A stretch of 64,000 bases of DNA, taken from positions 2,579,178 through 2,643,177 of the forward strand of contig CBDFGR010000003.1 of NCBI GenBank assembly GCA_965247115.1, given 5' to 3'. Position 1 is the first letter of the stretch. Each line of letters opens with the position of its first letter. The notes under the pieces were generated by a model, which had not been told where the DNA came from, did no database searches, and saw nothing but the letters and a program-made list of their open reading frames with translations. Origin of the DNA: Myxococcota bacterium (GTDB taxonomy: Bacteria; Myxococcota_A; UBA9160; SZUA-336). Made by a program: the position numbers and the translations under genes. Shown piece after piece: positions 1 through 64,000 of the stretch.

Positions 1-209
1 CTGCATCCGACCCGCGGGACCTCGTCCGTTACAGCAGCGGGTTTGTCGCTGCATCCGACCCGCAGGGCGTTGCCCATGACCTCGAGCTCGGCCTCGGCGC
101 CGCCCTCAAAGCCGCAGACATCCCACATCACCCAGCCGTGCTCTCCTGGCCCGATATGCATCGCACAGGCGGGCAGGAGCAGCATCAACGCGATCATCGC
201 GATCCCCAT
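1..209 (-). CDS. Small lipoprotein next to endolysin (spanin-like position), 3' end outside window
   Basis: ATG at 209 directly after the endolysin stop; MGIAMIALMLLLPAC is a hydrophobic signal plus lipobox Cys. Confidence 0.5.
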   Translation of the reverse strand, partial: MGIAMIALMLLLPACAMHIGPGEHGWVMWDVCGFEGGAEAELEVMGNALRVGCSDKPAAVTDEVPRVGC

Positions 210-629
210 TTATGATCCCTCCGATACGGTCGACTTGTCGTCGAATTCCAGATGAACGTGACCGACGAGGACGCGCTCTCCCTTGCGTTCTCCGGTCCGG
301 ATCTCATGCAGGTGCTCTTCGTAGACGACGTCGTACCGGCGCTTGCCGTGCTTCGCCTCGAGGCGGCCCTGGATCCGGCCAGCCCATGCCGGGCCTTCGA
401 TCTCCCACGGCTTCACCAGGTTCCACACTCGGATGTCGAAGGCCTGGTCGTCGTAGTGCCGGCTACCCTTCTTGTGCTTCCCATCGTTCGCGCTCGTGAT
501 CACGATGCGGCCGTCGGTCATCACGGGCGCGGTGTCCTGCGCCGCGTGGAGCATCGCAACCACCTCGGGCTCGAAGTGGCCAGCGTTCAGCTGCACGTCG
601 CCGTTCTTGATCTGGAGCATGGACCGCAT
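210..629 (-). CDS. Endolysin, M15-type (DD-peptidase/Hedgehog fold) zinc peptidase
   Basis: ITSANDGKH..GSRHY...AFDIR and terminal HVHLEFD zinc motifs; position at the end of the late operon. Confidence 0.75.
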   Translation of the reverse strand: MRSMLQIKNGDVQLNAGHFEPEVVAMLHAAQDTAPVMTDGRIVITSANDGKHKKGSRHYDDQAFDIRVWNLVKPWEIEGPAWAGRIQGRLEAKHGKRRYDVVYEEHLHEIRTGERKGERVLVGHVHLEFDDKSTVSEGS

Positions 630-676
630 GGAGCACCTCCTGGTCGACCACGCCTCAGCCGGAAGCGGCGATCAGA

Positions 677-967
677 TCACCTCGGTTGAAGGCACTCCTG
701 CCACGTGCGCCCCGTCTCCAGCACGCACTCCTCCGCCTCGTCTAGCATCTTCTGGCGCATCTTCTGCTGCTCGATGTAGGTCATTACTTCGCCGAAGACC
801 TTGTTCTGGACTTCGACCTGGGAGGCGAGAGCCCCACCGATCTGCTCGTGCACCTTCGCCGCGGACTCTTCGAAGGCAACGCGCTGCCCACCCCAGTAGA
901 AGAGGCTTCCCGTCGGCGTAATGATCGCGAACGCCGCGCCCACGACCTTTCCCCATCCGTTCAGCAT
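677..967 (-). CDS. Small membrane protein, possible holin or lysis accessory
   Basis: N-terminal hydrophobic segment, GGAGG RBS, lies upstream of endolysin. Confidence 0.45.
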   Translation of the reverse strand: MLNGWGKVVGAAFAIITPTGSLFYWGGQRVAFEESAAKVHEQIGGALASQVEVQNKVFGEVMTYIEQQKMRQKMLDEAEECVLETGRTWQECLQPR

Positions 968-984
968 GTCCGCCTCCTCAGGAT

Positions 985-1287
985 CTACTGCACAAGCCTG
1001 GCGATGGTTCCGATCAGTGTGAGCCGCGTTCCGTGGCGGGCGGGGAATTCCGCGAACGGATCGGCGTAGAACTCCACGCCGACCAGGGCGTTGCCACCCG
1101 CGTGCTCGATCCTCGACTTACTGAGCGAGATCAGGCAGCGGAAGCCCGAGTCCGTCCTCTCTCCTCTTGAGGAGCGGGGCTCGTCGGGTACGAAGACCGA
1201 CAGGTTCAGGTTCCCGAAATAGCTCGCCGCGTGGCGTCCGCTCACCCAGGGGCTGGTGTAGAACTCGATCTCGGTCTGCTCCACCAT
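985..1287 (-). CDS. YbjQ/UPF0145-like small protein
   Basis: GGNALVGVEF...LTLIGTIARL resembles the YbjQ family C-terminal motif. Confidence 0.5.
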   Translation of the reverse strand: MVEQTEIEFYTSPWVSGRHAASYFGNLNLSVFVPDEPRSSRGERTDSGFRCLISLSKSRIEHAGGNALVGVEFYADPFAEFPARHGTRLTLIGTIARLVQ

Positions 1288-1312
1288 CCCAACTCCGTCG
1301 GGGGATCAATCC

Positions 1313-2173
1313 CTAGAAGCTCGTCCTTCCCCAGCCCCACCAGGTGGCACCGTCGTAGTAGAAGAAGGCGATGTTCCCCTTGTTCGCTCCGGTGTTCCAG
1401 CTGGGTTCGGAGCCTCCTTCCCAGGTCACGGTCGGCCAAGTCACGGCGCGGCCACCCGTCGCGTCCTGGATCATCCGTACGGCAACCTGTGCAGGCCCGC
1501 GCGGCGCAACGAAGGTGAAGGTCACGGCTTCGGTCAGCGTGATCTTCGCCTTGTGACCGACCTTGAAATCGATCGTCGCCGCGCCGCCTGAGGAGGTGAT
1601 GCTCTGCTCGTTCAGCAGTGTCTGCGTGAACGCGGTATCGAGCTGATCCGCAAGCTCCCCGAGGAAGGTCAATGCCTCGAGATCCCCGACCCTCACCTTG
1701 TTGAAGTTTAGGAGCGTCGAGAAGTCCGTCACGATGGCGTACTCGCGCTCGTTGAGCGTGGACTCCTGGTAGTTCCCGGTAAGGGTGAAGTTGTCCGTCC
1801 CGATCGTGCTCGAGAGGTAGTAGAGGATTCCGGAGTTCTCGATCGAGAAGGGATCCCCGGCGGCGACGCTCGACGAGAAATCTAGCCCGTTGGACGCGGT
1901 CGCCAGCGTGTCGATGACGACCGTCGTCCCCGACCCTCCCCCCGTGATCGTATCGCCGGCAGCAGGGAGCGCTCCGGAGGTTCGGTAGAAGAAGAGCTGC
2001 GAGCCGCCCGTGTCGTCGCGTACGAAGACGCCAACTCCATCCACAGCCCAGGACAGGGCTTCGGCTGCAGTGAAGGGACCGCCGACCTTCGATACGTAGT
2101 CGACCGTCCAGATGTGGCGCACGACAGCCGAGCCGTTCTGGACGCGGACCGTACCTTGGTTGAGCTGTGCCAT
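1313..2173 (-). CDS. Tail fibre-associated protein
   Basis: GTVRVQNGS N-terminus and IQDATGGRAVTWP...FYYDGATWWG C-terminal domain typical of phage tail proteins. Confidence 0.7.
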   Translation of the reverse strand: MAQLNQGTVRVQNGSAVVRHIWTVDYVSKVGGPFTAAEALSWAVDGVGVFVRDDTGGSQLFFYRTSGALPAAGDTITGGGSGTTVVIDTLATASNGLDFSSSVAAGDPFSIENSGILYYLSSTIGTDNFTLTGNYQESTLNEREYAIVTDFSTLLNFNKVRVGDLEALTFLGELADQLDTAFTQTLLNEQSITSSGGAATIDFKVGHKAKITLTEAVTFTFVAPRGPAQVAVRMIQDATGGRAVTWPTVTWEGGSEPSWNTGANKGNIAFFYYDGATWWGWGRTSF

Positions 2174-2422
2174 CTACGGGGTCCTTGCTCTCGGCCTACG
2201 GCGGTTCCTAATCTTCGTCTTGATCTGGTCCCTCGTCTGCCCGGTAGCCGTGGCCAATTCGTCGACGAGGACGTCCAAGACGGCGTACCCTTCTAGGTCC
2301 TCGTCTGTGGCGTCGGTGGTGAGGAGGAGATTCGCGGTCCACTCCGCCTCGATCTCGTCGATCTCGGCCTGCCTAAGATTGACGCGAATCCCGTTTACCA
2401 TCCTGTGAGTGGCGGTGGCCAC
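2174..2422 (-). CDS. Hypothetical phage protein, possible fibre assembly factor
   Basis: Tightly packed ORF between tail genes. Confidence 0.5.
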   Translation of the reverse strand: MATATHRMVNGIRVNLRQAEIDEIEAEWTANLLLTTDATDEDLEGYAVLDVLVDELATATGQTRDQIKTKIRNRRRPRARTP

Positions 2423-2424
2423 GA

Positions 2425-4368
2425 TCAGGGTCCTCCGATCCCGAACAGCCGAATGCGTCCCGAGCTCATGTTGCCCGAGCTCATCAGGATCCGGATGTCC
2501 GTGATCTGGGACCCGCTGCTCTGATTACCGCCAAAGAGCGAAGTCTGCGAGGTGTTGCCCGCCGCGTCCTGCACACCCGTCCCGATGATCCCGAAGCACG
2601 GTCCTCCTGACGCCATCCCGTATATCTGGAACTTACAGTTCCAGCCCTCGCCCGTAGCCGTGCCCACTCCCTCATTCACCGTACTGCCATTGAGGGCAAT
2701 TGCGGTGGCACTGTTAAGCTGTCGAGTACCCAACCCGAATTCGTTGTGGTTCAGGCACCGCCAACTATACGTAGTGGTCGTGAGAAAATTGCTGCCACCA
2801 TCAGTACTGACACGTACCCACACGAATGTATCATCAGTAGCCGGTACAAGATCCTCGATGAAGACCTCATAGGCACCGTACCCCTGGTCGATGTCGAAGT
2901 CCGCAGTAGCCGTGCTGCTCAGAGCGGTGTTAACGAGTTGCTCGCCCTGGGTCATCTTGATCATCTCGTCCAGGCTGAGCGTGCCCAACGTGATGCGAGA
3001 GGCTGTGATGGTTCGGGTGGCTATATCTCCCGCAACGATGGTCGCTGCCGCAATCTGAGTTGTGGTGATCGTTCCAGCGACGAGCTTTCCACCTGTGATC
3101 GTCGCGCTGGCGATGTTGGCGGCCTGAATCGTGTTCGCCGCGATTTGCGTGGTGGTGATCGTCGCGGCCGCGATCTCTGTGGCAGTGATCGTATTCGCTG
3201 CGATCTTGGCGGCGGTAATCGTGTTGGCGGCGATCTCGCCAGCGGTGATCGTGAGTGCGAGAATCTCGGCCGCAGTGATTGTGTTCGCCGCAATGTTGCC
3301 GGCGAGGATCGTGTTCGCCGCGATCTCATTCGTCGTGATCGTGGCGGCGAGGATCTCGGCCGCCGTGAGCGTGTTGGCCAGGACATGCGCGGCCGTGATC
3401 TCGTTCGGCCCGATGTGGACCCCGAGGATCTCGTCGAGGCCGACGAACTCCGAGACTGCCAGCGCCCGGGCATCGAACGAGTCCCACAGGTAGACCATGG
3501 ACTCTGCCGGCGCCGGCGTGTTGAGACGGGGACCGAAGGTCGCGTAAGCGGAACCCGAAGGGGCAGTCGCGCGGACCGACACGGTGCCCCAGGAGCCGAC
3601 CGGAGGTTCTATCGCCCCGCCGGTCGTCTCTCCGAGGGATGCCCCGTCCTTGTCGTAGAAGATGATGGACGCGCGAGCGTAAGACCCATTGGAATCGGCT
3701 ACGAGGCGAACCCGGCCCTGGACGGCAAACCCCTCGCCCTCGGCCGCCTCGATGAACTTGCCGGAGACGAACGCTCCCTTCGAACCTCCTGGGGCGTTCG
3801 CTTCGGCGCGGGCGGTCGAAGTCTGCCCGGAAGACTGGAACCGGCCCATCTGGAGGCCGTGGAAGGGCGTACTGGCGCCTTCCGTCGCGACCACATCCCA
3901 CGTGCCGCCGCCCGACGTCGTCGCCCATTGGTCCGAAAGGTTGGTCCCCTCAAACGAGGGGTCCGCGACCAGATTGTCGAGTCTTGCGATACCGAGCTGC
4001 TCGAGCGTGACGCTCAAGTCGGCGATGTCTTGGTCGACGAGCGACGCCGTCGTGTGCGAGAGCTCGGAGCTGACATTCAGCAGCGCCGGGTTCTCGGTGA
4101 AGTCGTCGTAGGCGGCGACCTTCAGGTAGTAGGTCGTCCCCGGCTCGACATCGATGATCGCCGGCTTCGCGTTCCCCCGGTAGACGAGAGTCGTCTCGTC
4201 GGTGGCAAAGCCCGGGCTCTTGCTCATCCAGACCAGGATCCCGGCCCAGTCCGCGTCCACGGGTGTCGCGTAGCGGAGGAAGAGTGTCTCGAACGTCGAG
4301 GTGATCTGGACGTTGCTGAGCGCCCGCGGTGCCGGGTTCTGCACCGTCAGGAGCGTGAACTCGCTCAT
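2425..4368 (-). CDS. Tail tip/fibre distal protein (Fn3-like region, carbohydrate-binding-like domain, decapeptide repeats, C-terminal receptor-binding domain)
   Basis: 647-aa ORF with NLVADPSFE motif and ITAxEIAANT repeats; overlaps the J-like gene by ATGA. Confidence 0.75.
   Translation of the reverse strand: MSEFTLLTVQNPAPRALSNVQITSTFETLFLRYATPVDADWAGILVWMSKSPGFATDETTLVYRGNAKPAIIDVEPGTTYYLKVAAYDDFTENPALLNVSSELSHTTASLVDQDIADLSVTLEQLGIARLDNLVADPSFEGTNLSDQWATTSGGGTWDVVATEGASTPFHGLQMGRFQSSGQTSTARAEANAPGGSKGAFVSGKFIEAAEGEGFAVQGRVRLVADSNGSYARASIIFYDKDGASLGETTGGAIEPPVGSWGTVSVRATAPSGSAYATFGPRLNTPAPAESMVYLWDSFDARALAVSEFVGLDEILGVHIGPNEITAAHVLANTLTAAEILAATITTNEIAANTILAGNIAANTITAAEILALTITAGEIAANTITAAKIAANTITATEIAAATITTTQIAANTIQAANIASATITGGKLVAGTITTTQIAAATIVAGDIATRTITASRITLGTLSLDEMIKMTQGEQLVNTALSSTATADFDIDQGYGAYEVFIEDLVPATDDTFVWVRVSTDGGSNFLTTTTYSWRCLNHNEFGLGTRQLNSATAIALNGSTVNEGVGTATGEGWNCKFQIYGMASGGPCFGIIGTGVQDAAGNTSQTSLFGGNQSSGSQITDIRILMSSGNMSSGRIRLFGIGGP
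2980..3429 (-). repeat. About 15 tandem 30-bp (10-aa ITAxEIAANT-type) repeats in the tail protein
   Basis: Visible in translation and DNA (recurrent GTGATCGT). Confidence 0.9.
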
Positions 4369-7300
4369 CCCAAGGCGCCGCGATGTCGATAGCCGACCTG
4401 GATCTGGAACTGGCGCAGGATCGTCTTGCCCCGACGCGCAGCGTCCGCTCGCTGCTTCTCGATCGTGTAGGTGTACTCGGGGTTCCGAACGCTGTCCTCG
4501 CGAACGATCTCGTCCGCGCCGGCCAGGTCGACGATCCGGACCAGGTAGGAACTCCGGGAGTCGAACGGGAGGTCGTCGCCGCCAGGCTGGGCGATCGGGT
4601 CAGGGATTCCGTCCGGGGCGTTGAGACGCCACGTGAAGTGCGCGTCCCGCCCCTCGAAGTCCGTATCGTTCCCTTGCCCCAGGAGCTGCAGGCCCGTCAC
4701 CTTGAACGTGGGAGTGGGGACTTCCGCGCTATTGAACGAAACCTCCGTCTTCGTCACGAAGGCAGAGAAGACACCGCCTGGCGAGAGCGAGCGAGCGCGC
4801 ACGTCGTAGCGGGATCCATCGACCAATGGTCCGATGCGCACGTGGTCCGCAGTCCCTGGTAAGAGCGGTTCGACCGTCCACTCGCCAGGCAATTCCGGCG
4901 GGATCGGGTGCTCACGCCACTGGATCTGCACGTGAGCCGCTTCGATGCCGGTCTTGGAGGTCGGGATCGAGATCTCCACGAGAAGTCGGTCTCCCGCCAC
5001 TACAGCGTTGCCAAGCGTCGGGACCGGAGGGGCATCAAACTTGTCGTGGCTGATCTGCGACTCGAGCTCCGGGATGGGGCCGGTATCCGAGTCGTAGACA
5101 GCCTCGGCGTAGGGGATCAGCACAAGCTTCGCGCGAACTCCGTCGAGCGGCTCGATGCGCTTGAGGAGCATCGGAAAGGTCCCGATCACGGTCTCCACGA
5201 CGTAGACCTGGTCCCCGACGACGGGCTGGTCCTCTGTGTTGGGAATCGGTGTGGAGAAGGTGACGAGCGTCCCCGGGGTCGCCGGGTTCGTGATGCCCTG
5301 GAGCGCCGTTGCCCCGGGAGGGCTCGAGGCCGAGAGTTGGAGTCGTGCCGAATAGGTCTTCGCCGCCTCGTACTGGATCTCCTCATCGAGCACGACCGAC
5401 ACGACGTCCGTCCCCGAGGTGTTCACGGTCTGGATCCGGCCGTAGCCGACGCCCACCTTCATGACGTCGTCCACGAGCTCGACACGGTCGCCGACCTGGG
5501 CAGTGAGGTATTCCCAGTCCATTTCCCGCTCGACGCGTTCCGAGCGGAGCCGGCCCTGAGCGATGTGAAAGCGGCCGTGGCGCCAGAGACGGGCCGGGTT
5601 GGTCTGTCCCGGCACGCGGATGACCTCGAATTTGGAGGCGACGGTCGTGCCGCCGGCGCCATCCTCCGAGAAGCCGTCGTCGTACACGACGAGCTCGTCC
5701 GGCTCGTACTCCTTCTCCTCGTTCAGGAACGGTAGCTTGACGGCATGGGGCAGGTCCACGAAGTCCCGCTGGCCTCCCGTCCCGGCTGTGTTCCGGGGAG
5801 ACACGTGCATCGAGGCGACGGGCTTCTTCTCGTCGATCGCGACGGAGTACTTCCCGTCGATCTGCGTGAAGAACCCTCGGCCCGCCGACATGATCTGGCG
5901 CAGCGACTCGATCCGCCGGCGCTCGACGTCGTGCACGGCGTCGTAGCGCCAGTTTTCGGCCTCACAGAAGGCCGCCCAGGACTGGAGCTTCGTGAGATCG
6001 ACCCGCGAGAGAGGCACAGGGCGGGAGTTCGAGGAGCCACGCAGGACCTCGAGCGCCGCCCAGGCGGGGTTCCCGCCGAACTCGACGAGCGGAGCCGTGA
6101 TGCCCTCCGCATCCGCGGTCGGGTGGGTGGGGTCGTAGGCGGGCAGCATCGCGCGCGCGAGGCAGTTAAAACTCTCGATCGTTCCCGAGAGCTGGTCGGT
6201 CGCCTTGATGCGCAGCGCGATCTTCGCGAGCCCGTCGAGCTTGATCGGGTCCTCGCTGCGGATCGAGCGCAGCACGACCCAGATCGCCTCGTCGTTCTCC
6301 ACCCCAGAGGCCACGGCGGAGAAGGTCGAGCGGACCCGGACGTCGTACTGCCCCGAGGCCACGTCCCACGTGAACCCGATCGAGAAGGGCGTGTCTGTCT
6401 GTCGGACGATCTCCCAGGTGTCATGGATCGCGAGGCCCCCGATGCGGGGCGAGCCCTGCCCCGCCGGGATGCGCTGGACGCCTGCGGGCGTGCCCTTGAT
6501 CGAGGACACGTCCTCCCAGGGATCCCCGCTCCCGGTGAGCCGAAACTGCAGCTCGAACCAGCGCCAGCCGAAGCCGACGGTCCCCCGGTTGTTCCTGCGG
6601 CTGAGACCCCGCAAAAAACGGACGTCGACCCCGATCTGGTCCACTGCGATGTCCGTGGTGCGCGTGTGCCAAGGCCCGCCGATCGCCGCCTGCACGCCGA
6701 GCGTCGTCTGGTTGTCCTGGAGCTTGACTCCGACGCCCTCCTCCTCGATCTGGGACGAGTAGAGCGTGATGGGCGGCGCGCCGGGGAAGCCCTGCCGCAC
6801 CTCGGTCTCGACGTCGTCGTAGTCGCTGAGCGCGGTCTTCCCGATCCGGAACTGGTCTTCCGGCAGCTCGAGCGGGCCGAAGCCGGGAACGAACAGCAGC
6901 CGGAGGTAGTGGTCGTCGCCGACCACCTCCGTCACCGGATTCAGGAAGAACGGCTTGATCCGGTGAGTCCCGAAGTGACGCCAGATCACGCCCCGTGCCA
7001 GCTGGTTCCGCGCACCCGAGAGCGTCGGGCTCGACCGCTGGTCAATCCCGTCCCCGCCGTCATCGGGTCGGGAAAGCGCATTGATGATGAGATGCGTCGC
7101 CAGGCTGACAGCGACATAGACGCCGACTTTGATTGCCGTCGCGGCCAAACCGGTAGCTCCGGTCGCCTTGATTATGAAAGAGCTGATCGCTGCGCTAATC
7201 GGATCCGTGCCTGGTTGCGCGATGACGCTTACGAATGATCCCGGCTCAGGCCAGAGATCCCCAGATCTTCGCGGAATGGGTAGGTCGTCGATGACGAATC

Positions 7301-7463
7301 GCAACTGGCTCGTGGGCACGGTGCCGAAGCCCACACGCTGCGCGATCTCGCGCAGGCTCAGCCCTGGCTCAAGATCGAAGAACGCGCGCTGGGAAGTGAG
7401 CGGATGCTCAACTGCTACGACGCGGATCGAATCCGGATGTAGCTGTGGATCATGGGTTGCCAC
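4365..7463 (-). CDS. Tail tip/host specificity protein (lambda I+J-like)
   Basis: 1032 aa; IALRIKATDQLSG, NPAWAALEVLRG motifs and Fn3-like C-terminus; follows NlpC/P60 gene. Confidence 0.85.
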   Translation of the reverse strand: MATHDPQLHPDSIRVVAVEHPLTSQRAFFDLEPGLSLREIAQRVGFGTVPTSQLRFVIDDLPIPRRSGDLWPEPGSFVSVIAQPGTDPISAAISSFIIKATGATGLAATAIKVGVYVAVSLATHLIINALSRPDDGGDGIDQRSSPTLSGARNQLARGVIWRHFGTHRIKPFFLNPVTEVVGDDHYLRLLFVPGFGPLELPEDQFRIGKTALSDYDDVETEVRQGFPGAPPITLYSSQIEEEGVGVKLQDNQTTLGVQAAIGGPWHTRTTDIAVDQIGVDVRFLRGLSRRNNRGTVGFGWRWFELQFRLTGSGDPWEDVSSIKGTPAGVQRIPAGQGSPRIGGLAIHDTWEIVRQTDTPFSIGFTWDVASGQYDVRVRSTFSAVASGVENDEAIWVVLRSIRSEDPIKLDGLAKIALRIKATDQLSGTIESFNCLARAMLPAYDPTHPTADAEGITAPLVEFGGNPAWAALEVLRGSSNSRPVPLSRVDLTKLQSWAAFCEAENWRYDAVHDVERRRIESLRQIMSAGRGFFTQIDGKYSVAIDEKKPVASMHVSPRNTAGTGGQRDFVDLPHAVKLPFLNEEKEYEPDELVVYDDGFSEDGAGGTTVASKFEVIRVPGQTNPARLWRHGRFHIAQGRLRSERVEREMDWEYLTAQVGDRVELVDDVMKVGVGYGRIQTVNTSGTDVVSVVLDEEIQYEAAKTYSARLQLSASSPPGATALQGITNPATPGTLVTFSTPIPNTEDQPVVGDQVYVVETVIGTFPMLLKRIEPLDGVRAKLVLIPYAEAVYDSDTGPIPELESQISHDKFDAPPVPTLGNAVVAGDRLLVEISIPTSKTGIEAAHVQIQWREHPIPPELPGEWTVEPLLPGTADHVRIGPLVDGSRYDVRARSLSPGGVFSAFVTKTEVSFNSAEVPTPTFKVTGLQLLGQGNDTDFEGRDAHFTWRLNAPDGIPDPIAQPGGDDLPFDSRSSYLVRIVDLAGADEIVREDSVRNPEYTYTIEKQRADAARRGKTILRQFQIQVGYRHRGALG

Positions 7464-7801
7464 AGGCGCGTCCTATACGGCTCGAGCACGGAGCCCGCGG
7501 GCTTCCGTGTGTGGAGCATGAGGTTCTCTGCGACGATCACTCCGAGATGAGACAGCCAGCCGTGGGCCCTGAAGATCACGAGATCCAGAAGGTCTGGTGC
7601 GTCCACCGTCTCGTACTTCAGCGCCTCCTCGGAGATCAGTTGGTCCAACAGGCCCCGATCATCGACGTCGTATTCAAGCGATGGAAGGTCCCTGCCCAAT
7701 TGCTCCGCCACAACCCTTCTTGTGAGTTGCCAGCAATCGGATTCCGCAAATGGGATCCCGACGTACTCGTTCACCCATTCGGGCGGATGCCTTGGGAGCA
7801 T
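7415..7801 (-). CDS. NlpC/P60 tail assembly protein (lambda K-like)
   Basis: YVGIPF..DCWQL and HLGV....MLH motifs; start placed at ATG 7801. Confidence 0.8.
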   Translation of the reverse strand: MLPRHPPEWVNEYVGIPFAESDCWQLTRRVVAEQLGRDLPSLEYDVDDRGLLDQLISEEALKYETVDAPDLLDLVIFRAHGWLSHLGVIVAENLMLHTRKPAGSVLEPYRTRLWQPMIHSYIRIRSAS

Positions 7802-7809
7802 CTCTGGCT

Positions 7810-8277
7810 TCAGAAGGCGCCCGGCGTCGTCTTGGGATCGAAGTGATAGCCGGGATAGGCATCGTTCAGGAAGTCGTCGATCAGAAGATCGACCTCGACA
7901 CGGAGCTCCGAGTAGCGTGCCTGCCCCCAGCGGAAGAGGAACGGGCCGTGCTGGACCGTGGTCGGGTCCGAGATCGACACGAAGTCGACCTGCGTCTGAG
8001 GGGCGGAGGACGTCGTGCGAATCGCGTCGATCAGATCCCGCAGCACATTGTCGACCACGAGCGTGCCGCGGGGCTCCCCCTCGGAGAAGTCGGCAGGCAG
8101 CGTGATGGCGACGTCGCGCGCAATCCATGTCTCACCCCCGGGTCCGACCACGTCCTCGGTGTTGTCCACCAGCCGCACCGGCTCTGGGAGCTCGTCGTGT
8201 GTGATCGTGACGAGGGTCAGGATTCCCTCTGTCGAGCGCGGCTTCAGCGTCTCCCGGGTGAACGCGTCGGTGGGCAT
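7810..8277 (-). CDS. Minor tail protein (DUF1833-like)
   Basis: LTLVTITHDELPEPVRLVDN...FDPKTTPGAF; start placed at ATG 8277. Confidence 0.8.
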   Translation of the reverse strand: MPTDAFTRETLKPRSTEGILTLVTITHDELPEPVRLVDNTEDVVGPGGETWIARDVAITLPADFSEGEPRGTLVVDNVLRDLIDAIRTTSSAPQTQVDFVSISDPTTVQHGPFLFRWGQARYSELRVEVDLLIDDFLNDAYPGYHFDPKTTPGAF

Positions 8278-8279
8278 CG

Positions 8280-8645
8280 CTATGCCGGCAGCCTGACGAC
8301 AGCGAACTCGATGTTGACGTTGTCGGCCTCGAAGTGGAGCTTGTTGGTGGTCTGCCTCCAGCCAGAGGTCTTGTAGGGTCCGAAGATCCGGATGCCCGGG
8401 CGTCCCCCTACCGCAGCGGGCACAGAGGCGGTGGCATCGCGCGTACGGTGCAGCGAGTCCGGGATCGACGTGATCGTCACGTTGTGCGCGCCGCCCGTAT
8501 CGACATTCTGGGCGATGATCATCTCGGTTCCGGTGAGCGCCGTCTCCTCCTTGTTCGTGACATCGGCCGCGACAAAGGGGAGATTCTTGCCTGTATAGTC
8601 GACGTTCGCGCCCGCGACGACAGCCGTGTGACTCTTGCGTGCCAT
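8280..8645 (-). CDS. Small beta-rich virion protein, similar to 12927..13277
   Basis: Tightly packed ORF with RBS; shares motifs with the 116-aa protein upstream of the tail tube gene. Confidence 0.6.
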   Translation of the reverse strand: MARKSHTAVVAGANVDYTGKNLPFVAADVTNKEETALTGTEMIIAQNVDTGGAHNVTITSIPDSLHRTRDATASVPAAVGGRPGIRIFGPYKTSGWRQTTNKLHFEADNVNIEFAVVRLPA

Positions 8646-8657
8646 CCAATCCCCTCG

Positions 8658-9017
8658 CTACGGCAAGATCACGAGCGGCATGATCGTTCTCCAGATCGGC
8701 CCATCCCGATGCGTAGAGATCGATGTCCACTCCGGCGGGCTTTCAAAGGCGAGGGACACGGTCGAACCGTCGACCGGGTCCTTCCAGTCGAAGGGCTCCG
8801 CTCCCTCTTTCAGGGTCGTAATGAAGAACGTGTCGAAGGTGACGCGCTGCGGATTGGTCAGAACGATCGGGATCGAGACGGACTGAAGGACGACCGTCGC
8901 ACGGCGCCTGGTCTTGAACGGCCCGACCGCAACGGGAGAGCGCAGGAGCGCAGACCTACGTGTATGGCGGAGTCCGAGGAAAGGACTCGGAGGTAGCGAG
9001 CCAGGCCACGCCGTCAC
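8658..9017 (-). CDS. Distal tail protein (lambda M-like position)
   Basis: AWP.SLP...FDTFFITTLKEGAEPFDWKDP; follows tape measure gene. Confidence 0.75.
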   Translation of the reverse strand: MTAWPGSLPPSPFLGLRHTRRSALLRSPVAVGPFKTRRRATVVLQSVSIPIVLTNPQRVTFDTFFITTLKEGAEPFDWKDPVDGSTVSLAFESPPEWTSISTHRDGPIWRTIMPLVILP

Positions 9018-9052
9018 TAGCGTCTCGTTGCCCGCCGCGGCACGTCGAAGGC

Positions 9053-11722
9053 CTAATCCGTCGCCTGACCGAGCCTGCCGCTCTGCATGCTTCGGGAGGC
9101 GACGTTCTCGATCACGATCTCGATGTCGCGGCCGAAGGCGGATTGGCGCTCTCGGACGGACTCTACGTCGACGGGCTGGCCGTTGTTGATGACCGTCACG
9201 TTGACACGCGATGTGCTCAGGCCGGAGCTCTCCAGCTGACCAAACTTCCGAGAGAGGGGAACGACGGCTTCGGGACCCTTCTCGCCGATGAGGGCCAGCG
9301 TCGGGCGCGTGACAAGGCCACCTTCGGCGAAGCCGAAGATCTTCTTGATCGCGCCGCCGATGCCCCCTCCACCGCTGGCCCCAGCAGTCGCACCAGCGCC
9401 CTGTCGGGCAACCCCAAACGCACCGAGTACAGAATTGACGACGCCCTTTGCCAGCCGCTGAGCCGCGATCCGCTGGATACCCCTGAGGACACTCCCTACG
9501 AAGTCGGCGAACGCGTTCTCCCCCTTCTTGACGCTCACGATCAAGTCGGCAAAGGAGTCTTCGAAGGTCCGTGCGACGCGCGTGCCAGCATCCCCGAGCT
9601 CCGTCACCTTGTCCGTCGTCTCTTCGGTCTTAGGAACGACCGACTCGATAGCGGCCGTTGCGTCCTCTGCCATCTTGTCCAATGAGAAGGCGGCAGCATC
9701 TGCGACGGGAATCAGGTCCACGATCGCGTCCTTCGCGCTCTTGATGGCGCCGACCAGGCCCTCCTGGATGCCCTTGGCTCCGCTCGAAACGAAGCCATCG
9801 ATCTGGTCGAACGCGCTCTCGGCCCGCCCGGCGATGTCGTCGAACGCTCCCTCGACGCGAGAGAGGTGCACCTCCGCAATCTCGACTCCCCCGCCGATCT
9901 TCTCCGCGATCGCAGCCTTGATCTCATCGAACTTCTCTGCAAAGCCAGGAACGAACCGCCCGGCGATATCGAGGACTCTCTCGAACAGATCACGGAAGAA
10001 GCCGAGGACGTTGTCGATCAGCTTCCTCACGGGCTCGACGACAATCGTGTTGAACCTGTCGACGAGCCATTCGCGCACCACGGCGACGGTTTCAAAGACG
10101 ACCTCCGCGACACTGCGGCCCCATCCGGCGAAGGCCAGCGCCCAGTCCTTGAGCGTGTCGACCACGTTCGAAGCGACTCTGGAGATCGTGTCGCCGAACT
10201 CCGCCCACAGAGCCATCGCCACGCCAATAGCAATCGTGACGGGGTTGAAGGCGACTACGATTACGGCCGCAGTCTTGGCGACGCCCAGGATGGCAGAGAC
10301 GACGGGGCCGAGGACCTCGACGACCCGCGCAGCGACCGCGCTGATCTCATCTTTGAACAGTAGCCAGGCAGCGGTCAGACCGGCGACGGCACCCACGGCA
10401 AGCCAAACCGGGGTACTGATAAGAACGATCTTGGCGGCGATGAAAGCAAACGCGGTTCCTGCGGCAGAAGCGGCAAAGGCGGCCGCTGTCCCGATGGCGG
10501 CGAGGCCCGTCGCCATCAGCCCGAGCACGATCAGGACCGGCGGAATCACGATCGCGAGGCCTGCCGTGATCAGGACGACGCTCTGCATCTTGGGGCTCAA
10601 CGATCGAAACTTCTCGGCGAGCTCCCCGGCAAGCTCCCCGAGTCGCTTCACTGCGGGGACCAGGATCGGAACCAGCACTTCGCCGAGGCGAATCGCCGCC
10701 ACCTTCACGTTTGCGAGCGCCTGGCCGAGCTGGAACTTTGCAGTCGCGGCGAAGACCTCGAACGCCCTGTTTACGTCCTCGACCCCCGCAGTCCTCAAGC
10801 TCTCGAAGATCTCCTTCACCTTCTCAGCCTGATCTCCGATCAGCGCGAAGGCGCCGGTAGCCGCCCGGACGTTTCCGAAGATGGCGTTCATCGCGTCCGC
10901 GTTGTCTCCGAATGTCTCCTTGAGGGTGGTAAGGACCGCGAGCAGCCCCTCGCTCTGAATCTGATCGCGCAAGTCCTGAACGCTCAGACCCATCTGGGCG
11001 AGTGCCTCCTGCGCGTCGGTCGCAGGTGCATCGAGCGTAGTCAGCAGGGCCTTGAGAGATGTCACGGACAGCTCGGCACTCAGGCCGATACGTGTCATCC
11101 CCGCGAGCGCGGCGCCGACCTCGTTAAACGTGATGCCGACCTTTGAGGCGATCGGAAGAACCTGGCCGAGTGCGCCTGCCAGAGAATCCGCCTCGAGCTT
11201 GCCCTCTCGGATAGTCGCTACCAGGATGCCGACAGCATCTCCCGCGTTGAGATTCTGCGAGCGGAACGCGTTCATTGCGGAGGTCGCCGCGTCTGCGACC
11301 TGGGCCGTATCACCGAGCCCAGCACCCGCCGCCTTGGCAGACACCGTGAGCGTCTCCATCGCCTCCGCACCACGCAGACCGGCCGACGTGATGAAGAACA
11401 TTGCCTCTGCGAGTTCCTGCGGTCCCTTTCCAACCGCGGGAGCGAGCTGGAGGATCTGTTCCCGCCACTCCTGCACCTGGTCCCCGGCGACTCCCACTAG
11501 CCCAATGATCGTTGACAGAGTCGCGTCGAAGTCGACGGCGAACTTCGTCGCGACGACCCCCGCGCCGATCAGCGGCGCGCTCACCGCGAGCGTCATCTTC
11601 CGGCCGATCGACTCCATGCGCCGACCGGCCTGCTCGATCTGCCGAGATGACGCGCGGAGACCCCGGGCAAACTGTCGCGTATCGAGCGAGAGGATCGCCT
11701 TCAGGACACCGACATCAGGCAT
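9053..11722 (-). CDS. Tail tape measure protein
   Basis: 889 aa, Ala/Gly-rich, tape-measure type N-terminal domain, downstream of chaperone genes; the ancestral stop may be at 9017. Confidence 0.92.
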   Translation of the reverse strand: MPDVGVLKAILSLDTRQFARGLRASSRQIEQAGRRMESIGRKMTLAVSAPLIGAGVVATKFAVDFDATLSTIIGLVGVAGDQVQEWREQILQLAPAVGKGPQELAEAMFFITSAGLRGAEAMETLTVSAKAAGAGLGDTAQVADAATSAMNAFRSQNLNAGDAVGILVATIREGKLEADSLAGALGQVLPIASKVGITFNEVGAALAGMTRIGLSAELSVTSLKALLTTLDAPATDAQEALAQMGLSVQDLRDQIQSEGLLAVLTTLKETFGDNADAMNAIFGNVRAATGAFALIGDQAEKVKEIFESLRTAGVEDVNRAFEVFAATAKFQLGQALANVKVAAIRLGEVLVPILVPAVKRLGELAGELAEKFRSLSPKMQSVVLITAGLAIVIPPVLIVLGLMATGLAAIGTAAAFAASAAGTAFAFIAAKIVLISTPVWLAVGAVAGLTAAWLLFKDEISAVAARVVEVLGPVVSAILGVAKTAAVIVVAFNPVTIAIGVAMALWAEFGDTISRVASNVVDTLKDWALAFAGWGRSVAEVVFETVAVVREWLVDRFNTIVVEPVRKLIDNVLGFFRDLFERVLDIAGRFVPGFAEKFDEIKAAIAEKIGGGVEIAEVHLSRVEGAFDDIAGRAESAFDQIDGFVSSGAKGIQEGLVGAIKSAKDAIVDLIPVADAAAFSLDKMAEDATAAIESVVPKTEETTDKVTELGDAGTRVARTFEDSFADLIVSVKKGENAFADFVGSVLRGIQRIAAQRLAKGVVNSVLGAFGVARQGAGATAGASGGGGIGGAIKKIFGFAEGGLVTRPTLALIGEKGPEAVVPLSRKFGQLESSGLSTSRVNVTVINNGQPVDVESVRERQSAFGRDIEIVIENVASRSMQSGRLGQATD

Positions 11723-12472
11723 CGCGGTCTTTCCTCCTCAAGCCGAACCCGGAGAAGGCGCGCATCAGCTTCTCTTTCATCCGTTCTGCCTCAAAGGGCC
11801 GGCTTCGCCGGGGCATGAAGTCATCGATCTCGAAGGCCGGCGACCCTTTCGCTCGGTGCGCGTTCGCATAGAGCGCCGCTTGGAGTGCGCTCCGGGACCA
11901 CTCATCCCCGAAGGGCTCGAGGTCCCACATGGCCTGCCACTCCGTGAACTCAGACGCCGACACCCGTCGCCGGAGTTCGGCGACGGTCATCCCGAGGGCT
12001 AGGGCGAGCCGGAACTCGAATCGGGCGTCTCGGTAGAAGCGGAGCCTTTTCCCGCCTCGAGCTCTGCCTCCTTCGTCATGCCGGAGAGCTGTCGGACGAC
12101 ATTCGCGATCTTCTGGATCGCGTGCCCGCTCTTCTCTCCGAGCCGCGCGACCGCCTCTTCGGAGACCTCGCCAGTCGCCGCGTCCGAGAAGAGTGGGCGG
12201 CCGTCAGCGTCAATGGCCGCCATCGCGACGATGCGCGCGTCCTGGTCCAGCGGTACGCGCACGCGGACAGTCTGGCCCTCGACCTCCTGATCCATCGAGA
12301 TCCCGTCGCCCTCTTTCATCATCTCGGCCTGGATCTGCGATCGTTCGTACTGCGAGAGCTCGCGGACGAGCACGACGAGACCGTCCCACTCGTCGACCTT
12401 GACCTCCTCGCGCTTCAAGTCCTGGATGCCAAGGATTTGGTCGGCATCTGCATAGGTTCCATTCGGCTGCAT
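11715..12472 (-). CDS. Tail assembly chaperones G (11999..12472) and GT via programmed -1 frameshift
   Basis: G GGA AAA slippery heptamer at 12047..12053; the -1 frame reads RLRFYRDARFEFRLALALGMTVAEL into ORF 11715..11990. Confidence 0.85.
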
Positions 12473-12481
12473 GTCCGCTCC

Positions 12482-12913
12482 TTACGGTGTGAACGTCACG
12501 TCGCTGATCACCTTCAGCGTGACCGCCGTACGCATTGCGCTCGCGGGATCCCCAGACGGGTTGAAGCTCGTGAGAATCGCAGCGAAGTCGAACTGGAACG
12601 CCCCGGCGTCGGGCAAGACGATCTTCCAGTTCTTCTTCCCCGCCTTCCAAGCAGAGATCAGCCCGGTGGACGAATCGTGAGTGGGATCGGCGGGCAGGAG
12701 GTTTACTTCAAACGTCAGTTCGCCTCCGTCGCTCGCGCCCTCGATGTAGTCCTTGAGCCCGGCCGAATCCATGTGCGTGACCTCGATCGTGTCGGTCGTC
12801 AGATTTGGCCCGCCCCAGGTCACGACTTCCGCGACCTTGTTGAAAACCTCAGGCGTCGCGCCGTCTCCGAGCTTGACCTGAACTCCGACGCCACGGATCG
12901 CTGCTGTAGTCAT
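12482..12913 (-). CDS. Major tail tube protein
   Basis: GPNLTTDTIEVTHMDS...DGGELTFEVN motif. Confidence 0.88.
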   Translation of the reverse strand: MTTAAIRGVGVQVKLGDGATPEVFNKVAEVVTWGGPNLTTDTIEVTHMDSAGLKDYIEGASDGGELTFEVNLLPADPTHDSSTGLISAWKAGKKNWKIVLPDAGAFQFDFAAILTSFNPSGDPASAMRTAVTLKVISDVTFTP

Positions 12914-12926
12914 AGTTCACTCCCTC

Positions 12927-13277
12927 TTACGGGTTTGTCTGAAGATCAATGACGGCAAGCTTGAGCAGCACGTTGCTGACCGTGAGGGAAATCTTCCCCG
13001 TCCCAGCGGCCGCCCAGCCCGTGCGCTTGAACCTGAACATGGCAATCGCTCCCGCGGGGACGCTCCGGGCAGTGATGTCTTTCGTCCTGCTGAAGGTCGG
13101 GTCGGCGACACTGGTCACGGTAATCGTGCGCGCAGCTACATCATCGTTCTTGACTAGGAGCAGGTCGTTGTCCCCCGCAACCCAGTCATCACCACCGAGG
13201 TCGCCTGCGGTTAAGGTGATGTCGGACCCCGCCACATCGAAGTGGGCGGGGAGAGACTGTTTTGTCAATGTCGGCAT
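12927..13277 (-). CDS. Small beta-rich virion protein, similar to 8280..8645
   Basis: ORF with RBS between tail terminator and tail tube genes. Confidence 0.6.
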   Translation of the reverse strand: MPTLTKQSLPAHFDVAGSDITLTAGDLGGDDWVAGDNDLLLVKNDDVAARTITVTSVADPTFSRTKDITARSVPAGAIAMFRFKRTGWAAAGTGKISLTVSNVLLKLAVIDLQTNP

Positions 13278-13288
13278 GGGACGATCTC

Positions 13289-13744
13289 CTACGGCTGGCC
13301 AGCCACGCCCGCGATCGACGGGTCATTCGAGACGGTCTGGTATTCGAAGACGTATCGGAGCTGGGCACCGTAGATTCGATTGCGCGCGCCTTGCGTGGCA
13401 TCGAAGACCGTCCGCTCCAAGGACTGGTAGGTCGCAGGGCCGACTAGCCCATTGGCTATCGCCTTCTCGATCTCGAAGCGCATGAGATCGACGTTCTCAC
13501 GGCTGTCGTCGATCGCTGTGATGAGCACGGTGAGATTGCGGGTCTCTCTGCGGGCAAGGATCGAGCCGTCCAGGTTCCGGACTTCAACGGGTTCGTCTTC
13601 GGGCTCCACGGAGATGGCAGGGAGTTCGTTGGAGCTGATTGCAACTGCCGTATCCTCGAAGGGATCCTGCGCCAGTACGACGGTCTCCAACGCTTTGACT
13701 CGAACGATTACCTCAAGGAGGATCGCTCTCCCCGCGTGAGTCAA
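13289..13744 (-). CDS. Tail terminator protein (lambda U-like)
   Basis: ELPAISV...LRYVFEYQT..NDP pattern and synteny. Confidence 0.7.
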   Translation of the reverse strand: MTHAGRAILLEVIVRVKALETVVLAQDPFEDTAVAISSNELPAISVEPEDEPVEVRNLDGSILARRETRNLTVLITAIDDSRENVDLMRFEIEKAIANGLVGPATYQSLERTVFDATQGARNRIYGAQLRYVFEYQTVSNDPSIAGVAGQP

Positions 13745-14058
13745 GGCTTGAGCTCCAAGACCAGGACGACGACGCCTTTGTCGTTCGGACCTTCGATCTC
13801 AACGACCCGGTACGTCTTGGCCCGGATCAGGACCTCGGCATTGCGCACGGGTGGCGCGGCTAGGTCTGCGACGATGACATGCACCGCCGCTCGAAGCGTA
13901 TTGATGGGAACATCGCCCACATCCGCCAGTTCGTGCTCTTCGCGGAAGATGCCCGTGATCGACTCGGCGGACGCGCTCGGGGCTGTGTAGACCACGGGTT
14001 CGCCGAACTTCGCTTGGCCCGCTTTATTCAGCTTCTTGACGAGGTCGGACCATGCCAT
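13741..14058 (-). CDS. Head-tail joining protein (FII-like)
   Basis: FGEPVVYT...ITGIF...TYRVVEIE pattern and synteny. Confidence 0.7.
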   Translation of the reverse strand: MAWSDLVKKLNKAGQAKFGEPVVYTAPSASAESITGIFREEHELADVGDVPINTLRAAVHVIVADLAAPPVRNAEVLIRAKTYRVVEIEGPNDKGVVVLVLELKP

Positions 14059-14566
14059 GCTGGTGGCGCTCCGTCGCGTTGATTGCGATCGAGATCCGCT
14101 CTTCCCCGCCGAGGTATTCGGACAGCTCGTGGTTCAGGTCGCCGGGGAAGAACACGCACAGTCCATCCTCGGTCTCGACCTCATGTTCTATGTCAGGAAA
14201 CGAGAGCGGAGAGTCATCCCCTGCCTTCACGTAGTGGACGGCGACCCAGTCAGCCTGATGGTGGTCGTGAAGTGCAACAGTCCCGCCCGGTGGAAGCACA
14301 TTGAACCAGAGCTCGAACTCCCATACCCGCGACTGCGGGACGATCTCCAGGAGGCAATCGGATACGAAGTCGACCAGTTCCGTCACAGCCTTCGAGTCCC
14401 ATTCCTCTGGCGACTTCTTCCGGGAGTTCCAGCCCGCCGACTGAGTACCGAGCCTCGATGCGGGCGAGGCCTCCCGCTCTCGCGCTGCGACTTGGAGGAG
14501 CTCGGCGCGCTGGGCGCCTGCCTCTTCCCAGAGATCGGGTGTGACGTCGATAGTCGTCTCTCTCAC
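14024..14566 (-). CDS. Putative 2OG-Fe(II) oxygenase
   Basis: WFNVLPPGG..HDH...AVHYV...GLCVFFPGDLNH motif set. Confidence 0.75.
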   Translation of the reverse strand: MRETTIDVTPDLWEEAGAQRAELLQVAAREREASPASRLGTQSAGWNSRKKSPEEWDSKAVTELVDFVSDCLLEIVPQSRVWEFELWFNVLPPGGTVALHDHHQADWVAVHYVKAGDDSPLSFPDIEHEVETEDGLCVFFPGDLNHELSEYLGGEERISIAINATERHQHGMVRPRQEAE

Positions 14567-15207
14567 TTTCCTAACCTCAACTTCTCGAACTCGCGGCGGA
14601 CCTTCGCAGGGAAGACCTCGCGGGCCTTGCGGAACGCGACCTCGAAGAACTTGAAGGTCGAGGACACCTTGGCGCGACGCGTGAGCGCGAAAAGCACGCG
14701 CACCTTCTGCCGCCTACGCCGGCCCTGGCGCTGCAGGATTGCCTTTCTGCTCTGGCTGACGAATCCCCTACCACCCGGCTTCACGACCTCAGAAGGCCTC
14801 TGCCGCTTGGGGACCTTGCCACGAACGCCGCGCTTCGCCTCGACTGGGATCGCAAGCTGATCCCCGAACGACAGCCGCTCTCCTTCGGCCGCGCCGAACA
14901 CCTCTCCGCTGAAGTGATCCTCGAGGATCTTGCCCGTCTTCTCCCGCGGGAAGATCTCGACTTGCTGCCGGGTCGGCGTCGCCTTCTTGAAACGGAAGCC
15001 ACGGTCTGCGAGGAACTTCTTCGTGCTCGGGCCGGCGAAGTTGAAGATCCGCCCTACATGCTCCCGCTCGGCCTCGAGAACCTCAAATGCCGTACGATTG
15101 AGCGCTCCCGCCGAGACTTTCGGGACTCCTGTTCGACGAAGGTCCCTCAGGGCTCGCTGGACTTCTCGGTCGTCGAAGAAGACCGCGCTGGGATGAGCTG
15201 TTGCCAT
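14563..15207 (-). CDS. Basic neck/minor tail protein (lambda Z-like)
   Basis: Arg/Lys-rich, ALNRTAF motif, follows capsid gene. Confidence 0.6.
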   Translation of the reverse strand: MATAHPSAVFFDDREVQRALRDLRRTGVPKVSAGALNRTAFEVLEAEREHVGRIFNFAGPSTKKFLADRGFRFKKATPTRQQVEIFPREKTGKILEDHFSGEVFGAAEGERLSFGDQLAIPVEAKRGVRGKVPKRQRPSEVVKPGGRGFVSQSRKAILQRQGRRRRQKVRVLFALTRRAKVSSTFKFFEVAFRKAREVFPAKVRREFEKLRLGK

Positions 15208-15227
15208 CCTCGATCCTCCCGACAGCC

Positions 15228-15247
15228 CGGGGCGGCGAACCGCCCCG
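15228..15247 (-). terminator. GC-rich hairpin with UUCG loop after the capsid gene (terminator or mRNA stabiliser)
   Basis: CGGGGCGG-TTCG-CCGCCCCG on the minus strand; no U-tract. Confidence 0.55.
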
Positions 15248-15258
15248 AACTTCGCCGA

Positions 15259-16311
15259 TCAGGTACGTCGAGCGGGAACCAGGATGCGCGGCCGCGTGCA
15301 GATGCAGATCGGATGGGATTGCACCCGATACGTGCGCCGCGAATCGTTGTCCTGGTTCTCCGGGTTCGGCCGAACGTAGCGCGGCAGCCCCAGCGTGTTG
15401 ACGGTGTCCCAGTACTCAGCGGGCGCGTAGGCAGTGACGAACGCCTCAGGCACCCCGAGCGGCAGGAGGTGCGCCTTGTTGTTGGCGACGTACTGCGTCC
15501 CCCCAACGGAGCCGCGATACTCCTCCCAGGTGATCCCGCCGAACTGCAGCTGCATCAGCGGCTGGCCGTTCGTCGCAGTTCCCACGCCTCGCTCGCGAAG
15601 ACTTAGTGCGGCCGGGAAGTTCTTGACTGTTTCGCGCACCTCGGGATGGGCGATCAGGTCGTCGAAGAACTGAGAGCTACACATCCCATGGATGCTCGTG
15701 TACGGGAGACCCCCGAGCTCGTCACGGATCTTCCGCTCCTGGGCCGCACACAGCTTCCGCAGCGCTCCACTTGCTGGTGTGGCGTTGTCCAGGTCGAAGT
15801 CCACTTCGGTCTGCGCGACCACGTTGAACGCCTCGAACAGGTCGAGGATCGTGCTCCCATCGGCATCGAGAACCGTACCCTTGATGGCGCCGATGCGGAG
15901 ATGCTCGATCGTCGCCTCCACCGAGTTCGACATCCGCAGCGTTCGCCGGTTCACCTCCGATTCCAACGAGGAGAGGCCGTCCTCGGATCCGAACTCGCGG
16001 ACATCCTGCACCTCGTCGGCGTTGACCGTGTCCTCCATTGCGATCCGGACGGTCTTGATGTCGGTGAGCGTACGTGGATCCCGGATGTTCTGGATCCCGG
16101 GCCCTCCGCGAGGCGTCGACTGGACGATGATGAGGGTGTTCCCCCGCTGCTCGACAGAGAGGGTGATCGTGGAGATCGGGCGCGAATCGAAGAGCACCAA
16201 CTCCCCCAGCCGCATCGGAATATGCGGCTGGTCCAGAAGTCGCGCAGTGAGGCTGCGCATCGTGAATGCACGGCTTGCCGCCGAGGCTGCAAAGACATCC
16301 GCTCCAGGCAT
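15259..16311 (-). CDS. Major capsid protein (lambda E family)
   Basis: TIEHLRIGAIKG.VLDADG, FGGITWEEYRG and QSHPICICTRP motifs. Confidence 0.92.
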   Translation of the reverse strand: MPGADVFAASAASRAFTMRSLTARLLDQPHIPMRLGELVLFDSRPISTITLSVEQRGNTLIIVQSTPRGGPGIQNIRDPRTLTDIKTVRIAMEDTVNADEVQDVREFGSEDGLSSLESEVNRRTLRMSNSVEATIEHLRIGAIKGTVLDADGSTILDLFEAFNVVAQTEVDFDLDNATPASGALRKLCAAQERKIRDELGGLPYTSIHGMCSSQFFDDLIAHPEVRETVKNFPAALSLRERGVGTATNGQPLMQLQFGGITWEEYRGSVGGTQYVANNKAHLLPLGVPEAFVTAYAPAEYWDTVNTLGLPRYVRPNPENQDNDSRRTYRVQSHPICICTRPRILVPARRT

Positions 16312-16334
16312 CGTTTGCTCCTTTCTCCGCTACT

Positions 16335-16994
16335 TCAGCGGACGATGATGCCCAGCTTCTGGAGCTGGGCCTCCGCCTCGACTTGCTCGGCGGCGGTGAT
16401 GTCGGATGGCCACACGAGCTCCGACTGGTTGAGCTCACAGTCCCGGACGAAGACTACGCCCTGGATGTCCACGGCATCCGGCGCGACCTGATCGTCGCGC
16501 ATGATCCCATCGACGAACTGCTTGACCGTGGTGAGATCCTGGTCGAACCCGACCCACTTCGTGGCGCCCTCCGTGACGGTGATCGTGAAGGCGTCGCCGG
16601 CTGCGAAGTCCGTTGCCCCGTCCGCGAGCGTGAAGCTCAGATGAAGGCTCGAGAACGCCGCAGCCACGGTGACGACTCCGATCACCATCCCATCGGGATC
16701 GGTGAGCAGGAACGCGCCGGCGTTCTCCGCCGGTTCGATGCAGACGAGGTCATACACACCGATCTTCGCCCGCGCACCGACCGTGATCTCGCCCATCGCT
16801 CCGTCGCCAGTGTTCCCGGCTACCGCGACGGCGACTCCCGTGCCGGCGAAGACCTTGGACATCGCCTGGCCTGCGACGAGAGAGCGATCGGCCCCGGAGC
16901 CGCCCTGGATCGTCACCTGATCCCTGGAGCGGTTGCCCGGCGCCTCGGAGACGACGAATGCAACCGCGTGCTGGAGTTCGGTTTGCCGTGCCAC
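16335..16994 (-). CDS. Head decoration protein (lambda D-like with insertion)
   Basis: FVVSEAPGNRSRD...LVWP...LQKLGIIVR. Confidence 0.8.
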   Translation of the reverse strand: MARQTELQHAVAFVVSEAPGNRSRDQVTIQGGSGADRSLVAGQAMSKVFAGTGVAVAVAGNTGDGAMGEITVGARAKIGVYDLVCIEPAENAGAFLLTDPDGMVIGVVTVAAAFSSLHLSFTLADGATDFAAGDAFTITVTEGATKWVGFDQDLTTVKQFVDGIMRDDQVAPDAVDIQGVVFVRDCELNQSELVWPSDITAAEQVEAEAQLQKLGIIVR

Positions 16995-16995
16995 G

Positions 16996-18285
16996 TCAGC
17001 CTCCCTTCACCACACCCGTACGGAACGACTGCGAGTCGTTCCATCGGGCGTAGATCCCCTGAGTGTTGATCTCGGCCTCGGGCTCGTCGTCTCGAGCTCG
17101 GTGATGCCCGTGGACCTCCGGCTCGGACTCGCCTCCGCGGTCTTCGAACAGCGTCTTCCCGACCTGCTCGGCCGTGAGTTCGGTATCGAGAAACTCACCG
17201 AACCTCTCCGGGTAGCCCGCGAGGTCGCAGGCCATCCGGATCGCGGATGCACGCTCTTTCGCGGAGGCCTCCGCCGCTGCGCGACCTTCCTTCCGCGCAT
17301 CTTCGATGCTGATCACCGTTGCCTGTTGCTCGCCTGCAGGGGCCGGCACCTGTGGGCCCCCTTCAGGCTGCTTCTGATCGGTCATTCTGCCGTCCCCTCT
17401 GACGGGCGTGAGCCCGCTGATGGTGAGCGCGGGTCGCTTGGAGACCATCTCCTTGAACTCCGCGAACACCTGATCAAATGTCGACTCGCCGTCGGCGAAT
17501 CCCACGTCGGCGCCGTTGGCACCGCCGAAGTACATTGCCACCTCGGTGTCGCGCACCGCCTTCGGGGCCATGTCGCGATTGCGTGCAACGGCCGCGACGA
17601 AGATCTCTCGAAGCCGATCGACCTCCGCCTGAACCGACGCGCGCGCATCGCTCGTGAGCGGCTTCGAGTCGCTCAGGTCCGCCTTGTGCGCGCCCGAGGA
17701 GATCTCCGTGATCGTCACTCCCAGCCGCTCGTCCATCTTGCTGAACTCGACGTGGACAGCGATCACACCGACACTTCCGACGCCCCCAGTCCGAGTGACA
17801 AGGATCCGCTCCGCCGAACTCGCGAGCGCGTAGGCTGCGGAGAAGGCATCGTCGTTCGCGATGGCCCAGATGGGTTTGATGCTGCGCGCCTCAAAGATCT
17901 CGTCGGCCAGGTCGAAGGTCCCAGCGACCTGCCCGCCTGGGCTGGCGACATCGAGCAGGATCCCCTTGACGTCGCCGCGCCCGATCGCCTGCTTGAGCTT
18001 CTCCTTCAGGCGGCTGAGCCTGAATCCGAAGAGCGCGCCCTGGATCGGTACGACCGCAATGCCCTCCCGGATCTCGAGCGACCCTGGCTCGCTCTCGAAG
18101 AGGAAGGAGAAGGCCTTGGGGTTGAATCCCGTGGCGCTGCGCAGCGTCGCAACGAGCGGCTCCGTCCGCGATCGCTCCATGAGCAGCGGCACGTTGCAGA
18201 GTCGGGAGGCGACTTCGGGCAGGTGGATCTCCGCAACCGACGCCTCGGCCCCGGTCGTGCCTTCACTCTGGATCGTCTCTTCCAT
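16996..18285 (-). CDS. S49 capsid maturation protease/scaffold (lambda C/Nu3-like)
   Basis: DVASPGG, SAAYALAS and GSVGV motifs; start placed at ATG 18285. Confidence 0.9.
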   Translation of the reverse strand: MEETIQSEGTTGAEASVAEIHLPEVASRLCNVPLLMERSRTEPLVATLRSATGFNPKAFSFLFESEPGSLEIREGIAVVPIQGALFGFRLSRLKEKLKQAIGRGDVKGILLDVASPGGQVAGTFDLADEIFEARSIKPIWAIANDDAFSAAYALASSAERILVTRTGGVGSVGVIAVHVEFSKMDERLGVTITEISSGAHKADLSDSKPLTSDARASVQAEVDRLREIFVAAVARNRDMAPKAVRDTEVAMYFGGANGADVGFADGESTFDQVFAEFKEMVSKRPALTISGLTPVRGDGRMTDQKQPEGGPQVPAPAGEQQATVISIEDARKEGRAAAEASAKERASAIRMACDLAGYPERFGEFLDTELTAEQVGKTLFEDRGGESEPEVHGHHRARDDEPEAEINTQGIYARWNDSQSFRTGVVKGG

Positions 18286-19822
18286 GCCTCTCTCCTGGCA
18301 GCAGCCGCAGAGCCGTGGAGCCGCCCTCGCCCTCGTTGCCGCCCTCGCCGGCCCCGACCGCACCGGCCCGCGCTTGGCCATCCAGGTCACCGGACGGGTC
18401 GCTATCCAATACGAGACCGAGCTCGCGGGCCCGCTCGTTGTCCGCCGCGATCTGGCGGTCGAGCTCCTCAACGTCGAGTCCCAGCTTCGCGGCCTCGAGG
18501 CTCCGGCTCGACAGGCCAGCCCGGATCCGCCGGACCGCAGCCTTGATGTCCTTCTCGGGCTCCACGTACTCCCAGCCCGGCGGCTGCCACTGTGCGCGCA
18601 GCAGCCGACCCATGTTCGCGCGCTCCTCCGCTGGGACCTGAACGCGCCCTGAGAGCACCGCGGCCGGCAACCACCAGCGCCAGACGCGTCGACAGAGCTG
18701 GAAGACCATGGCGTTGCGCTGGATCTGCTCCATGCGGCGGCGCACCTCGAGCAACCCAGCTCGGATGCTCGAGAAGTTCACCTTCGAGAGGTCGCCCGAG
18801 AGCTGCTCGTACGTGATGCCTAGGCCAATCGCGACCGATTGGAGCTGCACACGCATGAAGGCTTCGTACGACCCCCCCACATCGGCCGGCTCGGCGAACT
18901 TGATCTCCTCGCCAGGTCCGAGTTCTTGCACTGTCGCCGGCTCCAGTGACGCGAGCGGGATGTTCTCATCGTCCTCCCCTTGAGAGCCCGTACCCAAGGG
19001 GTCTGAATCGGAGGCCGGTTTGGTCACGAACGCCGCAAACATCGCGGCGATCTTCTTGCGCACGACCTCCGCGTCGTCGTACTGATCGAGCTCGTAGAGC
19101 TTGACCAGCACAGAGGCGAATCCCGGGATCTCTCGAAGCTGACCAGCTCACGTCACACGGAAGAGATGGATCACGCGGTCGGCGGGAACGATGACCTTGC
19201 GTTGCTGCCGGAGGTTGAACTCGCCCGGATGCTCGCGCCAGAAGTGATAGGCCTGCCGCCGACCGACCGCGTCGAACTCGATCCCAGCCTGAATCCGGCG
19301 ACCGCCCGGAAGCGGGCGGAACATCGCCGAGTCGAGGTGATCCCCCTCGAGCATCTGAAGCTGCATCGGGACGGACAAGCCATCCGAGCGTCGGCGTGGA
19401 CGCTGTCGAATGAAGACCTCACCGGCCTCCTTCATCTCCCGACAAGCAAGCGCCTGCAGCCCGTAGAAGTCGCAGCACCCATCTGCGTCCGCTTCCTCAA
19501 TCCACTCTGACCAGGCATCGAGGATCTGAGCCCGGAGCTCCTCGCTTCCCGTGACGGGCTTGGGACGGATGCCGTTTCCGACGACATTCGCGACGAACGA
19601 CTCGAGCGCAGCTTCCGCCCAAGGCGACGATCGCACCGCGTCGCGCGACCGAGCCCGAAGTGTCTCGAGCTGGCCGACGATCAGGGCGTTGACGTGCGCA
19701 GTGCTCGGTGCCCAGCCCTTCGCCCGACGACCGAGACCGGCCGCGGGCCAACCCGTCATGGTCGCTTTTGGCTTCGACTTCGGGCTGGCCTTCGAACCGA
19801 AAAGGCGTTGCCAGAGTTCCAT
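18263..19822 (-). pseudogene. Lambda-family portal protein interrupted by in-frame TGA at 19148..19150
   Basis: The two ORFs are in the same frame: VIHLFRVT*AGQLREIPGFASVLVKLYELDQYDDAE. Confidence 0.88.
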
Positions 19823-20032
19823 TCACCAGCCCTTCCGCGTGAACATCCGCACCTGTTTCGGAACCGGCGTCGCCTCGGCGGCTGCATCAAGCGCGCGCTT
19901 GATGACGGCGCGCACGTGGAGCTGCTCCTCGGGGGACCGGTATGTAACGCTCCTGTCGTCGTACTGGACGGTCCGCTCTCCCGACGCGATCGCGGCATCG
20001 AGTGCATCGAGATCGGTTTGCGTCCAGGCCAT
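19823..20032 (-). CDS. Head completion protein (gpW-like)
   Basis: LDALDAAIASGERTVQYDDRSVTYRS. Confidence 0.85.
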   Translation of the reverse strand: MAWTQTDLDALDAAIASGERTVQYDDRSVTYRSPEEQLHVRAVIKRALDAAAEATPVPKQVRMFTRKGW

Positions 20033-20042
20033 CGCGACCCCC

Positions 20043-22049
20043 TCAACGGTTCAGCCAGCTACTCGAGTTCTTCCGGCGCCCGCGCTTCGTCTTCGCCGGC
20101 GAGTGCGCCGCGTCGGCTTTGGTCGCGAGCTCGATCAGGGCCTCGACTCGGTTCGCCTCCGCTTCGAGGTCGAGACCCATCGACTTCAAGCCTTCAAGTC
20201 CGGCCATTGCATAGACCGCGGTGTCGAGTGCCTCGTTCCGCCGACCTGGGCTCTTCAGCTCCCATGCACGACTCGGGAAACCACGCTTGTCGTGGACCTC
20301 ATGAGCCTGCTCCGCCGTGAGTTGCTCGTAGTACTCCGCCGGCAGCCAGCTCGGAAAATGGATATACCCCGGGCCGGGCTCGACGTTCTTCTGGAGGGAG
20401 CGGTGGATCGCTTCCTTCGCCGCATCGACCCTGAGAGTGAACAGGGGGATCTTCCCCTTGTTGTTCATGTTCGGCTTCTTCGGCCAGAGATCGCCAGCCC
20501 CCGCAGAGCCCTTCACCGCGAAGACGTAGGCGCGACGCCCATCGGGAGTCGGCACGCGAAACCGCGGCCGACAGAAGTCATACGCTCTCAGCGTGTGATG
20601 GCCTGTATCGACGCACGTCGCGCGGATGTAGTCGACGCCACCCCGCTCGAGTCTCCGAGGCCTACAGATCAGCTCCCAGAGCTCGTCCCAGATAGCCTTC
20701 GCGGACGGGTCGCCCGGCAGGACGTGGTATTCGAGCTTCCAGTTCTCCTCGCCGCGGCCCCAGGCCTCCACCTGACACTCGATGCGATCGTCCTGAACGT
20801 CGACGCCTGCCGTGAGTACCGCCGCAGCGCGGGGAACCACCTGCTGACCTTCCTGCTCCGGGTATTCTTCGCTGCGCTCGCGGATCCGATCCTTGTCGAG
20901 GCTGTGGTACTTCTCTTCCCACCACTCCGCGAGTACCGTGTTGATGAACACCTTCAGGAGCGGCGTGTTCCCCTGAGCCGCGAGCCATTGCTTCACTAGC
21001 GCCTGGAGGTTCCGCCGTTCCCACGGCGAGTAGAGCGCCGATAGGTGGAAGCCTGCCGTGCCCTTGAACTCTGCCGTCGCCCGCCACTCTCCCTGACTGA
21101 CCGCGCCCCAGCGGTCGACGTCATCCCAGGCCGAGCCGCAACGCTTGCAGGCGTAGATCGCGCTCTCCGGCACGTGCGCGCCGGACTCGCTCTTATCCCA
21201 GTGGACCTGATCCCAGATGAGTGTCTGAAACTCTCCGCAGTCCGGACACGGCACGAAGTACCGCCGCTGATCGCTTTCGTTCCAGGCGACCTCGAGGCGG
21301 CTGATCCCCGCAGTCCCAGGGCTGGAGATCAGCACGACCAGAGCATTCCAAAACGTTGAGGTCCGGGTCGTTGCCAGCTGAACGGGATCGCCCTCAGTCC
21401 CAGCGCTCGGCGGATACCGATCGACCTCGTCCGCGATCACGATCCGGATCGGGCGGCTCGAAAGATCCGCCGCGGAGTTCGCCCCGGCGAGCGTCAAGTG
21501 TCCGCCCGGGAAGGACTTGTGCAGCAGCGTGTTGTCAGAGTCGCGGGTTCGCGCGTCGCGGATCTTCGCGCGCAACGCCGGCGTGTCCCGGCGCATCGGC
21601 GCGATGCGATCCTTGGAGATGGTCTTCGCCATGTCCAGCGTCGGCTCGAGGAAGAGCATCGGCGCCGGGTCGTAGTCGATATGGAAGCCGATCAGATTGA
21701 GGACGGCTTCGGTCTTCGCGGCTTGCGAGGCGAACACACCAACGACCTGGTCGACGTCCGGCTCCGTGAATGCATCCATGAGACCGGCCAAATACGGTAC
21801 GCGGCTCGTCCGCCACTGACCCGGTTCAGCGCTTGCCTCCGGACTGAGAACCCTCTTTCGATCCGCCCACTCTCGGACGCCGATTCGCGGCGGCGGACGC
21901 ATCGTCCCCAGCGCCACTCCGAGCAGCTCGCGGGCGCCGCTTCGGTTCTTTGTCCGTGAGCGCAGTCCCCGCAGAAGCGAGGTCTTGGAGCGCGCTGTCG
22001 ATCTGGTTCCGGAGGACCTCCTCGATCTGCCGGGTCGTTTTGAGGGCAC
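20043..22049 (-). CDS. Terminase large subunit (gpA family); true start probably near 21900-21920
   Basis: ASQAAKTE Walker A, DEVDRYP, CPDC/CKRC, GVDVQ and RNEALD motifs. Confidence 0.93.
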   Translation of the reverse strand: MPSKRPGRSRRSSGTRSTARSKTSLLRGLRSRTKNRSGARELLGVALGTMRPPPRIGVREWADRKRVLSPEASAEPGQWRTSRVPYLAGLMDAFTEPDVDQVVGVFASQAAKTEAVLNLIGFHIDYDPAPMLFLEPTLDMAKTISKDRIAPMRRDTPALRAKIRDARTRDSDNTLLHKSFPGGHLTLAGANSAADLSSRPIRIVIADEVDRYPPSAGTEGDPVQLATTRTSTFWNALVVLISSPGTAGISRLEVAWNESDQRRYFVPCPDCGEFQTLIWDQVHWDKSESGAHVPESAIYACKRCGSAWDDVDRWGAVSQGEWRATAEFKGTAGFHLSALYSPWERRNLQALVKQWLAAQGNTPLLKVFINTVLAEWWEEKYHSLDKDRIRERSEEYPEQEGQQVVPRAAAVLTAGVDVQDDRIECQVEAWGRGEENWKLEYHVLPGDPSAKAIWDELWELICRPRRLERGGVDYIRATCVDTGHHTLRAYDFCRPRFRVPTPDGRRAYVFAVKGSAGAGDLWPKKPNMNNKGKIPLFTLRVDAAKEAIHRSLQKNVEPGPGYIHFPSWLPAEYYEQLTAEQAHEVHDKRGFPSRAWELKSPGRRNEALDTAVYAMAGLEGLKSMGLDLEAEANRVEALIELATKADAAHSPAKTKRGRRKNSSSWLNR

Positions 22050-22425
22050 GGACTAGCGGCGCCGTCGTTGTCGGGACCGTTCGGAGCCGCGTCGTGATCG
22101 TCGAAGCCAGCTCGACCAGGGCGAGCTCAGAGTCTGCCCGATCGACCAGCTCCTCCTTCCTGACACGGAGCGTGAGTTCCGCGAGTTCCGCGTTCGCCCG
22201 TTCGCGCCGGGTACGCTCGACATCGTATTCATCGCTCCGTTCGGCCTGCCGCCTCTCGATCTGCTTCTGGAGCCAGGCCACGTAACCCTGGACGCAGGCG
22301 ATCAGGTCGTACTGGCCACGCGCGGCTTTCGGGATGATCTCTTCACGCGCGAGCTGCTGAACGCGCCGCTCCCCCAACATGAGGACCCGGGCGATCACGC
22401 TCACCCCGTAGGTGTTGCCGGCCAT
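21826..22425 (-). CDS. Terminase small subunit (Nu1-like)
   Basis: HTH ERRVQQL...GQYDL...YVAWL followed by coiled coil; upstream of TerL. Confidence 0.85.
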   Translation of the reverse strand: MAGNTYGVSVIARVLMLGERRVQQLAREEIIPKAARGQYDLIACVQGYVAWLQKQIERRQAERSDEYDVERTRRERANAELAELTLRVRKEELVDRADSELALVELASTITTRLRTVPTTTAPLVRALKTTRQIEEVLRNQIDSALQDLASAGTALTDKEPKRRPRAARSGAGDDASAAANRRPRVGGSKEGSQSGGKR

Positions 22426-22540
22426 CGGTTCTCTACGGTCCGCGCGCTTCTGACGACCACCGATGGTTTCGACCTTCATCCCCGGCACTCTCCAAACCGA
22501 AACGAAACGGCCTCAGAATCTTCGCTCTCGCTAGATCTAC

Positions 22541-22586
22541 CGCGCGCTGCGCGTTACCCGCAGGCGAGCATCGCCAGAAAGGACCC
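22541..22586 (-). other. Candidate lambda-type cos site (cosQ plus cosN)
   Basis: GGGTCCTTTCTGGCGAT...TGCG-GGTAACGCGCAG-CGCG upstream of terS, paralleling lambda GGGTCCTTTCCGGTGAT...TACG-12 nt-CGCG. Confidence 0.7.
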
Positions 22587-22829
22587 AAAATCCGCTACTT
22601 ACAAAGGATGCACGCGTAGACCGACGGGCCGGCGGTGGATCCCCCCTCTGCCGGATGGAAATGGGAGACGCATGAACAAGGAGAACACCGTCTGGCCATT
22701 CGTATAAACTGAGGCCCCCTCAACTTGGTACGGGTACACCTTCACCTACCAGGCCCAGTACAGACGTCTCTCATCTTTTCCTTCCCCTACCGCGCTGATC
22801 CTCGCGCGGTCGTTGCTGTTTCCGCGTTC

Positions 22830-22936
22830 CATGACGCCATGACGCCCATGACGCGTACCCTGTAGAGTTTCCCCACACGAGGGTTTGTTAAGGGAAAGTG
22901 TGCAGAACTGACGTCATGCTCCGTCATGGCGTCATG
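22830..22936. repeat. Three CATGACG facing three CGTCATG (iteron-like inverted array)
   Basis: CATGACG at 22830, 22838, 22847; CGTCATG at 22912, 22922, 22930. Confidence 0.85.
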
Positions 22937-23100
22937 CCGGACTCAGCTAGCAGCCCAATTCCCTGCCAGTACGGGCGGTAGTAGACAGCATCGCCATGGT
23001 CCAAGCCATCTCTCCGACCGGCGTCGCGAAGGCCTCAAGCTACCTGTTGCGACGATGCCGAAAACCTAGGGATTCTGGTCGGACATTGCCACGGTGCGGT

Positions 23101-23169
23101 GTACCAACAAGTACCAACAAGTACCAACGATCGCGCGATTTGTGGGGATTTGTTGGTACTTGTTGGTAC
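23101..23169. repeat. GTACCAACAA-type unit, three direct and two inverted copies
   Basis: Directly visible; lies just downstream of a small HTH gene. Confidence 0.9.
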
Positions 23170-23185
23170 AGATTCCCTGTGGAAC

Positions 23186-23371
23186 TCAATCTCCCCTTTG
23201 GTATCGCTCAAGATCGCTCTCGCGGATGTAGTAACGAGGCTTCCCGTTGGGCCCATACTCCATCCTGCAAGAGAGGACTCCCCGCGTGATCCGGCGGCGA
23301 ATCGTACGGGAGTTGCAGCGGAGAATCCGAGCTGCCTGGCTCGGTGTGTACTCGCGCTCAGGCTCGGACAC
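23186..23371 (-). CDS. Small excisionase-like HTH DNA-binding protein
   Basis: YTPSQAARILRCNSRTIRRRI..G...YYIRESDLERY. Confidence 0.75.
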   Translation of the reverse strand: MSEPEREYTPSQAARILRCNSRTIRRRITRGVLSCRMEYGPNGKPRYYIRESDLERYQRGD

Positions 23372-23930
23372 GCTCCGCCCTTCGGACCCAGCAGCCGGCA
23401 TGCTCGAGCCGTCTGGTAAACGCTCGGCGTCCATCCCTTGCGAGTTCGACGATGCGCTCGTGATACCAGCTGAACGGCGCCCGAGGCCAGAGATCCGGTG
23501 CGTCCTGCTCGAGCTCGCGCGTCGTCACGCCCAGCGCGTGGGGAAAGTAGATGCGCGCCGGCCAGCGCGTCCTCTGTGAGCCGTACATCCGGGCAATGAT
23601 TCCGTCCACTTGTGCCAGAGGTCCGTATCGCTCGAGGAACTCCACGAGGTGGTCGTCGCTCGGAATACGACCCCCTCGGCGCCGGCGCTTCTGCTCTATC
23701 ACGCGGAGCCGGTACGTGTCCTGGTAGCTCCACGCGCGACCGCAGCCACCACACACCTCCGTCGGCTCGACGACTCCCTTCGTCTTCGTCATCCGGAGCG
23801 TGTACCCGCAGTTCGTGCAGGAAGAGTCGTAGATGCGGCCGTGCTGGACGATGGAGCACTGGCCGGGCGCACCGAGCTCGGTCGCTCGAGCGGCGTACCA
23901 GCGTACCCAACCATCGGCCGTCAGCGTCAC
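23358..23930 (-). CDS. Zinc-finger protein at late-regulator (Q-like) position
   Basis: CTNC and CGGC pairs; position before the late operon. Confidence 0.55.
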   Translation of the reverse strand: MTLTADGWVRWYAARATELGAPGQCSIVQHGRIYDSSCTNCGYTLRMTKTKGVVEPTEVCGGCGRAWSYQDTYRLRVIEQKRRRRGGRIPSDDHLVEFLERYGPLAQVDGIIARMYGSQRTRWPARIYFPHALGVTTRELEQDAPDLWPRAPFSWYHERIVELARDGRRAFTRRLEHAGCWVRRAERVRA

Positions 23931-23985
23931 TTCGGCGTTGCGTTCTTGACGAGGAAGTCGACCAGCATGGGTGTCCGCGACTGGA

Positions 23986-24444
23986 TCACTGATTCTCCTT
24001 CGTCTCCGCGTACGTGACGGCGATCGCGAGCGCGCTCCAGATGTCGGCCTTGATTCCGTGAAGCGGACCCGGCTTCGCTTTCTTGCCGATCGCCTTCTCC
24101 GTACCGCCGAACTTGTCGATCAGGGCCTGGCGGATGTTGGAGTCCTTCGCTCTCTGCGAGTTGCAGAGATGCGCCTTCACTTCACGCCGATAGACGAGCG
24201 CGTGTCGGTCTGGCTCCTTCGCCTGCATGAACCGTCCGATCCAGAGCACGGTCTCGAACACCTCTCGTCCGACAGGCATTCCGTAGCTCGCGATCATTTC
24301 GATGGCGAGCAAGTACGCCAGCGTGGAGTTCTTGATGATCTCTACGATGTACTCGTTCCTGTCGATCCCGAACTGGACCGGCTCGCCCTTCTCAAAGGTG
24401 AGCCACGCGCTCTGGATCGTGCCTGGATCGATTGCGAGGATCAC
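23986..24444 (-). CDS. RuvC-like Holliday junction resolvase
   Basis: ILAIDPG, IEM, AKD and DIWSALAIA motifs. Confidence 0.8.
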   Translation of the reverse strand: MILAIDPGTIQSAWLTFEKGEPVQFGIDRNEYIVEIIKNSTLAYLLAIEMIASYGMPVGREVFETVLWIGRFMQAKEPDRHALVYRREVKAHLCNSQRAKDSNIRQALIDKFGGTEKAIGKKAKPGPLHGIKADIWSALAIAVTYAETKENQ

Positions 24445-24452
24445 GGTTCGGG

Positions 24453-24701
24453 CTAGCTCCCCGGTATCTTCGGCGTCTCCATGATCCCGAACGCCTGGAG
24501 CGTGGTGATGAGATCCGTCTCTGCGGCCTTCGCGCCCTGTGCCGCGCGCTTCTCCTCTTGGACGGTGCCGAAGAGACGCGTAGCAGCAGCCGAGACCTTC
24601 TGCACTTGCACCTTCAGAGCCGCGTTTTCCGTCTCGAGCTGCTTGATCCTCTTCTTCAGCTCCTGGTCAGAGCTTCCCTTCTTTCGCGACGCCTCACCCA
24701 T
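24453..24701 (-). CDS. Hypothetical coiled-coil protein
   Basis: Packed small ORF with heptad pattern. Confidence 0.55.
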   Translation of the reverse strand: MGEASRKKGSSDQELKKRIKQLETENAALKVQVQKVSAAATRLFGTVQEEKRAAQGAKAAETDLITTLQAFGIMETPKIPGS

Positions 24702-24888
24702 CAGCGTCGCCCGTCTCGGTGACCGTCACGTCGACGCTCGTTCCGATCTTCAGCTTGGCGATAGTGGCGACGACCAGCTGACACACGTGGCCGCTCGAGT
24801 TTCGCAGCGAGACCCGCCACTTCAGGCCGCCCCCTTCGAGGCTCTGCGCAATCTCGGAGACCTGGAAAGCTTCCCTGAACACCTCCAT
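24694..24888 (-). CDS. Hypothetical protein
   Basis: RBS and overlap with the next gene. Confidence 0.5.
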   Translation of the reverse strand: MEVFREAFQVSEIAQSLEGGGLKWRVSLRNSSGHVCQLVVATIAKLKIGTSVDVTVTETGDADG

Positions 24889-25062
24889 CTACTCATCTCC
24901 TTTCCGTTTGGGGATTACACACGATAGGCCCAAGCTCGAACAACGCGCACGCGCCGATCCAGAGAGTGAGGAGCAACAGCGAGGCGGAGACTCCAGGTAA
25001 CGCTCCCCCCCAGTCAGCGTGAACCCCCGGAGAGTTCCTCTTCGCTGCCCTCCTCACGAGAC

Positions 25063-25278
25063 TCATAACGCATGATCCGGACCGTTCGTGTCGGTCCGAT
25101 CGTGAATGCCGATCACATCGGCGCCGCGGTTGTCGCTCTTCGAGTCCACGAAGGCCTCGAGGTTGTCGCACAGGCGCTCGAGGGCGTTGACCAGAGGGAT
25201 CGCGATCTTGCCGATTTGATTGACGATCGCCAGCACGACGACCGTGGTGCACAGCATGATCACTCCGAGGATGATCAC
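25063..25278 (-). CDS. Small membrane protein
   Basis: GTG start after GGAGGG; N-terminal hydrophobic helix. Confidence 0.5.
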   Translation of the reverse strand: MIILGVIMLCTTVVVLAIVNQIGKIAIPLVNALERLCDNLEAFVDSKSDNRGADVIGIHDRTDTNGPDHAL

Positions 25279-25369
25279 AGCTTGACCCTCCAGCGGAGAT
25301 CTCCGCTGCCCTCCACGCGTACGATGAGCTGCTCTCGTGGATGCTGGAAGAGGCCGAGCTGGTCCACGG

Positions 25370-25600
25370 CTACAGCAGCTCCTGGATCTCGGCAAGGTCC
25401 CGGCGACCCTTTGCGAGAAGCTGCTCGCACCGGCCCAGCAGACGCTCCAAGCGAGAGACGGCCGCCTCGCACGGTCGAGGCTCCCTCTGATGCTCCTTCC
25501 AGGACCTCTGGCAGCTCATGCACCACATGGTCTCTCCAAAGCTGTGTCCGTTCGCCAGGAAGTCCCCCTTCCGTTTCCGCACATCTCGCGCGTGCTTCAC
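25370..25600 (-). CDS. Small Cys/His protein
   Basis: H...CMSC...H...C; strong RBS upstream of GTG. Confidence 0.5.
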   Translation of the reverse strand: MKHARDVRKRKGDFLANGHSFGETMWCMSCQRSWKEHQREPRPCEAAVSRLERLLGRCEQLLAKGRRDLAEIQELL

Positions 25601-25623
25601 AGCCCTACCCCCTCCCGTGTCCA

Positions 25624-25821
25624 TCAATGCACCGCTCGCTCGGCATCCGGCCGGAGATCCTTCGACAGCACCTCGACCCTCTCGGCACAATGGATGCCGT
25701 AGAGCACCGAGTACACGCGCAGCCGGTCCAGATCTGCCCTGCCGTTGCCCTTGTTCTTGAAGTAGCCGCCGTTCTGGCCAACGGAGGGGAACTCGACGAA
25801 ATGGTGGACGTGATCCGGCAT
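25624..25821 (-). CDS. Hypothetical protein (true start ATG 25821)
   Basis: GGAG RBS before ATG; forms the second half of the fused 152-aa ORF in the track. Confidence 0.5.
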   Translation of the reverse strand: MPDHVHHFVEFPSVGQNGGYFKNKGNGRADLDRLRVYSVLYGIHCAERVEVLSKDLRPDAERAVH

Positions 25822-25829
25822 CCGGACTC

Positions 25830-26082
25830 CTAGACCAGCTCCAGCTGGTTGTTCCGCCAGCGCGCCCTGAAGATCACGGGCTCTTCCGGAACGCGGGTCC
25901 GCGCGCTGAATGTGGATCTCCGGATCCTCGTCCTCGCGTCCGGGCTTCACTGCAATCGTGATGGAGCAGAACGCTTGCCGTTGGTGCCGCCGCGCTGCGG
26001 TCTCCAATTGCGCGAAGTGCTTGAACACGATCTGCTGAACCTTCGTTCCCATCTTCTCGAGTCGTCCGGCCGTCGCGGCCAT
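25830..26082 (-). pseudogene. Small early gene with apparent 1-nt insertion near 25909
   Basis: The shifted frame reads SARTRVPEEPVIFRARWRNNQLELV* and stops right at the next RBS. Confidence 0.55.
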
Positions 26083-26100
26083 CGTCGGTGTGCTGCGCCC

Positions 26101-26412
26101 TCATGACTCGTCCTCCTCCTCGAGCTTCGCGCCCTGGAACAGCGCGAGCTGCCGCCCGATGTGGTGGAGCTTGATTTCTACGTCGTCGATCGGCTTCGTC
26201 TCAAGTTGGATCGACACCTTTGGGAACTTGATCGTTACGCCAAGCTCACCTGTGTCCGGGTCCGTCTTGAAGATGCACTTCGGCTTGAACTCGGCGGCGG
26301 CCTTGCCGCCCTTGATCGAGTCCGAGATCAACGGAAGCTCGGGCAGGAGCTTCGTGTAGATCTCCCCCGAGACCCTTACCGCGAGCTCCTCATGGTGTTT
26401 CTGTTGCACCAC
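26101..26412 (-). CDS. Hypothetical protein
   Basis: GGAGGAG RBS, coding-like composition, ends QLALF...EEEDES. Confidence 0.65.
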   Translation of the reverse strand: MVQQKHHEELAVRVSGEIYTKLLPELPLISDSIKGGKAAAEFKPKCIFKTDPDTGELGVTIKFPKVSIQLETKPIDDVEIKLHHIGRQLALFQGAKLEEEDES

Positions 26413-26638
26413 TGCGCTCCTCCTTCTGTACCGAGCGGGTCGCCCGCTCGATGGCTTCCTCGTACTCGCGCTGGACGAGCCCGCGCGCGGACTTGCTTCG
26501 ACAACCGAACAGGTTCTGCCGCGTGCGGTACACCTCAGAGGCGACCATCATCGGGACCTGGTCCATGTGCACATCGCACATGACGACGATGTGATTCCGT
26601 GGTGCTCGGTGGCAACCCGCTACGCGACACACGCTCAT
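26390..26638 (-). CDS. Small zinc-finger protein
   Basis: C-x4-C...C-x2-H; ATGA overlap with upstream gene. Confidence 0.6.
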   Translation of the reverse strand: MSVCRVAGCHRAPRNHIVVMCDVHMDQVPMMVASEVYRTRQNLFGCRSKSARGLVQREYEEAIERATRSVQKEERSGATETP

Positions 26639-26877
26639 AGCAGCCTCGGCTGGTGCGGATCGCTGGCTCGAGCTTCGTGGATTCGCTGCCGTCGTCGTTC
26701 CGTGAAGACGTGCTCTCCCAAGCGTGCGCCTTCGGCCTCGAGCGTACGCAGAGCGCTGTACAAGTCTCTGCGCAGCGTGCGCTCCAGGTCCGGACTCTCG
26801 ATGAGGAACGTCACGATCTGCTCCTGCTCCTCCCAGCACTCCACCATTCGGGCCTCGAGCCTCTCCGCGGCGGTCAT
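26635..26877 (-). CDS. Hypothetical protein
   Basis: GGAGGAGG RBS, ATGA overlap with helicase. Confidence 0.65.
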   Translation of the reverse strand: MTAAERLEARMVECWEEQEQIVTFLIESPDLERTLRRDLYSALRTLEAEGARLGEHVFTERRRQRIHEARASDPHQPRLL

Positions 26878-27728
26878 GCCTCCTCCTTCGCGGGGAAGAA
26901 CCTGCTCGTTTGCCAGTCGCGCGTGAACGTGCCGAGCTTTCCGGCCGCGCCATCGCGATGCTTGATCAGGTCGAGCTCGCACTCGTCAGCCGCACCGTTC
27001 GGCTTCTTCCGGATCGTGAGGCCGACACTCGCTCGATACGCCGGGTTGCGGCCCTTGATCCCACCTGCGGCGTTGAGCTCGGAGCAGGCGATAAACCGGA
27101 TGAAGCCGTGACTCTCCTGGACGAGCCAGTCCATCCACGCCACGAGGAAACGCAGGTTCTGGAACTCGTTCGCTTGCGGCTTCGACATAAGGTCGCTGAT
27201 CGTGTTGAGCGAGTCGAGCACGACCAGGATCCCAGTGTGCCCGGTCATGTAGCGCTGAAGGATCAGGTCGACGACATCCGAGAGGCGGTGTCCGAAGTGG
27301 GCCCTGGTCCAGAACCATGACGTGCCCGCGATCCTTGGGAACTCTTGCGCGAAGTTGTGGCCGTACCAGCGTCGGACGCGCTTCTGCACCAAGCCCGCGC
27401 CGTTCTCCGCGTCGACGACGATTGTGCAGATGTCCTGATGCGCAGCCTCGAGCGAGCTGGCCAAGGCGGCCCCGCTCTTGCCGGCTCCCCACTCGCCGCC
27501 AAGCACCGTCAGTCCCTGGAACCCGCCGTACTTCTCGTCGAACACAGCGATCCCGGAAGGCCAGCGGGGATACTCGGGGAGATCCTCGTCCGCCATCGGG
27601 CTGACCTCAAGCCGCCGTCGGATCGATGGCAAGTCCTTCGCCTGCGCCAGCAGCCGCCGCGTTTGCTCCACCGCAGCAGCGGTCTGCTGGATCTGCTCCA
27701 CGTGGAAGAGGTCTGTCCGTTCCGTCAT
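26874..27728 (-). CDS. DnaB/RecA-fold replicative helicase-like ATPase
   Basis: Walker A GEWGAGKS, Walker B LVVLDS, SELN and KHRDG motifs. Confidence 0.82.
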   Translation of the reverse strand: MTERTDLFHVEQIQQTAAAVEQTRRLLAQAKDLPSIRRRLEVSPMADEDLPEYPRWPSGIAVFDEKYGGFQGLTVLGGEWGAGKSGAALASSLEAAHQDICTIVVDAENGAGLVQKRVRRWYGHNFAQEFPRIAGTSWFWTRAHFGHRLSDVVDLILQRYMTGHTGILVVLDSLNTISDLMSKPQANEFQNLRFLVAWMDWLVQESHGFIRFIACSELNAAGGIKGRNPAYRASVGLTIRKKPNGAADECELDLIKHRDGAAGKLGTFTRDWQTSRFFPAKEEA

Positions 27729-28602
27729 GCGCGCTCCTTCTGTCGTGCCGCCCCAAGCGAGGCGACTCCAGTGTCGAAGAGATCGGTCTGCGGGGCGTCG
27801 TCATCCGGTGGCGCGCGCGCGTCTTGCTCGCGTCGCTCTCGCTCGCGCACCTCGAAGTCCCGCTTCGCGCGGGCGCGGCTCAGACACGCCTGGTAGCGGT
27901 GCTCGAGTACCGCTCCGGAGTAGCCCGCGCTCTCGACATAGCGGTCGTCTCGGATCGCGAAGAACTCCGGCAGCAGAAGAACGAAGTCCTCCAGGCCGAC
28001 CGCCGCCGCGATGCTCTTGAGCGCCCTCTTGTCTCGGCCGACCGGATTGCAGTCTTCGCCTCGGTGCTCCCGGAAGGCTCGAAGAAGAGGCGGACGGCTT
28101 GCTGCCCGAGGGGCTCCGAGGCCCCGAGGGGCTCCGAGCTCTTCGGCTCAGTGCCTTTGGCCGCCCCGCGCTTCCGGCGCGGGGGGTTCTTTTCTTTTAA
28201 CGCGGAAGCGGAAGCGGAAGCGGAGGAGCCCGTAACTTTGTTTGGTGAAGCACGTTCACGTTGAACGTCAGCGCGTCGCGGGAACTGCTTTTTCGCGAAG
28301 TTAGGCCATTTCACCCGGTACGCGTCTGGCGCGACGTCGTCGGCCCTCTGAACCCGGACGGGCGTGAGGTCGGCCAGACGTGAGGCTCGCCAGAGCGCCG
28401 CCTTGAGCGTACCTACGTTGAATACTCGCATTAGGTCGAGGCTCGAGACGAGGAACTCGTCTTCGGTCCTGTCGGCGTAGCGGTCGATCGCGAGCATGCC
28501 GAGGCGGGCGTAGGCGGCCATGGTCCGGTCGTCCCGGTAGGCGCCGAGCGTCTTCCGGTGATTCCCGAACGAGCAGTACAGCTTGAAGTGGCCACCAGCC
28601 AT
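27725..28602 (-). pseudogene. Replication initiator (lambda O-like position) with frameshift near 28078
   Basis: WPNFAKKQ and SASASASA linker; the shifted frame continues AFREHRGED...QKERA* to an ATGA overlap with the helicase. Confidence 0.7.
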
Positions 28603-28818
28603 GTTGCTCTCACCCCCCGATGAGTCTCTGTGTGGAGACCTTAGCTGACGCGTGCCGGTGCACGGCTGGTGCGAGAGTCGGGCCCGCGGGACCGTCTGCG
28701 GGCTTCTCGTCAACCGAGATGCTCAGCCCGCGCGATTCATGGACCATCTTGTAGCCTTTGCAGGGGGGTAGAATGGCCGCTGCGAAGTGAGCCCCGACTC
28801 TGGGGCGGGAGGGAAGGA

Positions 28819-29295
28819 GTGCCCGAGCATGCGTGGATAAGCCGTCTCGGGCGCGTCCTCTTTGTGACGGCGTGCGGGGTGCTCCTTGGGTGGGTGCTGT
28901 GGGTGCCCGGTCCCGCCCTCTGGAACGAGGCGGCGGTCCGTGTGCACGCCTTTCGGCTCGACCGAGCCGAGATAGGCAAGCTGAGGTCCGCCGTCGGCTA
29001 CTTCGTCGAGAACTGCCTCGAGATCGACTGGGCTGCGAGGACTCCGAGCACATCTGCCTGTTTGAGCGCGGCCCTGGCGGGAGTTGGCGCCGTTGAGAAG
29101 ATCGCGAAGTCGCGAGGCGAGGAGTACGCGCCCGGAACAGAGGACAGCCCACAGGTGCGTGCAGCGCTGCTGAAGATATACAGGATGAGGCGCGTCTGCA
29201 TCGAAGCGATTGGCGGAGAATACAGCAGCGACTTCGGCGAGCGCGCAGCTTGTAAAGCGATGACCGAGGCGGTCTACCGACCGCTGCGGCGGTGA
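28819..29295 (+). CDS. Membrane-anchored Cys-containing exported protein (moron-like)
   Basis: GGAGGGAAGGA upstream of GTG; N-terminal TM segment; allele of 61220..61717. Confidence 0.65.
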   Translation: MPEHAWISRLGRVLFVTACGVLLGWVLWVPGPALWNEAAVRVHAFRLDRAEIGKLRSAVGYFVENCLEIDWAARTPSTSACLSAALAGVGAVEKIAKSRGEEYAPGTEDSPQVRAALLKIYRMRRVCIEAIGGEYSSDFGERAACKAMTEAVYRPLRR

Positions 29296-29299
29296 TGTT

Positions 29300-29560
29300 C
29301 CTCGCCGCGCCTATCTCGACCTCGTGGAGAGCCTGAAACCTCATGCCGCGAAGCTGCGTGGACTCGGTGAGATCACGGACCCCGATCGTGCGAGCGCGGC
29401 GCAGCCGATGATCCGCGCTTCGAGGGACGCTGCGAGGGACGCTGCGAGGGGAGCTGCGAGGGCCGTTGCGAGGGTCGCGCTCAAGCCGATCGTGCTCACG
29501 CTCCAGGATTCGGCACGCGATCTCGTCTGTCGAATGCTTGCGGTGGGGGAGTCCGCATGA
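29300..29560 (+). pseudogene. 5'-truncated homolog of the Ala-repeat protein of prophage 2
   Basis: LDLVESLKPHAAKLRGLGEITD...LQDSARDLVCRM matches the C-terminal half of 58792..59545. Confidence 0.8.
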
Positions 29561-29793
29561 CTCCCTCTTCTCCTCCCGACCGGGCGGCGATCGCGCGCCT
29601 CGACGTAGCGTCCCACCTCGAGCACTGTCAATACGAGCTTGATCCGGAGCTCGGATCGGATGCGTCCGCGACTACAGACTTCCGCGAGCGCAACGCGATT
29701 TCGGCTGCGCTCCTCGCTGTTCAGTCAGCCCTCCGTGAGCTGCGCCGTGCCGAGTTGGCCCGGAGGTCACGATGCGACTGGAGGAGATCGTGA
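29557..29793 (+). CDS. Hypothetical early protein
   Basis: ATGA overlap; packed operon. Confidence 0.5.
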   Translation: MTPSSPPDRAAIARLDVASHLEHCQYELDPELGSDASATTDFRERNAISAALLAVQSALRELRRAELARRSRCDWRRS

Positions 29794-29999
29794 AGCGCCC
29801 TACGATGCGCGCGCGGAACCGTCGCGAGCTCGCGCACGGTCGCCGCGTTGCCCCGACGCCCGACGTGCCGATCGATCGCGCCCTCCTCGGACCTGAGCGC
29901 TGTGTCCTGTGCCGGGAAGAGGCCGCCGACGACATCACGGGCCTTGACGACAAGGGCGTGTGTCTCACCTGCCGAGCGGCCGCACGGCTGCGGTTATGA
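29772..29999 (+). CDS. Small zinc-finger protein
   Basis: CVLC...CLTC; GGAGG RBS. Confidence 0.6.
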   Translation: MRLEEIVKRPTMRARNRRELAHGRRVAPTPDVPIDRALLGPERCVLCREEAADDITGLDDKGVCLTCRAAARLRL

Positions 30000-30220
30000 G
30001 CATCGAGATTATCGAGAGCCGGGCGCACCCCACGATGTGCGCGATGTACTGCACCACCTCCGACGTAGCCTTCGGGCCCGTGTTCACGTCCCATGAAGAG
30101 GCGGAGCGGTTCATCGCCTATTGCTGGCTCCAGACGGGCGATGACCCTCGGGGCGTCGAAGGGTGCGTCCTAGAGCGCCTGGTCACGGAGATGCGAAAAG
30201 AAGAGCCATGCGCCCTTTGA
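29996..30220 (+). CDS. Hypothetical early protein
   Basis: ATGA overlap; YCTTSDVAFGPVF...DPR motif. Confidence 0.6.
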   Translation: MSIEIIESRAHPTMCAMYCTTSDVAFGPVFTSHEEAERFIAYCWLQTGDDPRGVEGCVLERLVTEMRKEEPCAL

Positions 30221-30378
30221 TAGTCGCGCCCAAGCCCTTCCCGCGCGTCCCGCAAGACCTCCGCGAATTGCTCGCGGAAATCGACCTCTATCTCGCGCAG
30301 CGAGAGCGTCAAGCGCGGCTGGAACGGCCGCAGCTCCGCGACCTGCGCGCACGAATCCAACGAGAACTCACGAAGTAA
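30208..30378 (+). CDS. Hypothetical early protein
   Basis: Packed small ORF. Confidence 0.45.
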   Translation: MRPLIVAPKPFPRVPQDLRELLAEIDLYLAQRERQARLERPQLRDLRARIQRELTK

Positions 30379-30390
30379 AGGAGAGATGCC

Positions 30391-31188
30391 GTGAGCATGT
30401 TAGATCAGGTCACCACAGGAAGAACGATCCGGCCCCCGCGGATCGTCATTCATGGCAGAGGAGGAGTCGGCAAGACGACCTTCGGCGCGAGTACGCCGAA
30501 TCCGATCTTCCTGCCTGCAGAAGAGGGACTCGGCACGCTCGACGTGCCTCATGTTCCCATTCCCACGAGCTACGCCGAGATCCTCGAGACGATCACGGAT
30601 CTGCAACGTCAGGAGCACGTCTACCGAACCCTCGTCATCGACACGATCGACCACGTCGAGCCTCTCGTCTGGGAGGAGACGTGTCGTCGCATGTCCGAGG
30701 GGGGGCGGAAGACGTACGAGCACGTCGAGGATTTTGGGTATCAGAAGGGCTACCTGTTCGCCGATCGCGAGTGGACGCAGCTCTTTCACGCGCTGGACGC
30801 GATCCGACGCGACCCCGGCATGATGATCGTCGTGCTCTCCCACAACGAGAGCAAGACGTTCGAAGATCCGGTGATCGGTCCCTACGACCGCGTCACTCCG
30901 AAGCTCCACAAGCGAGCGAACGCGCTGCTCTACGAGTGGGCCGACATCGTCGGCTACCTGGAGATCCAGCGAGCCACGATCGAGAAGGAGGGCGCGAAGA
31001 GTCGGAAGGTGCGCACCAGCGCCACAACCGGCACGCGCGAGCTCTTTCTCGAGGACACGGGAGCCTTCATCGCGAAGAACCGCTACGGGCTTCCGATCCG
31101 CATCGAGGTGCCCCAGGCCAACCCTTACACCCCGCTCCGTGAAGCGCTGAAGTCGGCGCTCGGAGTCCAGAAGCAGGAGGCCGCGTAA
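30391..31188 (+). CDS. Sak4-like AAA ATPase (single-strand annealing)
   Basis: GRGGVGKTT, TLVIDTID, EWADIVGY and AKNR motifs. Confidence 0.88.
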   Translation: MSMLDQVTTGRTIRPPRIVIHGRGGVGKTTFGASTPNPIFLPAEEGLGTLDVPHVPIPTSYAEILETITDLQRQEHVYRTLVIDTIDHVEPLVWEETCRRMSEGGRKTYEHVEDFGYQKGYLFADREWTQLFHALDAIRRDPGMMIVVLSHNESKTFEDPVIGPYDRVTPKLHKRANALLYEWADIVGYLEIQRATIEKEGAKSRKVRTSATTGTRELFLEDTGAFIAKNRYGLPIRIEVPQANPYTPLREALKSALGVQKQEAA

Positions 31189-31692
31189 ATGCCACGCATC
31201 GGAGCAGCACTTCACGACGTAGAGGACAACGACATGCCGAGAGGAAGCTGGGTCGCTCTTGAGTCCGGCAAGTACCCGTTCATGATTACCGACAGCGAGT
31301 ACAAGCCGACGAAGAGGGGAGACGGGATGTGCTTGCACCTCACACTGCAGTGCATCCACCCAGATCACACCCGAGTAGAGCTGCGCGACTTTCTGACGCT
31401 CGAGCATCCCAATCCAGACACGGTCCGAATCGCGAAGGGTCGGCTGAAGCAGATCGGACTGGCCTGCAAGGTCAGGAATCCCGACTTCATCCAGGACAGC
31501 GAGGAGCTCCACAACATCCCGTTTGTCGCCAGCGTCTCGAAGGAAGAGGCGGAGGATCCGAAGTACGGAGATGTGGACGGCTACGAGAACCGGATTGCCA
31601 AGTACAAGCGGATCGACGGCAACGCCCCGATGTCCGAGCCACTGCCAGAGCAGTCGCAGCCTACTCGGGCCTCCGGGGACATCCTCTTCTGA
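31189..31692 (+). CDS. DUF669-like phage ssDNA-binding protein
   Basis: SGKY...DSEYKPTK.G.G..L.L...DSEELHN.PF; follows Sak4. Confidence 0.8.
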   Translation: MPRIGAALHDVEDNDMPRGSWVALESGKYPFMITDSEYKPTKRGDGMCLHLTLQCIHPDHTRVELRDFLTLEHPNPDTVRIAKGRLKQIGLACKVRNPDFIQDSEELHNIPFVASVSKEEAEDPKYGDVDGYENRIAKYKRIDGNAPMSEPLPEQSQPTRASGDILF

Positions 31693-32426
31693 TGGCCGAG
31701 CTCCCCCGCATCCGCAGTCCGCAGCCCCAGGTCGCCGACCGGATCTTCCGCGCCCTTGAGAGGCGGGAGGCCGATCGTCCGCGGAGCGGAAACCTCACCA
31801 TGAGCGGCATCGGAGAGTGCGCTCGCCACCTCTGGGCCGAGCGAAACGAGCACTCGACGCCGAAATCCAGGCCAGGCCGGGTGCTCGCGACCTTCGAGTA
31901 CGGAAACGCGACCGAGTCCCATGTGATCCGGCTCCTCCGCCTCGCGGACTACCTGATCGGGGCGGAGCAGCGTCGCGTCACCTGTGATCTCGGCGATGGA
32001 CTCACACTGCGCGGCCGGATCGACGGAACGATCCTCCTCGGCAAGAAATATTCCGAACGGCTGGAGGCGCTGCTCGAGGTGAAAAGTGCGAAGGCGTCGC
32101 AGTTCGAGGAGTGCAAGGCGAAGGGCTACGAGAAGTGGAATCCGAAGTACGCGGACCAGCTGCAGATGTACATGGGCGCGGGAGGCTTCCACATCGCCCT
32201 TGCCTTCGTCTATTGCAAGGACATCTCCGAGCCCTACCCGGAGAAGATCCGCTTCGAGCCAGAGCGCTACGAGGCCCTGAAGGCGAAGGCACGTCTGATT
32301 CTCACTTCCGAGGAGCCGCCCAAGCGCCCCGATGAGGCGACTTCACAGTTCTGCAGCTTCTGCAAGTGGTGCAATTCGAACGAGTGGTGCTGGTCGCCAG
32401 TCTCGGAGACACGCTTCGACGATTGA
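31692..32426 (+). CDS. Cas4-like PD-(D/E)XK exonuclease
   Basis: GRIDG, LLEVKS and QLQMYM motifs, with an N-terminal Cys and a C-terminal Cys cluster. Confidence 0.82.
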   Translation: MAELPRIRSPQPQVADRIFRALERREADRPRSGNLTMSGIGECARHLWAERNEHSTPKSRPGRVLATFEYGNATESHVIRLLRLADYLIGAEQRRVTCDLGDGLTLRGRIDGTILLGKKYSERLEALLEVKSAKASQFEECKAKGYEKWNPKYADQLQMYMGAGGFHIALAFVYCKDISEPYPEKIRFEPERYEALKAKARLILTSEEPPKRPDEATSQFCSFCKWCNSNEWCWSPVSETRFDD

Positions 32427-32738
32427 GGGAGAGATTCGCATGGGGGGAAGACGATCTGCTGAACGACCTTAGGACTGCGCGGGAGCCGACGCGGCGGGAG
32501 ATCAGCGACGTTCTCCTCTTCGGGAGCTTCGACGGGAGCATGGGTAGAGCCCGACCTCTGCTTGAGCTGCGTCGAGGGTGAGACGGACAGCCGAGGCGCC
32601 GGTCGATCTGCCGTACTGCGCATGCGAGCAGACCGGGGAGTCCGTACGGAACATCGGCATGCTCTCGGAGCCCCACTATCTCAACGTGCCACTGCTGCCT
32701 GCTTGGCAAGCAGAGGAGGAGGACGACGGCGGCGAGAC

Positions 32739-33035
32739 ATGAGCAGCAAGAAGCCAACGCCCCTGGCGGCCCGTCCTGAGCGGTCGGTGGAGTATCGCCG
32801 GAACCCTCCACCCTGGATGAATTTCACTCAGCTCGCCGCCTACCTCGGATGTTCCGCCAAGACGGTGCGGAACTATGCAAGGATGGGGATGCCGTACAGC
32901 CCCATCGGAGGAGAGAACAAGGTGAAGCTCGAAAAGTTCTGGGCTTGGTTCGACGACCACGAGGTTCGCGAGGACGAGGAATCCGAGGCCTTCGCAGCCC
33001 GAGTCGTTGGTAGGATTCGCCGCCATGGCCGGTAA
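32739..33035 (+). CDS. Excisionase-like HTH protein
   Basis: NFTQLAAYLGCSAKTVRNYARMGMP; directly upstream of int. Confidence 0.75.
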   Translation: MSSKKPTPLAARPERSVEYRRNPPPWMNFTQLAAYLGCSAKTVRNYARMGMPYSPIGGENKVKLEKFWAWFDDHEVREDEESEAFAARVVGRIRRHGR

Positions 33036-34281
33036 TCTGCGTCGCCGCGGACGAGTATGGCATGCGGACATATCGGTCGATGGCCAGCGACACCGCCTCT
33101 CGATGCGGACGAGCAGCCGAGTGGTCGCCGAGAAGCGCCTGCAAGACATCGAGACCAAGATCGCAGCCGGCGGCGGGGATTGGCGCAACACCGCGAGCCG
33201 ATCACTCCGCGAGGCTTTCGACGACTTCCTTGCATCGTCGACGAGCGAGCGTACGACGCTTTCGCGGTACAGGACGGGGTTCGACCTGGCCTGTGCGTAC
33301 TTCGGGGCGCAGCGGCCGCTGTCGACGATCACGCGCGGCGACGCGCAGGCATTCGCCAAGAGCTTGCAGCTCAAGCCCGACGGGACACACCGGGCCCTGA
33401 GCACCCTCAAGAACTTGAACGCGGGGATCCGCCAGGTCTTCCAGGAAGCAGTCGACTCCGAAGAGATCCGCGAGAATCCGTGGGTTGTTGCGCGCGTAAT
33501 CCGCAGGCTCGTACCAAAGCGCGAGCTCATCGAGGAAGATGACGAGCTCGTGATCCCGTTCACACGCGCCGAGCAACGGAAGCTGCTGGAGCACCTGCAG
33601 CCGCGCGATCGCGGGATGCACATCGCTGCCGTGCTCGGGCTACGGTGCGGACTCCGCCGCTCCGAGGTGCTCGCGCTCCATTGGGACGACATCGATCTCG
33701 AGTCGACTCCTCCCATGCTGCACGTCCGGCGCCGCGTTGCGGCCGGGCGCGCGGGCCCGGTCAAGTCGAAGACGTCGCGCCGGCGCGTGCCCCTCAGCGA
33801 GGAGTCCGTCGCAGCTCTTCGCGCATACCGCATGACGCTGCGGACTGAGGCGATGAAGCGGGGCGGCCAGAATCTGATGCCCGCGGTCGTGCCGAGCCAT
33901 CGGCCGGGCACGGGAGCGAGCTACAGGGAGATCGGTCGATTCAGCAAGGCGTTCCGGAAGATGCTCGTCGAGGCGAAGATCGACCTCCGGACCGAACATC
34001 CGTTCCATCGGCTGCGACACACGTATTGCTCCGAGCTCCTCTCGATGGGAGTCGACGTCGACCGGGTCTCGAGATGGGCGGGACACCAGACGCCGGCGAT
34101 AACCAAGCGGCACTACGAGCATTTCATCCCGAATCCCGACGACGCAAAGCTCGTCAATCAGCTCGATCAGGGAATTGCTGGGGACCCGCTCACGGGCGAC
34201 ACCGAGGAGCGTCACTTTCGCCAGAAGGAGCCGTCACAGTTTGGCACACATACGTCACAGTCCGAGCGAAAGCGAAGCTAG
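33025..34281 (+). CDS. int: Tyrosine integrase (prophage 1)
   Basis: GLRRSE, HRLRH, GH and HY catalytic motifs. Confidence 0.93.
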   Translation: MAGNLRRRGRVWHADISVDGQRHRLSMRTSSRVVAEKRLQDIETKIAAGGGDWRNTASRSLREAFDDFLASSTSERTTLSRYRTGFDLACAYFGAQRPLSTITRGDAQAFAKSLQLKPDGTHRALSTLKNLNAGIRQVFQEAVDSEEIRENPWVVARVIRRLVPKRELIEEDDELVIPFTRAEQRKLLEHLQPRDRGMHIAAVLGLRCGLRRSEVLALHWDDIDLESTPPMLHVRRRVAAGRAGPVKSKTSRRRVPLSEESVAALRAYRMTLRTEAMKRGGQNLMPAVVPSHRPGTGASYREIGRFSKAFRKMLVEAKIDLRTEHPFHRLRHTYCSELLSMGVDVDRVSRWAGHQTPAITKRHYEHFIPNPDDAKLVNQLDQGIAGDPLTGDTEERHFRQKEPSQFGTHTSQSERKRS

Positions 34282-34326
34282 GACGAAGCGGCAGGTTCCG
34301 TAACTATGCCATTCTTATGGCTTTCT

Positions 34327-34404
34327 TGGGGTGGGCGAGGGGACTTGAACCCCCGACTTCCGGAACCACAATCCGGCGCTCTAACCAACTGAGCTACGCC
34401 CACC
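34327..34404 (-). tRNA. tRNA-His(GTG), probable prophage 1 integration target
   Basis: Cloverleaf with G-1, CCGGA-TTGTGGT-TCCGG anticodon arm, GTTCAAG T-loop and encoded CCA. Confidence 0.95.
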
Positions 34405-34547
34405 GTGCGGTCCTCGAGGGCGCCCCCAGGGGACCGGCTGGCCCATCTTAGGCCATCGAGAGCGCAGCGCCCACGCCTTCGCCGGACCTGCGGGGGCTCC
34501 CTTGGTCGATTTGACAAGCATCCGTAGGTGCTCAGCTTTCTATACAA

Positions 34548-37163
<2,616 letters not shown>

Positions 37164-37181
37164 CGCCACACCGGGATCCGC

Positions 37182-37868
37182 TCACCCGTATACCCCGGGG
37201 TGCAGCAGCTCGACGAGTCCACGCCACAGCGGACTCACGATCCGTCCGAAGCCGAAAAAGATGAAGAGCAGGACGAAGATCGCGATCCCCCGTGACTGCA
37301 TAGCCAGCTGAAGGCGCAGGGCCAGGTCCTCGGGGAGAACGAGCCTGATCGCGCTTGCTCCGTCCAGCGGTGGGATCGGGAGCAAGTTCAACAGGAACAG
37401 GACCATGTTGAGCAGCAGCGCGATCGAGAGAAAGCGGCCGAGCCCGTCGAGCAGAACGCCGTCGCTCGCGACGAGCCGGGAGTAGCTCACGGAGTCGGGG
37501 GCGAAGAAGAAGCCTCCCGCCAGTCCGAGCCAGAGCACGACGAAGGCGAGCACGCCCAGCAGCAGGTTCGCGCCCGGTCCGGCTGCCGCCATCCACGCAG
37601 CGCGGCGCGGGTGACGCTGCTCCCAGGCGGGGTCGTAGGGGGTGCTCGCGTACCCCAGGCACCAGCCGGCAGAGAACAGCGCGACGAGCGGCAGCACGAG
37701 CATTCCGAAGGGCTCGCGCCGGATGTGCGGTACTGGATTGAGCGACACCTGCCCGGCTCGATAGGCGGTCGGGTCACCACCGAGGTAGGCGGCGAGTGCG
37801 TGAGCCGCCTCATGGGCCGTGGTCGAGAGCACGAAGACGACGTACCACGTGATCAGGTCCGTGGGCAT
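37182..37868 (-). CDS. Site-2 protease family (M50) membrane metalloprotease
   Basis: HEAAH and NLLPIPPLDG motifs. Confidence 0.92.
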   Translation of the reverse strand: MPTDLITWYVVFVLSTTAHEAAHALAAYLGGDPTAYRAGQVSLNPVPHIRREPFGMLVLPLVALFSAGWCLGYASTPYDPAWEQRHPRRAAWMAAAGPGANLLLGVLAFVVLWLGLAGGFFFAPDSVSYSRLVASDGVLLDGLGRFLSIALLLNMVLFLLNLLPIPPLDGASAIRLVLPEDLALRLQLAMQSRGIAIFVLLFIFFGFGRIVSPLWRGLVELLHPGVYG

Positions 37869-37872
37869 TGGG

Positions 37873-38721
37873 CTAGGTGAACCAGCTGTGGCGTTCGGCG
37901 AGGCCGTCCTCGATCAGTAGGGCGATGCGATCGCGTATTCGCTCCACGTGGAGCTGGATGCTGCGGTCATCGTCGCTCGCCTCTCCCAGCAGGCGGATCG
38001 GCTCGCCGAAGATGATCCGGTACTTCACGGGCAGCGGCAGGAATCCGAGCACCCCGAACAGAGGAAAGGTCCAGGTGATCGGGAACGCCGGCGCGCCGAT
38101 GAGCCGACCCAACGACCTGGCGTCCAGCAGACCGGGACTCTGCTCTTCTGAACCCACGATACCGACGGGGACGATCGGCGCCTTGGCCTGCAACGCGATC
38201 CTGACGAAACCCGTACCGAAGCGCTGCAGTCGATAGGCCTCGCTGTAGGGCTTGATGAAGCCCCTGTGGCCCTCCGGAAAGACCATGACCGCCTCGTCGC
38301 GTTCCAGCAAGCGCTCGCAGTTCTCGGGCGTTCCGACGACAGATCCGACCCTGTGAATCAGCTCGCTGAACCAGGGGATCTTGGGCAGGTAGAACTCGGC
38401 CATGCCGCGCGCGATCCGCGGTGGCTCACCCTCCAGCAGCATGGCCTGCCCGAGCATCGCGCCATCCATCGGCAGCGTGTTCCCCGCGTGATTCGAGACC
38501 AGCAGCACGCGCCCGGCCGGGAGGTTCTCGATGCCGCGCGTCTCGACCCGAAAGTAGTAGCGATACAGGAACGCGAGGATCGGCGTTACGGGCCCGATCC
38601 CACCAGGGTGCATCCCGAAGGGGTCGTAACCGTACTCGTTGAGCTCCGAGGGAACCTGAGCGAGTCGATCTTCGACCTCCTCAGCGAGGGTACGCAGGGA
38701 AAGCGGCAGCGAGTCCCTCAT
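37873..38721 (-). CDS. Lysophospholipid acyltransferase family protein
   Basis: SNHAG...D and VFPEG motifs. Confidence 0.9.
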   Translation of the reverse strand: MRDSLPLSLRTLAEEVEDRLAQVPSELNEYGYDPFGMHPGGIGPVTPILAFLYRYYFRVETRGIENLPAGRVLLVSNHAGNTLPMDGAMLGQAMLLEGEPPRIARGMAEFYLPKIPWFSELIHRVGSVVGTPENCERLLERDEAVMVFPEGHRGFIKPYSEAYRLQRFGTGFVRIALQAKAPIVPVGIVGSEEQSPGLLDARSLGRLIGAPAFPITWTFPLFGVLGFLPLPVKYRIIFGEPIRLLGEASDDDRSIQLHVERIRDRIALLIEDGLAERHSWFT

Positions 38722-38737
38722 GCGACGCAGTATAAGG

Positions 38738-40057
38738 TCAGCGAGGCGTCCCGGCCGCTTCCGGCTGCTCGCGTCTCCGCAGCCAGTAGAGCGGCAGTGC
38801 CAGGGCGATCGTCAGCAGGCCCAGAGCGGACATGAGGGGCTCGCGAGCCACCATGAACCCCGCGATCGCGAGCGTGGTGACCACGAACAGACCCGGCACC
38901 CAGGGGTAGCCCGGGACGGGGACCCTGTGCGCCCCCTCCCGTTGGCGGAGGGCGATCAGGCCTCCGATCGTCGCGGCGGCCGATAGGCTGAGCGTGAAGC
39001 CGATGTAGCCGAGCAGCTGAATCAGGTCGCTCACCCAGACCGCGAGGATGGCGAGTCCGACCTGCAACGCGACGGCTGCCCCGGGTGCTTCGCCACCGCG
39101 GGAGAAGGCGCGCGGGAAGAGCCCGTCGGCGGCCATCCGGGCATACACCCGCGGACCGGCCATGACCATGGCAGAGATCGAGGTGAAGAGGGCCAGCGCC
39201 ACCAACGCGGAGACGGCCCGACGCAGCGCGTCCCCGCCCAGCGCCTCGGCCGCGATGGCCGCGACCTCTGCTTTGCCCGCGAGCTGCCCTGGAGGGGCCG
39301 CGTACAGGAATACAGCGTTGAGACCCAGGTAGACGAGGGTCACGAGCGCAGTCGCGAGCCACAGCGATCTATGCAGGTTGTGCTCGGGATCTCTGATCTC
39401 CCCGGCTACGTAGACCGCAGCGTTCCAACCGGAATAGGCAAAGGAGATCCAGACGAGCGTAACGGCAAACGCCCCGACGTCCGGAGTGACGGAGGGACTG
39501 CCTCCCGCGCTCGAGGTTCCGGAGGTTCCCTGCAGCGCAGCCAGGGTGAGCAGAGCGGCGATCACGAGCAGCATCAGGCCGACCGCGAGATTCTGGAGGA
39601 TGACGCCCTCTCGCAGTCGCAAGCCGTGCATCAGGCCGGCAGCCAGGATCGCGGCTGTGCCGATCCACTCCGGCGGGCCCACTCCGGCGAACGACTCGCC
39701 GAGGTAGGCCTGCAGGGCCAGAGCGGCCGCGGCGATGGGCGCCGTGAAACCCGCGAGCAGGGACACCCAGCCTGCCGCCAGGCCGGCCAGCGGGTGCACC
39801 GTTCTGGAGAGCAGTGTGTACTCGCCTCCGGACTCCGGAATGCGCCTGGCCAGGGCCCCGTAGCTGAGCGCGCCACACATGGCGAGCAGCCCTCCGATCG
39901 CCCACGCCAACAGCACGAGCTCCCGCCGGCCCAAGTCGGCGAGCGCGAAGCCCGAGGTCGTGAACACCCCGGCTCCGATCATGTTGCCGACGATCAGGGC
40001 TGAGGCACTGGTGATGCCGAGGCGCCGCCGCAGAGGCTCAGTCCGCTCGCCTGGCAA
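38738..40057 (-). CDS. APC family amino acid permease (start uncertain)
   Basis: GNMIGAGVF, SGGEY and AYSGWN motifs; many TM segments. Confidence 0.9.
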   Translation of the reverse strand: MPGERTEPLRRRLGITSASALIVGNMIGAGVFTTSGFALADLGRRELVLLAWAIGGLLAMCGALSYGALARRIPESGGEYTLLSRTVHPLAGLAAGWVSLLAGFTAPIAAAALALQAYLGESFAGVGPPEWIGTAAILAAGLMHGLRLREGVILQNLAVGLMLLVIAALLTLAALQGTSGTSSAGGSPSVTPDVGAFAVTLVWISFAYSGWNAAVYVAGEIRDPEHNLHRSLWLATALVTLVYLGLNAVFLYAAPPGQLAGKAEVAAIAAEALGGDALRRAVSALVALALFTSISAMVMAGPRVYARMAADGLFPRAFSRGGEAPGAAVALQVGLAILAVWVSDLIQLLGYIGFTLSLSAAATIGGLIALRQREGAHRVPVPGYPWVPGLFVVTTLAIAGFMVAREPLMSALGLLTIALALPLYWLRRREQPEAAGTPR

Positions 40058-40667
40058 AGACCAGGAAGCTTTGTCGGGAGAGGAAGTCGTATTGCTGCTC
40101 GAGCTCATACCCGGCCTCTCGCATCTCACTCTGGATCTTCTCCGCGGAAGTGGAGTGGGGGAAGATCTTCTGTATCCAGCCTTCCGGACGAAACTCGATG
40201 ATCGCCACACGTCCGTCCGGGCTGAGGTACTTCTGCACGTTCGCGAAGTACTCGGCCCGGTCCTGGATGTGATGGTAGGTGTTGCAGGTGAAGAGGAGAT
40301 CCACGCGACCCTCGGGAAGCAACGGATCGTGATACTCGGCCAGGATCACTTCGACGTTTTCGGGTGACTCCGACTTCGCACGCTCCTCCAAGTATTCCGT
40401 CATCTTTTGGTCCACATCGACCGCGTAAACCTTGCCGTCGGGCCCAGCTGCCTCGGCGAGTCGGAAGGTGAAGTAACCTCCGCCAGCCCCCAGGTCGGCG
40501 ATCTGGTCTCCGGCCCGCACTCCGAGCGAGTCGACCACCTCGTCGGGCTCTTGCCAGCTGCTCCGTCCGAAGCCGCTGTACGCGAAGCTCTTCCACCGCG
40601 CGCAGCCGATGCAGACGAAGACGATCATCATTGCGCCCACCGCGAACCGAAGCGTGTTCGTGCCCAT
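40038..40667 (-). CDS. Class I SAM-dependent methyltransferase with signal/lipoprotein-like N-terminus
   Basis: ADLGAGGG, VYAVD and NTYHH motifs. Confidence 0.88.
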   Translation of the reverse strand: MGTNTLRFAVGAMMIVFVCIGCARWKSFAYSGFGRSSWQEPDEVVDSLGVRAGDQIADLGAGGGYFTFRLAEAAGPDGKVYAVDVDQKMTEYLEERAKSESPENVEVILAEYHDPLLPEGRVDLLFTCNTYHHIQDRAEYFANVQKYLSPDGRVAIIEFRPEGWIQKIFPHSTSAEKIQSEMREAGYELEQQYDFLSRQSFLVFARRAD

Positions 40668-40879
40668 CGGTCTTCTCCTCCCACTCTCCGGGCGTCGCCC
40701 GGAGTTTCTCATACCTGTGGCGAAGCAACGGCCGTGCCAGCCAGTGAAGGCAGCAAGAGGACCCTCGAGGTACGAGGTGCATGAACGGCACGACACCCGG
40801 CGAGAGGATATGACACCCCATCGAGTCGGTCGGGCGGAGGAGGACACAACTCCCCGTGTTTGTTAGACACTTTTCGCGC

Positions 40880-40956
40880 GCACCCGTAGCTCAATTGGAT
40901 AGAGCACCTGACTTCGGATCAGGGGGTTGGGGGTTCGAGTCCCTCCGGGTGTGCCA
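40880..40956 (+). tRNA. tRNA-Arg(TCG)
   Basis: Cloverleaf, CCTGA-CTTCGGA-TCAGG anticodon arm, GTTCGAG T-loop, CCA. Confidence 0.95.
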
Positions 40957-41012
40957 GAGGCTGGTACTCTGGCTCCGCTAGGAGCCAAACGCGGGGAACG
41001 CAGCGAGGAGTC

Positions 41013-42215
41013 ATGGAGACGCAAGCTGTTGCCGTGATCGGGGGGTGTGGACACGTTGGTCTGCCGCTGGCGGTGGTGAGCGCTTCGCTCGGGCGACAGA
41101 CGTACATCTACGACATCGACGAGGAGGCGATCGAGGCGGTTCGCGGGGGGCGTCCGCGCTTCCTCGAGCACGGGCTTGACGATCTGCTGGCGGACGTGCT
41201 CGAAGCCGGGTCTCTGACGCTCTCAGCAGATCCGAGGGTGCTGCGGGATGCACGCTTCGTGGTCCTGATCGTCGGCACGCCGGTCGATCGCTACCTGAAC
41301 CCCGAGGTCGACTCGCTCTTCGCGGCTCTCGAGCCCTGCGTGCCGCATCTGCAGGACGGCCAGACGCTCATCCTTCGCAGTACTGTGTATCCCGGTACGA
41401 GTCGCAGGATCCAGGACTGGCTGGATCAACGCGGTCTGCGGATCGACGTCACGTTCTGCCCGGAGCGCATTGCACAGGGCTTCGCGATCCGGGAGTTGCG
41501 CGAGCTGCCTCAGATCATCTCGGCGTTCACTCCCGCCGGTCTCGAGGCCGCGCGTGAGTTCTTTGAGCCGATCGCGCCGTCTCTGGTCACGCTGGAGCCG
41601 ATCGAGGCGGAGCTGGCGAAGCTCTTCACGAATTCGTATCGCTACATCGAGTTCGCGACGGTGAATCAGTTCTACATGATGGCCGAGACGCACGGCGCCG
41701 ACTATCACCGCATCGAGGAGGCGATCAAGCGCGACTATCCGCGGCTGGCACATCTGCCGGGACCGGGCTTTGCGGCGGGGCCGTGCCTGCTCAAGGACAC
41801 GATGCAGCTCGCGGCCTTCTACAACAACAACTTCTCGCTCGGCCACGCCGCACTCTGGATCAACGAAGGACTGCCAGACTTTCTCGTCGAGCAGCTCAAG
41901 CGCGAGCATTTGCTTCGTGAGAAGACGGTCGCGATCCTCGGTATGGCGTTCAAGGCAGAGAGCGACGACCGACGGGACTCGCTCTCCTACAAGCTGAGGA
42001 AGCTGCTGCGCCTCGAGGCGAAAGCAACGCTCTGCCACGATCCGTACGTTCGCGATCCGGAGCTGGTCCCGCTCGAGAAGGCCATCGCGGAGTGCGACAT
42101 CGTGATCGTTGCCACCCCGCATGCCGAGTATCGCAGCCTCCAGGTTCCTGCCGACAAGGTGGTCGTGGACATCTGGAATTGCCTCCCGGACCCGGCGTCC
42201 GGGGAGAGCGCGTGA
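41013..42215 (+). CDS. Nucleotide-sugar dehydrogenase (UDP-glucose/GDP-mannose DH family)
   Basis: GGCGHVG, RSTVYPG, CPER and GPCLLKD motifs. Confidence 0.92.
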   Translation: METQAVAVIGGCGHVGLPLAVVSASLGRQTYIYDIDEEAIEAVRGGRPRFLEHGLDDLLADVLEAGSLTLSADPRVLRDARFVVLIVGTPVDRYLNPEVDSLFAALEPCVPHLQDGQTLILRSTVYPGTSRRIQDWLDQRGLRIDVTFCPERIAQGFAIRELRELPQIISAFTPAGLEAAREFFEPIAPSLVTLEPIEAELAKLFTNSYRYIEFATVNQFYMMAETHGADYHRIEEAIKRDYPRLAHLPGPGFAAGPCLLKDTMQLAAFYNNNFSLGHAALWINEGLPDFLVEQLKREHLLREKTVAILGMAFKAESDDRRDSLSYKLRKLLRLEAKATLCHDPYVRDPELVPLEKAIAECDIVIVATPHAEYRSLQVPADKVVVDIWNCLPDPASGESA

Positions 42216-43234
42216 AGATCCTACTCACGGGCTCCGCCGGCTTCATCGCCGGCTACCTGGTGCCAGAACTCCTGGACGCGGGCCACGCGGTCGTCGGCGT
42301 CGACAACTTCAGCAAGTACGGCCACCTCGAAAAGAGCTACGACGCGCACCCGCAGTACTCGTTCCGGGAAGGGGATGCCCGGGATGTCGGGCTACTCGCG
42401 GAGCTCGCGGACGGCTGCGACATGATCGTCGCCGCCGCGGCCCGCATTGGAGGCATCTCGTATTTTCACGAGTTTGCGTACGATCTGCTCGCGGACAACG
42501 AGCGGATCATGACGGCGACCTTTGATGCTGCGCTCCATCATCACGGCCGTGGCGCGCTCGAGCGTATCGTGGTCGTCTCGTCGTCGATGGTGTTCGAGAA
42601 CGCGACCACCTTTCCGACGCCCGAAGGACAGCAGCGAGAGTGTCCGCCGCCCTCGTCTACCTACGGCTTCCAGAAGCTCGCCTGTGAGTACTTCGCGCAG
42701 GGAGCCTGGGAGCAGTACCAGCTGCCTTACACGATACTGCGTCCGTTCAACTGTGTAGGCGTCGGCGAGCAGCGGGCCCTCGCCGATGTGGACATCCCAT
42801 CGGGCAACATCAAGCTGGCGATGAGTCACGTGGTGCCCGACCTGTGCCAGAAGATCCTGAAGGGCCAGGATCCCCTGCATATCCTCGGAACAGGCGAACA
42901 GGTGCGGCACTACACGTACGGCGGCGATCTTGGACACGGGATTCGGCTGGCCATCGAGTCGGAGCGCGCCGTCAACCAGGACTTCAACCTCTCGACTTCG
43001 CGCTCGACCTCGGTTCTGGAGCTGGCCGAGCTCATCTGGCACAAGATCCACGGCCCGGAGCGTTCGCTGCGGTTGATCCACGACGAGCCCTTCGCCTACG
43101 ACGTGCAGCGGCGCGTGCCGGATACGAAGAAGGCCAGCGAGATCCTCGGCTTCGAGGCAACCACGGCCCTGGATCAGATGCTGGACGAGGTCATCCCCTG
43201 GATCCGGACGGCGATCGACCAGAAGCAGATCTGA
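42212..43234 (+). CDS. NAD-dependent epimerase/dehydratase
   Basis: TGSAGFIA and YGFQK motifs; GTG start overlapping the upstream stop. Confidence 0.92.
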   Translation: MKILLTGSAGFIAGYLVPELLDAGHAVVGVDNFSKYGHLEKSYDAHPQYSFREGDARDVGLLAELADGCDMIVAAAARIGGISYFHEFAYDLLADNERIMTATFDAALHHHGRGALERIVVVSSSMVFENATTFPTPEGQQRECPPPSSTYGFQKLACEYFAQGAWEQYQLPYTILRPFNCVGVGEQRALADVDIPSGNIKLAMSHVVPDLCQKILKGQDPLHILGTGEQVRHYTYGGDLGHGIRLAIESERAVNQDFNLSTSRSTSVLELAELIWHKIHGPERSLRLIHDEPFAYDVQRRVPDTKKASEILGFEATTALDQMLDEVIPWIRTAIDQKQI

Positions 43235-43235
43235 G

Positions 43236-44309
43236 ATGGCAAAGCCGATCCACGTGATCGAGCCGACCCTGGAGGACGAGGCCGGACATGGGCGGAGCTT
43301 CATGGCCGCAGTCATGGCGGCGGGGCCGGAGCAGCGCTTCGAGATCTGGGCGGGGAGGCGGGCTGGGGCGCTGTTCGAGGATCTGCCGCAGGCGAGTCTG
43401 CACGCGTATTTCGAACGGCGCGTGCGCAGGCTCCAGGCGCTGTTCCTGTATCGCCGCTTGCTGCGGGGGTCGGGTCGCATCTTCTTGCCGACAGCAGGGG
43501 CGACCGATCTGACTCTGATCGGCCTGGCCTCCAGGGGTGCCGTGCCGCCGCGCAAGGCGATCTTCTTCTTCCACTGGATCCGCCCGACCGTGGCCAGGCG
43601 ACGGCGTCTCGCCCGCGTGGCAGAGCGGCAGCCCAACCTGAGGGTCCTGGGCGCCACGCCCGAGATCGTCTCCACTCTGCAGGACGCCGGCTTCTCCGAT
43701 GCCCGCCTCGTGCCCTATCCCGTCACCACGCGGGCAAGACCTCCTGAGGATCCCGGATTTCGGCACCTCTTCTTTGCGGGCGCCGCGCGTCGGGACAAGG
43801 GCTTTGGGCGCGTGGTGGACCTGGTCGCGCTCCTCCAGGAACGGGAAGAGACGCTCCCTATCGTGGTCCAGACCTCGGCACGTCACTACGGCAAGCGCGA
43901 CCCTGCCGTTGCGGCAGATACGGAGCGCTTGCTCGGGCTCAGCTACACCGGGCTCAGGGCCGAGCCGGAGACGCTCGCGAGCGACGCATATCTGCGTCTG
44001 TTCCACGGCGCCATCTGCCTGCAGCCCTACGAGCGTGCCGAGTTCGAAGGGAGGGTCAGCGCCGTCACCGTCGACGCGCTCGCGTCTGGCTGTCCGATCA
44101 TCACGACCGCGGGTACCTGGATGGCCCACACCGTCGAGCGATTCGATGCAGGCATTGCACTCACGGATCTCTCGGCCGCCGAGCTACACCAGACCGTCCG
44201 CACGGTCATCGCTCAGTACGACCGCTACTCCGCGAACGCGCGTGAAGCCGCAAAGAGCGTCCAGGAAGAGCACAGCGGGGCCCACTTGCTCCGCGCCGTC
44301 CTGAGCTGA
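43236..44309 (+). CDS. Glycosyltransferase (GT-B, family 4-like)
   Basis: GAARRDKGF and DALASGCPII motifs; operon context. Confidence 0.8.
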   Translation: MAKPIHVIEPTLEDEAGHGRSFMAAVMAAGPEQRFEIWAGRRAGALFEDLPQASLHAYFERRVRRLQALFLYRRLLRGSGRIFLPTAGATDLTLIGLASRGAVPPRKAIFFFHWIRPTVARRRRLARVAERQPNLRVLGATPEIVSTLQDAGFSDARLVPYPVTTRARPPEDPGFRHLFFAGAARRDKGFGRVVDLVALLQEREETLPIVVQTSARHYGKRDPAVAADTERLLGLSYTGLRAEPETLASDAYLRLFHGAICLQPYERAEFEGRVSAVTVDALASGCPIITTAGTWMAHTVERFDAGIALTDLSAAELHQTVRTVIAQYDRYSANAREAAKSVQEEHSGAHLLRAVLS

Positions 44310-44733
44310 GACCGGGTGCCTAGCGGATCTCCGGTGTAGAGCCCGCGGCTCTCCTGATGCCGATGCCGTCGGGGGACTCGGGGCAGCGAAGCCGGCTCTG
44401 TGTCCGCGTCTGCCAGAGCGAGCGGACGGGCCGAGGACGAAGCCTGTCCGGACCCCGCAGCGCGACGCCGCCCGACCACACGATTCGGTGGCGCTCGCAG
44501 AGCGAGGCGGTAGGCGTCGAGTCTCTCGACTCCTCGGGCTGTCCCAGAGAGGGGCTCGCAAGGAGAACCGCGGCGACCGCGACGGATGCACACCTGGTCA
44601 AACGGCTCTCCTGAAAGGGGGCGAACCGGCCCGTAGCGATTCTACCAGAGCCGGCGACCCGATCGGGCGGCAGGGAGCCTTCCCAACTTCGTCGACTCCG
44701 CGTATGATCCGAGATTCACACAGGAGAGGCAGC

Positions 44734-45051
44734 ATGAGGTCCACACTTGCACTTCTTACTGCGGTCGCGCTATTCGCCGTCCCGCTACTAGCCCGCGCCG
44801 AGACGGTCGTCGAGGTGGGGCACAACCGCCTGGAGCCGGCCGCGATCATGGTCAATAGCGGTGACACCGTGAGGTTCGTTAACACGGACCAGATGCCCGG
44901 CGGGCATACCATCGTCGCTGATGACGGCTCGTTCTCCAGCCCTCCGCTCGCCAAGGACGAGAGCTGGTCCCACACGTTCGGCAAGGCCGGAGCCTTCGGC
45001 TACTCCATCCAGCAACACCCCAGCGCCAAGGGGATCGTGACCGTCAAGTAG
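44734..45051 (+). CDS. Secreted cupredoxin-fold protein
   Basis: Signal peptide; GDTVRFVN...HTI...SWSHTF..AG.FGY...HP..KG.VTV. Confidence 0.85.
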   Translation: MRSTLALLTAVALFAVPLLARAETVVEVGHNRLEPAAIMVNSGDTVRFVNTDQMPGGHTIVADDGSFSSPPLAKDESWSHTFGKAGAFGYSIQQHPSAKGIVTVK

Positions 45052-45136
45052 GGTCGTGAACTCGTGCGATGCGGTCTGGCGGAGGCTTCCCCGGCGTCCG
45101 GTGATCGAAGGATACCGCTGAGCTAGCTTCCGGGCG

Positions 45137-48100
45137 ATGACCCGCGCCCGCTGGGAGTTCTGGATCGATCGCGGTGGCACCTTCACCGACTGTCTGGGGC
45201 GCGATCCCGAGAGCGGCGAGATCCGGGTCGCGAAGATCCTGTCCTCCGACCGGGCCCCACTCGAGGGCATCCGGCAGATCCTGGGGCTGGAGACGAGCCA
45301 GCCGATTCCGCCCAGCGACATCCGGATGGGCACGACCATCGCGACGAACGCGCTGCTCGAGCGCAAAGGCGCCGCCTGCGCACTCGTGATCAGCTCCGGC
45401 TTTCGGGACCTGCTCGAGATCGGGACCCAGGCGCGCCCGCGCATCTTCGACCTGGAGATACGGAAGCCCGAGGTCTTGTACCGCGAAGTGCTCGAGGTGC
45501 ACGCGCGAGCGGACGCGAAAGGGCACATCCTGGAGCGGCCCGAGCCCGATGCGACGCGCCGGTCCCTTCGGGAGCTCCAGGAGCGGGGTCTGCGCAGTGT
45601 TGCGGTGGTGCTCCTGCACGCCTATCGAGCCCAGGCGCTGGAGCGCGAGCTCGGCGCGCTCGCGAGCGAGGTCGGCTTCGAACACGTGGCGCTCTCGCAC
45701 GAGGTGGCCGCGGAGATTGGCGTGCTCGGAAGGGGCGACACTACCTGTGTAGACGCGTACCTAACCCCCTTGATCCGGGACTACGTGCGCACCCTGCAGG
45801 CGGAGCTGCCTGGTAGCAGCCTGCGCATCATGCAGTCGAGTGGGGGCCTGACCGACGCCCAGCGCTTTCGCGGTCCCAACGCGATCCTCTCCGGTCCTGC
45901 CGGTGGAGTTGTCGCGTACGCGCACGTCGCGAGCGAGATGGGCCTCGAGCGGGCGATCGGCTTCGACATGGGGGGAACCTCGACCGACGTGTCGCGCTTC
46001 GATGGCGAGTTCGAGCGCGTCTACGAGACCGAGACGGCCGGCGTGCGCATCCGCGCGCCGATGATGGCGATCCGCACGGTCGCAGCGGGGGGAGGCTCGC
46101 TCTGTCGCTACGACGGCTACCGGATGATGGTCGGTCCGGAGAGTGCGGGGGCCGAACCGGGTCCCCTGAGCTACAGGCACCCGGACGCGACGGAGCTGGC
46201 GCTGACCGACGTCAACCTGGCGCTTGGACGAGTGCTCCCGGATCGCTTTCCCTTTCCGCTCGAGCTCGGTCGCATCGACGCCGCACTCGATGAGCTGGTG
46301 GCGCAGCTGCGTGCTCAGGGCAACCTGCGTACGCGGGCACAGGTCGCCGCCGGGTTCTTCGAGATCGCGAACGCGAACATGGCCGAGGCAATCCGGCGCG
46401 TCTCCGTCGCTCGCGGCTACGATGTACGCGACTACGCGCTCGTGGTATTCGGCGGCGCAGGCGGGCAACACGCCTGCGCCCTCGCGCGTCGGTTGGGTAT
46501 CCGCCGCATCGTGTTTCACCCCTTCGCCGGCGTGCTCTCCGCCTACGGGATGGGGTTGGCCGACGTCAGCTGGGACGGAGAGGCGGATCTCGGACGGCGC
46601 GAGCTGGGTCCGGATCTCGACGCCGCGGTGGCGCCGATCTTTGCAGAGCTCGAAACGAGCGGCCGTCGCGTGCTGCAGGGCGAGGGCTTCCCGCCGGAAC
46701 GGATTCGCTCGCTTTGGCGTCTGGACCTTCGCTACCGCGGGACCGAGACCCCCCTCACGCTGCTCGAGGGCGAGGGCGAGGGCGACCGATCCACGCGCTT
46801 CGAGGAGCTTCACCGGCGACGCTTCGGCTACGCGAGGCCCGGCCACGTGGTCGAGGCCACGGTCGCACGGGTAGAGGTGATGGGCATTCACCGGCCGCAA
46901 GCCGATCCGAGGATCGAGGTCCCCGTGGGGTCGAACGCAGCGGAACGAACCACACGACTCTGGAGTGAGGGGATCTTTCACGACGACGTTCCCGTCGTAC
47001 AGCGAGAGACCTTGCGGCCCGGCGAGCGCCTCGAGGGCCCTGCGCTGGTGCTCGAGGCCACGGGCACGATCGTCGTCGACCTGGGCTTCGAGCTGGAAAT
47101 GGACGACCACGGCCGCATCGCTTTGACTGATCGGGCCGGCCGTGCGGAGAAGACTCGCGTCGCGACAGAGGAGGATCCTGTCCAGCTCGAGATCTTCAAC
47201 AATCTGTTCATGTCGATTGCGGAGCAGATGGGAACGGTTCTCCAGAACACGTCGCTCTCGACGAACATTCGCGAGCGCCTCGATTTTTCCTGCGCGATCT
47301 TCGAGAACGAGGGCGGCCTCGTGGCGAACGCGCCGCATATTCCCGTACACCTCGGCGCGATGAGCGAGTCCGTGCGCGCAGTCGTCCAGGCACACCCCGA
47401 TCCTGCGCCTGGCGATGTCTTCATCACGAATGATCCGGCCTCTGGGGGCTCCCACCTCCCGGATGTGACCGTCGTGACGCCGGTGCACTCGCGCGACGGC
47501 GAGCTGCGCTTCTTCACCGCAAGTCGCGGCCATCACGCAGACATCGGGGGGATCACGCCGGGCTCCATGCCCCCGTTCTCACGGGTGCTGGAGGAGGAGG
47601 GCGTGGTCTTACGGGGCCTGCGCATCGTCCACGCGGGCCGCCTGGACGAGGAGCTCGTTCTGTCGACGCTCCAGGCGGCGGCTCACCCGGCGCGCAGCCC
47701 GCGCGACAACCTCGCGGACGTCGAGGCACAGATCGCGGCCAACAACACCGGCGTCCGACTGCTCGGGGAGATGACCGACCGCTACGGGCTCGAGACGGTG
47801 CTCGCCTACATGCAGCACGTGCAGGACAACGCGGCGGCCAAGGTGAGCGACGAGATCGCGAAGCTGCCCGACGGCGAGCACCGCTTCGAGGACGCGCTGG
47901 ACGACGGAACTCCGATCTGTGTCACCTTGCGGGTCACTGGAGATCGCATGGATGTCGACTTTGCGGGGACGGGCCCAGAGGTCGAGGGCAACCTGAACGC
48001 CCCCCGCGCCGTCACGGTGGCGGCAGTGATCTACGTGCTCCGCGCGCTCGTCGGCGAGGAGATCCCGCTCAACAGCGGCTGCCTGCGCCCGGTGACGATC

Positions 48101-48682
48101 CGCATTCCGGAGCGCTGTGTGCTCTCGCCCGGGCCGGATCGCGCGGTCTGCGGCGGGAACGTGGAGACCTCGCAGCGGGTCGTGGACGTGCTCCTCGGCG
48201 CGCTCGGCAGGCTGGCAGCCTGCCAGGGTACGATGAACAACCTGACGTTTGGCGACGCCAGCTTCGGCTACTACGAGACGATCGGCGGCGGCGCGGGAGC
48301 AGGGGAGGGCTTCGACGCCGCTTCGGGCGTTCACACGCATATGACGAACACCCGCATCACTGATCCCGAGGTGCTCGAAGCGCGCTTTCCGGTGCGCCTG
48401 CGCGAGTTCTCGCTGCGTTCGGGGTCCGGTGGGTCCGGGCAGTGGCGCGGGGGCGACGGCCTCGTGCGAGAGATCGAGTTTCTGCGCCCGATGCGCGTCT
48501 CGATCCTCTCGGAGCGGCGCGAGCGCGCGCCCTTCGGACTGCGTGGCGCCGAGGGCGGAGCTCGGGGCCGGAACCTGCACAACGGCGCGGAGATCCCTGG
48601 CAAGTGCACGCGCGACGTCGCGGCGGGCGACACCATTCGCATCGAGACTCCGGGTGGGGGCGGCTTCGGAGCACCCGAGTGA
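45137..48682 (+). CDS. 5-oxoprolinase / hydantoinase A+B fusion
   Basis: [24 protein letters not shown] and TMNN motifs; 1181 aa. Confidence 0.93.
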
Positions 48683-50988
48683 GCCTGCACACCGGTTTCA
48701 TCCTGCAGCCCACGAGCGTGCAGCGCGCGGGTCGACCGGTGATCCGGCTGCTGGGTCGGTTGCAGGACGGCGGTACGTTCCTCGTCGAGGACGATACCTT
48801 CGAGCCCTACTTCTTCGCGCCCGTCGAGGCGAGCGTTGCGCTCGCAGGGGAGCGCGAGGCGCGGGTCGAGCCCACAGATCTGCGCGACCTCGAGGGCCGC
48901 GCCCTCGCTCGCATCGTGGCCCGAGTACCGGGCGACGTTCCGCGCCTACGGCGCGTGATCCTCGACGCTGGAGGAGACGTGCTCGAGGCCGACATTCGCT
49001 TCGCGTACCGCTACCTGATCGACCGGGGCATCCGCGCTGCGGTCGAGATCGAGGGCGAGCCCGAGCGGCTCGAGTCCGGGATGCTGCGCTTCTCCAACCC
49101 GGAGCTTCGGGGCTGCGAATTCCGGCCGGAGCTCAGCATCCTCTCGCTGGACATCGAGACCACTCCCGACGCGTCCAGCGTCTTCTCCATCGCCCTGGTA
49201 GGTGCAGGCGCAGATGAGGTGCACTTGCTCTCACTGCAGCCCGTCGCGGGCGCGACGGTCCACGCGAGCGAGTCCGAGCTGCTGCGGGCGTTCGCGTCCC
49301 GCGTGCGCGAGCTCGATCCCGACATCCTTACAGGTTGGAATGTGATCGACTTCGACCTGCGCGTGCTGGAACGCCGCGCGCGCCGGAACCGCACGCGTTG
49401 CGAGCTCGGCCGCCTCCCGGGGCCCACGTCGTTCGTTCAGGATCAGTCCTTCACTCGCACCGGTCGCGCTGAGGTGGCGGGACGCATGGTGCTCGACGGC
49501 ATATCGCTGGTACGCGACGCCTTCATCACGCTCGACGACTACACTCTGGAGACCGCGGCTCGCGCGCTGCTCGGCCGCGGCAAGCGGATCAGTGAGCCCG
49601 CGGGGAACCGCGCGGCCGAGATCCAGCGGCTCTATCGCGAAGATCCAGCTGCCCTGGTGGCGTACAACCGGGAGGACGCCCGCCTGGTCCTGGACATGAT
49701 CGAGCAGGAGCGCCTGCTCCACCTCGCGGTGGAGCGCAGCCTCCTGTGCGGCATGCAGCTCGATCGCGTCGGCGCCAGCATCGCGTCGTTCGATCTGCTG
49801 TATCTTCCCGAGCTGCGGCGTCGCGGCTACGTGGCACCCTCCGTCGACACAGAGCGCAAGCGCGAGCGCGTCCACGGCGGGGCGGTCATGGACTCCCACC
49901 CCGGGCTGTTCCGGAACGTGGCGGTCTACGACTTCAAGAGCCTGTATCCGAGCCTGATCCGCACGTTTGATCTCGACCCCCTCGCCCACGCCGAGCCTGG
50001 AGCGGATCCGATCATCGCGCCGAACGGTGCCGCGTTCGCGCGCAAGGGGGGCCTGCTTCCGGAGATCCTGTTGCGCTTCTTCGCCCGTCGTGAGCAGGCG
50101 AAGGCGCGCTCCGACGCGCACGCCGATCTCGCCATCAAGATCATGATGAACGCGCTGTTCGGCGTGCTCGGAGCGGCGGGCTGTCGCTTCTTCGATCCGG
50201 CGGTCGCCAATGCCATCACAAGCTTCGGGCAGCAGATCCTCGGCTGGACGCGGGAAGCCTTCGAAGCGCGGGGGGTTCAGATCCTCTACGGGGACACGGA
50301 CTCCGTCTTCGTTGCGCTGGAGCCAGATCTCCCGAGCGAGGCGGTGACAGAGCGGGCCACGGAGCTGCTCGCGCTCATCCAGGCCGCGCTGGCCGAGCGG
50401 TTGGTCCAGGAATACGCGGTGGAGTCCGAGCTCCAGCTGGAGCTCGAGCGGATCTACGCGCGCTTCTTCCAGCCGAGCTTGCGCGGTGGCACGGAGGGGA
50501 GCAAGAAGCGCTATGCCGGACTCGTCGACGGACAGCTCCATGTTGTTGGACTCGAATCCGTTCGCCGCGATTGGCCGGAGGTGACACGTCGCCTGCAGCA
50601 CGGACTGCTGTCGCGGGTCTTCAACGACGCGCCCGTCGTACCCTTCGTCCAGGACACGATCCGACGGGTCAGGGAGGGCCAGCTCGACACTGAGCTCGTC
50701 ATCCGCAAGGGCCTGCGCAAGGGCTCGGTCGAACGCTACACCGAACGCATCCCGCCTCACGTGGAAGCGGCGCGCCGAGCTGGCGCACGAGCTGGTCGGA
50801 TTGTGAGCTACGTCATGACACAGAGAGGTCCGGAGCCCGTCTTCCCTGGCGAGCCGCTACCGACCAAGATCGACTATCCCCACTACGTTGCAAGAGTGCT
50901 GCGTCCGGTCGCGGAATCGATCCTCTCCGTTGTGGGCGAGAGCATCGAGGAGGCGTTGGGAGAGCCGCAGCAGCTCAGTCTGCTGTGA
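48679..50988 (+). CDS. polB: DNA polymerase II (family B)
   Basis: DIET exonuclease motif, [19 protein letters not shown] and KKRYAG. Confidence 0.93.
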
Positions 50989-53323
50989 GCTGGCGTGTGT
51001 CAATGATCGACACGCCGGAGAGGGTCTCCACCTTTGTGATCAGGTCGTGGTCGCCCTCGGCGAGCGCCGCGCGGAGCGTTCCCTCCTTGTCTCCGCCCCA
51101 GGCGACGTAGGCCTCCTTCTGCCCGTCGAGCAGGATCCAGCCCTCGTGCAGACCGTCCGGGGCGTTCGCCTCGACACGGATCTGCGCGCGCCCGGGTAGT
51201 CCTCCGCGCTTCAGCTCTACTGCTGGCACGGCCACGCGGACCGCAGTCTCCGGAATGGGAACGAGGATCCGCCGCTGCGCCCATGGGCCGGCCAGCCCGA
51301 TCGCGACCTCCTTCGGATCTGCCGCGAGCTGAAGCGTGAGCTCCTTCGTTTCGCCAGCTGCCAGCTCTTCTGCAGACTGCGCGTCTCCCGGAACCGAGAC
51401 CCCGAAGCCCGGCAGCGAGGCTGTGCCGAGGTTTGTCACCACCACCCGGATCCTCTCATCCTCGAGTCGCTCCACGTCGATCGCCAGCTCCAGCGCGCGC
51501 TCCTCGACGTGCAGGATCAGATCGTTCGACTGGATCGGCCGGTCGCCACTCGCAATATGCAGGGTTACGGGATGCTCGACCACGGAGAGGCCGGGCGGCG
51601 GCGTCAACGGGATCTCGGCCTTGACCTCTCCCTGCGCCGGCAAGGTGCCGAGTGCGATGAGCTTGTTCGAGAGGTAGAGCACGGGTGCCTCCAGGGCAGC
51701 CCAGGCCTTGGGAATCGGGAAGGGATTCGGGTTGTGTACGCGCAGGTGAAGCGAACCCTCCTCGCCTCCGCTCAAGCTCAAGCCGCTGTCCGTGATCTGG
51801 AGCGGCTCCGGGAGCTCCTCAGGCAGCCTGGTCGTTCGAACCCAGCTCACCCCGTGCTCTTCCAGCTCTGTGGCGATCTGCTGGTTCGCGCTGTCGAAGA
51901 TCGTCTCCAGGGCCTGGTCTAGAGGCTGTTGGAGGAGCGTCACCGCCGCGTCGATCGGAAAGTCGTCCGGCTCACCCGGCTTGCGCATGTACGCCATTCC
52001 GCCCTCTGGCACTTGCGCCAGTGCACCCAGGCGCTGCGAGGAGATCGGGTGCAGCTCGATGTCGGGCTCGATCCCGACCTCGTTGATGACGCGGTTCTGC
52101 GAGAGTCTGTACTCCGCCACCGTGAGCTTCAGCAGGTTCCCATCCGGGAGGGGCATCACCTGCTGAATCACTCCCTTGCCGTAGGTTGTCTGACCGACGA
52201 TCGTCACGCGCTCGAGCGGGGCCAAAGCCCCGGCAAGGATCTCGGACGCGGAGGCGGAGGCCTCGTCCACGAGCACGACGACCGGCTCGCGGAACAGCAC
52301 GGTTGGCCTTGCGACCCAGCGGGAACGGCCACGCGTCTGCGTCTCGCCAGCGCGATCGACGATGCGAACGATGAGCTGTCGCTCGAGGAACATGTCCGCC
52401 AGCTTGGTCGCACTGGGCAGGGCGCCGCCCGTGTTTCCTCGCAGATCCAGGACCAGGCCATCGAGCTCGCCGAGCTCGAGCAGCTTCTCCTTGAACTCCT
52501 CATCCGTTGTGGCGGTGAACACGTCGATGCGGGCGTAGCCGATCCCGTCCTCGAGCAGGCGCGTCTCCACACTGGGGATCAGCACCTCCCCACGCGTGAT
52601 CGTCAGCTCGAGCTCTTCCTCGGCTCGGATCACGCCCAGTCCGACCTGCGTGTCGATCTTTCCTCGGATCACAGCGACCGCATCGCTCACGCTCAGGGGC
52701 CTGGTCGGACGACCATCGATCGTTACGATCCAGTCGCCGCTCTGGAGCCCTCCTCGCTCTGCCGGGCTGCCAGGAAAGACGGTGATCGCCGTGAGATGGC
52801 CGTCCCTCCGCCCGATCCGCGAACCGATCCCGTGCAGCTTGCCGGAGAAGCGGATCGTGAAGTCCTCCGTCGTCCGGCCGGAGTAGACGGTGGAGTAGGG
52901 ATCGAGCGCATAGAGCGCTCCCTGCAGCGTGATCAGCTCTAGATCATCGAGCTCGTCGCGCTCCTCCTCCAGGTTCTTGTCCACGAAGTGGAGTGCCCGA
53001 CCAAGCGTCGTGCGATAGCGCCCGCGCTCGAACTCCGCATCGATCGGCACCCGAGCTTCGGTCTTGCCGACTGCCAGGATCCCCTCGTCTCCGTCATCGG
53101 TGAAGCGAATGGAGTCGAAGCGGGCTTCGAGCGCATCGAGCGCTCCCACAAGCATGCGTCGGTCGATCCTGTCCGGATAAAGATAGGCCGCTTGGGTCCG
53201 CTTCAGCGCCTCCGCGGTGAGGGCGGTCGCCTCCTGTGCGGGAGGCAACGCCCGCGTGGCGCAACCGAGGGACAGCGCCACCAGGATCGAGACCGGCACA
53301 CACTGACGCAGAGGCGCACTCAT
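50975..53323 (-). CDS. S41 carboxyl-terminal protease with PDZ domain, lipoprotein
   Basis: LDPYS, DLRGNTGG, SASASE and TYGKG motifs; SLGC lipobox. Confidence 0.9.
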   Translation of the reverse strand: MSAPLRQCVPVSILVALSLGCATRALPPAQEATALTAEALKRTQAAYLYPDRIDRRMLVGALDALEARFDSIRFTDDGDEGILAVGKTEARVPIDAEFERGRYRTTLGRALHFVDKNLEEERDELDDLELITLQGALYALDPYSTVYSGRTTEDFTIRFSGKLHGIGSRIGRRDGHLTAITVFPGSPAERGGLQSGDWIVTIDGRPTRPLSVSDAVAVIRGKIDTQVGLGVIRAEEELELTITRGEVLIPSVETRLLEDGIGYARIDVFTATTDEEFKEKLLELGELDGLVLDLRGNTGGALPSATKLADMFLERQLIVRIVDRAGETQTRGRSRWVARPTVLFREPVVVLVDEASASASEILAGALAPLERVTIVGQTTYGKGVIQQVMPLPDGNLLKLTVAEYRLSQNRVINEVGIEPDIELHPISSQRLGALAQVPEGGMAYMRKPGEPDDFPIDAAVTLLQQPLDQALETIFDSANQQIATELEEHGVSWVRTTRLPEELPEPLQITDSGLSLSGGEEGSLHLRVHNPNPFPIPKAWAALEAPVLYLSNKLIALGTLPAQGEVKAEIPLTPPPGLSVVEHPVTLHIASGDRPIQSNDLILHVEERALELAIDVERLEDERIRVVVTNLGTASLPGFGVSVPGDAQSAEELAAGETKELTLQLAADPKEVAIGLAGPWAQRRILVPIPETAVRVAVPAVELKRGGLPGRAQIRVEANAPDGLHEGWILLDGQKEAYVAWGGDKEGTLRAALAEGDHDLITKVETLSGVSIIDTRQLTAD

Positions 53324-53415
53324 CGCCTCTCCAGTCTAGCCAACCTCCCGCCGCACCCCACCAGCGGTGTCGGCCAGGTCGCGACGATGGCGTATCCGGC
53401 CGCTATCGTCCGTCC

Positions 53416-53455
53416 GGGCGCGTAGCTCAGTTGGCAGAGCAGGGGACTCTCAATC
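53416..53455 (+). pseudogene. 5' half of tRNA-Lys (att-like remnant)
   Basis: Matches 54942..54981 with 2 mismatches; no T arm or 3' acceptor strand follows. Confidence 0.88.
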
Positions 53456-53738
53456 GCTACCGACCCACTCGGGCTACCGTCGTGCATAGAGTGCATGGTG
53501 TTCATTGGGTGCAGGAATTGCGTTTATTTTGTCACGCGGTTGTCACACGAGAACAGATCGACGGCCTCTGCATTTCGCACCATCGTCCGGTCGATCTCCT
53601 CCTGCGTGAAGTCCAAGTGGATCTCGTTTCGTCGAACTCAACCACGCGATGAGAGTTTTTGTTTTCTGAGCTAGGGCGACACGTAGGCCCTGCCGGATCA
53701 AGGGCGTGATACGATCGTCGTCTGCAAATGAACAAGGG

Positions 53739-54530
53739 ATGAGACAGCAAGTGAGTTTCGACGGCAAGGTGGCTTTGGTCACCGGCTCGACCGCGGGCAT
53801 TGGCGAGGCCTGCGCGCGCGCCTTCGCGGGCGCTGGCGCGGCCGTGATGATCACGGGACGGAACGTCGAGCGGGGCAAGGCCGTGCTCGACGATATCAGG
53901 GGCTCGGGCGCGAAGGGCGACTTCATCCAGGGAGACGTCCGGGAGGACGGTGTTGCCGACCGCCTGGTCGAGGAGACGGTCAAGCGCCTCGGCCGACTCG
54001 ACGTGCTTGTCAACAACGCGGGCATTCTCTACAGCGCGAACGCCTTGGAGACTACCGACGAGATCTGGTTTGACACCATGGCGGTCAACGTCAATGCGCT
54101 CTTCTTCCTCAGCCGCGCCGGTGTGCGGCAAATGATCAACCAGGGCGGCGGCAACATCGTCAACGTCGCGTCGGAATGGGGCCTGAACGGCGAGAAGGGC
54201 CACGTCGCCTACTGCACGAGCAAGGGCGCGGTGCTTCAGATCACGCGTTGCATGGCGCTTGACCACGCGGAGGACAACATCCGGGTGAACTCAGTCTGTG
54301 CCGGCGACATCCACACTCAGATGGCCGACGACTTCTATCAGGCCAAGGGCGGCGACTTGGAGGAAAACCTAAAGGACGCGGCCAGGGGCATACCGATGCG
54401 CCGGCTGGGGAGTCCCGACGAGATCGCGAGCTGCGTACTCTTCCTCGCCTCCGACGGCGCGAGCTATGTGACGGGGACGAACTTCGTTGTCGATGGCGGC
54501 AATGATGCCACCGGCGGCCCCCATCCGTAA
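53739..54530 (+). CDS. Short-chain dehydrogenase/reductase
   Basis: TGSTAGIG, NNAG and YCTSK motifs. Confidence 0.93.
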   Translation: MRQQVSFDGKVALVTGSTAGIGEACARAFAGAGAAVMITGRNVERGKAVLDDIRGSGAKGDFIQGDVREDGVADRLVEETVKRLGRLDVLVNNAGILYSANALETTDEIWFDTMAVNVNALFFLSRAGVRQMINQGGGNIVNVASEWGLNGEKGHVAYCTSKGAVLQITRCMALDHAEDNIRVNSVCAGDIHTQMADDFYQAKGGDLEENLKDAARGIPMRRLGSPDEIASCVLFLASDGASYVTGTNFVVDGGNDATGGPHP

Positions 54531-54893
54531 CCGGGGGTCCTTGAACGTGGCGTGACGGACCTCGAGCACAGGGCGCAGAACTCTGTGAGATCCAGCGCCT
54601 TGTGCTTCACGCAGATACAGTTGCCCCCCAGATCGAGTCGGAGTAGCAGGCTCAGTGGCACGATCTCCGACACACGGCAGCCAGCGGAATAGCTATGGCC
54701 GGGGGCTCACTCTCCAATGCCAGTGGGCACCTGGGTCACAGCACTACGGAGATGACGAAGCGCTATACGCACCTCTCAGCGCACCATCGCGCGCGCATTG
54801 CCGACCTGACCTGGAAAAATTCTGTCACGTACTTGTCACGCGAACGGCGAAACCGAGTCACGCGAGCAGAGTGAGAGATCAGTGCCCAATAAG

Positions 54894-56285
54894 CTAAGCC
54901 TGCGTCTTTGCGGACAAAAGCCGAGCCGCTATAGTCCGCCCGGGCGCGTAGCTCAGTTGGCAGAGCAGCGGACTCTTAATCCGCCGGTCGCCGGTTCGAT
55001 CCCGGCCGCGCTCACCATGGAACGTCGCGACGTTGCTAACAGTTTCTGCAATGTCGCCAGGAGCGTGTTGGTCTGAAAACCCCGAGTGTCCGCTTTGTGG
55101 ACGTTTATTGGGCGCGCCAAGCCGAGCCAGCACGTCCGTCGGCAGCTCGCCATAGGCTAGTGGCGGTGTCGGCTGATACCTCTTGCGACGGATGTACTTG
55201 GTGTAGTGACTCTCCGTCACGCCCACGGACGAATGGCCCAGCTGGTCGGCGATGTGCACGAGTTCCTGACCATTCGAGAGCAGCTGGCTCGCGAAGGTGT
55301 CGCGCAGATCTTTCGGTCGCCACGCTCGAGTGGTCCCGGCACGCGCCAGGATTCTGCGCCACTGCCTCTGCCTCCAGTTGCCCTGGTCGCGCGGCACAAT
55401 GACACGATCCGGGCTGGGCCGGAACTCTTGTGTGTAGAGCTCCATCAGGACCCGTCGTAGCCGCCTGGAGAGATCCACATAGCGCGTCCTCCCACTCTTG
55501 GGTGGATCACCGGGGTACATGCCTCTGGGGTTCGACTCCGAGATCTCGAGGCTGCGGCCTAGGTCGTTCTCGTCCTCTCCCCAGTTGACTGCCCGCCAGC
55601 GGATCTGCATGGCTTCTCCGATGCGCAGTCCAGCGTCGAGCATGAGCAGCACCAGCACGTGATCTTCTAGACTCTCCTCTCGGGCCGAAGCAAGGATGCG
55701 TTCGATTTCCGCGGGGTCCTCAATAGGCCGGACATGCTTCCCCGCCTCACTTAGAGCTCTGCCCTTCTTGGTCTTGTTCTCCTCCCGGATAATGGCCTGA
55801 AAGTCTACGACGGGATTGTGCGCGATGAGCCGGTGACGACGGGCTCGGCGCATAATTGCCGAGACGCTATCGAGATATCGCCGTCCCGTACTTGTCGCTC
55901 GCTTCCCCTCGATGCTCTCTTCCCACCACCGGAGTAGCGACTCATCCGTGAGTTGAGATATCGGGATGTCGCCAAAAGCCCGGTCCAGTATTCCGCCAAG
56001 ACGGAGATGATTTCTGTGGTCATCCTGCGTTGTACCTGCCAGGTTCGACATCCCGTGCTTGAGGTAGGCGGCGGCTGCGTCTCGGAACAGGAGCTCGTTA
56101 CCCTCTGGTGTGTAGCCGCGCTCTTCATACTCCAGGATGAGCCTCGACGCAGCGGCCCTTGCTTTCCCGGCGTCTTTGGTCCGGAGGGACTGACGGGGGA
56201 TGAGTATCTCGTTGCCTTCTACGTACTCCACGTAGTAGTGCGCGCCACGCTTGAAGATTCGAGGGCCGTCTGCCTTACGAGACAC
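54894..56285 (-). CDS. int: Tyrosine integrase (prophage 2), ORF runs antisense through tRNA-Lys
   Basis: GLRIGE, KDLRD, LGH and HY motifs. Confidence 0.92.
   Translation of the reverse strand: MSRKADGPRIFKRGAHYYVEYVEGNEILIPRQSLRTKDAGKARAAASRLILEYEERGYTPEGNELLFRDAAAAYLKHGMSNLAGTTQDDHRNHLRLGGILDRAFGDIPISQLTDESLLRWWEESIEGKRATSTGRRYLDSVSAIMRRARRHRLIAHNPVVDFQAIIREENKTKKGRALSEAGKHVRPIEDPAEIERILASAREESLEDHVLVLLMLDAGLRIGEAMQIRWRAVNWGEDENDLGRSLEISESNPRGMYPGDPPKSGRTRYVDLSRRLRRVLMELYTQEFRPSPDRVIVPRDQGNWRQRQWRRILARAGTTRAWRPKDLRDTFASQLLSNGQELVHIADQLGHSSVGVTESHYTKYIRRKRYQPTPPLAYGELPTDVLARLGAPNKRPQSGHSGFSDQHAPGDIAETVSNVATFHGERGRDRTGDRRIKSPLLCQLSYAPGRTIAARLLSAKTQA
54942..55017 (+). tRNA. tRNA-Lys(CTT), probable prophage 2 integration target
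   Basis: Cloverleaf, GCGGA-CTCTTAA-TCCGC anticodon arm, GTTCGAT T-loop, CCA. Confidence 0.95.
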
Positions 56286-56532
56286 GGGCGGCTCTTCTCA
56301 GGATGCGCTCCTGGACACGGGACTCCCGGATTCGATCCGCAGCGACGGTGAGGCTATGGGGGCGACTCCGTTCTTGCTCATGCACCCACTCCCTTACCGC
56401 CTCCGGACGGAACCGAGGTCTCCGGCCCACGTAGAAGTGCGGGAATCCGCCCCTCATCATCTTTCGCACGGTCTTGGTGCTGCACTGAAGGAACTCTGCA
56501 CACTGATCGAGACTCCAGCACGGGTCCTTCAT
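56275..56532 (-). CDS. Excisionase-like HTH protein
   Basis: SLDQCAEFLQCSTKTVRK...PHFYVGRRPRF...VREW. Confidence 0.82.
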   Translation of the reverse strand: MKDPCWSLDQCAEFLQCSTKTVRKMMRGGFPHFYVGRRPRFRPEAVREWVHEQERSRPHSLTVAADRIRESRVQERILRRAARVS

Positions 56533-56607
56533 GGCACGAGCGTTCCCACAAGCTGGATCGCACCATACCAGACCACACCGCAGATCATGGCAAGTCGAGC
56601 CGACGGC

Positions 56608-56796
56608 TCAGTTGCCATCTCTCCGCCTCGGCCTGCGAGACGGAGGCGTGTTCTCCGCCTCCTCCATCCCGTCCCATGCTTCCTTCATGTGCTCAGCGCA
56701 GAGACGGAAGCCGTCGCGATCGACCAGTTGCTCGCAGCCCTCGGAGCCCTCGCAGGGGACGCGGTCGACCAACTCTTGGTCGGTGGTTCGTGTCAC
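56608..56796 (-). CDS. Small Cys-containing hypothetical protein
   Basis: GTGA overlap with recT stop; C-x5-C...C-x2-H. Confidence 0.5.
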   Translation of the reverse strand: MTRTTDQELVDRVPCEGSEGCEQLVDRDGFRLCAEHMKEAWDGMEEAENTPPSRRPRRRDGN

Positions 56797-57746
56797 CTCT
56801 GCTCCTTCAGCAGCTTCGCGATCGAGCACCCCGGTGTGTGACCGAGATCAGCCGAGCGTTCGCAGTCGGGGCAGTTGTCGCGCGTCGGGTCGAAGCCCTC
56901 GGGCAGCGCCGAGAACTTCGGGCCGTCGTTGGGTGGTCCCGGCTCCGGTGTGGCCTCACTGGATCCCTCACTCGGAGCCGGGCGACCCGTTGCATTCGCG
57001 TCGTCAGAGGGCGTCCCGGCGTTCGGCGCAGCAGAGTCGTCTGAGTCCCCCACATCCTCAGGCTCTGCGTTCGGTGCAGCGGGATCGCCGGGCCCGGGTC
57101 CGACGATCTCAGGCTCGATCGGCTCACCCGCGAAGAGTGCACGAGCCGGGTCCGCCGTCGGAGTCTCCTCGCGCGGCGGTGTGACGTTGATCTCAAGCCT
57201 TGACTCGCCGTAGCCGGGCATGTCCTCAGCGACGGGAACACGCCGGGTCATGTCGGCCCAGTTCCGTCGGCAGTCGCGCGCTACGGCCTTCCAGATGAGC
57301 ATGTCCTTCGGGTACTTTGACCAGACGCTCGGCTCGCCGTTGCGATCCTTCTTGCCGGGGTAGAGCCCAGCCAGCATCGCGTCCTCTAGACTGAAGGTCA
57401 CCTTGTCGTTCTCAGATTGACCGCGCCGCTTTGAGACGACCCACCCCGTAAGGTTTCCATCCTCGAGCGACCCCTGGGTTCCCATCCTGAGCGACTCGCA
57501 CTCTTCGCGACTCCGGATGATCGCCACCATCGCCTCGCCGGGAAGACCTACCTTCCCCTTGACGACGTGAAACATCTGCAAGCTCTGGAACGCGTCGAAG
57601 CCGATCTCTCTCCCCATCGCCATCGCGACGAAGCAGTCGTTCGGCTTGTTGCGGAAGGGCTCGGGAACCAGGCTCGAGAGGGCCGCCTGCTTCGCGAGCG
57701 CGCCGAGCTCCTTTGCGTTGGTCGGACGCAGCCCGCCCTCGCTCAT
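56793..57746 (-). CDS. RecT-like single-strand annealing protein (possibly extends to 57896 across an in-frame TAA)
   Basis: SLVPEPFRNKPNDC...GREIG...WSKYPKDML motifs. Confidence 0.85.
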   Translation of the reverse strand: MSEGGLRPTNAKELGALAKQAALSSLVPEPFRNKPNDCFVAMAMGREIGFDAFQSLQMFHVVKGKVGLPGEAMVAIIRSREECESLRMGTQGSLEDGNLTGWVVSKRRGQSENDKVTFSLEDAMLAGLYPGKKDRNGEPSVWSKYPKDMLIWKAVARDCRRNWADMTRRVPVAEDMPGYGESRLEINVTPPREETPTADPARALFAGEPIEPEIVGPGPGDPAAPNAEPEDVGDSDDSAAPNAGTPSDDANATGRPAPSEGSSEATPEPGPPNDGPKFSALPEGFDPTRDNCPDCERSADLGHTPGCSIAKLLKEQR

Positions 57747-57892
57747 GTCCGCGATCGCCCCAGTGGAATCGACGATCGTGGCGACCCCGCGTTACTCCTC
57801 CATCTCGGGCTTCTCTTCGCTGGAGCCCGGAGGGTGAACCTCGCAGTTTGTTCCGTGCGGGGAGCCCTCCGGGGCGTTGCAGCTCTTGCAGT

Positions 57893-58795
57893 TCAAAACA
57901 CGACCTCTTCGTCTCTTTCGACTCGTCGCAGCCGCCACGGTGGCAGCTCGGTCAGTAGCGTCGACGTTCCGTATCCAGGCCAGACGCCCGACTCCGTACA
58001 CGCGGCGTACTCCGTCAGATGCGTGCGCACTTCACGCTGACCCGCATCGAGAGACTCCGGCCCGGTCTCATGCGTCGCGACGATGTGCGGAGCCGCCTTC
58101 TCGATCACGATGAAGACGAACCGACGCGGCATCTCGCCGAAATGCGCGTCCATCGCCATCCGGTAGAACGCCTCCTGACGGTGGTAGCCGAAGTCTCCCA
58201 TCGCTCGCGCGAACGCTTCCTTGGAAGCGAGCCGCGCCGTCGTCTTCAGGTCGACGACGATGACGTAGCCCTCGTACTCCGTGATCCGGTCGAGTCTCGC
58301 CTTGCAAAGCAGACCCGACTGCTCGTCCTCCCAAACGAGCGTGAGCTCGTTCTGCCCTGCCCCCTTCAGCAGCCGGCGCGCGAGCTCGTTCCGGTTGACC
58401 CCGTCGCGCATCGCCAAGACCAGGTTCATGTCCTGGCGCTTCAGGATCCCCTTACCCGCGTTCTCCGCCTCGAACTCGGCCCAGATGGCCTTGTCCTTCT
58501 TGTAGCGGCGGTCGACCTTAGGAGCGACGACCCACTCGTCGTCGAACTTCTCCGGCTCGAGCACGGCGCAGTGCAGAGCGGCGCCGATGTCGAGGTGATC
58601 CTTCGGGGGCGGAGGGTGGTCGATCAGGTACTTCGCGTGCGCGGGCGTCCTACCGTCGGCGAAGTAGCTGAGCTTCGTGCTGCGGACCGCGTCGATCGCG
58701 TCGTACTCGGTCTCGGAGAGGCCACGGTAGACGCCTGGCTTCGACTCTCTCGCCCATCTCTTCAGATCGCTGCGGAGAGGGAGGGGGGGAGTCAT
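57893..58795 (-). CDS. RecE/exonuclease VIII-like PD-(D/E)XK nuclease (DUF3799-like)
   Basis: GAALHCAVLEP, CKARLD, VDLKTT, YHRQEAFY and WPGY motifs. Confidence 0.9.
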   Translation of the reverse strand: MTPPLPLRSDLKRWARESKPGVYRGLSETEYDAIDAVRSTKLSYFADGRTPAHAKYLIDHPPPPKDHLDIGAALHCAVLEPEKFDDEWVVAPKVDRRYKKDKAIWAEFEAENAGKGILKRQDMNLVLAMRDGVNRNELARRLLKGAGQNELTLVWEDEQSGLLCKARLDRITEYEGYVIVVDLKTTARLASKEAFARAMGDFGYHRQEAFYRMAMDAHFGEMPRRFVFIVIEKAAPHIVATHETGPESLDAGQREVRTHLTEYAACTESGVWPGYGTSTLLTELPPWRLRRVERDEEVVF

Positions 58796-59545
58796 GCGAA
58801 CTCTCCCACCGCGACCATTCGACAAACGAGATTGCTTGCCGAATCCTGGAGCGCGAGCATGGTTGGCTTGAGCGCGTCCCTCACAGCGATCCCCGCAGCA
58901 GCCCTCGCAGCGTTCCTCGCAGCGATCCCCGCAGCGACCTCCGCAGCGTCCCCCGCAGCGACCTCCGCAGCGTCCCTCACAACGTCCCACGCAGCGACCT
59001 CCGCAGCGTCCCACGCAGCGTCCCTCGCAGCGTCCCTCGCAGCGGCCCACGCGGCGGCCCACGCGGCGGCCCCCGCAGCGCGGATCATCGGCTGTGCCGC
59101 TCTCGCACGATCGAAGTCCGTGATCTCACCGAGTCCGCGCAGCTTCGCGGCGTGAGGCTTCAGACGCTCCACGAGGTCCAACCATGCGGGCGTGTGGACC
59201 CGGATGAGCCAGTCGAGGGCCAGGTAGGAGCGAGCGAGCTCCGTATCGGAATCTCCTGCCGATCCCACGAGACGGGGGAGCAGCGGCTTGAGCAGACGGT
59301 CCCGATCCTCGTCTGGAAGGCGGTCATTCCAGCAGCGGATGAAGGCTCCGACCACGGCGCTCGTGCACTTGGGATGGATGGTCACTGTGCTTCTCCCCTG
59401 CAAGCCAGGCGACAACTTCGAGCGCGCAGTGGCCCTCGTCGAAGCTTGAGGAGGAACCCGTGCCCAGGTGCAGAGAGTCCAGCTGGGCGAGACGGTCAGG
59501 GAGAGGACGTTGGGGGTCCAGAGGGGAAGGAGGGGGAGCGGGCAT
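58792..59545 (-). pseudogene. Ala-repeat phage protein frameshifted by a 4-bp duplication at 59372..59379
   Basis: HCALEVVAWLAGEKHSDHP joins KCTSAVVGAFIRCWND once one GGAT copy is removed. Confidence 0.8.
58876..59079 (-). repeat. 17 tandem 12-bp units encoding AAxx tetrapeptides
   Basis: AAGA AAWA AAWA AARD AARD AAWD AAEV and so on. Confidence 0.92.
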
Positions 59546-59570
59546 CGGAAGCCTCCGTCGTAGATAGATG

Positions 59571-59633
59571 CGGAATATCCTAACTTCGGTATATCCACAA
59601 TTAAAGGGCGAAAGTTGGATATTCCGAATATCC
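59571..59633. promoter_or_regulatory. Left operator-like cluster (four CGGAATATCC-like sites)
   Basis: Sites at 59571, 59587, 59617 (reverse) and 59624 in an AT-rich intergenic region. Confidence 0.7.
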
Positions 59634-59678
59634 AGGCGAACGGTTAGTGATCTCGCGTGGTTGTGGGTCCGAGCGTAG

Positions 59679-60104
59679 CTACGATCGGCTACGAGGCCGC
59701 GTGGGGATGGAGTCCCCATCGACGGCCCAAGAGCCGATGATGGCGTCGATCTCTCGCCTGAGGCGATTCTCGGGGATCTTAGCTAGTGCGGTGAGCCGCT
59801 TGCCGCCCAGTACGGCAGCCAGATCGTCGGCAAGCCTCTCTGGAGTGGCATCGCCGGGCAGAGGTGAAGGCAAGAGCCAGGAGCCAGAAACGCCCGTCGT
59901 TCTTGCAATATTGGACAGATGAAGTGCGGTGGCACCCGTCCGCCCGCTTTCCCAATCGTTGATCGTGCTGGGACTGACCTTGAGCTCTCGGGCGAGATCC
60001 GCCTTTCTTAGAGAGGCCTGCTCGCGCGCGCTCGCGATCCGTTGTCCCAGAACTTTCCGAAAAGTGCGCAGCTCCTTTGAGACCTTCGCGGCCTTCTTCG
60101 GCAT
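59679..60104 (-). CDS. CI-like XRE repressor
   Basis: LGQRIASAREQASLRKADLARELKVSPSTINDWESG; divergent from the cro-like gene. Confidence 0.88.
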   Translation of the reverse strand: MPKKAAKVSKELRTFRKVLGQRIASAREQASLRKADLARELKVSPSTINDWESGRTGATALHLSNIARTTGVSGSWLLPSPLPGDATPERLADDLAAVLGGKRLTALAKIPENRLRREIDAIIGSWAVDGDSIPTRPRSRS

Positions 60105-60174
60105 CGCCAGCCACCCCCGCGTCACCTCTGATGTTAGAGGATTCCTAAGCAGCAGTAGTGTGTTAGCGAAAATG

Positions 60175-60230
60175 CGGAATATCCGTATTCAGTCAGCTCT
60201 CGACTCAGGAGCCAATGTGTGGAATATCCG
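60175..60230. promoter_or_regulatory. Right operator-like sites (GGAATATCCG x2)
   Basis: Same motif as the left cluster, between the divergent cI and cro genes. Confidence 0.7.
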
Positions 60231-60473
60231 AACAACACGGTGGAGCATCCATTCAGACGCTATTGCTTGGAGCACGACCTAACGCAGGCGGAATTCGCGC
60301 GACTGGTCTCTCTATCCCCTCCCTACGTCAGCCAGCTCATAAGCGGCCGAGAGCGAATCGGTCGCATCGCTGCACTTCGAGTGGTCGAGAAGACCGGAGG
60401 CGAAGTTACGCTCGCGCAACTACTCACGTGGGAACCGGCGACTCCCAAGCCCGCAGCGGAGGGGGCGGCGTGA
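60219..60473 (+). CDS. Cro-like HTH protein (start may be GTG 60240)
   Basis: LTQAEFARLVSLSPPYVSQLISG...TGGEVT. Confidence 0.85.
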   Translation: MEYPNNTVEHPFRRYCLEHDLTQAEFARLVSLSPPYVSQLISGRERIGRIAALRVVEKTGGEVTLAQLLTWEPATPKPAAEGAA

Positions 60474-60475
60474 GG

Positions 60476-60661
60476 TCACTCGGGGACCTCGGGCTCTCTT
60501 CCGCGAATCGGCGGCGCCTCGATCGTATCGGGGTCCGAGCGGCCGGGTTCACCGAAGTCCGCGCCGACGCAGGTGTACAGCAGGGTCGCGAGGAGGAATC
60601 CAATCGCGATGCCGGCCCACGTCGCGTTCCCTTCCTGCTCAGCCGGGGATGCTTCGGACAT
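60476..60661 (-). CDS. Small single-TM protein, antisense moron
   Basis: GGAGGGG RBS, ATG 60661, WAGIAIGFLLATLLYTCV TM segment. Confidence 0.6.
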   Translation of the reverse strand: MSEASPAEQEGNATWAGIAIGFLLATLLYTCVGADFGEPGRSDPDTIEAPPIRGREPEVPE

Positions 60662-60824
60662 CGTTCCCCTCCCGCCCCGGAACCCGGACTCATGTCGCAA
60701 TGGCCATTCTACGGTGCTGGGGTGGGAGGAGGTCGGAGTCATCGCTTTCGTGCAGGATTGCGCGCGAGCACGGTCAAGTACGGTCATGAGAAAGTTGTGG
60801 GGGGCGAAAGTGAGGTAACCCCCC

Positions 60825-61154
60825 GTGGAATCTGGACGAATCGAGCAAGCCGTCCGGCGAATGCTGGACGATGCCGACGCCTGGATGGACTTTGCTCTCG
60901 CCTGCCACGCAGCCTTCTGCTGGCAGGGCAGCGAGGAGTCAGCGCTGACACTGCTCTCGCACTGGCTTCGCGACGACCGTCGGCGACACCTGCCACCGAA
61001 GGCGATCCTCATCGCGATTCGAGTGACCGGCCTCGACTACGTCAGCCCTCTGCTACACGAGGAAGCGTACCAGGCCCGACTCGAGCGGGACCGCCAGCGC
61101 GACCGCAAGGGTCCGATTGCCCTCGAGAGCGTCGCGCGCAGGCGGAGCGCGTAG
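60825..61154 (+). CDS. CII-like regulator by position
   Basis: LLSHWLRDDRRRHLP; GAGG RBS; lies between cro and replication genes. Confidence 0.5.
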   Translation: MESGRIEQAVRRMLDDADAWMDFALACHAAFCWQGSEESALTLLSHWLRDDRRRHLPPKAILIAIRVTGLDYVSPLLHEEAYQARLERDRQRDRKGPIALESVARRRSA

Positions 61155-61219
61155 CGATTCACACCCGCGCGACGCCCCGTAAGCGCCGCCGAACCCGCCA
61201 CAGAGGGAGCCGCGTGAGG

Positions 61220-61717
61220 TCACTCCAGGCGCCCATGGGTCAGGTAGACCGCATCGCTCATCCCTTTACAAGCTGCGCGCTCGCCGAAGTCGCTGCTGTA
61301 TTCTCCGCCAATCGCTTCGATGCAGACGCGCCTCATCCTGCGTATCAGCAGCGCGTCACGCGCTGCACCCTGTGGGCTGTCTGGTCGGGGCGTGTAATAC
61401 CCCTCGCCTCGCGACTTCGCGATCTTCGCAACGGCGCGAACTCCCGCCACGGCCGCGCTCAAACAGGCAGATGTGCTCGGAGTCCTCGCACCACCCTGCG
61501 GAGCCCAGTCGATCTCGAGGCAGTTCTCGACGAAGTAGCCGACGGCGGACCTCAGCTTGCCTATCTCGGCTCGGTCGAGCCGAAAGGCGTGCACACGGAC
61601 CGCCGCCTCGTTCCAGAGGGCGGGACCGGGCACCCACAGCACCCACCCAAGGAGCACCCCGCACGCCGTCACAAAGAGGACGCGCCCGAGACGGCTTATC
61701 CACGCATGCTCGGGCAC
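61220..61717 (-). CDS. Membrane-anchored Cys-containing exported protein, antisense moron
   Basis: Allele of 28819..29295 with identical N-terminal half and diverged C-terminal half. Confidence 0.65.
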   Translation of the reverse strand: MPEHAWISRLGRVLFVTACGVLLGWVLWVPGPALWNEAAVRVHAFRLDRAEIGKLRSAVGYFVENCLEIDWAPQGGARTPSTSACLSAAVAGVRAVAKIAKSRGEGYYTPRPDSPQGAARDALLIRRMRRVCIEAIGGEYSSDFGERAACKGMSDAVYLTHGRLE

Positions 61718-61933
61718 TCCTTCCCTCCCGCCCCAGAGTCGGGGCTCACTTCGCAGCGGCCATTCTACCCCCCTGCAAAGGCTACAAGATGGTCCATGAA
61801 TCGCGCGGGCTGAGCATCTCGGTTGACGAGAAGCCCGCAGACGGTCCCGCGGGCCCGACTCTCGCACCAGCCGTGCACCGGCACGCGTCAGCTAAGGTCT
61901 CCACACAGAGACTCATCGGGGGGTGAGAGCAAC

Positions 61934-62811
61934 ATGGCTGGTGGCCACTTCAAGCTGTACTGCTCGTTCGGGAATCACCGGAAGACGCTCGGCGCCTACC
62001 GGGACGACCGGACCATGGCCGCCTACGCCCGCCTCGGCATGCTCGCGATCGACCGCTACGCCGACAGGACCGAAGACGAGTTCCTCGTCTCGAGCCTCGA
62101 CCTAATGCGAGTATTCAACGTAGGTACGCTCAAGGCGGCGCTCTGGCGAGCCTCACGTCTGGCCGACCTCACGCCCGTCCGGGTTCAGAGGGCCGACGAC
62201 GTCGCGCCAGACGCGTACCGGGTGAAATGGCCTAACTTCGCGAAAAAGCAGTTCCCGCGACGCGCTGACGTTCAACGTGAACGTGCTTCACCAAACAAAG
62301 TTACGGGCTCCTCCGCTTCCGCTTCCGCTTCCGCGTTAAAAGAAAAGAACCCCCCGCGCCGGAAGCGCGGGGCGGCCAAAGGCACTGAGCCGAAGAGCTC
62401 GGAGCCCCTCGGGGCCTCGGAGCCCCTCGGGCAGCAAGCCGTCCGCCTCTTCTTCGAGCCTTCCGGGAGCACCGAGGCGAAGACTGCAATCCGGTCGGCC
62501 GAGACAAGAGGGCGCTCAAGAGCATCGCGGCGGCGGTCGGCCTGGAGGACTTCGTTCTTCTGCTGCCGGAGTTCTTCGCGATCCGAGACGACCGCTATGT
62601 CGAGAGCGCGGGCTACTCCGGAGCGGTACTCGAGCACCGCTACCAGGCGTGTCTGAGCCGCGCCCGCGCGAAGCGGGACTTCGAGGTGCGCGAGCGAGAG
62701 CGACGCGAGCAAGACGCGCGCGCGCCACCGGATGACGACGCCCCGCAGACCGATCTCTTCGACACTGGAGTCGCCTCGCTTGGGGCGGCACGACAGAAGG
62801 AGCGCGCATGA
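61934..62811 (+). pseudogene. Replication initiator with the same frameshift near 62458
   Basis: TTC TTC GAG CC TTC CGG: one base short of F-F-E-A-F-R. Confidence 0.7.
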
Positions 62812-63662
62812 CGGAACGGACAGACCTCTTCCACGTGGAGCAGATCCAGCAGACCGCTGCTGCGGTGGAGCAAACGCGGCGGCTGCTGGCGCAGGCGAAG
62901 GACTTGCCATCGATCCGACGGCGGCTTGAGGTCAGCCCGATGGCGGACGAGGATCTCCCCGAGTATCCCCGCTGGCCTTCCGGGATCGCTGTGTTCGACG
63001 AGAAGTACGGCGGGTTCCAGGGACTGACGGTGCTTGGCGGCGAGTGGGGAGCCGGCAAGAGCGGGGCCGCCTTGGCCAGCTCGCTCGAGGCTGCGCATCA
63101 GGACATCTGCACAATCGTCGTCGACGCGGAGAACGGCGCGGGCTTGGTGCAGAAGCGCGTCCGACGCTGGTACGGCCACAACTTCGCGCAAGAGTTCCCA
63201 AGGATCGCGGGCACGTCATGGTTCTGGACCAGGGCCCACTTCGGACACCGCCTCTCGGATGTCGTCGACCTGATCCTTCAGCGCTACATGACCGGGCACA
63301 CTGGGATCCTGGTCGTGCTCGACTCGCTCAACACGATCAGCGACCTTATGTCGAAGCCGCAAGCGAACGAGTTCCAGAACCTGCGTTTCCTCGTGGCGTG
63401 GATGGACTGGCTCGTCCAGGAGAGTCACGGCTTCATCCGGTTTATCGCCTGCTCCGAGCTCAACGCCGCAGGTGGGATCAAGGGCCGCAACCCGGCGTAT
63501 CGAGCGAGTGTCGGCCTCACGATCCGGAAGAAGCCGAACGGTGCGGCTGACGAGTGCGAGCTCGACCTGATCAAGCATCGCGATGGCGCGGCCGGAAAGC
63601 TCGGCACGTTCACGCGCGACTGGCAAACGAGCAGGTTCTTCCCCGCGAAGGAGGAGGCATGA
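62808..63662 (+). CDS. DnaB/RecA-fold helicase-like ATPase
   Basis: Translation identical to 26874..27728. Confidence 0.82.
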   Translation: MTERTDLFHVEQIQQTAAAVEQTRRLLAQAKDLPSIRRRLEVSPMADEDLPEYPRWPSGIAVFDEKYGGFQGLTVLGGEWGAGKSGAALASSLEAAHQDICTIVVDAENGAGLVQKRVRRWYGHNFAQEFPRIAGTSWFWTRAHFGHRLSDVVDLILQRYMTGHTGILVVLDSLNTISDLMSKPQANEFQNLRFLVAWMDWLVQESHGFIRFIACSELNAAGGIKGRNPAYRASVGLTIRKKPNGAADECELDLIKHRDGAAGKLGTFTRDWQTSRFFPAKEEA

Positions 63663-63901
63663 CCGCCGCGGAGAGGCTCGAGGCCCGAATGGTGGAGTGC
63701 TGGGAGGAGCAGGAGCAGATCGTGACGTTCCTCATCGAGAGTCCGGACCTGGAGCGCACGCTGCGCAGAGACTTGTACAGCGCTCTGCGTACGCTCGAGG
63801 CCGAAGGCGCACGCTTGGGAGAGCACGTCTTCACGGAACGACGACGGCAGCGAATCCACGAAGCTCGAGCCAGCGATCCGCACCAGCCGAGGCTGCTATG
63901 A
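63659..63901 (+). CDS. Hypothetical protein
   Basis: Translation identical to 26635..26877. Confidence 0.65.
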   Translation: MTAAERLEARMVECWEEQEQIVTFLIESPDLERTLRRDLYSALRTLEAEGARLGEHVFTERRRQRIHEARASDPHQPRLL

Positions 63902-64000
63902 GCGTGTGTCGCGTAGCGGGTTGCCACCGAGCACCACGGAATCACATCGTCGTCATGTGCGATGTGCACATGGACCAGGTCCCGATGATGGTCGCCTCTG
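63898..64000 (+). CDS. Small zinc-finger protein, partial
   Basis: Matches the start of 26390..26638. Confidence 0.55.
   Translation, partial: MSVCRVAGCHRAPRNHIVVMCDVHMDQVPMMVAS

Follow-up and report, generated by a model that had tools for sequence, protein, structure and literature searches.

Two prophage regions lie in opposite orientation on the same contig (C3), within the 64,000-nucleotide stretch of DNA analyzed here (the window), and share long homology. This arrangement raises the question of whether the assembled order of the prophage arms arose by inversion between the shared copies, whether such an inversion might still control lysogeny, or whether the order was introduced during assembly.

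The shared module

Pairwise alignment of the left module copy with the reverse complement of the right copy within the window gave identity at 2,499 of 2,499 positions, in agreement with the mirrored copies reported in the first-pass annotation (Table 1). The abrupt end of identity at a 12-bp indel was also confirmed, though diverged homology runs on inward for ∼250 bp, to positions 29282 and 61238. The last base of C3 is position 64000, where the right copy is cut, and its outer flank lies beyond the assembly. A chance origin of the repeat is excluded by its length. This length is unexceptional for the genome, in which the repeat ranks tenth longest among 20 exact repeats of at least 1,450 bp.

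Table 1. Coordinates of prophage, repeat, and host features in the window
Feature	Position	Strand	Remarks
Lambda-like head/tail arm	1..22488	-	Continues left of the window
Portal gene (PF05136)	18263..19822	-	Split by in-frame TGA at 19148-19150
Holliday-junction resolvase and small early/late genes	23358..26535	-	Borders left repeat copy
Exact inverted repeat, left copy	26536..29034		Small ORFs, helicase-like AAA gene, putative initiator, 5′ part of divergent gene
Helicase-like AAA gene	26874-27728		Within left repeat copy; weak match, E 8e-5
Putative replication initiator	starts 28602		Within left repeat copy; weak, homologue P0003 E 3e-4
Divergent gene	28819-29295		5′ part within exact repeat
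Diverged repeat continuation	29035..29282		Within divergent gene; open frame in each allele (158 and 165 aa)
Probable deletion junction	29296..29314		Divergent gene abuts 3′ third of repeat-rich gene
His arm	30391..34281	+	Sak4-like annealase, SSB, Cas4-domain exonuclease, xis, tyrosine integrase int1
tRNA-His	34327..34403	-	Putative attL of His element
Host segment	34404..54941		20.5 kb, inside the invertible interval
Lys arm	54894..59598	-	int2, xis, RecT-like annealase, exonuclease VIII, repeat-rich gene
tRNA-Lys(CTT)	54942..55017	+	Putative attL of int2 phage; core 54973-55017
cI-like gene	59679-60125	-	Within switch region 59568..60473
cro-like gene	60219-60473	+	Within switch region 59568..60473
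Exact inverted repeat, right copy	61502..64000		Truncated by end of C3

The putative initiator may be frameshifted. GC3 shifts frame near 28090, an apparent frame change, and the closer of two initiator homologues (P0002) aligns with the first 151 amino acids only, the alternative frame giving no alignment. No promoter-like sites turned up in a sigma-70 scan of 28400-34600, a result that carries little information with 0.8 expected by chance. Positions 24457-26743 are 98.6% identical to another prophage at 795-798 kb of C3.

Arms, attachment sites, and host segment

The inner arms differ as had been described, with Sak4, SSB, a Cas4-type exonuclease, xis, and int1 at tRNA-His and exonuclease VIII, RecT, xis, and int2 at tRNA-Lys. 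The presence of annealing proteins in both phages also held, one being Sak4-like (His arm) and the other RecT-like (Lys arm). The two integrases are 23% identical over 172 amino acids. The catalytic residues R, H-x-x-R, H, and Y are present in int1, and int2 keeps the catalytic residues with a K-D-L-R variant of H-x-x-R that also occurs in another integrase of this genome. The Lys element has all three of an integrase with catalytic residues, xis, and a cI/cro switch, and five copies of a GGAATATCC-like motif lie around cI, with none elsewhere in the window. Near-identical Lys arms are found at C1 1354-5990, C2 274757-279380, and C3 1365-5988. Secondary sites of the Int2 family resemble the Lys anticodon arm (C2 279380; C1 1354/C3 5988), and there is an empty look-alike of such a site at 678.5 kb of C3. 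The int2 frame crosses the att site, and its C terminus differs with each integration site (463, 449, and 472 amino acids); one copy stops before att (424 amino acids).

The His arm is a defective remnant without cI/cro. There was no match to a helix-turn-helix repressor in 29295-30391 and no operator-like motif in the arm, and the 2.06 kb of the Lys arm that contains cI and cro (59179-61237) has no counterpart at the probable deletion junction. The His element also lacks a nearby direct att partner; a 43-bp copy of the tRNA-His 3′ end is located on another contig, at C2 1100731-1100773.

The head/tail arm contains genes for a tail fibre, J, tape measure, tail tube, capsid E, decoration D, S49 protease, portal, TerL gpA, and TerS. 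The closest annotated match of the capsid is Cyanophage Cy-LDV1 (45% identical). To the left of the window the arm continues with lysis-region, cargo, and methylase genes and then a 45-bp copy of the 3′ half of tRNA-Lys, which is 100% identical and lies on the minus strand at C3 2564454-2564498, 14.7 kb before window position 1. Phage P-arm sequence is on the inner side of this core and host DNA on the outer side. At C2 235403-279380 this P-arm also borders an int2 prophage that lies between direct repeats, and because the two bracket that prophage, the P-arm and int2 are cognate. The 45-bp copy is thus the presumed attR of the int2 phage, inverted relative to tRNA-Lys as assembled. As assembled, the left element is not the single prophage it had been taken for, since a Lys att core terminates its head/tail arm and cI/cro are absent from its His arm.

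The virion genes of the Lys element are not all intact, the portal gene being interrupted by a stop. The same stop is present in a paralogous fragment at 1.036 Mb of C3, and an intact portal gene at 789 kb of C3 has Arg at this position. Because of this stop and the possible frameshift in the initiator, little phage output is expected in either orientation.

The prophages were originally called back-to-back, but 20.5 kb of host genes, from clpB to a gene for an SDR, separate the two tRNAs. Between these are genes for an M50 peptidase, an acyltransferase, a permease, tRNA-Arg, sugar-nucleotide functions, oxoprolinase, DNA polymerase B, and an S41 peptidase. In 15 of 17 family-level loci, tRNA-His is divergently upstream of clpB. 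In none of 12 loci (of the 15 with tRNA-His) was there a match between the C2 sugar-cluster side and the DNA downstream of tRNA-His, 40 relatives yielded no clear orthologue of the SDR adjoining tRNA-Lys (best, 48%), and no tRNA was found in the flanks of six symporter loci of relatives. The tRNA-His region of a same-genus genome (G002) is broken up by insertion sequences, and empty-site synteny for the prophages was found in none of the relatives compared. The GC skew of the host segment (z = +2.19) does not give its orientation, since the flanks here are mixed in sign; 21 of 151 control blocks were opposite in sign to their surroundings, one of them as large. Textbook motifs revealed neither a cluster of DnaA boxes nor a dif-like site.

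Origin of the assembled order

A crossover between the repeat copies is computed to invert 32,467 bp, and the geometry of the arm exchange proposed in the first-pass annotation is correct. Its direction was not: the flip was said to turn att pairs from direct to inverted, whereas the Lys pair is already inverted as assembled, and flipping restores direct Lys repeats, computed to lie 50,287 bp apart. A direct attL/attR pair is found only in the flipped model. The predicted toggling of both phages applies to the Lys pair and not to the His pair, which is not restored by the flip alone; the His element is excisable in neither orientation. Likewise, the suggested check of the outer prophage ends located an inverted Lys core at the left, with the His copy on C2.

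Since the Lys att core at the end of the head/tail arm runs opposite to tRNA-Lys, the order in the assembly is likely arm-swapped. We give about an even chance to the explanation that it is the product of an inversion by homologous recombination, which swapped arms of the Lys prophage and the His remnant. The ancestral Lys prophage would have read attR-Lys, head/tail arm, replication module, cro/cI, exonuclease VIII-RecT, xis-int2, and tRNA-Lys, with direct att sites over 50.3 kb, followed by 20.5 kb of host DNA, tRNA-His, the int1-Sak4 arm without cI/cro, and the second module copy. Crossing over within the shared module, by RecA or by the phage annealases (RecT, Sak4), would have inverted 32.5 kb. 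In the swapped state, with its Lys att sites inverted, Int2/Xis2 would be expected to invert ∼70 kb instead of excising, and the head/tail arm, severed from the cI/cro switch, would be a grounded prophage. The event would then be no dedicated switch but one among the genome's many prophage-bounded rearrangements.

Several features count for inversion. Undoing it restores the displaced Lys att sites, and exact identity stops within an older stretch of diverged homology, the pattern expected of a recent tract of recombination or conversion. The genome has the look of one rearranged at mobile elements: of 30 tRNA 3′-end copies, 16 do not lie in direct orientation downstream of the corresponding tRNA, and GC skew flips sign repeatedly; some of the displaced att copies could themselves be mis-joins. 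Many exact repeats of 2.4 to 3.2 kb have both copies inside contigs, so that repeats of this size were usually no obstacle to the assembly.

Short-read evidence was taken from assembled contigs of four of five runs (X2 to X5, with X1, share 0.08, left aside) with one sample label from one study, possibly the source of the assembly; depths are per-contig means at low coverage, and the contigs break at the repeat and give no orientation. In X2, X3, and X4 the repeat formed one contig (26714-29073, no differences) with depths of 6.91, 13, and 15, respectively, compared to 2.6 to 2.8, 8.6, and 10.1 for head/tail-specific sequence and 3.2 to 3.8, 4.0 to 4.8, and 4.8 to 5.3 for the His arm. Repeat depth in this one study was thus approximately the sum of the two arms rather than that of a single copy. 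X5 carries the allele with the 12-bp insertion, so that both indel alleles are seen in short-read contigs. The two alleles and the roughly additive depth speak against a false duplication or one mis-assembled prophage. Counting against inversion, head/tail depth was ∼2-fold that of the His arm in X3 and X4 and ∼0.7-fold in X2, ratios that fit poorly with head/tail and His arms joined in every cell, and the left junction could be a mis-join. One contig in X4 that joins 22745 to 30406 (depth 4, with a 30-base side) was set aside as unreliable.

A substantial minority of our confidence goes to such a mis-join, in which an intact-order Lys prophage and the His remnant share the module, and the assembler took the wrong exit from one repeat copy and broke the contig in the other, the cells themselves having no inversion. 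Mis-joins of this kind are described for long-read metagenome assemblers (bioRxiv 10.1101/2025.04.22.649783). Flipping yields a textbook prophage, and the right copy ends at a contig end with 2,499 exact bases, comparable to a 2,412-bp exact overlap between the end of C1 and the start of C2. All six contig ends lie in sequence repeated elsewhere, and the assembly path is ambiguous because C1 and C3 open with two different continuations of one locus. Subtracting the depth of the His arm from that of the repeat leaves values (3.1 to 3.7, 8.2 to 9.0, and 9.7 to 10.2) near head/tail depth, as would be the case with the head/tail arm linked to the Lys arm. However, these depths carry the limits given above, repeat depth is also ∼2-fold that of a single host contig in X4 (6.95), so that additivity is not unique to a mis-join, and X5 has the Lys-arm allele but little head/tail-specific cover (bins, 0.24 to 0.92). 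Other repeats of 2.4 to 3.2 kb were, moreover, passed unbroken. A candidate for the sequence beyond the end of C3 is the short-tailed-phage-like arm at the C2 end, because the His and Phe att copies would become direct if a 1.1-Mb inversion at a shared hydrolase cassette were undone. The C2 end could equally well connect to the start of C3 by way of a copy of the C2 prophage, and the same flank is also found at a third copy of the cassette, at 2.36 Mb of C3.

It seems unlikely that the locus is an active, reversible switch, with both orientations at appreciable frequency and the Lys prophage toggling between an excisable, cI-controlled state and a grounded one. The att and repeat geometry permits it, a mixed population would break the contig inside one copy, both integrases retain catalytic residues, both arms encode annealases, the arm depth ratio ranges from 0.7 to 2.1 between runs, and reversible prophage inversions with phenotypes are described in C. 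jejuni (PMC1950947). Such inversions are, however, reported in ∼1 to 2% of cells in E. coli O157 cultures (PMC8743559), the portal gene has its internal stop and the initiator a possible frameshift, and a dedicated invertase was not found among the 73 ORFs scanned. We likewise doubt that a 32-kb flip back and forth in the population, with Int2 turned into a 70-kb invertase in the grounded state, couples the replication and virion genes to the only cI/cro switch and uncouples them from it. A picture of twin active phages with a switch is further weakened by the lack of cI, cro, and operator-like motifs in the His arm. Invertible elements of the Gin/Hin/shufflon type consist of short inverted crossover sites and a dedicated invertase. 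This type was rejected here, since the repeat is 2.5 kb of coding DNA and the 73 ORFs include no serine recombinases, only two phage integrases.

It is very unlikely that there was no crossover in this repeat, the order having arisen from Int2 acting at secondary att-like sites or from integration of a phage circle by homology, with later gene conversion. Int2-family phages do use secondary sites like the Lys anticodon arm, and a single crossover alone leaves 2.5 kb of perfect identity inside diverged homology unexplained. However, the left core (P-arm, core, host) and the right core (host, core, int) have the normal attR and attL layout, which one inversion in the repeat restores without extra steps.

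Significance and comparison with known systems

The likeliest reading is one more case, in an uncultured lineage, of recombination between prophages leading to an inversion and to hybrid, non-excisable prophages. The practical lesson is cautionary: the orientation of att sites brings to light either a rearrangement or a contig-end mis-join, and calling prophage boundaries from this assembly would yield chimeras. If both orientations were frequent and differed in phage output, the locus would offer a clean test of inversion-controlled lysogeny, given its short distance and single cI/cro switch.

Hybrid prophages formed by inter-prophage recombination are of an already published kind (B. anthracis, C. 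jejuni, and E. coli O157). In B. anthracis CDC 684, homologous recombination is likewise described inside two prophages of the lambda-like type, LambdaBa04 and LambdaBa02, with exchange of the inner att sites, and the hybrids were diagnosed from att orientation by the logic applied here (PMC3210476). That inversion spans 3.3 Mb in a closed genome, in contrast to 32.5 kb, a cI-less partner, and predicted junctions at this locus. In C. jejuni HPC5, chimeric CampMu prophages are reported to form by inversion between prophage copies, as proposed here, and the inversions alter excision and phage production and revert at the same sites (PMC1950947). CampMu is Mu-like, with 9 kb of homology, up to 590 kb inverted, and phenotypes shown, whereas this locus involves tyrosine-integrase phages at tRNAs with 2.5 kb of homology and is known from sequence alone.

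Prophage-bounded rearrangements in E. coli O157:H7 (PMC8743559) and an 800-kb Bartonella inversion with chimeric prophages (PMC6257571) similarly involve prophage-rich chromosomes and shared modules as substrates. As described, minority orientations occur in those populations, and the events are undetectable by short reads; they are far larger than the one considered here, and their confirmation came from long reads, optical maps, or PFGE. The int2 frame that runs through the att site resembles, by description rather than by sequence, the integrases of myxophages Mx8 and Mx9, for which attP is reported inside int (PMC6070905); int2 differs in targeting tRNA-Lys and secondary sites. The loss of excision, whether by a change of att orientation or by recombining with a related phage, with subsequent decay, corresponds to the "grounded" prophages of a review (PMC6379469); that concept is matched by the proposed fate of the Lys element, the grounding of which would be reversible in principle.

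The inverted repeat and its phage arms

The mirrored segments reported in the first-pass annotation were confirmed, as the left copy is the reverse complement of the right copy at 2499/2499 positions. A BLAST alignment of the two copies extended the homology inward to 29282/61238, with exact identity ending at a 12-bp indel beyond which the alleles diverge; the indel point falls within one gene, which has an open frame in both copies. The 5.17-Mb genome was assembled as three contigs (C1, C2, and C3), and because the window is the final 64 kb of C3 (2,643,177 bp), the right copy is truncated by the assembly, at the contig end, and not by the window edge. Among the 20 exact repeats of at least 1450 bp in the genome, this inverted repeat ranks tenth by length, and two more fall in the same head/tail arm, the virion-gene half at the left of the window.

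The same annotation had described the two prophages as back-to-back, but 20.5 kb of host genes separates them. Its label of the repeat as a replication module is plausible, with support from weak matches of two genes: a 284-aa gene matches DnaB-like phrog_19 (E 8e-5; its AAA_25 match is below the Pfam cut-off), and of the two homologues of the gene upstream (itself excluded), one has a match to a replication-initiator family (E 3e-4). This putative initiator has an apparent frame change near 28090 (GC3), where short-read contigs have no differences from the assembly, and its homologue P0002 gave no confirmation of the alternative frame. The Lys arm (the int2-bearing half at tRNA-Lys) contains 2.06 kb with cI, cro, and GGAATATCC-like motifs that is absent from the His arm (the int1-bearing half at tRNA-His); within the window, the motif is confined to the surroundings of cI. 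Catalytic residues are kept in both int1 and int2. A site-specific invertible element was rejected, with no invertase among the 73 ORFs scanned.

Features of the window and related loci (positions without a contig name are window coordinates)
Feature	Position	Strand
Lambda-like virion module (capsid E PF03864, portal PF05136, terminase gpA)	leftmost	minus
Resolvase and small genes	between virion module and left repeat copy	
Left repeat copy	26536-29034	
His arm: Sak4, SSB, Cas4-type exonuclease, xis, int1	right of left repeat copy, up to tRNA-His	
Host genes, 20.5 kb	between His arm/tRNA-His and tRNA-Lys	
Lys arm: int2, xis, RecT, exonuclease VIII, cI, cro	from tRNA-Lys to right repeat copy	
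Right repeat copy	61502-64000	
Other exact repeats, head/tail arm	4286-6938; 20062-22467	
Portal in-frame TGA	19148-19150; C3 1.036 Mb (about 1036198)	
12-bp-unit repeat genes	58787-59178; 29318-29565; C3 804.3-805.3 kb, 1214.5-1215.5 kb	
57-bp direct repeat	53399-53455; 54925-54981	
tRNA-Lys 3' half	54973-55017	
Its copy	C3 2564454-2564498	opposite
His core copy	C2 1100731-1100773	
int2 copies	54894-56285; C1 1398-2672; C2 278063-279380; C3 4671-6089	
int2-family secondary sites	C2 235403-279380 (prophage); C1 1354; C3 5988	
Empty look-alike site	C3 about 678.5 kb	
Amidohydrolase-hydrolase cassettes	C2 1091.8-1094.2 kb, 2197.5-2200.0 kb; C3 2.36 Mb	
attP-like layout	C3 1040385-1041837	
tRNA-SeC and att copy, split	C2 761830; C3 809430	

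The portal gene is interrupted by an in-frame TGA that recurs in a paralogous fragment elsewhere on C3, and a third, intact portal has Arg there; the codon common to the two paralogues may be either a shared lesion or a site of readthrough. Several prophages carry, beside their recombination genes, members of a phage gene family (phrog_18326/3416/8332) with expanding tandem repeats of a 12-bp unit. The 5' half of tRNA-Lys is contained in a 57-bp direct repeat (93%) whose copies enclose a 1.5-kb islet with a single SDR gene, possibly a 5'-end-type tRNA insertion.

Attachment sites and int2-family phages

A 100% copy of the 3' half of tRNA-Lys lies 14.7 kb to the left of the window, with a phage P-arm before it and host DNA after it. 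On C2, an int2 prophage whose two cores are direct repeats has this same P-arm at its far end. The head/tail arm is therefore assigned to the int2/Lys phage, and the order as assembled is arm-swapped. If the 32,467 bp between the repeat copies were flipped, tRNA-Lys would move to 35519-35594 on the minus strand, and the Lys prophage would span 50,287 bp between att sites in direct orientation, in the order int-xis-recombination-cI-cro-replication-resolvase-terminase-head-tail, which is the lambdoid gene order. The earlier proposal that such a flip would invert cognate att pairs is thus reversed for the Lys pair, which is already inverted as assembled and would become direct upon flipping. The sole copy of the His core (43 bp, 97.7%) is on C2, and for this reason the His element is predicted to be non-excisable in either orientation.

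With minima of 25 bp and 95% identity, 30 copies of tRNA/tmRNA 3' ends were counted genome-wide, 14 of them direct and downstream of the gene and 16 not. Among these 16 are three Lys halves carried by phages at secondary sites, and the Lys partner is alone in being both nearby and inverted.

The int2 frame passes through its own att site, so that its C terminus varies by integration site (463, 449, and 472 aa), and one copy stops before att (424 aa); a similar layout is described for myxophages Mx8/Mx9 (PMC6070905). Int2-family phages also occupy secondary sites like the anticodon arm of tRNA-Lys, where each phage supplies a tRNA 3' half of its own, and an empty look-alike of such a site is present. 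The same int2 arm is joined to a lambda-like virion module and also to short-tailed-phage-like ones of two distinct kinds.

Inverted copies of an amidohydrolase-hydrolase cassette (98-99% identical; a third copy is on C3) flank 1.1 Mb of C2, approximately centered on the skew minimum (C2 1.588 Mb), and undoing this inversion would bring the att copies of Phe and His into direct orientation. An attP-like layout within the chromosome consists of an integrase, then a tRNA-Phe 3' half and P-arm-like sequence, adjoining a terminase-portal fragment nearly identical to that of the window. tRNA-SeC and its 27-bp att copy, each adjoining one prophage arm, are another split pair.

Readings of the assembled order

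The repeat and the att mismatch are real, and the likeliest reading of the locus is either an ordinary inversion mediated by prophages or a contig-end mis-join. We give an even chance to a real inversion by crossover in the shared module. An intact-order Lys prophage and a repressor-less His remnant would have come to share the module via recent exchange or conversion, which is suggested because exact identity stops within diverged homology. A crossover there, carried out by RecA or by annealases that the phages encode, would then invert 32.5 kb including the 20.5 kb of host genes, leaving the head/tail arm joined to the arm without cI/cro and the Lys atts inverted. In tyrosine-integrase recombination, inverted att sites lead to inversion and not excision; by analogy, Int2/Xis2 would invert ~70 kb instead of excising the prophage.

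A mis-join of a chromosome with canonical order is a possible, less probable reading. Long-read metagenome assemblers are described as prone to false joins and to errors in haplotyping (bioRxiv 10.1101/2025.04.22.649783). C3 stops inside the other repeat copy, and the starts of C1 and C3 are two different continuations of one locus: C1 1-6007 and C3 1-7341 agree in host flank and att junction and differ in prophage continuation, with candidate causes being strain variants, recombination, or a fork in the assembly. All six contig ends fall in sequence repeated elsewhere (the C2 start and the C1 end are identical for 2412 bases; the C2 end is similar to C2 255-264 kb, 99.7%; the C3 start to C2 273-279 kb, 99.9%; and the C1 start to reversed C3 1.3-7.3 kb). 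Of five sequencing runs, four (X2-X5, with one sample label and from one study) contain 74-95% of sampled words; the assembly may have been built from them, and they are not independent. In their contigs, compared over 21000-35000, X2, X3, and X4 each have the repeat as one contig (26714-29073) that shows no differences, at depths (which are not copy numbers) of 6.91, 13, and 15, compared to 2.6-2.8, 8.6, and 10.1 for head/tail-specific pieces and 3.2-3.8, 4.0-4.8, and 4.8-5.3 for His-arm pieces. Repeat depth is near the head/tail plus His sum, as would be expected with the head/tail arm linked to the Lys arm and not to the His arm, which would favor a mis-join. However, the repeat is also at about twice the depth of the single host contig measured in X4 (6.95), and head/tail-specific cover is scant in X5. 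The short-read contigs end at the repeat, and orientation is not readable from them. False duplication by the assembler is opposed by the same depth sum and by the presence of the 12-bp-insertion allele in X5.

An actively maintained switch is unlikely; if true (long reads with both orientations, differing excision), it would be considerably more noteworthy than an ordinary inversion. Another route, with gene conversion afterwards, is the least likely reading. Neither synteny in 40 relatives nor GC skew separated the four readings.

Comparison with known prophage inversions

Prophage-mediated inversion with hybrid prophages is a known process, of which the locus would be one more case if the inversion is real. 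Inversion between two lambda-like prophages of Bacillus anthracis CDC 684 exchanged inner att sites and gave hybrid prophages (PMC3210476); Campylobacter jejuni HPC5 undergoes reversible inversion between Mu-like prophages, and the chimeric prophages excise and produce phage (PMC1950947); prophage-bounded inversions arise continually in Escherichia coli O157:H7, in about 1-2% of cells (PMC8743559); an 800-kb inversion in Bartonella created chimeric prophages and was missed by short reads (PMC6257571); and grounding and hybrid prophages are treated in reviews (PMC6379469, PMC13492144). At sequence level the locus resembles these inversions in two respects: oppositely oriented prophage regions with long homology on one replicon, and inverted cognate att sites that undoing the inversion would make direct. 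It differs from them in its 32-kb scale and in its asymmetry, with one switch-bearing phage and one remnant.
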